A stretch of 64,000 nt of DNA from Moniliella sp. 'wahieum' (GCA_003971905.1 RSEE01000029.1:124001-188000); one strand, 5' to 3'; positions 1 through 64,000 are shown, counted from the stretch's first letter. Made by a program: numbers and translations. Notes: a model not told the origin generated them from the letters alone.

Positions 1-860
1 CGGAGGGTGGATGAAGCGGGTCATAGGGTTCCTCCCCTATGCATAATTTGGCACGCTCGCAGTCCTCCACCCAAACCGCGTCGACAAATTTGAGTTCCAT
101 CGAACTGCGGCGCGAGCCTTGCGATCTACCTTGCGACTCGCTCTCGCGCAGCTGGCTCGTGATGGTCTTGATGTATCCTGCCTCGGCTTCGAGAAAGAGG
201 ACGTGGCTCGTCTTGGGAGGTAAGGAGGCACCCCTGAGCACGACGCAGTCTGCCCCCAACGATTTGACTTTTTCCACCTTGGCCTGCACCCGTGCATTAT
301 CCTCCGACGCTGATGCTGGTCAGTCAGGTGCACAGGAGAGTGGGAGGGGACGTACCCTGTGTGACTAATGCAGTCCGCAGGCCCTGCAGAGGGCGCAGAG
401 GGTACTCCTCCGCCATGCGCAACGCGTCGCACTCTTGTCCTTCGACCCAGCGGAGCCTTACAGCTTTAATCCACTTGGGATCCACCACTGTCATGCCATG
501 CAGGATGGCCTGGCGGTACTTGGCGCTGCCCACCTGAAGAGACAAGATGGGTAGCGACAATGGTGAGATCAGGCTGGGTCTTTGCACCCAACGCTTCGGC
601 ATGCTCCACCAGCTCCGCCTTATCAGCAGCTGGGATGCCAGTGAAGGCAATCACGAGACCAGCCAGGGGACCAGCAGGTTTGGGAGCCGCCACCGGCTCG
701 GGCTCGGACTCGGGCTCGGACTCAGACCCCACCAGCACCGCTCTTCGCTCCTCGGCCATGTCCGCTTCGTCATCGTCGTGGCGAGGGGCGGGGCAGGGCG
801 ATTCCTGGCGCCAGGCACTTTGGTGCTGAGATGGCCGCGACGTGTGCCTCGCCGGTTCAT
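1..860 (-). CDS. BRCT-repeat replication/checkpoint scaffold, Rad4/Cut5/Dpb11/TopBP1-like (5' part only; runs off window; frameshifted)
   Basis: BRCT-type motifs PLAGLVIAFTGI...AEALGA...DLT..ATHLV and VGSAKYRQAILHGMTVVDPKWI...PLQGL in adjacent minus frames; basic N-terminus MNRRGTRRGHLSTKVPG starting at ATG 860. Confidence 0.75.
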
Positions 861-1061
861 GGTCGGCCTGGTGGTTGGGTTCGGGCACACGTGGTTGATG
901 TGGGCCGCCAGTGTTGTTCTCCCCCAACACGAACATACTCGGGTCGGCAGGACGCGGGCCATAGGCATGGGGGTTTGCTTTTATTTTGTTTTTGTTTTTT
1001 TTTAAAAAATTGAAAGTGTTGCCACCTGTCATGAGCAACTTTGGCAGAAGTAATAAAAAGA

Positions 1062-1145
1062 CGTTCCATGTTGGGCTCGAACCAACGACCTCCCGATGGC
1101 CGTGAATTAACAGTCGGACGCTCTAGCCAACTGAGCTAATAGAAC
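1062..1145 (-). tRNA. tRNA-Asn(GTT) with ~10-nt intron
   Basis: Reverse complement folds as a cloverleaf: GTTCTAT/ATGGAAC acceptor stem, D arm GCTC-AGTTGGCTA-GAGC, anticodon arm TCCGA-CT-GTT-A[intron]A-TCGGG, T arm GTTGG-TTCGAGC-CCAAC; followed by a TTTTT Pol III terminator. Confidence 0.95.
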
Positions 1146-1709
1146 GGATGTGTCTGTTGTCCATGAACTCATTTCCACTTCTTTGGGGTCACCTGACCTG
1201 CCGGTCTGACCAGCCTCCCTCCTCTCTTCGTTTGCCTGTGATGGTTTCTTCTGAGCTACCTCCTTTACATTAACAGAGCTGGCCATTTTCTCCTGGTTTA
1301 CTTGGTGTGCACGTAACAACTGCACCTGTCATTATACTGGGAGTGGGGTATACACGGCATGCAGCGTGCCGCACTTCAAGCTTCATCGATCATCCTTCAT
1401 CGATCATCCGAAGCACCCCTCTCGTTTTGTGGATGCATGGGTGACCAGTGACATGTGACATGTGACATGTGACAGGCCGAATGAAGACAAGTTGAAATGT
1501 TTCTAGCGACGGAGATGATGATCAATCAACCAATCGACGATGGACCCAAGCTTGGCGTGGAAATTGAACAGCTTCAAGCTTCAAGCTCCCCCGCCTGATG
1601 GAGAAGAACGAGGTGCGATTTCAACGGCAGCAGCCTTCTCCGTCATCGCGTCACCGCCCTGCTCCATCTCCCTCCTCCCCACCTTCACCTTCTGCTGTGC
1701 TCGGGGTCC

Positions 1710-2487
1710 ATGGCAATGAGGACGCTGCACGTGGCATATCTGGGTCCGAAGGGCACATACTCCCACCAAGCCGCTGCAGAGGCCTTTGCCCCCCTCCAAG
1801 CCGGCGCTGCCGTGGACTTTTGCCGCGTGGGAACCATTGGTGAGGCCATCTCTTTCCTTGATGAGCCCCACATGCACGAGGAGGAAAGGTATTGTGTTGT
1901 GCCAATCGAGAACTCCATCTACGGACCAGTGAAGGAGACTATCCAAGCGCTTGAACTCTCGACTGCACCCCCCTGTCACCCTCCCAAAACGCCTACTTCC
2001 ACACCTTGGACATGGGAGGGGCAAGATTGCGTCCTCCCCCCGTGTGATGGGGAGGCACGTAGAATCGTGGGACACGTTCACCTCGCGATTCAGCATGCTC
2101 TTCTCGTTTCCCAGCCGAATTGGGACCTTGGGGGAGACGTTCTAGCAAGGGTCAGGGCGGTAGAGAGTCATGAACAAGCGTTAGGCCAATGCCAGGCCTA
2201 CCTGTCCGCTCACCTGCCCCACGCTACGCGTGTCCCTGTGGCCAGCACGGCGCTGGCGGCTTCCCATGTGAGAGAGGAGGAAGGGATTGCAGCTATTGCC
2301 TCGCCCTTTGCCGCTCAACTCTATGGTGCTTGTGTCTTTGCTCAAGGCGTGCAGGATAAAGGGGAGTTGTTCCCCTCTCTTCCCAGGTAATAGCTGGCTG
2401 ACTGACATTTGTTTGGACCCAGCCAACTCGACACATTTTGTTGTTTTGACCCGCCATCGGGACCACACCTTCCAGCCGTCGCCTTAA
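1710..2487 (+). CDS. PHA2: Prephenate dehydratase (catalytic domain only; no ACT domain visible)
   Basis: VAYLGPKGTYSHQAA, VVPIENSIYGPV and SHEQALGQC motifs; probable intron ~2362-2422 (CTGAC branch, CAG acceptor) joins to ANSTHFVVL; true start may be slightly upstream. Confidence 0.85.
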
Positions 2488-2747
2488 CCCACGATGCTTT
2501 GTACCTGTACATTCATACCCTTCCATCACATTTTGTGCGTTGCTGTGCTCAATCGGTGGAAATGCACACTTCACACCCTCTACGTCTCAACACTCAAATA
2601 ATCAAGGGAGATCAACAAACGTAGCATGTGACAGGTAGATGGGTATACATGCCCAGCCGAAGTCCAATTTGGGAAGTAAGGAGAAAGAGCAAGGAAAGGG
2701 AACAAGAGAATATGAAGCAACAGACTGGGGAGAGAGGTATGATGACG

Positions 2748-5700
2748 CTACGCCGAGTTGGGCCGATGAGCATTTCCGATTTCCTCAAGGAGATGGTTGG
2801 CACGGGCAACGTACATGCGCGCACCAACGGGGGGCTGGTTATGAGCAATGCCTCGAGACGAGCCGGTGTCCAATGGCTTGCCTGACAATATCTTGTGGCA
2901 CTCGCTCTTTGCTCTCTTGTGGTCGCCCATGAGGAAGCGAAGACGGGCATGTTCCAAGTGGGCACAGCTAGGAAAGAGTCAGTTTGGTGGCCTAGGGGGC
3001 AAAGGCGGGATTGTGGGACTTACTAAATGACGGACAAATCTCCCTCTGCCAGCGCTGGTCCCATGTTGAAAGCGGACTCGAATGAGTGGCAGGCATCTGA
3101 TGCCATCTCCTTGCGGCTGGGCAGCCGCACACCCACTGAAGGAAGGCGAACGATCGTTCCTGGTGCGGGGTAGGCAATGCGACATAAAACAATCTGCAGG
3201 GTACGTTAGTCACTGGGAAATAGATTGTGTACGAGTACATACCCCACGAATGGTATGACACAGAGCCAGGCCCAAAAAGTAGTCGGCCCTTGTTCCATAC
3301 TGCTCGGGAGAGGGGATATTGATGAGAAACTCCAGCTTGCTTTCGATGCGAGGCAGGATATCTTGGACAAGGGTGAAGACTGGGGTTGCTCGAAAACGTG
3401 AAGCAGAGCTGAATTGAGCGATGAGCAGCGTGGTCCGGCGCTTGGGATCGGCAAATCGTTTCGCGCGTAAGACTACCCAACTTTCTAGGGCAACTGCTGT
3501 ATCGCTCCCGGACCGTGCCAGGGCTGGGACAGTCCGCATGATGGTTGTTACCCGTTCCACTTGGCTCGGGTCCAATTCGTAGAGAACAACAGCCTTGAGC
3601 CATTGGAACACAGCCTTGCTCCAATTACTTTGCTTGCTCAGTATGTCAAAGCACTCATACGCACTCTGCCAATCGCCAATGATGATGTCGCAGTGGACAG
3701 ATCCCATAAGCACACATGATAAAACTCACGGACCACGTTCGGAGAACGAACGGTGGCCAGCAGCAACTGAATCGCCTGTTCAGGTAGGGCTTGGTTAATA
3801 AACAATCGTGCATGGGCGTGAAGGAAAATGGGACTCTTGGGGAACCGCTTCAGATTCCAGGCGGTGATCGAGTCGCACAATTCATAGTCAAGGTCTGGAC
3901 AGGCATGAATGAGGATCCGAAGAGATCAACCAATAAGACAAAAATGTCTCCCATCGGCCGCTGGAGGCCCTCCCCCAGTGAAGTGACCCTGGGGGCCACG
4001 CTGGTCTTGGTCCAGCCACCAGAAGCCAGGAGGTACGTGAGTGCTCGACGAGTGTCTGTGACCTTTTGTGGAGACCAAATACCGAGCTCACTCCGTGGGG
4101 AATGGTGTTGATCACAAAAAGGAGTACGCCCCGGGTAACCAGCACGCCCGAGCGAAAGTCTGCATCAAGGATTTTTAGCGGTTTTCGCCTTGGATAGATG
4201 CTCGCTCTGCCGCTTCGTCCATAGTCTGGACAAATGCGCTCAGGCCCAAAATCATCTTGCGCGCCGTCTTAAGCATCAGAACCACTCGGGCCATTGTCGT
4301 CTTGTTGTGCGTGTGGACAGACGTGACAAGAGCAAGAAGAACACGCAGTTCCGTCGCCAACAGCTCCGCGTGAAGCTGAACAGGGGACATGGTGGCATAA
4401 GTAGCGTTGGCGCCGGAAAAGGAGAGGATACGACCTATCTTGGATCGTCGCTTACGGAGCAGCTCCGCAACATTCAATCCGTGAGAGCAGCATTGCATCG
4501 CCGCGACAATGTCCGATGAATTGAACGTAAGCAAAGCCTTGAGGGAGTTGACCAACGCCATGCCCGCTGCAGGGTAGAGATGAGTGCCCGCATCCTTGGA
4601 GATCATATCCCCTAATTCACCAGACCGACCGTCGAGCAACATATCTCTTGCGACGCGCATCGTTCTTCTGTCACGAGCAAGCTGAGCATCGGTCAGAGCC
4701 ACATCTGCCCGGGTTAGAGGACGAGAAGGAATGTAGTCGGGAGTGACGCCGGTAGAAGGAATCCAGTCAATTGCCTCCTCTTCGCCTGCTTGCACAACCT
4801 TGCTGTTTGGGTCCTCTACCGCATCAAGCGAAGATGACTGGCTAGCATTTTGTGCTAAACTGTGCACAGGGGAGCTGTGACCTGAGGCGAAAGGGACTGA
4901 CTTGTCTCTTTCCCCTGTGGAAGAGGACACATCATCTTCGTGAGACCTTTCTTGCGCAGAGGAGGAGGCTTGAACCGAAGAGGCATCTAGGTTGTTGGGC
5001 ATTAAGGGCAACGTTTTGGAACGAGTGATACTTTTGAGTCTAGGCCGTGGTATAATCTTGCCAGTCCCCATCTCCCTTTCGAAATCATCCGTCAAGAGAG
5101 GCGAACGAGGAGTGCGGGGCAAGTCGGCCGACAGACTTGCTACGACGTCCTTGGGAGGGAAAGTGAAGGCCTCAGGACTGTATGGCTCGGCCACGTAAAG
5201 CGGGATCAAATCGGGAGTCCGCTCCGTCCCACATGCCCCAAAACGACCACCAAAGGACTGCGCCATAGTGTCTTGTCCGTGGTGCTTAAGCCAGCTGATG
5301 AGACCAGGAATGCTGTATTGCACTTGCATCGTTTCCATCTCAGGATGGTTCTGATCCGAGGTATAGGTCATCCAAGTGATGGAAGCGTCCTCATGCAGCA
5401 CACCGGTACGGTTGTAGTTATGGGTTGCGTAGACGTATGGCCGAAGCTGTAACTGTTTAAGTCGGATTTGGATCTGCAGAACCATGCGACGGAAGTCGAT
5501 ATCCTCCTCTGCTGGACTGCCCCCCTCCGTCTCAGCCCACTGGAGCGAAAGCTGGTCCAATGCGCGCATGAGCTCTTGTAGCTCGAGCTCGATCATCTCC
5601 CCACAATCAATTCCCTTCTGCACCCGATCTTCGTCCGGCTTGGGGTCAATGTAGCGCCACTGCCACTGTGCTTCGCCGCCAAGGTGAGTGGGGAGAATGT

Positions 5701-7272
5701 TAAGGGGCGCATATTCCTCCAGGTCTTTGGGCGTATGGGTGAAGCGGATCTTGTGTCGCACTTTGACGTCAATCAGGGGTAGGATCGTCTGCCAGACCCC
5801 TCTAAAAGCCCAAGAGGCACGGTGGAGGAAGACGACTTCCATGCGTTCGACCATGATGAGCTCCAAGTACTTGATGGAGAACAAAATGGCTTGCCAGTCC
5901 AGCGGCTGGCCTGCCACGTTGGCCAAATCAACCAAGAAAACGGCCTTTCCAAACCGACTGGCCATCATTCGCTGGAGGCTCTGCGTGGTCAAAACGAGGA
6001 CCTTCTGCAGTGCCTCGGTTGACTGGGTTCCGCCCATGAGACGCACCGGATTGAATATAAACAAGGGCATGGTTACTCCACGGACCTTTGTATAGCCTTG
6101 GATGTAAGCCGGGCCTCTGTGAAAATATCAACAAACTGACCCTCCCCTCCTTAACGATGTTGGGCACATCAAGCTCGTACCATGTGCTGAGCATTTGCAT
6201 GGCCAACGACACCGCCGCCTCCACGTCAAAGTCACGCGCACGAAGGACGCGAAGGAAAATGTCATCTGCAAATTCACCCTAAGTAAGGTATCAGTACACT
6301 GAATGTGGAATGCCAAAAAGGAGCGGAATACTCACTCCGGTACCCTCCCAAAAAGCTTCACGGAGCAAAGGGCCGCCATAGAGATTGGTGTATTCGTGCG
6401 CAGGGGCATAGCGCTCCTTGAAGGTCTCTGATATGGCGTCATCATCGCTGAACACAAGCTGGTTGGCCTTTGTCAAGCTCTTGTGATTGGTAAACTGAAG
6501 CGGAGGCTTGGGTACAAAGGAGGGTCCACCGACCATGCGAACGCGGTCGGAGACTTCCTGGTGGTAGTCGCACGTCTCCAGCGTCCTAACCCACATTTGC
6601 TTGAGCTTCTCTTTGTGAAATGGAGTTAAATGCAGCGGCGTGGCATGGCATGTCATCGAAGGCGGCGTCGGGCCAAGGCTGAAAGAGAACACGTACCATT
6701 GTACCCTTCAGGCACGCTTTCGTTGGGGCCAATGGGCACAGTGTTCAGAGCAAAGTCCTGTGCTGTCGGCATCTTCGTCGGGCGATCGCGACACGGTGGT
6801 GCTGAACACCAGATGCGGGCAGGAGTGATGGAGCGGAAGGACCGTGGTGGGGCGTATGCGCAAGCGGAGTGGGGTATAGATACGCCAGGTGGTGATAATG
6901 GCCATCGAACAGCCGCCGAGGCAGGCGCGGCTGCTCACTTGAGCCCCTGGACCAGGGTACGGACAGAGCTTGGTGTGGAGCATTGGGGCGAACCGGTGAC
7001 ACAGCCGGGGACCGATGACCTTACCGGTGACACCAGCAGCCCCCCCTCTACTAACAAGTAGTCCAGGAGGAGGCTTGACGGATGGCGCGGTTGGCGCTGA
7101 CGCCGGGTGGGAGCGTAGACATGGGGCAGGGTCCATTCGACCCATAGCCCGTGGCGGAGATATGATAAGCAGGGACATGTGTGGCACTGACATCGCCTTC
7201 CCACGGGGGCCGCCCCTGGGCCTCTCAGGCGGCAACTGGCACTGCTGATGGTGGCGACTGGGGGAAGAGCAT
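2748..7272 (-). CDS. CRAL-TRIO (Csr1/Sec14-like) domain fused to IML2/TTC39 (DUF3808)-like domain
   Basis: HLTPFHKEKLKQMW, DDIFLRVLRARDFDVEAA and RASWAFRGVWQTILPLID...KIRFT...LPTHLGG (CRAL-TRIO); HLYPAAGMALVNSLKALLTF, QLHAELLATE and LSKQSNWSKAVFQWLKA (IML2/TTC39); several introns and frameshifts; start codon approximate. Confidence 0.8.
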
Positions 7273-7577
7273 CCCGACAACTTGGTGACATTTCATAAAC
7301 GCGTTCCCCTGTGCGTGCGTGAGTGGTGCACCGTACCATATCATAGTGCTGTTGACCAGGCAGATCATCGACATGATAACATCCGCATCACTGGTGAACC
7401 AAATACAGCCATGGACATCAGAACCTGCCTTAGTTCTAGCTACCATGCCTAGTTCCCCCGCATTCCTCTCTCATATGGCGGGCCTGTTCTCTATAGACGT
7501 CGGGGGTACAGCCACCGCAACTAGATGCTAGACGCGGTGAAGGCGCAGTGCGGTGGGGGGTAACGTGCGTGGTCAAA

Positions 7578-10500
7578 TTATGAGCAAGACGACAGCTCTG
7601 TGGCCCGTTGCGGCGCGGGAGAGAGATGAACTCCATCGAGCCGCTCTTTCAAGTTGACCCAAATCTGTCCTCGCTCACGGATCTCGGGTTCAGCGGGGTC
7701 ACACGACGCTGATGTGGGCACCAGTTCGCTTCGTGTCCGTGCCGGATCTGGCATGCACTGGGGTGGGGGGGGCATTCTTGTGAATCGTTGGCCGTGGCCA
7801 AATGTGTGGGAGACCCGAGACTGCTCAAAGTAGCTGGGACAGTGGACGGAGGCTCCGACGATGAGGGTATGGCGGGGCGAACGTGGGTAACGTAGATGTC
7901 AGTTGCGCACCTTCTGTGAATCTAAAGGAGGGTGTGGGTGGGGACTCAGAGTCGTCCAAGTGAGGCGAATGAAGGGAGGCGATTTTGCTGGAGGCCCAAG
8001 CAGCAGCAAAGCTCAAGCTCTCATCTGTGTCCGACTGCATCACGGTTGTAGAATGTTGAGGAGCAGGTGCAGAGAGATTGGCTCCGCAGTGGCTTGGGCG
8101 CACCATGGATCGTGGTTGACGTGACTGGCGATTGTTACGGTTTGGTAAGGCGCGCCCATTTCGGGATGATGCATCAGATTGGCGGTCGTAAGACGGGTTG
8201 GCAGCCTCCGCAGTTGGGGACGTGGGGGCCGTGCTGGTAGAATCAAAGACGTTCAAGGAGCTGGTTGAACGAACAGTGGATGGAAATGAGGAACGCATAG
8301 GAGGAGCTTTTGGTGTGGACCTTACTAGCCCACGACCAATAAATGGCAAAGGACCAGGGCTCACACTACCGTCTGACCCAGAGGAGAGATGAAGATTCCC
8401 CACCCCTGACGTGTTCATACTCCACGACGAACCCAATCCAGGTGAAGGCAACGGTGATGAGTGCAATTGGGGCACAACAGGAAGGCTGGTCGTCTTGGTG
8501 AAAAGGCGTCTGGGCAGGGAAGTCCACCCATGGCCGCTCGATTCTTCCTGAGTGTATCCTTCCGAGGGGAGTTCCATTTCTCATCCCTCGCGTGGGGGTT
8601 TGGCAATGGCGGGTCTTTTAGCTCCTCCAGAAGAACACCGGTCGTCATGGAAATGATTGAAGCCCACCAAATGAGGCAGCCATAGTGCAGAACTTAGTCG
8701 ACCGTCCTGCTCTCCCATCACGAGATGTGCGGGAAACATTCCCACACAAACACCCGATGCTTCGTCGCTACTGGAAGTGATGTGAGCGAAAGATGTACCA
8801 GGGCGGGAGACCGGGTTCCGTGAGCGGGTCCGAGCGGCTGAGGGAGAGATAGAGATCCAATCTTCTCTCTCATCCGAGGCAGAGTCAAAGTCCGAGGCGT
8901 TTACTTCACCAGTCAGCAGTAAAGAGGCGGAAAAAGAGTCTGTTCGCATGGAAATGCTCTCTCCCCCGGTTTCAATCGCTGTCGGGGGGACGCATTAAGC
9001 TGCATCGGATCCTCCTCTTCCTCCTCCTCCTCGCCTGAGATAGGGCGTACCGACCGCATAGTAGGGGCACGGATCCCTGCATTTCCCCAATAAGGGACCG
9101 AGGGCCACTTGCGTGGTTGAATGGGACCCCGATCGATAGGTGCATCTTCGCCGTCTTCGCCGTCGGAAGGAAGCGAGGGGAGGGAGAATGGGTACGAGGT
9201 AATCGGATATGTGATGCGGGGTGAGTACCAACTGGACTTGATGGCACCAGCTGGTCGGTGTGATGGGGGCTGGGTGGTAAGCTTGAGAATGGGAAAAAAC
9301 TAAGGATGGCTTTTGCTCCCCACCAGGTGCCGGCTCAGCAACCAAATATTTTGCTGGGGTCCAAGGCTGGCCTTGACAGCGCTTCTGGGCGCTCTGGTGA
9401 ACCGCTTTCATCATCTGTTTCCAAGCCTGCGACTCGGAGACTGTACGCTTAGCATTGCTTCCTCCGGAGCAACGCGTATCGGACCCTATCCATCCCTGCA
9501 AACGGGCATCTGAAAGCCGCGGGAGACGGGAAGCGGAGCCGTCCCAGCTCCCCAAGGCCAACGCGGGTGGTGGCATTCTGCTTCCAGAAGCGCCAGCAGG
9601 ATCTGAGGGCAGGGCAGGCGTCATGTAGGGGAAGGGTAAGGCGAGGGAGGGATACCGCTGGGAGGCACTGACCCCACGCCGGTGGAACACCTGTCCGAGC
9701 AGGAGTGGAAAACCCGTGGAAGCCATGTGGCGGTGGCGGCATGACTGAGTCGGCCGACCAGAAGCCAGCTCCACAGCTGGAGTGGATGTGACAAAGTCAG
9801 GTGCTGCAGCTTTCAATCCAGTGCGGGAAAATGGAGTAGAGACGAGGGGACCCAGGTCTTTTCTCAGGAAAGGCACCAATGGGGACCACTGGGTGGGTTG
9901 GGAAGGCGTGTTGCTGATCTTCGTGTCCATAGGCTCTGGAGGCTGGGTTCGGGTTTGGGCTTGGACCTGGGCACGGGCAGTGTGGAAACATTGTCGATCA
10001 GGGCGGTAAGTAAAGCCGACCCAAGCATAGTCCACTCCCTCAAGAGGGTCATGTTCATCGTCCGCTTCTGCTTCGGACATGAGGCCAACCGACTCGACTG
10101 AGGTGTCGGCCATCGTGGCATCTACTTCGACCTTCGTTACCTCTGAAGAGGAGGAGGATGGATGATGTCCTCCAGAAGCGCATACCCTCGGCCCAGCAGC
10201 ATCCATCATTGGGGTGCCGGAATCGACAGCATCCCGCCGGAACAACGAGTGAGGTGGTGAGGGGTCATCCAGAGACTCGCGCGAAAATGGATCAGTCGGG
10301 TACATGCAGCTCTTATCGGAGAGAAGCAATGTTTGATCGATCGAGGGAATAAAAGGAGGTGGCTCAGACGCCCAAGTTGCAGGGTCTGACCCTCCGAAAG
10401 CAGGGTGGTGTAGGACCTCCGTTGATCCATTTCGACCGAGACGGTTGGGGGCACTGGCCATCAGACCCGATAGGAGAGAATGGAGTTCAGAACTGATGGG

Positions 10501-11664
10501 TACAGAATCATTAAAGTGGAGAAATTGGTCATGGTGACGGATTTGGTACCATGCCTCGGCCGGACTCACGGCCCAAAAAGGGAGTGTACCATATACCATC
10601 TCGTACAAAACAACTCCCACCGACCACCAGTCGACTTCAGGCCCATAGGCACCCGGGCCATCTGGTGGAATAGATAGGTTATCACGCGCCGATACATCGG
10701 CACCTAGGCTGAGGGCCAAACCCTTACTGGAATTCCCCCCGGCAAGCTTGGCTTCTTGATATAGCAGGATCTCGGGTGCAATGTAGTCGCATGTCCCAGC
10801 GGGCTTTTGGCAGTAGGCATGGTGCACCAGACGTTTCTTATGCTCGGATAAAGGTGTATCAAACCACGAGATGGGAGCAGCAGTACCAAAGTCGCACATT
10901 TTGAGATGGCCCGACGAATGTAGCAAGAAGTTAGCAGGTTTGATGTCTCTGGAGAAGGAAGAGCACGTTAGTTTGTTGCTCGAGTGAGGTGGAAATGTGG
11001 CCATCAATGGCATACCTGTGTGCGAATCCAATGTCGTGCAACCAGGAAACAGCAGTACATATATCCTTGGCGTATGCAATGGCCCAAACCTCAGAGAGCA
11101 ACCCGGATATGGCTTTTTCCCGGACTCGCCGAGCTGGCGGCACCGGCCGAAGCCAAGAGGGTTTCGAGATCCCCTGCAGGACAGTATTCCATCACAAGAT
11201 GAGTCGCTTCCTGGACAGGAAGGCGTATGAAGCCTGGGAGTGGGTAAGCCTCCCTCGAGGGCATCATTTAACTCGGCTCCTAATCGCGGCATGGGCGCAT
11301 TTGCTGAAGCAGTTTCCAGAGCTTTCACCAAAATATGCCTCTCAATGAGGGGGTTGATGCGAGAGCTTTCTCTCGCCGCCACACCCTTCAGTGTCGACTT
11401 GAGAACGTACACCTTGCCATCGTGCCGGCAGCGTACGAGGTCGACCAGACCGGGGCCGCCGCGTTGGAGGTTGCGGACGGGAGCGAAGTCACCCTCGTGG
11501 AGCATAAGCTGGGGGATGCGGGCGAGAGCGGTGTGGTCGGCGGGTGCTAGGTGGAGTCGAGCGGCGGGCGGGAGCCAGAGGAGAGCCAAAGCAACGTCGA
11601 TGCTGCTGGCGAAGTTGCGCTGGACTGCAGGCCGGGAAGGGCATTGCGTGCGTGCGGCTGGCAT
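7578..11664 (-). CDS. AGC-group Ser/Thr protein kinase with long low-complexity C-terminal tail
   Basis: KVYVLKS, GFAHR|DIKPANFLL (intron ~10950-11012, GTATGC..CAG), DFG, GTCDYIAPE, DWWSVGVVLYEMVYGTLPF, RLG, PPPFIP and WVGFTY hydrophobic motif; both ends approximate. Confidence 0.85.
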
Positions 11665-12365
11665 GCGCGTATCCTGGCCGAGCGGAGGATGCTGGCTAGG
11701 AGGGGGCGCTGGAGGATGGCATCGAGTTGCTGGCTGCGGTCGCTCCACATGCCGGGCGCGGATGAAGGAGGACCCATGGACGGACGGGCGGCGGGAGCAA
11801 GGATGGCACCAAGAGAGGAGCGTGCGCCGCGAAGGTCAGGTGGCCCAGGCGAGGTGAGGCGAGGCGGTGAGGTGGACTCGGCGGAGCCACTTGCGGAGGA
11901 GCACTGGGCCCTACGTAAGGCCGGCAAGCCCACATGCGTCCCACAAAACTCGTGGTCCATCGGTGCAAACACCGCGTCTCTGCACAGCGCCAGTGTCCAC
12001 TCGCTCCCACTATAGATTGTCTTCTAACCAGAACCGCGACGCTGCTGAAACGTTCAGCTCGGCACCGGTGCAAACCAGGAGGGGCAAAGGCCGCGCCGTG
12101 CGCGTTGAAATGTGCAATTTGGCCAGCGCCGGCGGCAAGCTCCCGGCCAGCAGAGGCCAGCACGGCTGCCGTACGGGCGGCGGATGTGCGGCGCCTCAGT
12201 CCAAGCACAGCGCCAGTGTGTGCTGGCGGCCGTTCCATGGGCGCATCCAGTCAGTTAGGCCGCCTTTGGGCAGCGCAGACCCCCTCCCCTTCCTCCCCAC
12301 CACCACCACCACCACCACACCACCACCGCCTCGTTCTCCTCTGGCTCGTGTGGCCTGTGTGCAAC

Positions 12366-15300
12366 ATGAGTGCACAGCGACCCGCCAGCCCTTCTTTTTC
12401 CGTCCACTCCTCGCGCCACGTCGTCTCGGCCTCGGGCAGCGTCCCCGCCTCCGCCTTGCCTGCCGCATCCTCGCCCGACGCGCAAGCCAGCGCTGGGTCC
12501 TATCCCAGCGCTGCCGCTCACGACGCTCCAACCTTCCGTCACCGTGATCTCCGTCGTTCTCTCGACCTTCACCGTGCGCAGTCCTCCAAGCTCTACATGG
12601 AGGGTTACCTCAGCCGCCGCGATGACGCCGCCGCTGATGGCCGCCCCCTGCGCGCCAACGACCCCCGCAAGAGCTGGACGCTATGCTTCGTCCAACTTAC
12701 CGGCACCGTGCTCGCCGTGTGGTCCGTACGGGCTCTTGAGCATGCTACCAAGGTTGGGACGACCGTAGCACCCTCCTACATCAACATCACCGACGCTTTC
12801 GTCGACTGTTGGCACCCTTACCGAGGATCCCAAGCAGGTCCCCAACAGCAAGGTGCAATACGAAATGTGTTTGCTCTCAACACGGCCGGAGCCAACCGGT
12901 CGTACTACTGTGTCGAGGGGCCTGTTGGCCGCCGTCTCATCCAAGCATGGGTTAACGCCATTCGTTTGGCCTCCTGGGAGCGTATGCGCCTTGAGGAGAT
13001 GTACACAGGCTCTCTCATCCGCCCCTCCTTGCTGCGCCCATGGCCACAGCTGCATCAGGTGCAAATGGCCTTCAACGCCGTGATTCGCGTCTAGGTTGGT
13101 CACGTCATCTGGGACCCGAACTACCAGGCAGACCTCGCCTTGAGTCCCGCTTCCAACTTCCGGATGATTCTGACAACGCACCCCCGTCTCCTGGTGATTC
13201 AACTGACTATGACCAACGTGCGCTGCGCACTCCTCTTGTCAAGGGCCGTCTGGAAGGCCCAGTCAGGGCACGATTCATGGGATCGACGGAATGGCGCAAC
13301 TCCTGGCTCGTTCTTGCCGACTCGCCTCAAAATGCTGTGCCAGAACAAAACACTAAGTCCAAGTTTTGGAAGATTGGCTCAACGGGAAGTCGAGGAAGTA
13401 TTTTGTCTCTCACTGGCCACCATGGAACTGCGGCCCCAGGTTCTGACTTTGGCCCCACGGCCGGTGGGGCGGGTGCCGCGGATCCATTTGCTCAGATCGC
13501 ACCGCCGGCCGGGATGACTCCGACGCGCGGGGTAGCTTACTTTTACGAGTCAAAAAAGCATTCCATGCAGGTGCAGCACCATTTGCAACGGTTGTCTATG
13601 TGGCCCATGTGTATGCTGTATACCCGTCCCGGCCAGAGCTGGTGGCGAGCTCAGCTGTTCAAGCTGGAAGGAGTCCTCGCTCAGCCGCCTGATGGCCGCC
13701 CTGTCCTTTCGGCCTCGGGAACCCCGCGAATCTGGTTGGGTGATGCTCATGCCTCAGTCCGAAGTCCAAGGAATGACACCCATCAAGGAGATGACCAAGT
13801 GGCTGATAGGTGCGTTACAACCTCGCATTAAATGTGTGTCTACTAACTCTTCTTCCTCTCTTCCTTCAGGCTTTGTCGACGCTTTCCACCTCTACGGCCG
13901 CCCGGCGGCCTTAGACTTTGACCCGCGTAATCCCGTGTCCGCCTTCTTTGCCTACCCCATTGGCCAGTATAAGGATCGGCTCTTCCTCGACCGTGAACTA
14001 GCCGAGTACCTCAAGATCATGGAGGAGTCCCACCTTGTCCACCGCACTACTCTGCATTCCATCATGGCAATGAGGATGCATGGACAAGACACGCCGCTGA
14101 TGCGAGAGTTGCCGCAACCGAACAAGTCAGCCACGGCCGTGCTCAATGCAGGACAGGGCATGGTCCGAACTGGCTTCTTTGCTGGCTCAGCTGCCGCGGC
14201 CGCTGCAGCAACGCGCCGCTGCCGAGCAGATGCAGCATCAAGCCCAGGTCGAGGCCGAAGCACAAGCCCAGGCTGATGCCCAGACCCAAGCCAATGCCGA
14301 GGCTCAAGCCCGTTTCCAGGCCGAGGCCCAAGCTCAAGCCCATGCGCAAGCACAGGCTGAGCTCGAGGCTCAGGCCCAAGCGCAAGCGCAAGCGGCTCAA
14401 TCTCAATTCCAAGGCCAGAACCTGCACTACCCTGGACCCAACAGCCTGACTCTGTGACCAATGGTCAATTTTCGCCCGTTGCGACGAGGGACTTCAATTC
14501 CTCTGAGCTCCCCAGCTTACTTCGGACTTTGGTTCGCTCGAGCTGGGCGGTCCTGCACATCAAGTTGCCTCGGGGCCTCCTGCTGCACCCTGGTCTCCGC
14601 ACCAAGGCGCAAATGCTGAAGGATATACATCGCCTTCCCCACACCTGCGTAGGCTTTGCTGAAGGGGGTCAAACTTTATCTCACCTACGCACCCCCGATA
14701 TCCCTCAAGAGCAGCAGACATCCAACTCCGCTTCCCTGCTGCAGAGTCCGCATGCACACCAGCAGCCGGCATCTACCGCTGCTTCCACTGCTTCCACCTC
14801 TCGTGGACTGTCCTTGCACACTGTCCCCGACGCGGGAGCGCAGCGCTACTCCGATCTTGCAAAGGCCGCTTCTCCCTTGGAGCAGCGGCAGCAACAATTC
14901 TTGCCAACCCCCAGATGCCCCGTGGTCAGGAGAGTGATTCCCGCCCCCTCTCTCCTTCTCCCGGAGGCTTTGAAGGTGTGGGCCAAGCTTTGCTGGGTCC
15001 AGACAATGCGGACGTGTCGAGTGACTACCGCCCTGGATCAGGGCTATCACCTCACCCGCTGTCTTCTGGCTTCAATCGTGACCCATCCTCATTGAGCGAT
15101 GCCCATTCACCTGCATCAACTGCGTTTCGCCCCAAGTTGCCACACAGCCTCCTGGCTTTGGTCCCTCGGGACGAGGTGCCGAGGCCGACACTGCGCCAGC
15201 CAATGTCCCGATGGGACCGCACCAAGTGGGGAACCGGCATTACCGGTGGAGAACAGCTCTCGTGCGATTCCAGAGCATGATTTGGGCGACTTGACGAAGA

Positions 15301-17285
15301 CATCCTCTCATATATGAGGGCCATTCCTGATCAGGCTCCTTCACTCGAAGAGCCCCATCAGGTGGAGTCTGTGCCCCCCCTCCGAGTGCCTTCCAAGCCC
15401 TCATTGGGGAGGAGGCCAGATCGACCTCCGCCCTTCCTCCCTCCCACCTCCTGGATCCGGCATCATCTGTGTCGCACACGCTCCGTTGAACACGACAAAC
15501 GGTACGAACGGTATTGCCGACGATGTATTGGCTGCCGCCAACTTTTTAGACCGCCCCCCTTCGCCACCTATCGGCACGGTTACTGGCTCTCATCTCTCAC
15601 CACCCCAAACTGGGTCTTTCGCGGATCAGTTCTGATGCCTCGATGAAGGATCACAGGACACGACCCGCTCTCCTTCGCAGAGGCTCAAACCCCCATGGTG
15701 CCTGACAGACGTCCACGACATTCCAGTTGCCCTCCAAGGCGGGTGCGTTCCCTTCGTCGTTCAAGTCGAACAAGCGGGCGCAGGAGCGCAAGAATGCCGC
15801 TGCACAACAAGCGGAGGCGCACCATGCTGCACTCCAAGCCCCTGGTAGAGGACGGGTAAGCGCATACATCTTTTGCTGCGCGCCCACGTGCCTCGGACCC
15901 TTGGGGATCGGACTCGTCCGAAGAGGAGGAGGGAGAAGAAGAAGAAGAAGACGAGGATGAGGATGAGGAAGAAGAGGAAAATCCGGCTGCTCATGCAATG
16001 CCCCATCCCTCCCAACAGGACTATTCGTCTAACCCAACGTCAGGCCAGGCGACGCCCAACATGGGCTGGGGGCCAGACGCCGCGCAGCAGGGCTATCCTG
16101 TAGCGCCGGAGGTGTATGGAGTTCCGCAACCCCCTTATGCGTACAACGGTAGTGGTCGAGGATCTCCTTATGCGCGTTCGCAGTCGGCCTCGCCCGGGTT
16201 TGGGTTGGGTGCTGGTGCCGGACCCTCGACGCGGCAGCTGCAGCAGCAAGCAGCAGGCCACCATGCTGCTCATACTGATCCTCGCAAGAGCATGTTCAAT
16301 ACCCTGCTCAGTGCCCCCCACACTGATCCCCAGGCTATCACTGAAGCATCGTCGGCAGCGGAAGCGGGGCCACATGGTCTATGGTCGGCAAAGCCGCCTC
16401 CTCCCGGCCCCACGGGCTCGGCCAAGCCCAACACGTTTGTGGACTTGGGAGATGATGCACCGGGAGCATGACTGCATTGTTCCAGCCCCATGGATTATTG
16501 CAGGCTGGTGCGGCGGAGAAGGCGGAGCGCTCGGCCAAAGCGCAAGAGGCTGAAGCGAGAAAGGAAGGTACGGCCTTGGTCACCGTGCCCAACCAGCCGC
16601 CTCCGCCGGCGGCAGGGCTGCTGGGTGCCATTTCCGCCCATGAGCGTGAACGAAAAGCGGCAGGAGGCCTTGGTGCAACCCTGACTGAACGGGAACGGGA
16701 ACGGATTGCGATGGAGAAGCGTCACCGGAAAGAGGATGAGGAGAACCGCGCTGCGGGGCTCATGACTCCTGGTCAATGGGGCGGCATGCAGGGCGGGATG
16801 ATGCCGCCAATGATGGGGTACATGCCGAACCCCTACATGATGTGGCCTGGGATGATGCCCGGGATGATGCCTCCAGGCGCACCTGGCTCGGCGCTCGGTG
16901 GGCCGGTGGCGCCGCGACACCCAACCAACAGCAGATGTACATGATGCAGATGCAGCAAATGCAACAAATGCAGGCCATGCAAGCGGCCCAAATGGCATAC
17001 GCCCAAGCTATGTCCCAGGCCCCCTCGCAAGCTGGAGGAGCTGGACCCGGCTCGGCCGCGCCTGGCATGTCAGGCATGATGCCTGGAAATATGCCTGGCG
17101 GCATGGGCATGATGGGCGGTCACTCGGGAGCGGCCACCCCGGCTGGCTACAACCCTTACATGTCGATGCCTGGCATGTTCAACCCAATGGGAGGGTACAT
17201 GTCGCCAGCGGGATCTGACATGGGCGGGTCCATACCTCGCCCGCGCGCTGGCAGTGGAGCGCGCCATTCACCGCTGCGACGCTAA
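12366..17285 (+). CDS. Caf120/Skg3-like PH-domain protein with QA-rich and Met/Gly/Pro-rich low-complexity regions
   Basis: KLYMEGYL...DGRP...[16 protein letters not shown]...PSYINITDA...LNTAGANR...[65 protein letters not shown]; intron ~13810-13869; multiple frameshifts. Confidence 0.8.
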
Positions 17286-17779
17286 GCATTCTTCCGCCGT
17301 CTTCTCTCCTGCTGCTCCCGTTTACCCCCTCCTTTATCCCCTTCCCCCTGGACCATCAACGCCACGGCCAGTCGGGCCCTTCGTGGAGCCTGACAGCTTG
17401 TCTTGATACCTCGTCTCTTCTCTGTCTCGATCACTTTGGGCTTGATCCTTCTTTTGTTCCCCTTTCCAACTTGGACCAACTTTTCCTTTTACCCATCTCT
17501 TTTCCCACCGCCCACCTTTCCCTCCTAGATCCAGCTTTAGGAGACAACCTCGAGGTGATCCACTGTCATTTTTTCCCATCCTCCCTACTCTGCTCGTCAT
17601 GGTCTTTTAGATTTCCTCCAATCGCGATCAACGATCTTATGGTGCAAATCCAGGTGTGTTTCGGTCTTTTACTTCGTATAGTTGCGTTCCCACTGTCCAT
17701 CCTGTCTCTGTCTCTCCTGTTCCTGCCAAAAAGCTTTGCGAATGATATGGATTTGGTACGGTGCCGATCGAGGCTTTGT

Positions 17780-18281
17780 GACTAGTGACTCCCCTTCCCC
17801 TTTCGAGGCAGGGGCGAAGGGCGCCACTGATGCCAGGGGGCGCGGTTCTCTCCGCTGTCTTGAGTAGAAGCCATCATGCATATGTTGTTGTCGATAACCT
17901 GGGAGAGGCGGGTGTTGGCCCACGGCGCTGCTCGCGTTTTCCGTGACGCTGGCAAAGGCCAAGTCGAAGAGCCATCTCGAGGAAGCATCGAAGAGTGTTA
18001 CAGCAGGAAAACAGCATGTTGAGACGACGCCATACTTCCACCACACCTCGAAAATCGAGGCTGTACAGATAACTAAGGTGACAGCACAAATGATGATCTG
18101 GGAGGACACGGACGTATGTCTTGGAGACTGCCATCATGACCCCCTGGTCCCCTTGAATGCATAAGAAGGAGTTACGGGGTTGGGGTAGCGAGGTACGTGA
18201 ATATATGGCAAGCACGCCCGCAAAAGGCTGCATCCCACTATACGGGGTCCGATTTACAGCACATAGTCGGTACAAGTACAT
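17780..18281 (-). CDS. Hypothetical small membrane protein
   Basis: Hydrophobic segments (QPFAGVLAIYS; IIICAVTLVICTASIFEVWW) in overlapping minus frames with a possible intron; no family recognised. Confidence 0.3.
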
Positions 18282-18494
18282 GGGTGGCGGTCGTGGGGGA
18301 GCTGGAGGGACAGGAACAGGAAAAATGTTGAGGTGCTGCCACTGGCGAAGGGGTGGCTGCTGAAGGCAATAAGGCCGATAGGGGGGAGTACCGAGCTGAG
18401 AAAAAAAGTCCTCAAGTGGATAGAAACTGGATGGCGGAACATGCAAGGTATAGCCAGCGTCAAACGCCCGTCGAGAGAACTCACATCCTCCCAG

Positions 18495-19437
18495 TTAGCC
18501 AAACCACTTGTAGATGTAATCTGTCGGAAGTCATGGAGGGATGGTTAGTATAGAGGCCTCGTCATCGAGAAGAGCTGGACTGACAAAACGATACAAGGGT
18601 AAAGACAGCCCCGGCAAAGAAGATGACATTATCTTGGATGCTCCTCCGTTCCACATAACCAATCACCTTGCGTGATAGACCCAGTGTGTTGGCTGCATCG
18701 AGGAGACGCCTGCGAGTGCCCTTGAGAATATGCCGTTGTTCCGTCAAATTCTCCCAGACCTCCCGGCCCTGGGAAATGAAGGCATCCAGCTGAGCTTCAG
18801 TCTGCTCAATGAAGCTGTGTTCTCGCAGTGCATGCGTCTCGCGCGCTGACCCATTCCCAAACATGGCTGCCGCCGACGCGTTCATCTTGTATGCGGCGCG
18901 GGGGTCATGTCCGGCGGCGTAGGAACCGTACCCGCCATAGCCCACATAGCTGCTCCCAGGCGAGTAGCCCCCATATCCTCCGTACCCATATGGAGACGAT
19001 GTGCCTGCAACCTGCGGTCCGGGTGAGGCTTGGTGTGGGGAAGGCACAGGCGAGGGCGTTCCTAGCCCAGCTCCGAGCGTCGAAAGCCCACGAGCATGGA
19101 GCGCGTTCGCCGCGGGGGCGGCCACGCCAACCCCCGTGGCACTCACAGAGGTATAGGATGGGCCTACCGAGGCTGCTTCTGCCACAGCGGCGGATACGCG
19201 CATGCGGAGCTCTTCTTCTTCACGGCGGAAATCCTTGAGACGCGAGAGAGCCTTCTGCTGCTTGGAGAAGACGAGCTCGCGCTTGGCCAGGCGCTCATAT
19301 TCGTCCAGGGTAGCGCTCAGCACATCGAAGCGGGCGTCGAGGTCGGGCGGGGCTGGGGCTTCGCGGGACTCGAGGCGAGCAAGGTCGTTTTTGATGCTGG
19401 TCACATCGCGCAAGGCCGAGTTGTAAGCCGCATTCAT
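18495..19437 (-). CDS. BOS1: Golgi Qb-SNARE Bos1/membrin (GOSR2)
   Basis: MNAAYNSALR N-terminus, ALREHSFI...LDAFISQGREVWENLTEQRHILKGTRRRLLDAANTLGLSR..I..VERRS.QD..IFFAG; final intron GTCAGT..CTAAC..CAG adds YIYKWFG*. Confidence 0.92.
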
Positions 19438-19973
19438 CGCAGGCGATGGCGAGCACAGGCACCGGGATGGCTGTGACGGCGTGGAGCCGCGCGGATGGCA
19501 GGATCATCGATCATCGATCACCACTGAGATCATCAATCAGCGTAGCGCAAGGCTGTCACATGTCACATGTCACATGCATGTCACAGGCATCGCATGTCAC
19601 ACAGTCAGTCCGCCGCCCACCCCTGTCCCAGCCCAGTAATTAGGCGGGGGCAGGCCAGGCGGAATGGACGCACCAATTCCTCTCGCACGTGAAGCTTGAA
19701 GCCTGGGTGGAGGGCGGCGCAATGGCGGAAGCAGCCCGCGGACGGGCCACACCAGGAACCCCAAGCCGACGCACTCCCGCTACCTCGTGGGGGACGGTGG
19801 TACATTGCATCCTGCTCTACATGAGCTACCGTGGCTAGCGAATATTATTCCTGTCCTGTGGGAAGGACAGCGATCGACCCTTCGGGGAACAACGCGCCAG
19901 AGAGGGAACCTGCGCTACCGTCGCCACTCCCCAAAAGTGTGGCGTAACATACTCTCAGCACAAGTCGCACACT

Positions 19974-21185
19974 TCAGAGACCGAGCACTCGGACCGCATT
20001 GCCTGCCGCCACCGCAGCCTGTGTTTCAGCGTCAAAGGCCGGCACAGCCTGCAATGCCGCTACGTTTTCCGTCACCGAGGCCCACACATCCCCCTCGTCC
20101 AAGGGAGGGAAGAAAGGGTGGTCCGTGCCGAAAAAGAAGCGCCGGGCACCCTGCTTGACTTCGTCCGCGTAGCCCTCCAGGGTGCTCGGTCCAGCTTGGG
20201 CGCCTTGCTTGCCAGCATACCGCCCTGCCCGCCCGACAATCGCACATGCTGCCATTAACTCCTCAGGACCGTAGGCGACAGCGTCAAAGTACAGCCGACC
20301 CAAGTAAAAGCGAGGGTCGTGGGCAAGGCGTTCATGTACGACAGGGTCGTGTGCAACACAGCTAGCCAAACGTGAGGCGAGTGCAGGTAACGCTCCCCCC
20401 GAATGGGCCAATAGAAGCTTGAGATTGGCATACCGATCCAAGACGCCTGCCAGAATCAAGCGAGAGGCGGCAGCAGCCGTCTCATACGGGAATCCGAGGG
20501 CAAGAGGCAAGACGTGGCCATTGTCCTGCTCGCCCCATAGACCGTCGGGGGCGGTTGCCCCCGCCACGCCATAGTGAGGGTGAACAAACAAGGTCAGCCC
20601 GCCCTTTTCGGCAGCCGACCAAAGGCCTTCCAAGGCTGGATCGTCCAGACCTCGTCCGAGACCACGAGTACCAAGGATTGCGCCAACAAGCGGACCTCCA
20701 CGCGCCTTGTTGTCCGCGATCCACTCTGCCGCTTTGACTACATCGGAAGAAGAGACGCCAGGCGCAAGAGGGAGAAGGCCAAACGCCTTCACTCTCTCCT
20801 CGCCAGCGCACCACTCGACCAAGTCAGAATTGGCCTCAGACGCAGCCGTGACCGCCTCAGAGGGCGTCTCGAGCCAATCCACCCACGGATTGGCCACCGA
20901 TACGACCGACCGAAGTAGAGATACCGTGTCGGTGCATGAACTTGAGCTTTTCGGACCTGTCCCAATATTGGGGTCCTACAGGACGTCCCCCGCCGGCACC
21001 CGGTTCGTCAGCCAGGATGGCCAGCTTCTCGGCTCCGGTGGGACCGTGGATGCGGGGCACCTGGGTGCGGCGGCGGAGAAGCGCAACGAGGCGCTTGGTG
21101 TAGACATGCGTGTGCACGCTGCACGAGGAACGTCAGCGCCAGTGCACCTGTATCGGCGCACAGACGACAGGAGCGAGGAGGACAT
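19974..21185 (-). CDS. Amidohydrolase_2 family decarboxylase, uracil-5-carboxylate (iso-orotate) decarboxylase-like
   Basis: HTHVY metal-binding motif, GRPVGPQYWD, ANPWVDWL, LFVHPHYG, GHVLPLALGFPYET, LAHSGGALP, GTDHPFFPP. Confidence 0.85.
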
Positions 21186-21699
21186 ACTCGATGAGGCGGA
21201 GTGGAGCAGCCATGGTGGGCAAGAAGAAATCCCAACTTGCTTGTTGGCACTGCTTATCAGTGTCACAATAATCATCGATCAGGTACCCGGGCCGGCGCTT
21301 GGCGCGTAGCCCAAACCCTTGGCGGTGGACGAAAACTTCTCCATCGAGTCCAGAACCGTGCCAGGGTTGCGACCGGTCATGTGATGTGTGACATGTGGCG
21401 TGTGATGTGACTGTGACGGATGTGACCCAGCCCTCTGTTACAATTTCCAGTGTCGATTATCTCTTGGTCCTCGACCAGCCTTGTGCACGGAGAGCTAAAA
21501 CCGAAGTCGGTGTAAGCATGTGGGGAAGATGGGTAGAACAAAGTACTTGCAAAGAGCCAGGCAAACGAGTTATCGGTACTAGAATAGGCATGGCTACGAA
21601 GGGATCAGAGGAAGGATTGCCAGAATACCACAAAAAATGGTGGTGGTGGTGCTGGATGGGAGTATTAGTGCCTGGGTCATTCAACACAATTTTAACTCC

Positions 21700-24600
21700 A
21701 ACTGATGCATGACCTTTTCGTCGCAGTCGCAGTGGTTACCTTTCTTTCTCCGGCCTACGCGTCGGTGTTCAAGATGGCGGTTATGACAAAAGTAGTGGTG
21801 GTCAATCGGTGCTGGCGGACAGATTCATTCCCCGTGGCATTCTCGCCTGGTGGATCAACGCAGTCTTCTATAGGATGCGCACAAGGCGAAATGGAAGATA
21901 AACCAAAATGGATAGCGGCGTGAAAGGCAAGAGACATGCCAGCTTTTACTGGATTTCATGATACAGATGGAGGAAAAACAGCCCGCAAGACCGTGCAGCA
22001 GACGGGCGGGGTTAGAAGTAGCCTCTGCCCGCCGAGGGGCCAAGGCTGTGCCAATGTGGTAAACAGGTGTACTGAGCCCTGGAGACCGTCACACAGTCAG
22101 GCAGTCCTGTGCAGATCTGATCTGCGCCCAGGTAGGCTAGGGAGGGAGAGCGTGCGGGGGGTAGAATCAGCACCATGCCAGGTCCCGAACGTGGGGGTGA
22201 GCCAAAGGCGTACAAGGAAGGGTGGTGAGTGAGTAAAGACGGGGAAAGCGGGAAAAGGTCCTGAACCACTCGTCCCGAACGAGCAAAGAAAGCTTGCGCT
22301 ACAGAGACGGTGGCCATGGGGGGGGTGGGGGGGTGCCTAATTCGCCAGCTCCTCCAGGTTGTACACGTCACTGGGGTCCAGCATCAGTTCGTGATCCACG
22401 TCGTCGTCCGCCAAGTCAGGGAGCTCGGCCGTACGCTCCTGTGGGCCCGGGCTGGCATCCAGCTCAGAGTGGAATTCTTGCGCTTGCTCCAACAAATCAG
22501 AGATGGAAATGGCAGTGAAATCGCTGGGGGAGACCGGGTGGTCAGCGTGGTCAAGGAGCGACGTTTCAGGTTTGATATTATCAGGGCTAGGATAAGTAAG
22601 ATCATGAGGGCCGCGCGACGAATCCATGGGGCATGAGGCGTCCTCCCCTCCCAAACCAAGCCCAACCAGCTCAGGCACCAACATGCTGGACATTCGGCGG
22701 GGCTCACGTTCGGGGGGGGTGGTGTTGTCGTCCCGGACTGGTCGGAGCCCTGAGAAGGACTCCGACCCGGTGGTACATCAACTTGGACGGGTTGCGCAGG
22801 GAGAAAAGATTGCGGATTGGGCGGACCAGGATGTGGTTGGTTCATTGTCTCCCAGGGCACCCCGGGCGCCCCGGGGACGCCATCAAGAGCCATTGGAGGC
22901 AATCTCCGTGCGAGATAGGCAACCATGTTGTCGTGCATAAATTTCGAATCGTCGCCATTTGGACTTGCATCTGGATGTATGTGTCAACAAGGATCCCTTG
23001 CTCCGCAAGAGTAGCTGGGTCAACTATAGGCATGGTTGGTGGGATCGGCCTGGGCGGGTGCGGTACCTGGCTGGGAAGGGCGGGTTCGCTCGAGAAAGAG
23101 CCACGATGCAGATTGATGCCAGGATGCGAAGTTGGGGCAAATGCGAACGATTGCAGTTGGGCATTAGCCGTAGCTAACGCGTCGAGGCTGTGCCGGTATT
23201 CGTGAGTTCCAGCCTCGGGCTTGGGTTGGCCAGGGGCCAGGAGAGCCGGGTGTGTAGGTTGAGCATTTGCGAACAACGCTGTCGCAGCTGCTCGAGCATG
23301 GCTCTGGTGACTCTGCAGCTGATCATCTGAGAAGGCCGAGTGGGCAGATGGGCTGACAGAGAGGCCATGATCTGGACCGAGTGCCGTGGTGGGCATGGAT
23401 GCTCGCGAACGGGAGCTCCAAGTCGTGGTTTGGCTTCGAGACGACGTGATAGACGAGTTTGAGGACATCCGAGCCAGGCCTGGGTCGCGCTTTTGGTCGA
23501 GCCCAAAAGGGCTGTGAAGCCGAGGACCGAGAGGGGAAGGCTGGCGCCGAGTGGAGGCGCCGAATTCGCCTGCGGATAACATCTTGGACATCATTGGTTC
23601 GTCGCCAGGTAAGTGTCGGGTCGTGTCAAAGTGACTCTCCGTAGCCGAAGTCGAATTAGAGTGGGATTTGTTTTGCGTGAGGCTTTGCCATTCGAGGACC
23701 GGCGAGCAAACTTAGCGCACCTCTCGCACTTGGCAGTGTCGGTACATGACATGCAGGCTGAGATGGCGATTAGATCCAAGGTCAGTACACTTATGATAAG
23801 CAGGGCATGCATGCTCGGAGGCAGAGCGTACCCTTGTGTTTGCGCAGCTTCTCCGCTGCCTGGCTGCCTTCAGGCAACTGGTCCTTGTGCAAGCGTGCGT
23901 GCCGCACAAGGGAATCATGTCGGCTGAATGTTTTATCACAGCATGGGCACTCAAAGGGGCGGTAATCGACGGCGGTATTCATGGCGCTGAAGGTGAAGGA
24001 GGCGTGCAAAAGAGCGGTTGCATTCTTTACACACAAATTGACGGCCAACCGCGCCGGCGCCGGGGCCGGAACTAGCACCCGACGCTGGGGGCAAGGAATA
24101 GTCGCTGCCTGGCCCTGAGATGTGTTGACGCTGGCGCCAGCTAGGCTGGCACGGCGGCGCGTGATGCAGACGAGCCACGACGGGCAGCAGAGCCGACGAC
24201 AGAGGAGCGGCGGGGACTGCCATCATGGGGTTGGAACACGGCAGCGGCCGAATCAGCGGGCGAGGCCAGAAGATGGGATGGTATCTGGGTAGCATCCAAC
24301 GTTCCGAGCGGGAAGGAGCGGCTGGCGAGACGGGCGAGACGGGCAGGTCGGGAGCCATGAGAGTGTCCATGGCGGGCAGCAGCGACAGACGAGGCAGGGG
24401 GGGCGGTGGTGAGGAGAAGGACAGGGCCGAGGGAAGAAGGAGCAGCGGCGGCTGGTGCGGGCTGAGCGACAGCGCTTCGGCTGAATCCTGCGTGGCTGAC
24501 AACGGCCGTCCAAGTGAAAGTCCCTGGTGTTGTAGCATGAGGCCTCCGTAGGGCTGCTGCGACTGGACGGGCATACTCCAAACGCCGCCCGGCTGAAACG

Positions 24601-24745
24601 CAGCGGACACTCGCCTGGCGCCCAGCGGCAATAGCGCTGGCCGACGCCCTTCTTGCGCGCATGCAACCTCCACAGAACGACCATCGATCAGACTGCTGTT
24701 CGCCCTAAGCGCAAGCCATGGATGGGCATCATCCATCGTGCACAT
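21700..24745 (-). CDS. C2H2 zinc-finger transcription factor
   Basis: Two fingers, FVCKECNRSFARLLHLQRH and RPFECPCCDKTFSRHDSLVRHARLH (~23890-24040), followed by Pro/Ser-rich and acidic regions; both ends uncertain. Confidence 0.85.
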
Positions 24746-25269
24746 GCGCCATTAGTACGCATTACTCATGTCCTCAGTACTCGGTCTCCGTACCCAGTAC
24801 ATTCACCATTGCACACTGGGCACACGGCCAGTCACCGGTCACCGCACCGCTCACTGGTCACTGGTGAGGCTCACCGGCAACCCCACACAGCGCACAGGAA
24901 CCGGCCGAACCAGTAACCCACCGGTGGTGTCACCGACTGCCATTCGTCAGCACGCTGATCGCCCGACCACCTTCTTCTCCCTCCAGTCCGCGGGACCACC
25001 GGCCACCCTGGCCCACCCCGCCTTCGCTGGCAGAAGATTCTGTCTCACACACATCCCGTCCCACGCCCCCCATTCGCCCCTGGAACAGCACGCCAGCCTC
25101 GCGGACAAAGTGTGGACACTCTGTTGTGCCGGGCGCCGTCGCGGCGCTTTCAGCATATATAGTGCAAATGCATGATGTATGAAGCAAATGACGCATGATG
25201 TTGCTGCCTGCGATCCCGTGCCTATCGCGCGCTACCCCTGCCGTTTTGGCTGTCGCCTTTTGGGCCGTC

Positions 25270-26760
25270 GGCCTTAGGCCAAAGCCTTAGGCCTTGGGCC
25301 TCTAATAACGTGTTTTTAACTCCTAACATGTAACGCTTGCCATGCTTGCCACATCCCAGGAAGGCGACAGTCGCGTGGATGGCCGAGGGCCGATCATTGA
25401 TCATCGACCAGGCTATCAAGCTCAATCCTTAATCAAGCTTCAAGCTTCAAGCTCCTTAGGTCGTCTCGAGGCGGTCCTCCCATGAAGTATCCACTGTATA
25501 GCCATGTGGACTGGCAGAACAGACCCCATCTTGGCTCAGCTCAACGCTCAAATTCACAGTGAACTATTTCCGAATGAAAGTGCTCGCCGCCCACCGGCCC
25601 CAGGCCCCACCCCTCCAAGTCGCGTTTAGTAACATTTAACATTTAAACCGGAACGGAAGGTACCCCAGGCTTAACCCCCCAGGCTTAACCCCCCCCGGAT
25701 ACAGGATGAAAGAATCGCTGAGGGCAATGCACATTGCACTGCAGGACAATCGATGGGTGAGGCCTAAGGCCTGAGGATGAGTAGTCGATCACGCGATCAC
25801 GGGAGATGCCTAAACCGCGGTTGTCCCTTAGCGCCTTGGCGCTCGGCGCTGATTACCTCAGGCCTGAGATCTGAGAGAGGACAGCTACGCTTGCCTAGCT
25901 ACGGGGGCGATTGCACTTGCGTAGGGCGGAAACAGTCAGAGACAGCTTCGTGTAAGCTGCTGAGCCTGAGTACGCTCGAGTACGGACGATAGTCCAACCT
26001 TGAGTGCAAGAAAGAGGAGCGGAGGGGAGAGGACGGAGCGCGACAGGGCGCAACAGGGCGCAACAGGGTGCGTCGGTATACAATCGGCAGCGCGCGATTC
26101 GCGGAGGACTGTAGCCAGTTGCGCTTGCCAGGCCAATGAAGTTAATGAAGCTTGAAGCTTGAAGCACTATGTGCCGCTGACGGGTGTGATCTGAGACCAC
26201 TCTGAGACCCGAGATCGGAGGTCTGGATTGCCATGCGGCTGGACCCTAGGCTAGCTTGGCTAGCCTCCGCGCAAATCCTTCAAGAAAGGACCCGCGTGCG
26301 GCCTGGTGCGGCCCCCGCGCGCGTCGCTACCAACGCCACGAACGGGCGGGTTTTATGTGACGCCAATAACGGCGTGGGACATGTGATGCATGATGCATGA
26401 TGGAGTGGCGCTTGGGACTAGTGACTAGGTGACTAGGACTAGTGACTCTTGACGCGTGACGAGTGACTATTAACGCGTGATTATGAATATGACTAGTGGC
26501 TAGGACGCGTGATGCAGATGTGCATGATGATTGACTTCACTAGTCAGTACAGTCAGTTCTTAGTCAGTAGTAGTGACTAGCTTGACTGGTGGTGCATGCA
26601 TGATGCTGTGATGGATCTGAGATCTGAGGATCTAAGAAGAGAGCAAGCTATGTTTTCTTGGCTTGTCGCGGCCAAGTATCGGCTGACGTCAGCGCGTCAG
26701 CATTGAAGCGCTTCAAGCTTCAAGGTTGGAACATGTTGAACGTTGAATATTGAAACGTAG
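25270..26760. repeat. Field of short 7-bp-period palindrome arrays upstream of the C2H2 gene
   Basis: (AAGCTTC)n at 25435, (AAGCTTG)n at 26148, (ATGCATG)n at ~26386, ACTAGTG at 26417, AGATCTG at ~26620, AACGTTG at ~26739. Confidence 0.8.
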
Positions 26761-27714
26761 TTGAACTTGTCTTCGCTCACCCTTGTTGTATTGCCCAAAC
26801 GTCTTCTCCTTTCCCCTCACCGGGTCAGTCCCTAACCACTGCTGTTCGCTTTGAACCTCCCCCAAATTGCTCTCCTTTTGGTCTTCTCGTCGGTTCCTTA
26901 GGTTCTTAGTAGACCCCACAACACGCACGATACGACAAAGATCAAGAACGACGGTGTCCCATCCCCGACCTGCAACTACCAAGGCCACAATACACCCCCG
27001 TACTCCGCCGCGACACATTATGAACATCATCACTTTTATCCGCCCGGACGCTCCCTCTGCTCCGCAGTACCCTCGGCGATACTATAAGGTCCTACCCTTC
27101 TCATAGAACTTCCTGTACCTCTCCTTGAAATCACACTCCTCTTCCTTCAGCACTTCGGTGATCAAGCTTCAAGAGATTTAATGTTAGAAACCGGGACAAT
27201 TGACCGCTCAGTGATCACACGGAAAACAAGCGCAAGAAAAAGCTGTGGCCTGACGGCCCAACCCAAAAAGATCTCGTTAAAGAGGCGCTAAAAGAGGTCG
27301 CCGCACCGATCTTCTACTTCTCAGGTACAAAGTCGTGGAAGTGTGAGCTCAGTGGATCGAGCTGGTCGAGCCCTCTTTGACTGAGCACTTGGCAGTTATC
27401 GCCCCCGGTGGATGATTTGAACAACTGTTGCATCCCCCCAGGGCTCGTATAATATATCGAAATGGGAGTCGTAAAACATTTCCAAGAGTACGCAGATACC
27501 TTCATGCGCATAACCATTGTGGTGTAACCACACATCACGGATCGATATGGTATCAAATAGACATGCCAGAGTGGATATACGGGGCTGCAAAATCTGCAGA
27601 GCCGAAGTCGCACTTCCCTGTCTTCTCGTGTATGTCCTTCTTTCAGTCTATAGACTGTGGCTGTAGATCCTCAGGTTCCGCTAGGGGACACTTCACCTTA
27701 GTTCTACTGATATA

Positions 27715-27941
27715 GTGTTGAGCCATCGGGTGGCTCGTGCTTTGGCTAATGTCTCCCTTCAGTTCCTTCTCATGCCGGGGAGCTCTGTTTTCTCTCCTGT
27801 TTTTTCCTTGTTCAGCAGCTTATAGCCCTGGTGGCGACTCGCTGCTTGATGTTCCTCTGTAGGCGTTGCTGGTTGGCATGACCACTACCACCACCAGTGC
27901 GATTGCATCACCCTCAAGGACCATCAGGACTCCAGGTCTCA
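27715..27941 (-). repeat. Dispersed ~220-bp repeat, copy 1
   Basis: Reverse complement matches 52599-52818 over its length (TGAGACCTGGAGTCCTGATGGTCCT...CCTACAGAGGAAC...CCAAAGCACGAGCCACCCGATGGCTCAACAC) and partly matches 60967-61170. Confidence 0.9.
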
Positions 27942-30900
27942 TATAGGCCCGGCAGATCGAAATAATTCCTACATCAGTTGAAAGGTCCGGTGTCCATCTC
28001 TTGGCAGCTGTGCCTCCTTCCTTTTTGTGAAGAGGGCATATATAATTCTTCAGTCCGCTCATAGATGTATCCACTCCACCCGCCTCCCTTTTCTCCATCT
28101 CACCTTTCCTGACACAGTGTCTAATATATAGGCCTCTGGTATGACGCTATTATGACGACTGTGCCCCACAGGCGGTGCTGTCGCTGGCCAAACTCCCAGG
28201 CAGCATGATTTCGGAGAAGTTTTTGATGTTTGCTGTGGAGAGAGGTTTTTGGAAACGCGACGGACGCTCAGCGCGCGGTCAACACTCCTCGGCATTTTCT
28301 TCCCTATAACTTTTGTTTGCCTTTGACAGTAGCTACTATATATAAATACTAGTGAGACTATATAGAGTGGTGACCCTCTGATCTTCCTTGTAGGTCTTTT
28401 TTATCCCTTTTTTCCACTCAGGCGCCAAAATAAAGTTTAACGGCTTCAAGCTTCAAGCTTCTCAATTAAGCTTTTCGACGTTCCAGCCGAGTTGTGGGGA
28501 CGGGCAGAAGCTCTGTTTTTGCGCTATAATTCGTGCCAAATGCCGTCCCCGACCTAGCGAGTTATGCTCTTTCTTCCCTTCATCGACGTGAAAAGCTTCT
28601 GCGAAGGTTCTTCAAGCTTCACGCTTCATCGATCATCCACCCAACATCTCTCAGCTCAAAAGCTCCAAGCTTCAAGCTTGATGAGCTTGATGCCTGACTG
28701 AAACGGGGTGTTATCTTTAGCCTTATTGAGTTGGCCACACACGCAGCTCAGCGAGAGCCATCATGCTGAGATGGTCCTAAGTCTCACCAACGCTTCCTTC
28801 CCCAATTCAGCCGCGTGTAAATGATGCAATAGCCGTCTCAACAGCAGACAAAGCACTACCAATGAAGTGATCAATGGCCAACACACCTATATATAATACA
28901 CACGTTGCCGTACGACGGGTAAAGAAAACCCTCGTTCTGATCATCTGGGCCCAAAGTACCAGTATGGAGTGGCTTTTTTAATATGCTTTTCCATCAGTTC
29001 GAGTTGTTGCCCTACTCGCGAGACCATAACAAACCACAGTGTCTACATGGCCAGCTCTCCCTGTTATGAAATTGTACGTCTGCCCCCCCCCCTCCAACAC
29101 GTCCCGCAGAACAGAATTCAACAACCTGCAAATCCTGCCCAAAAGCGGCCCACTAATTCTTCGTCGTCTGTTCGACTTGTGTTTTAAGCATTGAAAAGAA
29201 TAGTACAAGTTTATTGGGCCCAGCACCTTTTTTCGGTCGTGTGATTCTCCGTCCCAAAACCCATACTTTTTTTGTGAATATATGCTGTATTGCATTCGTG
29301 CGAGCGAACGTTGGCAGATGGACCAGCGGAGCGTGTACCCTCGCCGAAGTGCCATAAGAGGCGAGCATTGGCCGGCGGGGGCCAACAGCGCCTCTATCCC
29401 CTCCGTTTCCATGCTCCGTAGTGGCTTTGGCTCGCACCCCCGACGAACGAAGGATTCGAAGAAGGGAGGTACGAATAAGAAGACTTTGATTCGTGCCTCC
29501 GATGCTCGAAGGAAGGGTGTGTGTGTGTGCAAGAACCCGTTTGGATGACATGTCCTACGACCGAAGGAAGGAGGGGCGTGCTGAGTATTCAAGTACTCAG
29601 TTCCAGTTCCAAGTCTGGTCTCCCGTGAAAAGGAGATGTGTACACTGGTAGTACGCTCCTTCACCCCTCCCCGCTGTTGGGAGAGAGGGGAGCCGTTCTT
29701 TGAGCGTGAGGACACGCTTGGTGAAGAGGAGCGTGATGTCACGGGTTAAGACGGGCTGGCAATCCCGGCAGAGTTTACGCGCGCCCTTCGCCTTCTTATG
29801 TCCCCAGGTTATTCAGTGGGGTCAGATTCGATCTCATCCAATCTCAGCTGAGGAGCGTCCTCTCTACCCAATAATAGAGCGTGCTCTCAGATTCCATTCA
29901 GTTCCATCGCTGCTCTCAACTGCCAGCTCGATTATCAGACTACGTATCGGAGCGACAATAGTGGCCTTTCTCCCTATAGTGAATTGAGAAAACCCCAGTC
30001 TCGTTGTTCCCCCGTTTCCATTTTGTCCTTGCGATGCTATAGTCGCCTTGTGCCCGTTTATCTTACTTCTCCGCGTTGCGCTTGTGGCAACCCTTTTGCG
30101 GCATTAGTCACCCCGTGCCTGTTTACCTTACCTTTCTAGGTTGCCCGTGCGGCAGCCGTCTCCCCTGTTTTCCTCTGTTTTCCGTCCTTCCTCTGTTGCC
30201 TTGTTTCCCTTTTAGTCCCTGCCTGTTAGCAATGGTTCGTGGCTTTTCCCTCCGGCCCATTGGCGTCTTGCTCTACTCTCCTCGCCAATTGACCAACCCA
30301 GTACAGGCAACTCCTCTCCTCTTAGTTGCTCCTCCAGCTCTCCTCGTCAGTTCTCAGTCCTCCCAGCCCAAGTCCATCCTACCTCGTTTAGCCGCGCGTG
30401 ATCCTGCCTACAACCACGCCGCCACCAGTCCCAGCCCAGCAGGAGTCTATAGCAGCGTAGGTCGTCAGCTGCCCGTTCCCCGTCCCTGAGCCCGAAGGCT
30501 TCAGACACGCTACTACCGCCCAAAGCCGGTACTACGTAGCAGCCTTGCCACACCTACAGCCGCCTCTGCTATGCGCCGAGATGCCTCTCCTTGTCCCCAG
30601 CTCCGCTCGGACCCACCAATAAGCCCAAGCGCGTACTAACTGCCGTAAGTCGACCTTAGGATCTCCAAGGGATTGTATCCCAACTACCTGGGTTGGCCCC
30701 TAGCGGGGCCTGCCCGTGACATCAGGTGAGGAAACGCCATAACAGCGATGAACTGACGGATCACACACATTCCCACAGGATGTGGGTATGATCCTTGTTC
30801 TAGATCTTCCTTGCCCCCTTTTGTGTCTCTTTCCCCTCATCACGCGTGGTCTATACCGTGTGATAGCTTCTCCTTCTCTCCTCTGGTATATAAGGCACCA

Positions 30901-31508
30901 TTCCATGCACAGCCTGAATGAATACCTGTCGGCATCCGAAGCAATCTCCCTCCTATGTGAACCTCCATTGTCATCGTCACTTTTTCTCTGTCAAGAGCCG
31001 TCATGTCTTCAAAAGATGTTCATATGCCCATGTGGTGTTCATTCTGATATGCTATATATGTGAAAGACAAGTCTCCTCAGAGTTAGCATATGATAAGTGT
31101 CGCATGGCCAGTGGAAGAAGCGTCAACAGCTCCCGTGTGGATATATGCACTTTGTTTTCATTACAGTGGGAGTTATTACGGACCGATATATTGAAGGACA
31201 AGAGTGATTCTGTAGGACGAACAATATGTGCTTCTCTTTTTATAGAGCCTTTCTCCCCCTCATTAAATGGGTCCATCATCTTTTGTATAGAAGTGTCTAG
31301 AGACGTAAGCGTTGTAGTTCGAGACATGTTCACTCCCACTTTCCTGTAATTTTTACAACCAATCCGGCCCACAGATACACGGTTGTGACATAGTACAGAG
31401 AAGATTGAACACTATATCGTAGACTAGTACCGAGCCAAGCGCCCGACGGCTTCGGTGTTGTACTACATATAATCATTGTGACTATTTCACCCTTCTGTAA
31501 GTTTCACT

Positions 31509-33354
31509 ATGGCTCCACCGTTCCACCGTTCAACATATAGTTGACCGGTCCACCATCCACAACCGCTCCACCGTCCACCGTTCTGGAAATCCTACCAGCA
31601 GGGGTTCTTCGTCTCTCCAAAGCATTGCTCTTTCACTCCGTACGAAACTTCCTCCTCCACTTGCCCCGCCAACGGTCGACATCCGCAATGATACCAGCAC
31701 CAGAACGGATACCAACGGCAACCCGAGCCAATTCTCGCTTAGCCCCCTCATATCAAGTTCCAGATTGAAGCTGCCTTCCACGGTATGTGCAACGATGCCC
31801 TTCACTCCCTGCTCGACCGCTTCCACTCAGAACTGAAGACGACCGCATCCCTCAACCCGTTGAGTCCTGCCCAGTCGAAGGGATCATCAAGCATGCCTAC
31901 CAGTACGCCATCGAAAGCCATCTACAACTCCTGCCTGACCTACTCAAAGCCATGTGCGCCACAGCCAACTGGGAGCACGACGCTCAGCAGCCGAGCAGTC
32001 TTCCTTCCTTTTGTGGAGACTTTTACCCTCTATGTTTCTGACGAGGTTCTGTCTCCCCTTTTGGATGTGGTCCGACAAACCAACCTCATCATCTCTCCCA
32101 GCACCTCCCTGGGCAGGGGTCCAGCACGCAGGACAGGCAGCGTCCCCGGCCGATTCATCCCCAACAAGCCGTCTCTATTCTAAAATATGCGTTTACCCTC
32201 TCCCCGCATTCTACTTCGGCCACGAACAACAGGTACTCAGCGACCTGACGAGACTCCGACGAGCACAGCTTACCGCTTGGGTACGTTATTCTCGGCAGCC
32301 CCCACGGCGAGTCACAAAATGGATGAGAGAGGAAGCACTAACATGAGAGAACACAGCTACAGAATCAGCGACACCGCTTCAACCCCATCAAAGGGAAAAA
32401 ACAAGCCAAGCGGGCTAGTAACAAAAGAACCGAATCAACGGCACCTGATGGCATCCCGTATAGCTCGCCTGCCTTCCCGTCGAGCATCCTTGAAGGGGGT
32501 AAAGACAGCTACGAATATCAGAAACTGGGGAAGCAAGATGAGGAAGAGATGCACGAGGACAAAAATGATGATGAGCAAGTGGATCTGCAAGACAAAGAGG
32601 AGGAAGAGAATGAGGAGGTTCAATACGATTGGGGGGGAGCGATGGCAGAAGGGACAGGCCCCCCTTTCCTCATGAAATTACGACCAACTTCTCGAGCGAA
32701 GACAATCTGGAGCAGGGCGAGTATCTTTTCTCTCCCGCGTCTCTTAGCAACAGATTTTGACCGGGATCCAGCTCTGTTAGCGTTCCAGGTTTCCCCAGGT
32801 TTTCGGACGACAACTTTATGGGCACGGTGCCAATGGATTGCAACCACGAACCATCTCCCTCTCCAGATCACCCGAACCCCAACGCTTTTGAACGGGATTA
32901 ACGCTCAAGTTCCTACTATCTGTGCTGATGGTGGCCCGGTCGACTTATTAGATGCGTTGGAGCATTGCATCCTTCAGCTCCCCCCCTTCCCCCCCCCCCA
33001 CCGCTGCCTCAGTTCCAGCCCCAGCCTCCCCTCCCGCAAAATGGGCACTGGACTCTGGTTACGGCACATAAGCCAGTGGAGGGAGTCATCAGATCCCCCA
33101 GGAGCCTTGACAAGTGTGTGCCGTTCTCATTGAACCAAGTTCCTTCAGCATTGGCACGCGCACAACCCTTTTGCCCCCCTGCACATCATCTATGCCAGGC
33201 ACCCCACATGCCCGCCTTTATTCCCCCGACGCATTTCAACCAGGCTGCTGATACAGCCTTACTACCCCCCCTCCCGCTACCGTCACCCCAACACAGTGTG
33301 GAGAAAGCGGCCGGTTGTGGTGCTCACGTTTGGATGAGACTAGCATGGTTTTGA
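31509..33354 (+). CDS. HD2-class (bW-like) homeodomain protein, paralog A
   Basis: Homeodomain across small frameshifts: GRFIP.QAVSILKYAFTLSPH...EQQVLSDLTRLRRAQLTAW|LQNQRHR, with intron 32281-32356 (GTACGT..CTAAC..CAG); acidic and Pro-rich C-terminus; start uncertain. Confidence 0.8.
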
Positions 33355-34961
33355 GCCCCAATTGGTCATCAACTTCGTTACATCTACTCCCATGTCCGCC
33401 AGCACTACCCTTCCTGCGGAACCGAGTTCGCCCGAGATACTAGAGATTCCAGCAGCGCATCAGCCCCATAACTGGACGATCTGATGTGGAGGATGGGATC
33501 CAATTATGTTCTTCTTCTCTCCTTCCATTTTTGCCCTTGGTTCCACCCACTTCCTGACTCTCTTCCTCGCAATTTTCCGTCCTCATTTTGTGACACAACA
33601 TCTTTTCCATCACCTAAAGGAAGAGTGCTGATGTATTCCAACGGACTACTGTCAGTTCGATAATAGCACTCTGATGGATGACACATTGATTCGCATATCC
33701 TGTTCTTTCCCTTTGTCCTTCAGCTCTTCTTGCTCAATAAGTCGGCTCCCATATATGGAGCTAAAGCCGGCACGCATAGCCTGACGCTATACGGTTGGAA
33801 CACTATATATATATGTTTGACCACAGCAAACGGTCGCCACCTCGCACGTCTTCTCTATCCACACGGTTGCAACCTTCCCCATGAACAACACCTGTATCCC
33901 CCCTGATTCTCCACCGTCACGACATGAAGAAGACAAGGAGGACCACCGGGCCTACGGCCCGGTCAGCTGGGGCTTCGCCCCAGTTGCCGTTCCCCCTTCG
34001 CCACCTTAGCCACCGTTCCACCGTCGCCACCGTAGCCACCGTTCCACGCTGGAGAGGAAACATAATATCACCGATGCATACGGGTGGCAGGAACGTGGCA
34101 CCGGTCGCTGATGTAAAAGCGTGCAGATCGGGGGATGCGCAATATTGGGCGATCCCGCTGGTTCCTTGACCTTAGTGACGCCCCCAAGTAACCCCCGCAA
34201 GATAAACGGTTAGGTTTAGACGTAGCGTTCCCCCTGTCCCAGCCTTAAGCTCTGTCAATGAAATGGACGTGATCTGGGGATAATGCGCATTGGTGTGGCC
34301 AAAGAGTATGAACGGATAATGAACGAGACACTCTTGCAATAATCAGTACTCAGTGGGGAGAAATATGACAAAAGGCAAGGCGCAAGTATGTGCTCGTGAG
34401 AGGGCAGTGATTTCTCTCTGACCTTGTGCGGGAAAGTCGGCTCGCCTAGTGCGCCGTTGGGCGGAGGGCGATAACTGTGGGGTGTGAGCAACACTTGCCT
34501 AGTGGCCTATGCTGTTGGCTGTTCAAACTCGTAGTCTCTCACAGTGTGAGACCCACCCCGGCTATACGACGGTGGTACATCAGGCACAACAGCATTGTAG
34601 GAAGTGCTCTCTCCGTAGCCAGGGGGAATGGGGTGACCGGTGAGGTAGCAGTATAGTCGTTTTGGTTTGATAATGAAGATATATATCTCAAACGCCTCTC
34701 AATATGAGGGGCGCTTGATGCTGCCCAGGTGTCGGGGGCTTTTTTACTGCTCAAAAGGGTTCGAAGGTAAACCTATTAAAGCAGATACCTCGTCCATCCC
34801 AATCTTGCTTCTGGTCTCTGGTCTCGCCCACATTCATATCCTCTCTCTCCTCTCCCATCGCCAGCCATCCCAACGTCTCTTGATCGCGCTCGTCCCTTTG
34901 TCTGACCACCACACCCCAACCCGCGCCCAATCCCGAATTCAAACACGAGACCGAGCACGCC

Positions 34962-36117
34962 ATGGACGGAACCGCGAATGCTGGAAGTGCACACCATTCG
35001 AACCCTGACATGCAAACCGACTTTCGCGACCGGTGCATGCATTGGCTCCGTCCCCGCATGGTCCAGTTTCGCTCCGAACTATGGGGCATCAAGGACCCTT
35101 CCGGCATCAACAGTTTGAATCAGCTCCAGGTCGACACAATTTGCAAGTGTGCTTGCCAGTACGCCTACGAGGCCCTTCGGGAGTTAGTCGGGGACCTGTC
35201 ACAGGTAATTCCGGTTCGTGAGGACAACAGCCGGACGAGTGGCGAAGAACTGCACTTTTGGGCCCATGTCACAACATTTACCAACTACGTCGATGATGAG
35301 GTCCTACCCCCCCTCTTAATTTTGGCGTACATCGTCAATTTCCTTGGTTCCATTCCCAACCAGGGGATGAGGGAGGACAACAACTCCCGTACGCGCAAAA
35401 GGGAGAACATACCGCCCAATATTGTCCAACTTCTAACGAAGTCCTACAACTTGTGCAGGGCTCCTACCAAGGCTGAGCAGCGCGAACTCAGTCAGATGAC
35501 TGGGCTTAGCTACAAACAAGTTAATGACTGGGTACGCTTTGGCGGCGCTCCTCGTGTGTGAGACCAGGGGCGTGGTGAAAGAGCAAGAGTCTAACCCCCA
35601 TGTGTGGAATGTTACAGTTTCAGAACCCGGACCACCGCTCCAAGTCCTCCAGCAATAACGAAGAATCGAGTGTGAGGGCCGGGAGCATCCTCAGGCAAAA
35701 AGAAAGTGACTGAAAGTGAGAGTCAAGATCCGGGGAAAGAGGCAAATGAAGGCAGTGAGGGAAGGAACCTGGACCAGGAAGCGGATGTTTGTATGAGCAC
35801 GTTTTTCGGCGATGCGGACAACCTTGACCTTGTCTTGCAGGAGCCTTTGTGAGTTTTCCCCATATCCTTTGTTGTTGCTGTTTTGGATTCTGACCGTGTG
35901 GTGGGCATCCAGCCAGTGCAACCTATTCCCGCTCCCGAGTTGGCCAGTACTCAAGATCAGCCTAACCCCGCCGAACGTACTATCGGCTGTTATTGGCTTC
36001 CGACTGTGGATCAATTTTCCGAGTTTGTCACCGGCCATGAGTTCCCCAACTAAATTCCGGGGGGCGATTTCGGCAATTCGAACCCCAGTGACCCTGCCAT
36101 GCACACTCCCCAATGAA
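34962..36117 (+). CDS. HD2-class (bW-like) homeodomain protein, paralog B
   Basis: RKRENIPPNIVQLLTKSYNLCRAPTKAEQRELSQMTGLSYKQVNDW|FQN, with intron 35532-35617 (GTACGC..CTAAC..CAG); second probable intron from GTGAGT at 35849; N-terminal region homologous to paralog A. Confidence 0.85.
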
Positions 36118-36529
36118 GCGGTGACGCTCGCTGGCTCGACTGTTGATTCATTCGGTGCGCGGGTTGCGGAACCTCCCTTTGTTTGCTCTCTGAATCGCTT
36201 TTCCCTTGCCATTTTCTCGTTCCCTTCAGCTTGCTTGAAGGACTTGTGGCTGCCTGCCCTGCCTCTCGTACGTCTTGAAGGTGTCTGTTCTTCCTGTTCT
36301 CAAGTTGCACTTCGCAATGCAGCTAGCGTGAACGACTTTTTATGGGTGCGACTGCCTTGCCTTCTCGTAGTAATACGCATTGAAGTTCAGCTCGTGTTGC
36401 TCGTAGCGTTCCCTACAGCCACACTTATAGCACTCTAAGCATCACTAGATCCTGAATGTTTTTCTTTTTCTGTGTGATTAGTGCACGCTTCTGTTGCATT
36501 CGCTTGTGCATGTCTGGCTCGCTTCTAAT

Positions 36530-37300
36530 ATATGTCGAACGCTGCTGTGCTGAGTCCTGTGGACTTTTGCGTGGGAGGTGTGGATTTTGTAGCCGGTCGT
36601 GTCTTCGGGACCATACATCACGTGCGCAGCCTAAGGCAGAAAACATATCCAATAAGGTTGAAATAGCACCATCCTCCAGATCCTCTCTCACTGTGGCAGT
36701 ACTGTATGCAGACCAAGCTTCGCCACGTTTTCCGACCACATAGTAGTAATGTTGCACAGTTGGAGAGCCAGCTGGAAGATGTGTTGGCCGTGAATTATGA
36801 CGCGCTCTTCAAAATCTACATGAAATTTCTTCGATGGATCCAAAGGGACGGGAACCGTCAAGGTATGATGATAGGACGAAGAATCACTTTGACATGCTCA
36901 TGATCTTGCCTCTCTGTATGAGAGAATGCGGCTTCCCTCTCTACTAGTACATTGCGCCCCACGCACGTGCTGCGGCCAAGGGCCGACGACTGCCTTTTAC
37001 CACACTTTTGTTGCCCCCTTGGGTACACGGCGAACGCACTTCGACGCGGCGGCGCAAGTGCTGCCAGAAGATTGTGAGGGGGGAAGAGTGTGGGAATGAG
37101 CTACTCCAGAAGCTCCCAGGGCCGACGGTGGCGCAACCACATGCGCAAACTGGTTGAGCGCAGCAATATATCAACCACACTTTGCTTTCCTCGTTGCCAG
37201 CAGCCAAGTGCCTCAACTATACCCACAGGTGGGTTCAGATTTGTCTCCAGCTTTGCATCCTCTGTGCCGTTCCTCGTGCAACAGCAAATGTGAGTGTGGT
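36530..37300 (+). pseudogene. Possible decayed third HD2-like gene
   Basis: Helical ORF fragment MQTKLRHVF...VAQLESQLEDVLAVNYDALF, then RRTHFDAAAQVL and SYSRS...MRKLVERSNIS in shifting frames; no WFxN motif seen. Confidence 0.25.
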
Positions 37301-37859
37301 CCGATGCCACCGCTTGAGGACAACAGTTTGACTTGCACCCGCACCCACAGCAGTCCAAGTGTGGGGCGCACTGCGCGAGGTTATGCGGGAGCCGATCCTC
37401 AAGCTCGTGCGTTTCATTTTCAGGGCCCCCACATGTTCAATGACGAGGGACTGATGTCGCGGAAGAGGACGAGTCGTGGAGTGGGAGGAAGGCGATGAGG
37501 CAAACGGATTCTGGTAGGTATACCGAGTGAGGGGACCAGGGGGGTCGGAGGATCAGGAATTGAGGTGGACCACACCTTCCAGGATTGGAGGGCACAAAAG
37601 ACGATGGGTGTGAGTATTAGCGGAGAGAAGAAGAGGGTGTGGGAGATACGAGGAAACTGCGAAGCGGGTGGAACACCCCAGGAGAAGGAGTTATGCTTCG
37701 ACTGTTGCTTATGGAACAAAAAGAGGAATGCGGCAAAAGAGCACAAAGGACCACGGACGCACTCAAAAGAGTCATACTCTTCCCTTGGGTCTTGACGCGG
37801 ACGCGCGGATACTATAGGCCACCAATAACATGTTTGAACCCTGCGCTGGAAAGAACGTT

Positions 37860-39860
37860 TTGACTGTGACGAGTCTCTTTGGATTAAGGCCTAAGGATCC
37901 GAGATGGGTGGCGTTCAAGAACGTTCAACGTTGAACTAACGTTGTTCACTGACTACACCACGCGCATTCGTATGTCTACGCGCGCGACATCCAGTTTGGA
38001 AGCGAAGGGCGTCGGGGGCCAGAGGATCCGGACCTGTGGCAAGCCGGTTAGTCGCCTTCGTCCCAGCGTAAAGACAAAGGGAACAGTATAAGATAGTGAA
38101 TCATATATCCTTTGGTCTGGCACATGTGAGCGCCAGGTAGTCAAAGCTAGTCAACGTTGAACGCGTGAACGTTCAGTTGACGTTGCGTATTAGTATTAGC
38201 CGAAGTCAAACACACGTGGTGTGTGGGGCAAAAAAAACAGACATACTTGTGACATGGTGACATGCGGCATGGGACATATGACATCACATGGTGACATGAG
38301 CGTACGTGCGCGTGAATGGACTAGTATACTCGCCTAATATAAGCGTACAGTGGATCTGAGTCGGACCGAGTAGTGAGAGTGTCTAGCCACGGTGTAGCCA
38401 CGGTAGCTATAGCTGCGCTTAAAATGTGAACTAGTAAACTAGCGACTATCTGTGACACGTGACAAAAGTGACATGTGACATGTGACAAATATCATCACGT
38501 GCGACAGTAACAAGTAAAGCTAGGAACTAGTAGAAGCCAGGAAGCGCTAAACCAGTAAGTAGCAACCAGCAAGTACTAAGTAACGACGCGGTGACGAAGA
38601 CCTTATTCGGAGGGCGTTGGGGGTAGACGAAGTACGCTCGGGGCGAGTGCTACGCGTTACGCGTTCCGGCACAGGACCTAGCAAGACCTAGCAGGCGATA
38701 CGACGTGTGCTATTCGAAAGTTCCGATTATAAAAACGCCTCGCAGATCTGAGAATCTCAGATCTCAGTCTTTCATCTCAGACTGGTATACCCGGTACTGA
38801 GTTCAACGAACGTTACGCGGTACGCGGTACGCGCGCTACGCGTTACGCGTAGGTCGGAGTACTGAGTTACTGACACGTGATGCGGGAGTACTGAACGTAC
38901 TGAGACTGAACGTGCTGAACTCAGTATTCAGTTACTTAATTCAGTGACTAGCTAGTGTGACATGTGACATGTGACATGCGACTAGAGTACTAGAGTGCTG
39001 GTCTGCTGTCTGCTGTCTGCTGTCTGTTGACGTTGCGCGTTGCTGGCCTGCATGCGACTTGGTATCGGCGGGCAACGACTAGGACTAGGACTAGCGACGG
39101 ATAATCTCGATCACCGATCATCGATCGCACAGGATGCATGCAGCATGGCTGATCAATGATCGATGATGCAAATGGCCGGTTTCCGGATACCGGGTGCTGT
39201 CGGAGCGCCAGCGACTGGTGACCTGTGACCGGTGACGGACGATGCATGATGCAGATGGTCTGCTTATTCGGAGATGGGCTGGTGCGCCAGGGCGTTGGCC
39301 TGTGTTGGCTTGCCGCTTGCCGGACAGAAAGACCCTTGTTGGATCCAAAGCAAGGTGCTTCCACGGGGTTTCCGTTTCCGTGTGACATGTGACATGTGAC
39401 ATGTGACATCAATGCATCCGTGCATGTGTGCATGTGCATGAGCATAGGCACTAGTCACTCGGCACCAGAACGCACTTGTTGGCTTGAAGTGTGACTAGTT
39501 GACGCGTGATGTACGCAGTCACAGTCGCGAATCACTCTGCCATCACCGATTCCAATGGGAGAGGCAGAATGCAGAACAGCAGAGCTGCGACAAGGCAGCC
39601 CATGGTTTGCGCACACTCGTGTTGTGTACTGGTCCTCAGACTCAGCCCGAGTGCTCGTCTGAGCATTGCGATCTGAGATCCTCTGAGATCTGATATCCAG
39701 GACTGCTCAGGCTGTGCAGCTGAGCCTCAGCGTTGACTAGGACTAGCCGACTGGGGCTTGCAGCTTCCGAGGCCTGGGCAGAGAAAGTGAGTTACGAATA
39801 GTAGCCTGAAGCAAGCCTGCAGGCACCGAAGACTGAAGCTTCAGGCCCTGAAGCGTCAGG
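37860..39860. repeat. Densest field of 7-bp-period palindrome arrays, upstream of the forkhead gene
   Basis: AACGTT-C-AACGTT at 37920, (ACATGTG)n at ~38471, ~38960 and ~39385, ACGCGT-T-ACGCGT at ~38838, AGATCT variants at ~38743, AGTACT-G at ~38858, ATCGAT and ATGCAT variants at 39105-39250. Confidence 0.85.
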
Positions 39861-40117
39861 ATACGTACTACTGAACGGACCCAGCTCCCCCCTCCGGATC
39901 TGCCGCAGCGCCCAGAAAGCAGACGCGGTTAAATTTCAAAGTGCTGTGCCAACACTGCTCGGGAGCGGCTGCCGGCGGTCTGCATTCGGGCGTTCTCAGC
40001 TTCCGCTGTTGATTTCAGCTTTCAGTAAGGCTCAGCCCCCGCTTCCGTCTGCCTCGGCCTCTGCCGCCGCCACGGCCACCCTGCTGCGTCCCCACCACCA
40101 TGCCTGCCCACGCGACC

Positions 40118-42462
40118 ATGACGGTCCGTGGCCGCTCCCATCGCCCGCCCGCCGCGTCCGCGCCCGCGCTGGCACCCACAACGCCGTCATCACCAGCACC
40201 CACGCCCATCCCCACCCTCACCTTCACCCCCACCCTCATCCGTACCCTCACCCTCCTCCTTATCCTCACCCTCACCCGTACCCCCACCCTTACCTTCACC
40301 CGCACCCCCACCCCCATCATCCGTCCTCTCTCCTCCCTATGCCCCTCGCAGGTCGCCCCGCTAACCCCCCGCCCCCCTCGGCTCTCCCCACCTTTGATCG
40401 CTTGCCACCTGACCAGGCATTCGACCACCCACCCAGCTCAGACTCGGGCCCTCACCGTTCTCGCAACCAACGTCGCTCCACTGTCGGTGCAGACTTTCAC
40501 CGGCCACCATACCTACGTAGTGCTCGAGCACCCCCGGGGGACCGACCGCCCCCCTACCAGCCCTACCACTACGCCCACCCTTCCTACCACCCCCCCACTG
40601 ACTCTCGCTTGGCCCCAGGCCAAACAAGTGTCACCACACCTGCTACTGGCCCTGCCTCGTCCTCGTCCCCGCCTCCGCCCCCGCCTCCGCCTCCAGCGAC
40701 ATCGGGCCATGGCTCCTCCAACTCCACCCCCGTGCCTTCTGTCTTGGCCTGGCCTGCCCCCCGCGCCGGCAGGCGATACCAGTGTAGCCTTCAGTGCCCC
40801 GCCCAACCCTACTGGTCGCTCCGAGCTTGGTCCGAACAGGACCACCATTCCCACCCGAGGTGCCCCTGACCTTTCGCTGCCCACTGCTACCTCCAGTAAA
40901 CCAGAAAGTGGTTCCTCTACCAAACCTTCGTCAGCAACCGGCGGAGCTGGGGGCAAGGTTGGGTCGGATGCAGCTCCTGGACCGGAAAAGCCCAACGACC
41001 GGAGACGACGACGCAAGATCCCTTTTAGCTACAGCAGCTTGATTGCCCAGGCCATCAGCACCTCTCCTGAGGGCAAGATGACACTGCGCGAGATCTATGC
41101 GTGGATCAACTGGGCTTATCCCGACCTCTACTCCTTTGACGGTCCCGATTCTCAGGGGTGGCAAAACACTGTCCGACACAACCTGAGCCTGAACAAGATG
41201 TTTGTCAAGGTGCCCCGTTCGGCGGTAGACAACCAGCCTCCAAATTCGGACCGAAGCGGTGGCTGGGGGTCGGTTACCTTCCCGCGTGGCAAGGGTGGGT
41301 ATTGGATGTTGGATTCAAGTGTGGCAGGTGCATCGGTCGCTCTACCGGGAGCACAACCAGGGTTCCCTACTTCCCGTCTGCTGCCAACCCGGCAGGACCA
41401 GCGTCTGGCACCCCCATTGCTTCTTCGTCAGGCAACCCACCGAGCGCTCCTTCTGCTCCTGTTCCTGTCAGGGGTGCGCCCTCCCCCGGCCCCCCGCCTC
41501 CCCCCTCCGCGCGCGCCCCCCCTCCCGGTTCACGAAGTGAGCATGATCTTGATGCCCGGTTTCAGCACTCTATCACCCTCCACGAATACCCACCCTCGGT
41601 TTACTATGGTCCTCGGGATCCCCGACCACCCGGTATGCCTCCCGGTTCAGGGCCGGGCTCGGCGCTGGGCCCTGCCGGGGAGGCTGCCTCCTCTCTCGAG
41701 CGCCCCACTGTGCCCGGTGTGGCTTTGGGTGCGCCGGGTTCCATGGTGGGCATGGTGACCGAGCCTGGAGTACCTGTTGGATCGGTCGCGTTCCCCCCTT
41801 CGGTTGGGGCGAAGCAGGAGTTCGGAGCCGGCGACGAGCGGCGACCTACAATCCCTCGGCGTTGGCGGGACATGACTATGCATATGCGTATGCGTATGGG
41901 GCGCCTTACGGGCCGGCACCTTGGGCGAACGGCGTACATGAGCAAGACCGGCCACGTGCGCGTGGGTATACCACCACTGCTGCCGAGGTCAATGCCACCC
42001 TTCCTCCAACGCCGGTGGTGTATTACCCTTTCTCTCCCGACCCCCGCCACCGGGCGAAAGCGATCCAGCTCCGGGCCAGGTGGGGTACGATGGCTATTCT
42101 GCGCCGCCCATGACAGAGCAGCGGGAGCCGTGGGGAGCCGAACCGTACCCTCGACCCTACCCTAGCCTGTATGAGGCGCCAGGCCGGGCGCCCTACCCAC
42201 TTACCCGTACGCGGTCTAGCACCATGGTACTAGTACTAGGGAAGAGGACGACGAGAAGGAAGAAACCATCGAGGAGATGCAAGTGGATGCCCATACTTCC
42301 CCCCACCTCCCGCCTCGCTCGCCTGCGCCGCCAGTGGGCGCAACCCCCCCTTCCAACCCCCAGACACCCAATCTCCCCATCGGCTTGCCCCCCCCGACTT
42401 TGACCAAAACACCTCTGGCCAATGAAAGCCGTATGTCCATTAGCGGCCTGCTGAACGACTAG
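40118..42462 (+). CDS. Forkhead (winged-helix) transcription factor
   Basis: KIPFSYSSLIAQAISTSPEGKMTLREIYAWI...GWQNTVRHNLSLNKMFVKVPR...GKGGYWMLD; His-Pro repeat near N-terminus; ends RMSISGLLND*. Confidence 0.93.
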
Positions 42463-43282
42463 CATTGGTCCATCGTTCCTTGCTCCTCTCTCCACTTGGC
42501 CTTTTTTGACTGTCCCACCACCAGTTACCCAACTGGCCACGCGTTTGCCCTCGATATCCACCCCGTCGGCGCCTGTTGCGAATGATGGTTTGCTTTCCTT
42601 TTAGTGAGGGCCTGCTGGTTTTCGGTGGTCGGGACGCTGGGGTGCTCAAACCTATGTCACCATGACTACTACCACTTTTGTGATTCTCCCTATCGCAGGC
42701 CTTCTACCGCGCTGAGTCACCGGCCACCCCTGGTCATTCGTTTGGGGTCGTAGGAGCTTTAGGGACAAAGTCCTTGTTTTATTTCTTGAATCTGTCTGCC
42801 ATGTACCACCTCCCCCGATGTGCATGATGCTTGTGCACCTACGGTTCGTGTATTTTACCCTTCCATGCCCTGCTGGCCCTGCATTGCCATCCATCTATTC
42901 CCCTCTCTGGTAGACAGACACTCTTTGGCAGCACCGGGCTACAGTGGAAGTGCAAGGACCAACTCCCAATCCTCCTTTTCCACTGAGGACTGCCACATGC
43001 GGCCTGGTCATCACCCCTTCACCCCCTCTTGGCAGCATGCCGACTCCAGCGGGCAGCGAGAGAGGAGGCATCTGGTGATGCTGGGTTTGCTGGGTTCGGC
43101 CGGCTCGGCGGGGACTGTGGTAGTCGGGGCGCGGCAAGCGCACCAACCGCTTGAACATTTCACACCCTGATTTCTGCGTCGATCGCAAGGTGAAAAGCCG
43201 GGACACGCACGCGCAAGTTGCGGTTTGCATCCCATCTCTCCAGCAGCTCTCAGCTTGGCGTGCAGGCAACTTGCCGAGGAGA

Positions 43283-44554
43283 ATGGTACGGCTGCTCTAC
43301 ACGCCCACGGGAGCGTGCCAGTCGACCCCCTGGGCGTCTGTTGAGTGGGAGACGGTGGACGATCGTATCCGTGGCGGCATCAGCACGAGCAAGGTTGTGA
43401 TTCGGGACTCGGGCGAGGTGCAGGTGGAGGGAACGCTGGATATCACGGCGTTAGGGGGGGCGGGATTTGCATCGCAACGCAGCCTGCATCCTTTTCCCAT
43501 TCCTCTCTCTTCTGAGCGCTACCTAGGTCTCACGCTCGCCCTGCCTCCGCTCCGGCCGCGGCGGCAGCAGCTGCAGCTCCCACCGAGTCGGACTCTGTGC
43601 CTGGACCGGTCCACACGTTCACGCTCCAACTTCATACCCAGCCCCCGCAACACAGGCCCGATGGACGAAGAAAGAGCGCGGTGGTGTACGAATGGGACTT
43701 TGAAGTTGGCTCCACCAAGGAACAGACTATGCTTGTCCTTTGGTCCGCCTTTCGTCCCCACCTATCGAGGCCGTCCCGTCCGCGCACCCGAGTTGGACCG
43801 GGCACGATCACCCAATGGTCCCTGATGGCCCGTTCGCGGTTTGGATCCCAGGCGGGCCGCTTCTTGCTGGTGTTGGAGTCGCTGGGGGCAGTGGAGGTGG
43901 GTGACGTACCTCGCTCGACGCCCATCACCGTATCGGAGGCAAGGGAACCGAGCGCGGAGCCCAACCCCTCGTTGGGCTTGGAAGACAAGCCACCAGAAGT
44001 GAATTCAGGGGGAGGAGGGTTGAACCAAGGTCATGCGTTGGGCGTACGGGGGTCGTATGGGTTTGCCCTTCGCACGACTGCCAGCTTGGTCGCGGTGGTT
44101 TGGACCGTATGGGCCCTGACGCCCGATGCGGCCTGGCATGCGATCGGAGTGGACTGGTACCCGTCTCGACAGTGGGCCTTTCTCTCTGCCCGCTGGTCCA
44201 TCGTCGCTGTCGCGTGCGTCTATCTTGTATTTGTTTCGTACAACTTGGCGTGCACCCCTCGGCCCGAGGCATTGTGTACCATCACGGGTTCGTCTTGTCA
44301 GCTCGATTGTTGTGCTGCGCAGCTGACCATGCCCTCTTGCCCTTTTTCTTTGTTTCTTTTCCTTTTCTCTGCTGCCGGGGCCAAACAAAGACAATCATGC
44401 CCACCCAGTCCCTGCTCATCTGTTCCATGCCGCCATGCCCGTACCTGCATCGCGTGCATTCCAACAACGAGAACAGGCGCTTGCTGTGGCTGCGCAAGGC
44501 ATTTACGATTTGCCGCTCGGTGCGGTTTCCAGGGCCCTGTATGCAGGGCTGTAA
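43283..44554 (+). CDS. CIA30 (NDUFAF1-family) domain fused to PIG-P/Gpi19 domain
   Basis: CIA30: WETVDDRIRGGISTS, GTLDITALGGAGFASQR, PTYRGR, WSLMARSRFGSQAGRFLLVL. PIG-P: YGFAL...WTVWALTPDAAWHAIGVDWYPSRQWA...YNLACTP...TIT|D...IYDLPLGAVSRALY; intron 44288-44390. Confidence 0.8.
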
Positions 44555-47500
44555 CGCTAAACACTCATTTATTGCAACCACTGACTTCAGGAAGAACCCA
44601 GAAGAGGGTACGTGAGAGTAGAGGAAGCCGGCCCAGGTCTAAAGAACTGAGTATGAGGGGTGTCCACAAGTTGGTCGTGCAATGGCTCGGATGCGACTGG
44701 CTGTTCGAACCTTAAATCCCGTCGCACTCGCGCCCGGTCCGGCAGGATCCCGTCTCCGTTGCTCTCGCTGGGAGTTTTCATCATAGTAGCACCCTGACGT
44801 CTTCTCCACGCGGGAAAAAGAGGTGGAGTTGATGCTTGATCACTGCTTTTCATGTTAATTGCGTCTCGTTCCTGTCGTGCAAATGCCCCGGATACTCCTT
44901 CTAAACACAAAAGCATGACTTGTGCTCGCTCGTTTGGTCCGGATGCATAGAAGCGTGTGAACTAGGGCGATGTGTCCTTTGTGGCGGAGAGCAGCAAAAG
45001 TCACACAGCTCTCACAGCAGTCCCAAGAACGCTGCCCAAGAGGGCGCATGCTTTTCTGCTTGTAGGATATTGGATGCCGAGTGGAGAGCAGGCACAAATA
45101 CGCGTCAGAGAGACTGTTAGGTTCTCGACCAGCCCCGCAACCTGCGATTAGATACAGTCCCTTGCGCCGAAGAAATGCTCGACACAACGGAGCGCGGCTT
45201 GTTGGATGAAAAGCTTCCGTCGTTGTGGTCTTTTTTCGGTAGCATCAAACCCTCAACGTGAGTGCACTGCAGTCGTATCGCAGATTCTACAGCTGCCGCG
45301 TGCACACTGTTCGGTAGTATTTCTCGCCGTTGACAGTACGCTTGGTGTTGGCGTTGGATTCTTATTAGTGTGCTGCTGGCCCACGTAATATCCGATTGTG
45401 CAAAGTTGAATGGCACTGTTAAGGGGCATCACCGGACGCTGAGCCCCGCACCTCTTCTTAAACATCTCATCCAGTCAGTCCCGTTTAACCAGCGAGAGAG
45501 AAGAGCCAGCGGACACCTTATCCATGCTGTGGATATCCTCCGTGGCCCGCCATGGTCGCATGGGCTCATCGGTGCGAAGCTTTGGGCCCATCGCGCCCAG
45601 TCTGAAGTTGGCAGAACTCTGTGCCTGCTGCGCTCCAATGCGCAGCGTCAGCACATTTGAGAGCACGGGCTGCGTGTATTAGTCTTCACCTCGCTGGAAA
45701 GTTCCCCACATTCTGTTTATACCTGTCACGAGGCACTTGAGGCCTGGTTACTTCTGTATATAAGCAACCATGTCTAAGACACGCTACTGCGGTGGTCCTT
45801 ATCGATTATCGACCATCCTGTTACACCTGTCTTCCGGCTGTTTTAACCTTTCCATATATTCCTGTCTCGCTTTTCCACCTTCTACCACACTCCTAATTTA
45901 CGACTCACGTTGGTTACGCTTCAAGCCGCGGCTACTCTCAGTAGCGCTTGCTCTTCATTATAGGACTCCGTCTGATTCTGCCTACTACAGCACGTCGAGT
46001 GTGGTAATGCCACCGGGAAACCGCGTTACCACGGAGCTCCTGGATCCCTTTGACGGGTCTGACGACTTTCGTACGCGGCTCCTACCTTGGAGGGTCTGAG
46101 CTGCAGCCTTTGCACACGCAGGCAGTCACCCAAACTCGAGGGTCTCTCCCTCGCCTCTACACCAGCCCGGTTCAACCAGGATCGGAGGCCGGATCTACCG
46201 TACGTGGCTTCAATTGGCCGTTCAAGGGTTTGTACCCCTAAACTACAGGGACTCATGGGTCCCACCTCGGGACTCCCCACCATGACAGGCACCCTCTTCT
46301 GTCAAAACTTACTGACTATAGTGGGAGACCAGAGGCAGGAACTATAGTCCACTCATGAGGCCTGAGGCCTGAGGATAGAAGATGCTGGTAGGGATGATCG
46401 ATGAGGGGAGAGAATGTACTGTAAAAGGAAATGAGAGAAGCAGGTGTTGGTGTTCATGCAGAGGAGTCCTAGGCTGCAGCTATATATAGGAAGGGAGAGA
46501 CGCCGGAGACAATAACACAGAGAGTGGGGTACGTGGGCTAGCCATGATGATGTGACCAATGTGGTTTGATCTACTTGGCCGTAACCCCAAAGTTTTCATA
46601 ATCCGTCAGGGCCATGTTGGGGGTTGCACACATTAGTTGTGGTTGTCAGTGCCGGCTCCGCATGCATGAGATGTGGGCATGATGTGTGGGATTTTGCGGT
46701 GGAGCGCATGACATGATGACGGACTTTTTCCCTGATAACAAGGGGGTGTCCTCGGTGCGCTGTCAGATGGGAGCGTACAGGAAAGGCGGGGGGAGTAAAG
46801 TGAGCTACTTTAGTTAGTAGGTGTGTTGGCAAAGACAGGGAGGTGGGGGCGCTGGAAAAAAATCGGGGGGTAACTCCAGTGACTGACGACTTCCTCGTGC
46901 GCACGGCCTCACCGACCTGATCCATCATCGACCTCATTGAATCGACGGGAAAAGCCTAGCTCGGAAACCGAGTCGATTAGGATTGTCCGCATGGGGAACA
47001 AAAAATATTGTTTCTTGCGGTGGCGATCGCAGCAACTCTGCCAACGGTGGGTGCTGCAAATGTAAATGCTTTAAGGACATGGCAAATGCGGGGTAGACAA
47101 GGCGGCCGAGGGGGAAGTTCCCGATAGTGTGCCCCACACCAGTGCTGGACCTGACCCGGCCTGTGTATATTGCCTGCGGTGCTTGCCATTCGCTGTCCCA
47201 TCAATACTAGGTGACACATGTGGCCTGTGGCATCTTGCCACATGTCACATGTCGCATGTCACCGGTCGATCACGGGTCGCCAGTCAATTTAATCGATTTT
47301 AAATGTCAAACTTCGGTCTCGCATGTCACATGCTCATCACAGTTTGGGCGTCGCTGTGCCGGCGACGAAGAATGGGCTGCTCTGCACGGTGGGGGCTCTG
47401 GGCATCGGCCAGCGTCCACCCGCAGCATGTCCACACCGCTGCACACACGTTGGTCGATCGAGACGATCGAATTGAGCTGGCTGCGGCTGCTGCGGCTGCG

Positions 47501-49122
47501 GACGCCACCGCTGGCCAGCGTGGAATAGGTGCCTTCTGCGTGGGTAGATAATGCACAATGGTTCACACAGTCTTGATTGTGTACCCCACCGGTCCCTGCG
47601 GCGCGAAGAACATCGGTCGAGATCGATAACGAGTATGCTGCCATCGAACCCAGACGTGTTGTCCACATGCACAGGAGCAAATCCATGCATGCAGCATGGC
47701 CAACCAGGGTGGGGGTGGGGGTGTGGTGATGTGCCGATGATGTGTGCGCCACGCCGGATCCACACTGCGTCCACATGCCAGGTATTTTAACGCGCGGTTC
47801 AGGCAGTTGTGCAGACAGGGTAGCCGTGCGATCAATGTGACATGTGATCGATGATCCATGGCCGGTGATGCATGTGATGCATGATGCATGATGCAGATGC
47901 AGATGGGTGCGGAGCAGAAGGGACCACTCGCCCCTTGCAGCTTGACGCGTGACGCGTGACGCCTGAGATGGAATGCCTGCCGAGCGGCAGACAGGACATT
48001 GCGTGCGCGGGGTTGCTACTTGCAAGTTACTAGCCGGCGGAGGACCCCACAGGTGTGGATAAAGCGACGGTGCTGAGTTGCCGGGCTTGGGCAGTAGAGA
48101 TTCGCTCGAGATGTTACAGATTTTTGGGGTGGAAAACGCAGTTGTCGTAGCCACATATACACAAGTCATAATGTCGACGTTTTGTCCACGTCATTTGGAT
48201 CCCGTCTTCTTTAGTACGTACGGTTACCACCTGCTCTGTAGAAAGGCACCCGGGTACGTGCCTGCCTTAGGCCTTGTTGTGTATCTGCTGAGACCCTGAG
48301 CGCACAGCGCCCTAGAATGTGGCGGGTACTGAGGCTGAGGTCAACAAACTTCAAGCTTCAAACGCTTCTTCAATAAGGTGCGGGGATATTGTGTGGGAGA
48401 AGCAAAAAAAAGGAAAAAAAAAGGTTTTACGATGTGGAATGGGCTCCTGAACGCCTCAGTTTTGGGCATCCGTGTCCGGAGGATAAAGCTCATAGAGCAG
48501 GTGTGGTTGTATGTGCACGCATGGGCTTATTTGACACCGTTCTGTGATCGAGCACACTACTTGTGATCACGATGGTTTCATGGACAGCATAGTTGCATGG
48601 AAGAGTAGACGCGCAAACGGCCGATGCTCACCGCACGTCTCACACAAAACTCGCGGAAATGGGGTGGCTTACCTCTCTCGCTCAAGCGCTCAATGATAAA
48701 ATGGGCTCGGGGAGGGGGAAGTGTCTCTTCGCGTGGATCCACGTTCGATGGACATTCGAAGAATGCATGGTAGTCTGCGCGCCGACATGGGCGTTACCTA
48801 GTAATGATGCAGATGTCACAGAGAGAGGCCCGAGGCTCTGAGATCTGAGATCTGCAGCCTGCAGCCTGACGCTTGAAGCTTGACGCTTGAAGGAAATCAA
48901 GGCACCGGTGGGGAACAGCCGACAGCTTCTGTCCTGCTGCGCACCATCACGCCGCCACTCTGCCACTGCCACTGCGGCAAATATACACTCGCTGCACCCC
49001 CCCCCCTTGGCCTTTCCCGCACGCTTTCGGCTCCAGTGGAGAGCGGCAGTCCCCCCAAAGCTGCATCCGCTGGTGCCACTCCCCTTGCACACCACCATCA
49101 CCACACTCTCTTTTTCCACTGC

Positions 49123-52100
49123 CATGCTCCCCACGGGCCACACTGATACGCCTGTTGGCGACGCATCATTGGCATCGCAATCGACCGCATCATCGGCCCC
49201 CGTGAAGCGGCGCCCACGCTCCCGCAGCCTGGCTCGCCCCACCTCTTCTTCCGCCCGTCAGTCCATACGCAGCAGTGCAGTGCGTCCACCCAAAACCCTG
49301 GTGCCGCCGCTCCCCACCCGTCCTTCTTCCGTACCCACCGTCCACGCGCCAATACCCACCGCAGCACCGCCCACAGTGCTAGCGGTGTGGAGCATCCTTC
49401 GTCTTTTTCAACTGCCTACTTGCCCCCCTTCTCTCGCTCCCGCCATCCTGTCCCGGCTAGGGCTACAGAAACTACTTCCTCTTCCACTTTGTTCTCCTTT
49501 CTTCATGAAGATCCCACTCCTCCCGCCCGCCGACGCTTCCTGAGCGTGCACGCGATGTCGTGGCCCACAGCATGGCTCGCCGCTCCAGTACACCTTCCTC
49601 GCCTCTTGTTGCCCCCGCTACACTGTGCTGACACACCCAAGTCATCAGCTCATCAAACTCTACCTCCGAAGAGGCGCCGGCCCAATCGAAGCATGAGGCG
49701 CCTACCCAACCTTCTCCCACAGCCCACCACACTTTCCCCCGCTTTGGCATCATCGTATCTATCCCCCCCTTCCCCTCGGCCTCGCCCACGCTCCTCATCG
49801 GAAACGAGAGAGTGGCTCGAGCCTCGAAGGAGGGAAGAAGATTGCCACTCATTTTCCGACCTACATCCTACCGGCGGTCGGGCTAAGCGCGACTCGCTCT
49901 CGCTTCGATCGCTTGTCACCCCGGGCCAAATTTCTCACTTTGCCACTTCTTGGCCGTCCCTTCCCGTCTTCGACTCTTTGGCCGTGCACACAGGAAGGCT
50001 CGGATGTGAGGCAGACTCTGTCATGGAAGGCGTGGATCCTTCCCACAACCTCTCCCAGCTGCGATGGCATTCGAGGATGAGCTATCCAAGCACAGAACCA
50101 AAGTTCTCTCCCTACCGGCGGATCTTACTATTTCATCAACACCTCGCTGTAACGAGTGCGTCTCAGCCTGATTTCACTGCCATGCAGTCAGGGTCCAAGG
50201 GGGCGAAATCGTCGTCACACCGGCCTAGGTCGTTCTCTTAGAGATGGGGACAGCCCAGGGCAAAATGGCTTGCCGGGGTTCAATTTGCGTCAGGGATCAA
50301 AGCGACACTCACCACCTGCTGTCACAGGCATCAATGGCACCGGGGGGGCAGCGCAGATATCACCCGACCGTCGACCAATCTCGTCCACAGATCATGCACA
50401 GGACAAAGTGCCTTTCCCCTCAACAACTTCTCCAGCTGTACCATCAAAAGCAGTGCCCAATCTTCTCAGCGGACCCCACTCTCCCCTCTCCTCTCGTAGA
50501 GCTATCAAAAAGTCCATCACGTCCACGCGAGAACGGAACAAACGGGGTAAGATGCAACCCAGGTCGCGGTCATGGGCCGACGTAAGCCTCAAGATCGGAG
50601 ATTCGCCTGACCTAGTACCCTGTACCTCCCTGCCGTCCGGTATGGGTGGAAACCCATTAGCATCGCCCCTTACTTTGGCCGCGGACGAGGGACCCGCCCC
50701 GTCCCCACTTCCACCCATCATGCCATTATCACCCAACACCCAGGCCACCGCTCCCATAACCCCATCTTGGTCGGCGGATGGGCTGGTGGAGGCCCTGACT
50801 CGGAACTTGGGGCCGTCGTACGACGCCTTGGACCCTACTTCTCCCCCTCCCGAGCTGTGGACAGGGTTGGAAGCTACGCGGGCCGGCCTGGTGTTGGCGT
50901 TACGTTCCCAGCAAGACCGTGTGGCGAAACTCGAATCGCTTCTCTGGCGCAGTCTGGCTCAGTTTGACCTTTTGGCGGGAGATGGGAGGACGGACGGGGT
51001 GATGGACTTGGCTTCCGATGTGCGATCGGCGTTGTCTGTTCTCCCATTGCAATTCCCCGCCACGGTTGGAAAGCTTTTGGCTCAAGTGCGGGATCAAATT
51101 GAGCTTGATGCAGCTCTTTTGCCCCCCGGCTCAAGGCTGAAACCCGATGGGCAAGATGAGCACCGTAGCAACCGCTCTCCAAGGAAAGGGAAGGACAGGG
51201 TGATGAGCCTCTGGAGTCTCGCGGGGATCATGGAACGAGACACGTCTCTATGAACGGCACTGCGGGCGGGGACAGGGCGAATCTGTGGGATCGCTGACAT
51301 ACCCCAACAGTCTTGCCTCCTCTGCCGTTGCTCGTACTGCTGTTCTTCCATTTCTACACCTCCGGGCACGTCTACCTTTCCTTCCTGTGCTCTCACCCCT
51401 CTGTTGCCATCAGCACGCACCATGCCCATCGTCCCTAGCGCGCTGCCTGGTCACAGAAAGTCGGTCATTTCGGCTCGAGCCTCAACTCCAGTCTCTCTTT
51501 GGGATGTTGCGGTGGGGAGAATGGAGCAAACACCAAGGTGCCCTTGTCTCCTATGCTAGCTTCGGCCCTAGCCTTCCCAAACTGGCGAGGCAAGGGCCAG
51601 AGATCTCATCGACTCAAATCGCTCTGCCCCTTGCTTCGGCGGGAAAAAGTACTGCAGTGAAGGAGCCGCTGAAGCACCGTTGCCCGATGGCTTTTCCTTC
51701 CTCTCCTCCGTACCTGTCTCTTCTTCGGGATTGAACATTGCTCAGCCCATTGCGATCTCTCCCCTCCCTCCTCCTCCACCGACCCCAAGCACGATCGACG
51801 GTTCACTCCACACAGCCACTTCCCACAACAACGTATCTCGTCTCCGCCCGCCTGCACCTCACTCTCCCGCCACACTACACTTTCCATGACCCCCCTCGCT
51901 CGGCGCGAGAGCTCTGGCTCGCCAACGGCCTCCCCTCTCTCCGCCACACCTATCTCTCCCAAGCCCGTACGCAGTGCGAGCAGCTTCGCTTCGTCCTCCT
52001 CGTTCGATCCAGGCGCTGGCACCCTGCCGGTCGCCACCACCGGTCTTGTTGTCCCGGCTCCGCCTGGTTCGTGGGACCAGTTGGGTGTAGCTAGCAAGGC

Positions 52101-52167
52101 ACGCCAGGTTATCTCCGAACGCGATGCAGCCTTGTTTGCCAAGTTTGCTCAGACGGCCCTACGATGA
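49123..52167 (+). CDS. Hypothetical Ser/Pro-rich protein with central helical/coiled-coil segment
   Basis: Chain of long overlapping plus-strand ORFs (48887-49543, 49387-50241, 50156-51253, 51886-52167); helical block LEATRAGLVLALRSQQDRVAKLESLLWRSL; no family recognised. Confidence 0.55.
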
Positions 52168-52598
52168 CCCCCCAACACGATCTTTTATGTGCCTACGAAC
52201 CCACCCAAACAAACACTCCTTTATCCTTTATGCTGCTCTGCTTTCGGAAAGAATTTGCGCAGGATCTCTTCTCCCCTTCCCTTCCTTCCTTTCCCGTACC
52301 CCGGATCTCTCTCCTGTGACTTTTTGTGACTTTTGGCTAGTCGTACTTGCATGATAATATGGGAGGCGAACCGTTATTGGAGCTTGACTAACGGTCGGTT
52401 TCTTCCCTCCCTCCCCTCCCCCCCTTCACCTCTGCTGCTTCTCTATTAGTTTGATCTCCCACCCACATATACTGTTTGCATCTCATCGGCTAGGCACCCT
52501 GGCCGATGGATAGTGTTGTAGCGCATCCCAACCAATATGGGGTTCTTGCGATGGCCTCGGCAACGTCTAACATCACCCAAAGTGAGCATGCAGTTTGA

Positions 52599-52818
52599 TG
52601 AGACCTGGAGTCCTGATGGTCCTCGAGGGTAATGCAAACGCATGGTGGTGGTCTAAGCCAACCAGCAACACCTACAGAGGAACAACAAGCAGCGAGACGT
52701 CACCAGGGGCTAAGCTGCAGAAGGGAAAAACAAGAGAGAGAAAACAACGGAACTCCCATTCTTGAGGAGCAACTGAAAGGACATTGGCCAAAGCACGAGC
52801 CACCCGATGGCTCAACAC
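52599..52818 (+). repeat. Dispersed ~220-bp repeat, copy 2
   Basis: Similar by eye to the reverse complement of 27715-27941. Confidence 0.9.
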
Positions 52819-54619
52819 AGTTCCCCCATTCCCGACGCGGAGAGACCGGGGGAGAACGTGGAGGACGTGGAGGATGCGGAGAACGAGTGGAGCGACAATG
52901 CTCGAAGCGATCTCGAAGCGATCGTTGGTGAGATCAACACTCGGGTCGCTTGGCCTAGTCGTGATAGAACGAACGTTCTGTTGAACAACAAACGTTGAAC
53001 TTGGAAGGCAACCTAACGAATGGTGCTTGCCACCGGTTCTTCGTGCCATGCCCACAGGACACGTGACACTGCCACGCTGGCAAGGGTGACGTCGATGCAT
53101 GATGCATGATGCCGGAGCGATTGGACATTGAACGTGTTGAACGTTGCGCTGAATATTGAATGGGGGATTTGACACGTGTTGGAGCGGGAGGAGATGTGGG
53201 AGGGGACGCGTGATGTGTGACGTGACATGTGCAGGTGGCGTGGCACCCACTGTCGCCGCACCTCGCCAGCCCAGCTAATCGCCGGCCTCACTGGCACCGT
53301 CCATTCAATCAGCCTAATGGATCAGCCTGATCGGTCAGCATTTGATTGCTCCGGGCCTCGGCGCTCCGCAGGCCTCCGCCGGCAAAATTCCGCGGCGGTC
53401 GGTCTCACATGCATCTGGCACCCCCAGGTCTCTCGGTCCAACGCCTTGGCCCTAGGCCTGTCTGGCCCTGGGCGTTCCTACGCCCCAGATTCCAGGATAG
53501 GTTAATGATGATCGATGATCGATGATCGCTGAGCGCTGACGGACCTCCGGAGCTTTGCTTTACGGCTCCGTGGCGCCGGAGGACCGGAGTTACCAGCAGT
53601 TGTACTACTACGACGGTTGCCTGCCCAAGGGCCGTCTTCTCCGCCCGCAGCCGGAGTCGGATGGGGGAGGTGAGCATCCCATTCTGCCTTCCCGCATCTG
53701 TCGATGGCAAGAGCGAGAGTCGAGGTCGGTGTAGTCCTATCATGCATCATGCATCACGATTCAATCTCCATCGATCATCTCGATCCTCGATCTTTTTCAA
53801 ACCTTTTCATGCTCACTATAATAGCTTCAAGCATGACATGCATGACATGCGCAGCTTGCCCCCACAGACTCCAGAGCACAGGCCAAGCAGGATGTACGTT
53901 GCTGGTCAGCGGTCGATGGTCAGCCACCGAGTGTGTGAGGTTGAGAGCGTGTTGCGCGAGCGCTGAGCGGGGACGGGCAGCTGGGCGGCTGCTTGTCTCC
54001 GCAGCTGCGCTTCGTCAGCGAGCCAGCGCAGGCCGGCGCTGTAGGCTGCCTCGCCGGGGGGGCGCAGTCTCGGCCCGCCAATAGGGGCCGTCGCCCCTGG
54101 TCGACTGATCAGGCACTGAGGTACGAGGCCTGCGTCTAGTTGGCGTACCGCGTACGGCCTCACATTTCAAAGTTTAACCCCTCGCAGCGCCTGCGTCTGC
54201 CTGGCTCTGCCTCCGCGGCATTCGATGCCTCACGCAACACACACAACCCATCGCCGGGGACGCCCCACGCACGACGCCAGCCGCCAGCCGCCCGCCCGTC
54301 ACACGTCACATCCCAGCATCCCAGACCCCGTGCAGAGAGTGCCCATGGGGCGCACGCCCTTCTTAATAACACACCCTGCCCTTCCCGCCCGCGCTCCTTG
54401 CGGCAACCGCTCACCGCCACTCTGGCCCCGGCCCCACCGCACCAGTGCGGACCAACACTGACCAGGTGCGGGCTGGTGGTCCCGGCTTTTAGTATCCATA
54501 AATGCGGCCTCGCTCTCGCCATCCTGTTGTTTGCTGCTCAGCTCGGTCCGATAGATACCAGCACCAGCTAGCTCCTTTCGTTCTCGCCACCACCTTCCTC
54601 CCTCCCCACCTCTCCTGCC

Positions 54620-55988
54620 ATGTCCAGCGTTCTGCGTGCCTTTAAGAACCTCAGTTACGGCGGCACGGAGGTGCTTGTCCGTGAGGCGACAGCCAACAAC
54701 AAGCGTGATGCGCCCGTCGAGATTCTTGCCGAGCTTGCTCGGCTCACCTACACCCGCAGCGACTTTGTCGAGCTCATGCCCATGCTCGATCGTCGTCTGA
54801 ATGACCGCACCCGCCAGTGGCGGCACGTTTACAAGTCTTTGCCTGGTTCACTATCTCCTTCTCGCCGGCTCGCCTGCGGCGATCGAGTATTTCCGCACCA
54901 ACCTGTACCTGATCAAGACGCTGCGCGAGTTCCAATACATCGACAGTGCCGGCGTTGATCAGGGCGAATTGGGTACGTTGCAGATGACACTATTCAGGTG
55001 AACCTTCACATATGCGGTGGGATATTGACCCTCAGCATGGCACTTACTCCTTTTACTGTACAGTGCGGGAAAAGGCGCGCGAGATCACATTGTTGCTCCA
55101 AAGCGAGGATAAGCTGCGCCAAGCGCGGGCTCGGTTTAACGGTCAGCGTCCCCGCCGGCCCTCTGCCTCCTCCATGGATGAATCTATCCGCCCCATCGCC
55201 TCCCCGATCGATCGCCAAGCCGATGCTGCGGCTGCCCGGCGCCGTAGCGAGGCGGAGGCTGCGGAACGTAGTCGTCGCCAAGAGGAAGCTGCTCTGGCGC
55301 GTGCTCTCGAGGTGAGCCGTCAGTCCGCTGAAGCCGAGGCTCAAGCCTTGGCTCTCCGTCGTGCTCAAGCTGAGGCAGAGCAGCAGCGTCAAGCGGAAGA
55401 AGACGCTCGCGCCCAGGCCGAGAAGCAAGCGCAGGATGCGCTGCAAGCTCAGCAGCTCGAGATGGCTCGCTGGCAGTTGGGCCAGAACCAGATGAACAAC
55501 ATGTACGGCATGATGTATCCTCAGTACACGGGGATGTACGTTCAGCCTCAAATGACGGCCGCTTACGTGTCCGCGCCGATGCTTACGGGCTGGACTGCGC
55601 CGATGTCACCGAACGGCATGTCATCCGTTGCCTCTGACTCGTTTGTGGCGGGGTCCAACAACCCCTTTGCTCCCACCACGCACACTGCACCGGCGGAGGA
55701 GTCGCTTCCTGCTCCCTCGCGCACACCTTCTCTTACACTCACTCGGGATGCCCCCTCGCGCTCGCAATCGAGCGGCGAGATGCGCCCCGCCACTCCGCCT
55801 AATGGCATGCTCTCTCAGCAGACACGCACTGCTAAGCCCCCACGGCTTACATGAATCAACTCGATACTCTCTTGGCTCAGGGAGATGGCATTGACACGTT
55901 TGGTAACGCTGGCAATCAGCGTTTGGGCCACTTTGCCTATAACCGGGCTGAACTCTTTACCCAGCCCTCTGCCTCTCCCTTTGCCTAG
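54620..55988 (+). CDS. Epsin (ENTH domain, UIM, NPF motif)
   Basis: VREATANN...MLDRRLND...WRHVYKSL...NLYLIKTLREFQYID..GVDQG|VREKAREITLLL; UIM-like EEAALARALEVSR; NNPF; GIDTFGNAGNQR; intron ~54973-55063. Confidence 0.92.
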
Positions 55989-57190
55989 ACTCCTCGGCAC
56001 TTTGACAATCCCTCCGTTTCGTTTCCTGTGGACATCTTTATTCTCCTATACGTTTTCGCGTTCCCCCCTGACCCAGGTAACCCTTGGCTTGATTGCTCTC
56101 ACTTTGATCCCCCGTCCGACCGCAAATGGCCCTGCCGTCCGACCGACGGCCCCGCTCTTTTTTTCTCGTTGCGTTCTCGTCGACGTGTTTCCCCTCTGTC
56201 CTCGTTGGGCGGGCTCTGTAGCAACACTTTTGTTCTGAATGTCATCGCTGATGAATATGAATCCTTATTCGTGCTGCCCATGACAAAGCGTATCTCTTCC
56301 CTCGGTAGGATGGCAGAAATCGAGACAAAGAGCTTCCTTACCGATGTTCCAGCGAGGATACACTCTCTGATACACTCTCTGATACAGTCCTGATCCTTTA
56401 TTATACCTGCGCATGGACCGCACCGTTCCGTCGTCTGGCGCCGCGTCCTGAATCCTGAGTATGGATGGATGAGTGGAGTGGTCCCATTATGCATTCTCGA
56501 CCAGCACAGCAGGGGCACACAGGTGATTTGCTCATCAACGTCAGGCGCAGGCGGAGCCGATGCGGGCCGCGGCTAGAAGGCCGAGCGGTGGCCGGGGGTA
56601 GACGTGTAGACTGTGATAGTTCGGATGGCCCATGGATGGTAGAAGCGCAGGCGCCTACTGGTCGAGACAATCGGCTGCTGCTCCTTGCGCAACTTCCTAG
56701 TGGGGTAAGCGCCCGGTAAGCGCTCGAGCGCTTCCCGCTTCCCGCTTACCGGTTACCGCTTCTCCGTCTCCTTCTCTGTGCCATCCATTGCTCGTCCCGG
56801 TACCACACATTGTGATGCGGACATGTGGAACGCGCGCACATCACATAGCACATGTCACATGTCACAGGCCAGCATCACACGGGGCAATTTCAAAGTTCAA
56901 TGTTCAATCGACAGGCGGCGGCTGGTGCCGATCGTTGGCCGGGGCTGCCTCTCGCCGGCACAACGCACAGGCCATCCCCTTCGTTCTTCTCGCAGTGCTT
57001 GCATTGGCTCCCCGCATGACGCACGTCCTGCACGTCATGGTTGGTGCATGGTGCCTGTTTGCTGCCGCATCCGATCTCCACTTTTTCCAGTCTGGCACAT
57101 GCGGCTTCAGCTGAAGCCTCAGCCCTCCCAGCTGCAGTGTCCTCCTTCCACCCAGCATAGCGCAGCAGCTCTGGTGATGGCCATTCCTCG

Positions 57191-57197
57191 TATAAAA
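57191..57197 (+). promoter_or_regulatory. Putative TATA box of the aldehyde dehydrogenase gene
   Basis: TATAAAA about 60 nt upstream of ATG 57253. Confidence 0.5.
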
Positions 57198-57252
57198 CCC
57201 CTCCCCCGTGTGTAACCTCCCCCCCCCCCCCTCCCGCTCTGCACTTGGCACC

Positions 57253-59058
57253 ATGCGTCCCGTCCTCCAGCACCCTCCACTGCGCGCTCCTGCCCGCCTT
57301 ACCAACTGCCGTGCCGCGCGCTCGCTGGTGCGGCCAGGTGTCGGCTCTCGCTTGCCCCCCCTGCCGCCAACGCCCGCACCCTCCACCAGCTCGTCGCTTC
57401 CGCCCGTACCAAGGTAACCCCGGTCGTTGTGCCGGCCCTGGCAAAGCGCGCATACTCTTTTCAGGAGCATGTCCCACAAGTCCACCTCGAGTTCCCCAAC
57501 GGCACGCAGTCGACCTTCAACGGGGGTCTTTATATCGAGTACGTACTGCATTCCGCCATACCCTCGTTGCGGTTGTGGCTGGCTGCTGATAAACCGATTC
57601 TCCTCGTTTCTCAGTGGCGAATGGGTGCCGTCGATGACGGGGGAGACGCTTAGCGTCTTTAACCCCGCCACCGCAGAGAAGGTGGCGGAAATCTCCCAGG
57701 GCGATGCTCACGACATTGATCTCGCCGTCAAGGCGGCCCGCCGGGCGTTCAAGACGACGTGGGGGGTGCACACGACTGGGCCCGAGCGCGGCGTGCTACT
57801 CAACAAACTGGCTCGTCTTATCGAGCAGAACTACGATGAGTTGCGGCAATCGAGGCGTTAGATAATGGCAAGCCGTACGAGATTGCCAAGTCGTTTGATG
57901 TGGCCCAGTTGTTGGGTGCGATCCGCTACTTTGCCGGCTGGGCCGACAAACACTCGGGCCAGGTTTTGACGGGGGAAAACCCGCACTTGTTCCAATACAC
58001 TCGTCTGGAGCCCATCGGAGTTTGCGGTGCGATTGTGCCGTGGAATTACCCGTTGATGTTGACCGCGTGGAAGTTGGGCCCGGCCCTTGCGACGGGCAAC
58101 ACGCTGGTCCTCAAATCGGCCGAGAACACGCCTCTGTCGGCACTCAGACTGTTTGAGCTGATTGACGAGGCGGGTTTCCCCAAGGGTGTAGTCAACCTCG
58201 TCACTGGTCTTGGCACTGGGGCAGGAAATGCCATGGCGGAGCATCCTGACATTGACAAGATTTCCTTTACGGGTTCTACGCGCGTTGGGCGTGTAGTGAT
58301 GAAGGCGGCGGCCAACACCAACCTGAAAAAGGTCACTCTCGAACTGGTGGCAAGTCGCCCTCGGTTGTTCTGGACGACGCTGATCTGGAGCAGGCCGTTT
58401 GGTGTACGATGGGTGTCAACTTCAACATGGGCCAGACCTGCTGTGCTGGCACGCGCATTTACGTCCACGAGAAGATCTACGAACCGTTCCTGGCTGCGCT
58501 CAAGGTCAAGTTTGATTCGCTCAAGGTGGGCGACCCGTTTGAGAAAGACACCTACCTCGGCCCACATCAGCAGGGCGCAATACGAGTCCATTCTCCGCTA
58601 CATTGAGATTGGCAAGACGGAAGGAACGCTGGTCACGGGGGCAAGCCGGTGTCAGAGGAACGATATTTGGGCAAGGGCAAGCCCGTGGCTGGTTCATTGA
58701 GCCCACCATCTTTACCGACTGTGCTGAAGATTCGGTGATTAGCCGCGAAGAGATCTTTGGCCCGGTGGTGGTGGTACACACGTTCAAAGACCACAACGAG
58801 TTGCTGCGCAAGGCCAACGACTCGATGTACGGTCTGGCTGCCGGCGTCTTTTCTCGCGACATTTCCAAGGCGCTCAGGACGGCTCACTCTCTCCAGGCGG
58901 GCTCGGTATGGGTCAACACGTACAATGCGCTTTCGGCCCAAGTGCCCTTTGGCGATACAAGGCTTCGGGCATTGGCCGTGAGAACGCGAGCTACGCACTG
59001 GAGAACTATGTTCAGGTCAAGGCTGTGTCAGTCAACATTGACGCGCCCAACCCTCTAA
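57253..59058 (+). CDS. NAD(P)-dependent aldehyde dehydrogenase (ALDH1/2-type)
   Basis: EPIGVCGAIVPWNYP, WKLGPALATGNTLVLKSAENTP, FTGSTRVG, KVTLEL, FNMGQTCCAG, EEIFGPV, ANDSMYGLAAGVF; introns 57414-57464 and ~57539-57614. Confidence 0.95.
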
Positions 59059-59393
59059 GTGCCGAGTTGATGGATGCCCCCCCATGTTGGACAGGTAAAC
59101 AAACTACTGGGTTGCCTTTCCACACCTAGTAGCAAGTTACTCACCATTAAGTTGTTAATCGAGTCTCTGTCGTGTTGAACTGTATTTGGACTCCCGTTTT
59201 ACCTCTAGGTCCGTAGGACAAGCGAATGCAAGGTAGTAGTAATAAGTGGAGCAGCAACAGTCTGTGTCATCGAAAGATTGACGGTGTAGAGGGCTGGAAA
59301 GGGACCAAGCGAAGACAATGGGTGTGTCCGTGTAAGAAGAAAACATCCGCGGTAACGAACTTTAGCGAGAACATCACCGCAGGTTTGTGGAGA

Positions 59394-60025
59394 TCAAAAT
59401 CCTCCTCCTCCACTGTCACCTCCTCCTCCTCCTCCCCTCCACTGTCGCCACCGCCTCCGCTGCTGTAGCCGCCTCCGCCCCCACTGTCGCCACCTCCTCC
59501 GCTGCTGCCACCTCCGCCCCCGCTGTGGCCGCCTCCGCCACCACTGTAGCCACCCCACTGTGGCCACCCCCACTGTAGCCAACACCTCCACTGTAGCCAC
59601 CACCTCCACTGTAGCCACCATCCACTGTAGCCACCACCTCCACTGTAGCTTCCTCCTCCACTGTAGCCGCCACTTCCACTGTAGCCACCTCCGCCCCCGC
59701 TGTAGTCGCCTCCCCCTGAATCAGTGCTGCCAGTCTGGGCTGGGAAGAAGACGGGTCGTCATGATGGTGGTGGGGTGTGTCTGGTCGGGTGAGGGGCCTG
59801 GATCGGAAAACACCAGAGGAGCCACAACCGCTGCATTGGACGAAGAAACCCCTGGGCTGCTGATGCCGCCGCCGCCGCCGCCGCCGGAGATTTTGTTCGA
59901 GGCTTTTTGCGTTCGTCGCGCTGAGAGAGACATGAGAGTCAGCATGAACAAAGACAAGTAGGGGGGGGGAAGAAGGGCGAACGTACCTTCCAGAACTGAA
60001 GCTTGGAAACAAATGTGCCGGTCAT
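59394..60025 (-). CDS. Small Gly/Tyr/Ser-rich protein
   Basis: Exon MTGTFVSKLQFWK, intron GTACGT..CTGAC..CAG (~59921-59985), then GGGGYS-type repeats ending GGGGDSGGGGF*; reading frame broken by indels. Confidence 0.55.
59400..59715. repeat. Tandem repeat, ~18-bp degenerate unit (CCACTGTAGCCACCACCT-like)
   Basis: CCACTGTAGCC recurs at ~18-bp spacing; encodes GGGGYS on the minus strand. Confidence 0.9.
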
Positions 60026-60966
60026 ATTGTGTTGTTGATGGAGGAGGAACAAGAGAGCATACTATGGGCCATTTATGTTGGCTTTTATATGACGCCCGTG
60101 CCCTCAACGGGGCTATGATGTATGGTGACGGAAACGGACCAACACGATAGAGGACTGAACACCTCAGTGCGTCGGGTACGTTGTGCGTCGGTACCTCAGA
60201 TCTCAACCGATGTAGAACTCACGAGAACGTGCCTGAACAGAACCGACTGATCGTCAGTGTCGCCGACGTGCGCCACTGTGGTAGGGCGCAGTTGTTGGAC
60301 ACAGGCCCCAGGCATAGTTTACTGCTACGCTTCAAAAGCTTCTATGGCAAGCTGTTCAAATAGGACTGCGGAGATCTACGCTGCGTTGCGGGAGTCATAG
60401 GCATAGGCTGCATAGGCCCTCTGGGTCTTGGCGTGCTTTGTCTCGGAACAGCGGTTTGCGGCGATACTCCGCAGCACAAGGTATGGCACAAGGTGTAAGT
60501 GTATGGCGGTCGACTGTCGATGGTCGAGATGGTCGATGGGGGCCTAGAACGATTGCTCGCGCTCTCGACTCAGTCGTGCGATGGATAAATTACAGCACAT
60601 TCTCACGAGGTGCTACATATGATGCGCATAGTGTGCAAGAGAAGATGTTTGCCCCACTGTGCTTCTGTACCATCGTATATCAATTGCCTTAATAACTACC
60701 TGCCGGTACCTGTCTGCTGTTGTGGCTTTACGCTTTCACGTATCGCGGCACCACGTCTCGATTGAGTTAAAACGCACCCACACGCCACCAAAACATATCG
60801 ATTGATCGCTGCGCCAGCGTTATGCGCATGCGTCATCATAATTCGCGCCATCGATATCAATATTTCATCGATTACCAGCTGCGCCAGGTTGCACCAACAC
60901 CAACGGGATACCAGCGACAGGGGGTGTCGTTGAATGGTTGATGTTAAGCCTTAACGCTAAGCGCCT

Positions 60967-61170
60967 TGAGACCTGAGGACCTGATGGTCCTCGAGGGTGA
61001 TGCAATCACACTGGCGGTGGTGGTGTTCCGTCCAGCCACGCCAACAGAGGAACACCAAGCAGCCGCAGTCGCCACCACAGGCGCTAGACTGCGGAACAAA
61101 AGGAAAACGGACAGACAAGAAAACAGCGGAACTCCTAGGCCTGCCAACTGTGGAAGAGGGACTGAAGCTT
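60967..61170 (+). repeat. Dispersed repeat, copy 3 (more diverged)
   Basis: TGAGACCTGAGGACCTGATGGTCCTCGAGGGTGATGCAATC...ACAGAGGAACACCAAGCAGC...GAAAACAGCGGAACTCC matches copies 1 and 2. Confidence 0.85.
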
Positions 61171-61622
61171 GATGGGGCAACACGTAACGAGGCGGTTCCG
61201 CCAAACCTCACCTCGATCACCCTCAATAGGGCTACACTAAAAAGGCATGCCGAGCTGAGAGCTCCTTATCGGATACCCACACCTGCGGTTCCTCGGAAGC
61301 TGGACGAAACATCACTTTCAGGGAGGGGCAGTGCCAGTGACATGGTGGTGTGCGAGAGAGAAAACTCAACTTGACCCGCATTGAACGTCTATACGATCTT
61401 AGGCCTCGATCTTTTCCAAAGAGATCGTAATCGTGCTGAACATGCACCGTCTTTTTCACGCTGCTACGCTTGCTATAACACGCAGGATTCTTGGCTTTTG
61501 ATAATAGGCGTACGCCTCCTGAGTGACTAAGACCCTTTCCTCTCAGGTCCAAATGATACCTGAGCCCGACCTATGCGTGGAGGGGGTTGTGCCTCACACA
61601 ACATTGTCGAACTGCAAAAAGG

Positions 61623-61716
61623 ATCTCCCCTGGAGTCGAACCCAGGACATTCAGAGCGGAATTACTTCCAACTAGCCGATTACAATCTGACGCTCTTCCA
61701 ACTGAGCTAAGGAGAG
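61623..61716 (-). tRNA. tRNA-Tyr(GTA) with intron (T and acceptor stems slightly irregular)
   Basis: CTCTCCT-TA-GCTCAGTTGGAAGAGC-G-TCAGA-TT-GTA-A[intron]..TCTGA...GGTTCGACTCC, followed by TTTTT; 3' end appears to lack 1-2 nt. Confidence 0.85.
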
Positions 61717-62132
61717 GGACAAGTGGATTGGAAGACTATGGTAGGCAGTAGTGACATGAGGACAGGAAATGTCTTTCTTGGCAAGATATACGACAGAACA
61801 TGGACATAGCTAGCGGTATTGGCGATGGGCAGTGCCAGAGCCAATGGGGAGCTAGACCATTGGGATGCGAGAGGCTCCGAAGATCTGGAACGTGCAACAG
61901 GCCTTGGGTGTGCGGGCTCGGGTGTGTTGAAACTGAGGCTCTGGACTTCTGGTGGCCAAAATAATAAGGGAGGTGTTGCTGAGGAGAGGAAACATGGGCG
62001 AAAGGGGCGCGATTAACATTTTGGAATAGAGGGACCTTTCAGTCACTATATAGCCACAGTCTTGGTAAGAGCAAACGATTCCAGACGCTTATGTTTTCAT
62101 AACTCCAATGACTTCTGTCCCAGATGGCCCCC

Positions 62133-63733
62133 TCAAGGGAGAGAGCTTGCGACGAACAATACAGGGTAAATACCCGAGACCATGACGAGACCCATGTTGG
62201 CGGCCATCCACGCGAAAAGGTAGACGAAGCCGAATGAACCCCAGGCAGTACGATGTGGTTTGCCCTCGGAATTGATGGGCTGGTCTTGAGCTTGTTCGCC
62301 TTTGGTCAATAGTGCGGCAGAAACGAGCGGGCCGGCGATGGCAGAAAGTCCCTTGATGACTGGTAACAGCATAATTCCCCCAGCTGGAGTTGATGATTGG
62401 CGGGCGATCTCCCCAGCACTATATTACAACATGCCGTGGTTAGCTGAGCTGGGACGTAAAAAAGAAAAGGTACGTACGAAGTGCCCCAGGTGGAAGAATA
62501 GGATCCAGCTGTAGCGCCCAACACAATCGTCGCCACGATGATGGAAGCCAGGTGCGAGTCAAGCCCGAAGAGGGTGGCAGTGAAGAGACACGAGATACCT
62601 CCCACGACAACCGTGATAATCGCGTAATCACCTTTATCGCACCCGTACCCAATGACGGGCTGGCCAAAGAACATGGCGGCATTAAGAATGGCTACTCCAC
62701 CCACCGACCTCATGTTGGAGTAGCCTGCCATACGGATGTACTGGGCAAGGTAAAGTGTCAGGCTGACATACCCGCTCCCCAGAGCAAAATTAGCCAAACC
62801 TGTTACAAGAAAGAGGGGGGTAGCCATAAAACGGAGTTGTTTGATCCTGGAAAGCACCTGCCCTTCTTTGGAAGCCGCACCTCGTGCCGGCGCGCGAAGG
62901 GGTAAGCGCGGACGGAGAAACAATGCGCTAGCAAAGCCTCCTAAGCCTGTGACCAGTGCCCAGATCCGCAGTGCCCAATGGTAGCCCAACTCATCGAGGA
63001 GAGCTTGGTAAAAGAAAGGATAGACCAGTCCGCCGATCGCTGAGCCAGAAAAAATGATGCCGGAAGCAAGACCGCGACGGCGATCAAACCACTGGGGCAG
63101 CCAGCACATAACAGGGGTGAAGGCAAATCCATGACCCAGACCGCTGAGTACACCGTTGAGCCAAATCAACTGATTTGGGGAGGTAAAAGCTGGCCCCAAT
63201 CAAGGAGACCACAGCGATTGTCACAGCCCCCAAAGTGAGCCACCGACTATGCTCGGGGAAGGTCCGGTACAGGGCGTAGGCTGGCAAACCAATCAGGTAG
63301 GAAGCTGCATTGAAGCTCATGCCGATCGAGGAGATGGTAACAGCGGATGCTCGGAATTGAACAGAGTAGTAGCTTTGGAAGGTTCCCACGTTGCCAAAGT
63401 TGGGCGCCCATAGAGTCAGCTCTGATACCCATGCCCACCACAGAAAAGCCCACGCTGCTACGCCTCCATCCACAGGGGGTAATTGCCCTCCTTCCCTCAT
63501 TTCCGAATCCGGAGGGATGGGAATGCGGGTAGACCGGGCTCTTTTGAGTGTTCCTCTGCACTTTTCTGGCCCCTTACCTTTAAACCCAGTTCGGGAAGGG
63601 CTACTGGCGCTGGATCTTTGCAAGCGAGGTCGAACTTGGTGTCTGCTTCGGTGGGGGATGCAACCGAGATGTCTGTGTGCCATTGGTGTTGCGATCGGGC
63701 ACCCATAACATCCAGTTTAATGGGCTCGGCCAT
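62133..63733 (-). CDS. MFS transporter, monocarboxylate porter (Mch-like) family
   Basis: PPVDGGVAAWAFL...GTFQSYY, GVLSGLGHG...WLPQWFDRRRGLASGIIFSGSAIGG...LGYHWALRIW; many transmembrane segments; intron near 62420-62480. Confidence 0.9.
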
Positions 63734-64000
63734 GGTTGCAGGCCGTAATGAGCGAAGTGTCGTGGCTGTGAGAGGCTCGGTTTAAGAGGCGTGGCGGGAG
63801 AGATATGGTGAAAAGGCCTGACTGTTATTCCCGAGTATTTTATACCCCCGCACCGTGTCAAAGGCTGCAACCATTACAATGTTCAAACTATTCACCCCGG
63901 TCTCAGATACTGATCTCAACCGTGTTTGACACCTCCAATTGGATCTACCCGAGCACCTCCCGCTAAAAGTAGCACCGCAGGTTCCAGTCCAGAACCCTTC

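Follow-up and report, generated by a model that had tools for sequence, protein, structure and literature searches.

Palindromic heptamer arrays in the intergenic DNA of Moniliella sp. 'wahieum' as probable excision footprints of a Tnp2-like DNA transposon lineage

Intergenic DNA of Moniliella sp. 'wahieum' contains short tandem arrays in which a palindromic hexamer that begins with A and ends with T is followed by one spacer base, mostly G or C, and in which the palindrome differs from array to array. They were noticed in a stretch of 64,000 nucleotides (GCA_003971905.1 RSEE01000029.1:124001-188000; hereafter the window, from whose first letter positions are counted) and raise the question of what writes a single 7-bp pattern in so many spellings. 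Here we report that the pattern is a genome-wide class of repeats and link it to a mechanism: its units are quite probably excision footprints of a lineage of DNA transposons that move by cut and paste and have a Tnp2/CMCT-like transposase.

Results

All 12 full arrays of two or three units named in the preliminary description are present (the one at 37920 consists of one AACGTT-C followed by AACGTT-G), and its partial arrays at 26417, 24834 and 38858 exist as well, but as single or degenerate units. The enrichment that it proposed is clear: the window holds 73 TNA-palindrome-TNA units at 54 loci (Table 1), against simulated means of 1.6-6.7, and 32 cases of two A..T hexamer palindromes at a distance of 7 bp, against 0.3-1.3 (Markov simulations of order 1 to order 5, 10 each). 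Palindrome class and period were also described correctly, with 123 pairs of two A..T palindromes at distance 7 and 58 at distance 14 (about 6 expected) in the 264 kb around the window, where each of the other palindrome classes contributes at most 9 pairs at distance 7. The core varies, 14 of the 16 palindromic 4-mers being common in the 264 kb and AATT and TATA rare. The grammar is borne out as T-N-A every 7 bp with any palindromic 4-mer between, in non-coding DNA and with a lean to promoter sides. The pattern extends genome-wide: a two-unit CATG array has 670 matches in the genome (0 for the reversed control) and four TGA at 7-bp steps have 6469 (1204 for the control), and scaling of the sample with the genome-wide pattern counts gives an estimate of about 45,000 units in the assembly.

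A strong excess is found only for cores of four bases (555 of 994, with 62 by chance); odd cores have none (103 of 419 with 105 by chance, and 29 of 355 with 22 by chance). The middle base of T-N-A keeps its strand, TGA-pal-TGA and TCA-pal-TCA together numbering 267 and both mixed forms 27. Pure iterative fold-back synthesis, one of the origins first considered, is refuted, since it predicts a flipped middle base; the hunch of a generative process as the possible source of the arrays was right.

Table 1. Heptamer units and arrays in the window (B, second haplotype)
Position	Strand	Feature	Remarks
1376..1406	.	mixed array TCA-AGCT-TCA-TCGA-TCA and a further TCGA unit	21 bp missing in B; the two flanks agree with two scars at a single TCA, one left-copied and the other right-copied
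1449..1472	.	TGA-CATG x3	no CATG unit here in B
1574..1583	.	TCA-AGCT-TCA unit	upstream of prephenate dehydratase ORF; haplotypes differ by a 7-bp indel
17779..17788	.	TGA-CTAG-TGA, single unit of birth type	B has the unduplicated target
19504..19572	.	TCA-TCGA x2 and TCA-CATG x2	both TCGA units absent in B; between V-SNARE and amidohydrolase genes
19690..19699	.	TGA-AGCT-TGA, single unit of birth type	B has the unduplicated target
24832..24841	.	TCA-CCGG-TCA unit and decayed neighbours	upstream of C2H2 ORF
25324..27171	.	dense cluster, 12 loci, including 25433, 26146, 26384 and a mixed array at 26737	cores CATG, AGCT, GATC, TGCA, CGCG, CTAG, ACGT, ATAT
28446..28635	.	three TCA units (AGCT, AGCT, TCGA)	
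34343..34643	.	two units (GTAC, CCGG)	upstream of homeodomain ORF
37885..39693	.	cluster, 9 loci, and many decayed units	upstream of forkhead gene; TGA-CATG arrays at 38469, 38958, 39383
45799..48883	.	cluster, 9 loci	GGCC x2 (absent in B), mixed CATG/TCGA at 47838; also TGCA x2, CGCG x2, GATC, AGCT, TCGA
53100..53756	.	cluster, 5 loci (TGCA, ATAT, TCGA x2, GCGC, TGCA x2)	
56746..56864	.	TTA-CCGG-TTA and TCA-CATG-TCA units	upstream of aldehyde dehydrogenase gene
60196..61172	.	two isolated units lacking a 2-base match to a flank	old or chance

A second haplotype is present in the assembly (B; C53 lies opposite C29), and both haplotypes carry arrays, with 7-bp copy differences and with shared as well as distinct units. 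Among 3267 clean indels between them, 114 have a length of 7 bp, an excess over the 42 with 6 bp and the 34 with 8 bp. The 77 non-duplicative 7-bp indels include 44 that fit a target followed by two inverted bases and the target minus two, a form that fits only 2 of 31 indels of 6 bp and 3 of 29 of 8 bp; the remaining 33 do not fit. The target is TNA-centred in 32 of the 44 (20 right-copied, 12 left-copied) and not in the other 12, and the long allele of the 32 lies in haplotype A in 17 cases and in B in 15, the direction being unpolarised in a comparison of two haplotypes. The birth forms are abTNAcd to abTNA-cdd'c'-TNAcd or to abTNA-b'a'ab-TNAcd, with a net gain of 7 bp.

Isolated units of haplotype A match one flank by two bases in 230 of 272 cases and neither flank in 42, and the commonest period-7 match in A and B together is exactly two bases on one side and none on the other (83 and 58 of 487). 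Where mixed cores are neighbours, both outer flanks match in 21 of 37 cases and at least one in 35, in counts that pool A and B and are not independent. Six switches from one palindromic core to another were seen, most of which look like register shifts, and one is unexplained. A core that is copied from the two adjacent bases points to a repair scar.

A TIR element of 4970 bp, whose 7-bp TSD has TGA at its centre, lies on C29, 52 kb upstream of the window. It sits between two copies of GTTGATG, and haplotype B reads GTTGATG-CA-TGATG there, which is exactly the predicted TGA-TGCA-TGA unit; this is the only filled/scar pair found, the orthologous sites of the C23 and C34 copies having been sought and not located. 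Identical 7-bp flanks surround 4 of the 5 full copies; the fifth (C11) has an adjacent deletion of 67 bp relative to its empty allele, and the insertion site of the C35 copy is a single heptamer in the other haplotype. T(G/C)A occupies positions 3-5 in all 9 flank heptamers examined (background 0.032 per site), with a lean of the family's own targets to TGATG/CATCA that is narrower than the 14 common unit cores. The TIR consists of 66-nt arms that are 89% complementary, plus terminal bases, and all element ends examined begin CTCACTG. The reading frames are broken at shared places in all three copies read, a 250-bp repeat is nested inside, and the search turned up no intact autonomous element. 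Substitutions separate the C29 copy from those on C34 and C35 at 0.7-0.8%, and its flanks differ from haplotype B by 4.8-7.3%. Judged by these divergences, the C29 copy is apparently younger than the haplotype split; because its divergence from the C34 and C35 copies is far below that of its flanks, either it is an old copy that has given rise to recent daughters or the two haplotypes were hit independently at the same site.

On indirect evidence, the broken transposase of the element looks Tnp2/CMCT-like. An element ORF matches P0121 (E 3e-4), P0121 matches a gene on C34 (E 1.8e-9), and an ORF upstream of the latter matches PF02992 (E 2.5e-5, under the cut-off). In a protein-cluster atlas, DUF4218 occurs in 11% of the members of a 0.92 match, and P0121 leads to clusters of DUF4218, Transposase_21 and Plavaka. 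Reading by eye recognised C(2)C and H(3)H motifs in minus-strand frames of L131 (CRPC, HNTLH, then E, in order), and the histidine block of the L131 element aligns with P0121 and P0122; the first D of the D-D-E triad was not located in the broken frames of three copies. A direct Pfam scan of 16 element ORFs gave no relevant match and a PF13960 profile search of the genome no match; the search for homologues of the element ORF among longer proteins found nothing, and that for P0121 added nothing. A TIR-less Tnp2 gene occupies matching places in the two haplotypes (C17 and C62; 93% over 5.65 kb), with Pfam Transposase_21 over the cut-off, and a second Tnp2 gene, also TIR-less, lies on C34. No convincing TIR or TSD was found within 7 kb of these genes, and no partner of the C34 gene was seen among the 40 scored of 619 candidates.

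Discussion

In the mechanism that we propose, the element would insert at a 7-bp target a-b-T-N-A-c-d (N mostly G or C) and duplicate it, as is seen at its flanks. On excision, each flank would be closed into a hairpin precisely at the border of the element, in the manner of RAG, and the hairpin would be opened two bases past its tip, leaving a 4-base palindromic overhang; end joining would then retain one overhang while the other flank loses two bases, giving one or the other birth form. These +7 joint forms are the observed products, from which we infer the joining chemistry. The A and T around each core would derive from the TNA target and the core from the two adjoining bases; as these may be any two bases, many spellings result. 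Each scar would create a new in-register TNA target, at which a repeat hit would extend a uniform array and copying of the other flank would produce a mixed one; as the haplotype comparison suggests, slippage would then alter the copy number and point mutation erode the units. Absence from CDSs would reflect selection, and the lean to large promoter-side gaps probably target access and tolerance. For a handful of copies to have left tens of thousands of fixed scars, activity over a long time is needed, which we assume.

Another reading, which we consider rather unlikely, is that a fixed TIR-less host gene of the RAG-related Tnp2 type, present at one place in both haplotypes, drives non-autonomous elements with 7-bp TSDs, or acts alone, as a standing source of germ-line diversity that adds palindromes templated by the flank to regulatory DNA, some of them serving as new factor-binding sites. 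A process free of transposons, in which the 5-base duplication and two inverted bases would be written directly at TNA sites, either by a nuclease of the host, perhaps a domesticated Tnp2 enzyme that lacks TIRs, or through a short template switch, is unlikely. It is favoured by the excess of scars over element copies, which is thousands to one, and by the TIR-less Tnp2 genes, but alone it explains neither the 7-bp TNA-centred target at 9 of 9 flanks of the TIR element nor the scar opposite the filled site, and the +7 duplication needs a 7-bp staggered strand-transfer step.

That the units are a selected promoter element, with a dimeric factor or chromatin feature that reads TGA/TCA half-sites or a cruciform, is very unlikely. 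Arrays had been described as lying 5' of genes, and units do avoid CDSs and lean to promoter sides, and the three convergent gaps named as free of them hold none; the restriction to 5' regions failed, however, as convergent gaps have 1.18 units per kb, against 2.21 in divergent gaps, 1.94 in tandem gaps and 0.01 in CDSs (rough gene model, 464 kb). Within tandem gaps the density peaks in the middle and promoter-side fifths (3.3/kb, against 0.5/kb beside 3' ends). Units cluster upstream of regulator genes and show a mild bias of strand (sense-strand G in 109 units, C in 74), which would also suit a promoter element. Substitutions per site between haplotypes are slightly fewer in units (0.036-0.038) than in flanks (0.044; all non-coding DNA, 0.038), but the units were chosen as perfect, so that under neutral decay alone their rate can be as low as half that of the flanks. 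With a substitution rate near background, an indel overlapping 177 of 428 aligned units (41%) and cores that copy the flank, a selected binding element is unsupported, and the units are under no strong constraint. The suggested cruciform fared no better, as all five arrays examined fold no better than their shuffles (z -0.86 to +0.64). Single units may have been co-opted as factor-binding sites.

Footprints of a hAT7 element, with its 7-bp TSD, are most improbable. Families with such TSDs are known in rust fungi (PMC12730594) and hAT excision goes via hairpins (PMC5873905), but hAT palindromes would be odd-centred, odd cores are not in excess, and the element found looks Tnp2-like, not hAT; a PF05699 (hAT) search gave no match, but neither did its controls, so that it carries no weight. 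That the palindrome-plus-one heptamers arose by ordinary microsatellite slippage, or are an artefact of the assembly, is barely credible: of the 113 clean 7-bp indels, 36 are perfect duplications, with 31 of these lying in units, and the assembly has many single-base errors, but slippage can neither yield 5-base duplications with two inverted bases nor limit arrays to A..T palindromes, and is refuted as an origin and kept only as an amplifier of existing arrays, other palindromic cores are at chance (23, against 381 non-palindromic) among at least 120 metagenome loci with an AGCT array, and an artefact is rejected by the arrays of both haplotypes.

If the excision origin is right, intergenic DNA would have been rewritten by hit-and-run transposition with hardly any elements left behind, and repeat annotation would miss this. 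For the RAG-related CMCT clade, the reported TSD range would widen from 2-5 to 7 bp, and the scars would be in vivo evidence that a Tnp2-type element excises via RAG-like even hairpins. They would also represent one birth route for microsatellites and palindromic sites, and, for a fungus, a record in which excision and end joining can be counted.

Comparison with known systems

The literature within our search, outside which lay most subscription journals and Repbase Reports, contained no paper on this repeat class or on an EnSpm-like element with a 7-bp TSD, and a narrow test of at least 120 metagenome loci found no other lineage with the grammar. Footprints of the Tc1/mariner type consist of the target, a short palindromic remnant and the target, with a core that comes from the element ends. 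The unit cores here copy the host flank instead, and Tc1-type footprints were rejected as an origin, the ends of the element being able to give only CTAG (17 of 267 palindromic cores).

Members of the CMCT clade (EnSpm/CACTA, Plavaka, ESTA and Transib) mostly have CA..TG ends and TSDs of 2-5 bp, a range that rests on the text and Table S1 of the source, whose Data S1 could list further types (PMC12730594). Transposases of the clade are Tnp2 homologues (Transposase_21, DUF4218), with C(2)C and H(3-4)H motifs ahead of the last catalytic E. Our element resembles them in its TIRs and subterminal repeats, in the C(2)C and H(3)H motifs of its transposase fragments, and in the homology chain to Pfam Transposase_21 and DUF4218, whereas it differs in its CT..AG ends (CAC starts at position 3) and its 7-bp, TNA-centred TSD; we so describe it as working like CMCT and do not file it as EnSpm. 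Kyakuja (KDZ) elements have a 7-bp TSD without TIRs (PMC12730594), and an identity with them is ruled out by the TIRs. Footprints of Ac/Ds (hAT) are also palindromic and hairpin-derived, and hAT7 shares the 7-bp TSD (PMC5873905, PMC12730594); however, they are heterogeneous and centre on the complement of the bordering base, i.e. have odd cores (PMC5873905), whereas the unit cores are even and the element is unlike hAT.

In PMC2175297, Artemis opens hairpins mainly at +2, leaving 4-nt overhangs, and most V(D)J coding joints are variable and have lost their P nucleotides. V(D)J P nucleotides as described there share with our units an even palindrome at the exact border, mainly of two inverted bases that form a 4-base palindrome, and from the products we infer a RAG-like hairpin intermediate that would be opened by an Artemis/Pso2-type nuclease. 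Unlike V(D)J joints, the units come as two stereotyped +7 products, fixed in the germ line genome-wide and flanked by TSD halves.

Results

The arrays in the window, C29:124001–188000, lie where the preliminary description had placed them and consist of units of TNA, a 4-base palindromic core and TNA, repeated in tandem with a period of 7 bp. The window contains 73 such units at 54 loci versus 1.6–6.7 in Markov simulations, which bears out the proposed enrichment over background. In 264 kb, pairs of A..T hexamer palindromes were found 123 times at distance 7 and 58 times at distance 14 (about 6 expected), and A..T was, as described, the only palindrome class compared with such an excess at distance 7. 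Across the assembly (69.5 Mb in 223 contigs), a two-unit CATG array had 670 matches versus 0 for the reversed control, and four TGA at 7-bp steps had 6469 versus 1204. The unit pattern is a real, genome-wide feature of remarkable density and regularity. A 464-kb sample of contig C29 contained 555 units. Its unit density exceeds that of the genome by a factor of about 1.8 (two patterns compared), and extrapolation on this basis puts the assembly total near 45,000 units.

The anchor is TNA with an identical middle base on both sides, and the strong excess is limited to 4-base cores. Palindromic cores fill 138/223 TGA..TGA, 129/223 TCA..TCA, 26/54 TAA..TAA and 35/73 TTA..TTA sites, versus only 14/50 TGA..TCA and 13/58 TCA..TGA sites, although these mixed-strand forms are nonetheless above chance. 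Because the anchors keep one middle base and mixed forms are few, the repeat is direct and polar. Pure fold-back copying, the iterative synthesis suggested earlier, would not yield such a repeat and was rejected in that form. Cruciform-forming DNA had also been proposed, but none of five arrays folded better than shuffles.

Contig C53 (haplotype B) is collinear with C29 (haplotype A), and in 395 kb of alignment the two differ by 2.0% substitutions in coding sequence and by 3.8% outside it; the assembly contains two collinear haplotypes or subgenomes. Among 3267 clean indels, 114 were of 7 bp versus 42 of 6 bp and 34 of 8 bp, and the 7-bp indels peaked at 5–6 bases of repeat. Of the non-duplicative ones, 44/77 consisted of the target, a pair of inverted bases and the target again, now shortened by two bases. 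TNA occupied target positions 3–5 in 32/44, which include both mirror forms (abTNA-cdd'c'-TNAcd and abTNA-b'a'ab-TNAcd from a target abTNAcd) and cases from both haplotypes. Isolated units, even palindromes copied from a flank, matched one flank by two bases in 230/272 cases in A and 183/215 in B, and the match usually ended at exactly two bases on one side. Mixed neighbouring units matched both outer flanks in 21/37 cases, the pattern that two hits at a single TNA, each copying a different flank, would leave. In the 464-kb sample the copied dinucleotides were skewed, with AG, GA, TC and CA over-represented and AA and TA under-represented.

Positions of features in the window and of transposon-related loci
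Feature	Position	Remark
Birth-type unit	window 17779	haplotype comparison
Birth-type unit	window 19690	haplotype comparison
tRNA-like gene	window 1060–1146	no anticodon assigned; adjoined in haplotype B by a 399-bp insertion
Poorly aligned region	window 27760–31590	comparison with haplotype B
3.9-kb block	window 33050–36936	missing at the same place in haplotype B; homeodomain ORF at 34884–35561
Aldehyde dehydrogenase gene	window 57200–59060	frameshifts
Element, 4970 bp	C29:72158–77127 (L131:1158–6127)	haplotype A; 52 kb upstream of window
250-bp multi-copy repeat	L131:4132–4385	nested in element; same place in full copies
Element copy	C11:228241–233089	67-bp adjacent deletion
Tnp2-family gene L273	C17:556–559 kb	
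Tnp2-family gene L272	C34:513–517 kb	

The end of the 399-bp insertion resembles those of several other insertions and looks Helitron-like by eye. Pfam supported the labels prephenate dehydratase, V-SNARE, forkhead and aldehyde dehydrogenase; the C2H2 label received a match below the cut-off, and the ORF tried for the epsin gene had no Pfam match. Frameshifts in the aldehyde dehydrogenase and other conserved genes are probably long-read errors. At 54% identity, Sporisorium supplied the best named match of the amidohydrolase, and most of the next matches came from other basidiomycetes; the organism is therefore a basidiomycete, possibly smut-related.

A self-trained coding model yielded a rough map of 135 genes, with some missed. 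Units were nearly absent from coding sequence (2 in 169 kb), enriched in long gaps, and present at 2.21 per kb in divergent, 1.94 in tandem and 1.18 in convergent gaps; the fifths of tandem gaps, ordered from the end of the upstream gene towards the start of the following one, held 0.5, 1.5, 3.3, 3.3 and 1.4 per kb. These densities indicate a broad lean to the promoter side with no fixed position, so that the described upstream placement holds in part, while convergent gaps are not free of units. A selected promoter element is not supported by divergence: units differed between haplotypes by 0.036–0.038 substitutions per site and flanks by 0.044, and 177/428 aligned units fell on an indel, a count that leaves out 125/553 unaligned non-coding A units. 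The units are not conserved, and they turn over.

Among haplotype-specific insertions, a 4970-bp element with TIRs was located in haplotype A, flanked on either side by GTTGATG; the sequence at this site in haplotype B is GTTGATG-CA-TGATG, the predicted scar. The assembly contains five full copies (about 98% identity) and three partial ends. TSDs of 7 bp flank four of the full copies. The remaining one, on C11, has unequal flanks owing to the adjacent 67-bp deletion, both TNA-centred. T[G/C]A occupies positions 3–5 in 9/9 flank heptamers, and at the C35 insertion site the allele of the other haplotype contains just one heptamer. Breaks in the coding region lie at shared places in the three copies read and may reflect real decay or systematic sequencing error; no intact element was found. 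A truncated copy on C66 differs from the other copies by 4%, close to the distance between haplotypes; speculatively, it may be a relative of the C29 copy from the other haplotype.

The element had no direct Pfam match. Its ORF matches proteins P0121 and P0122; the chain of matches also includes atlas clusters in which DUF4218, Transposase_21 and Plavaka occur in 11–46% of members, and a match of P0121 to a C34 gene whose upstream frame matches Transposase_21. Through this chain, the element looks like a relative of the Tnp2/CMCT transposases, and further motifs were matched by eye to the Tnp2 consensus. Tnp2-family genes also occur among the host genes (L273 and L272, with no TIRs detected around them), and a third, weak match lies on C127. 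The C17 gene has a syntenic partner on C62, i.e. the same place in both haplotypes, and may be a helper or domesticated enzyme.

Discussion

We consider it quite probable that the units are excision footprints of this element's lineage. Hairpins would form at the exact element border and be opened two bases past the tip, end joining would keep one overhang, and the scars would be hit again as new targets; in long arrays slippage may act, given that 36/113 clean 7-bp indels are plain duplications. A single filled/scar pair was found, that on C29. This copy differs by 0.7–0.8% from its sisters and the flanks by 4.8–7.3% between haplotypes, a discrepancy that calls for an assumed old-donor or hot-site history. 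Target preference in the present family is for TGATG/CATCA, a narrower range than that of the scars.

In the open-access literature searched, we found no account of a TNA-palindrome repeat class or of an EnSpm-like element with a 7-bp TSD. Sources on CACTA excision mention footprints, their form unstated there, and an animal CACTA-like element with a 2-bp TSD (PMC6379663, PMC1636069). The centre of hAT footprints is the complement of the bordering base (PMC5873905), and hairpin opening occurs predominantly at the +2 position and with 4-nt overhangs (PMC2175297). The element looks like an undescribed variant of a CMCT element that leaves a scar of a known kind: CMCT elements have 2–5-bp TSDs and mostly CA..TG ends, whereas the TSD here is 7 bp, a length given there for hAT7 and Kyakuja (PMC12730594).
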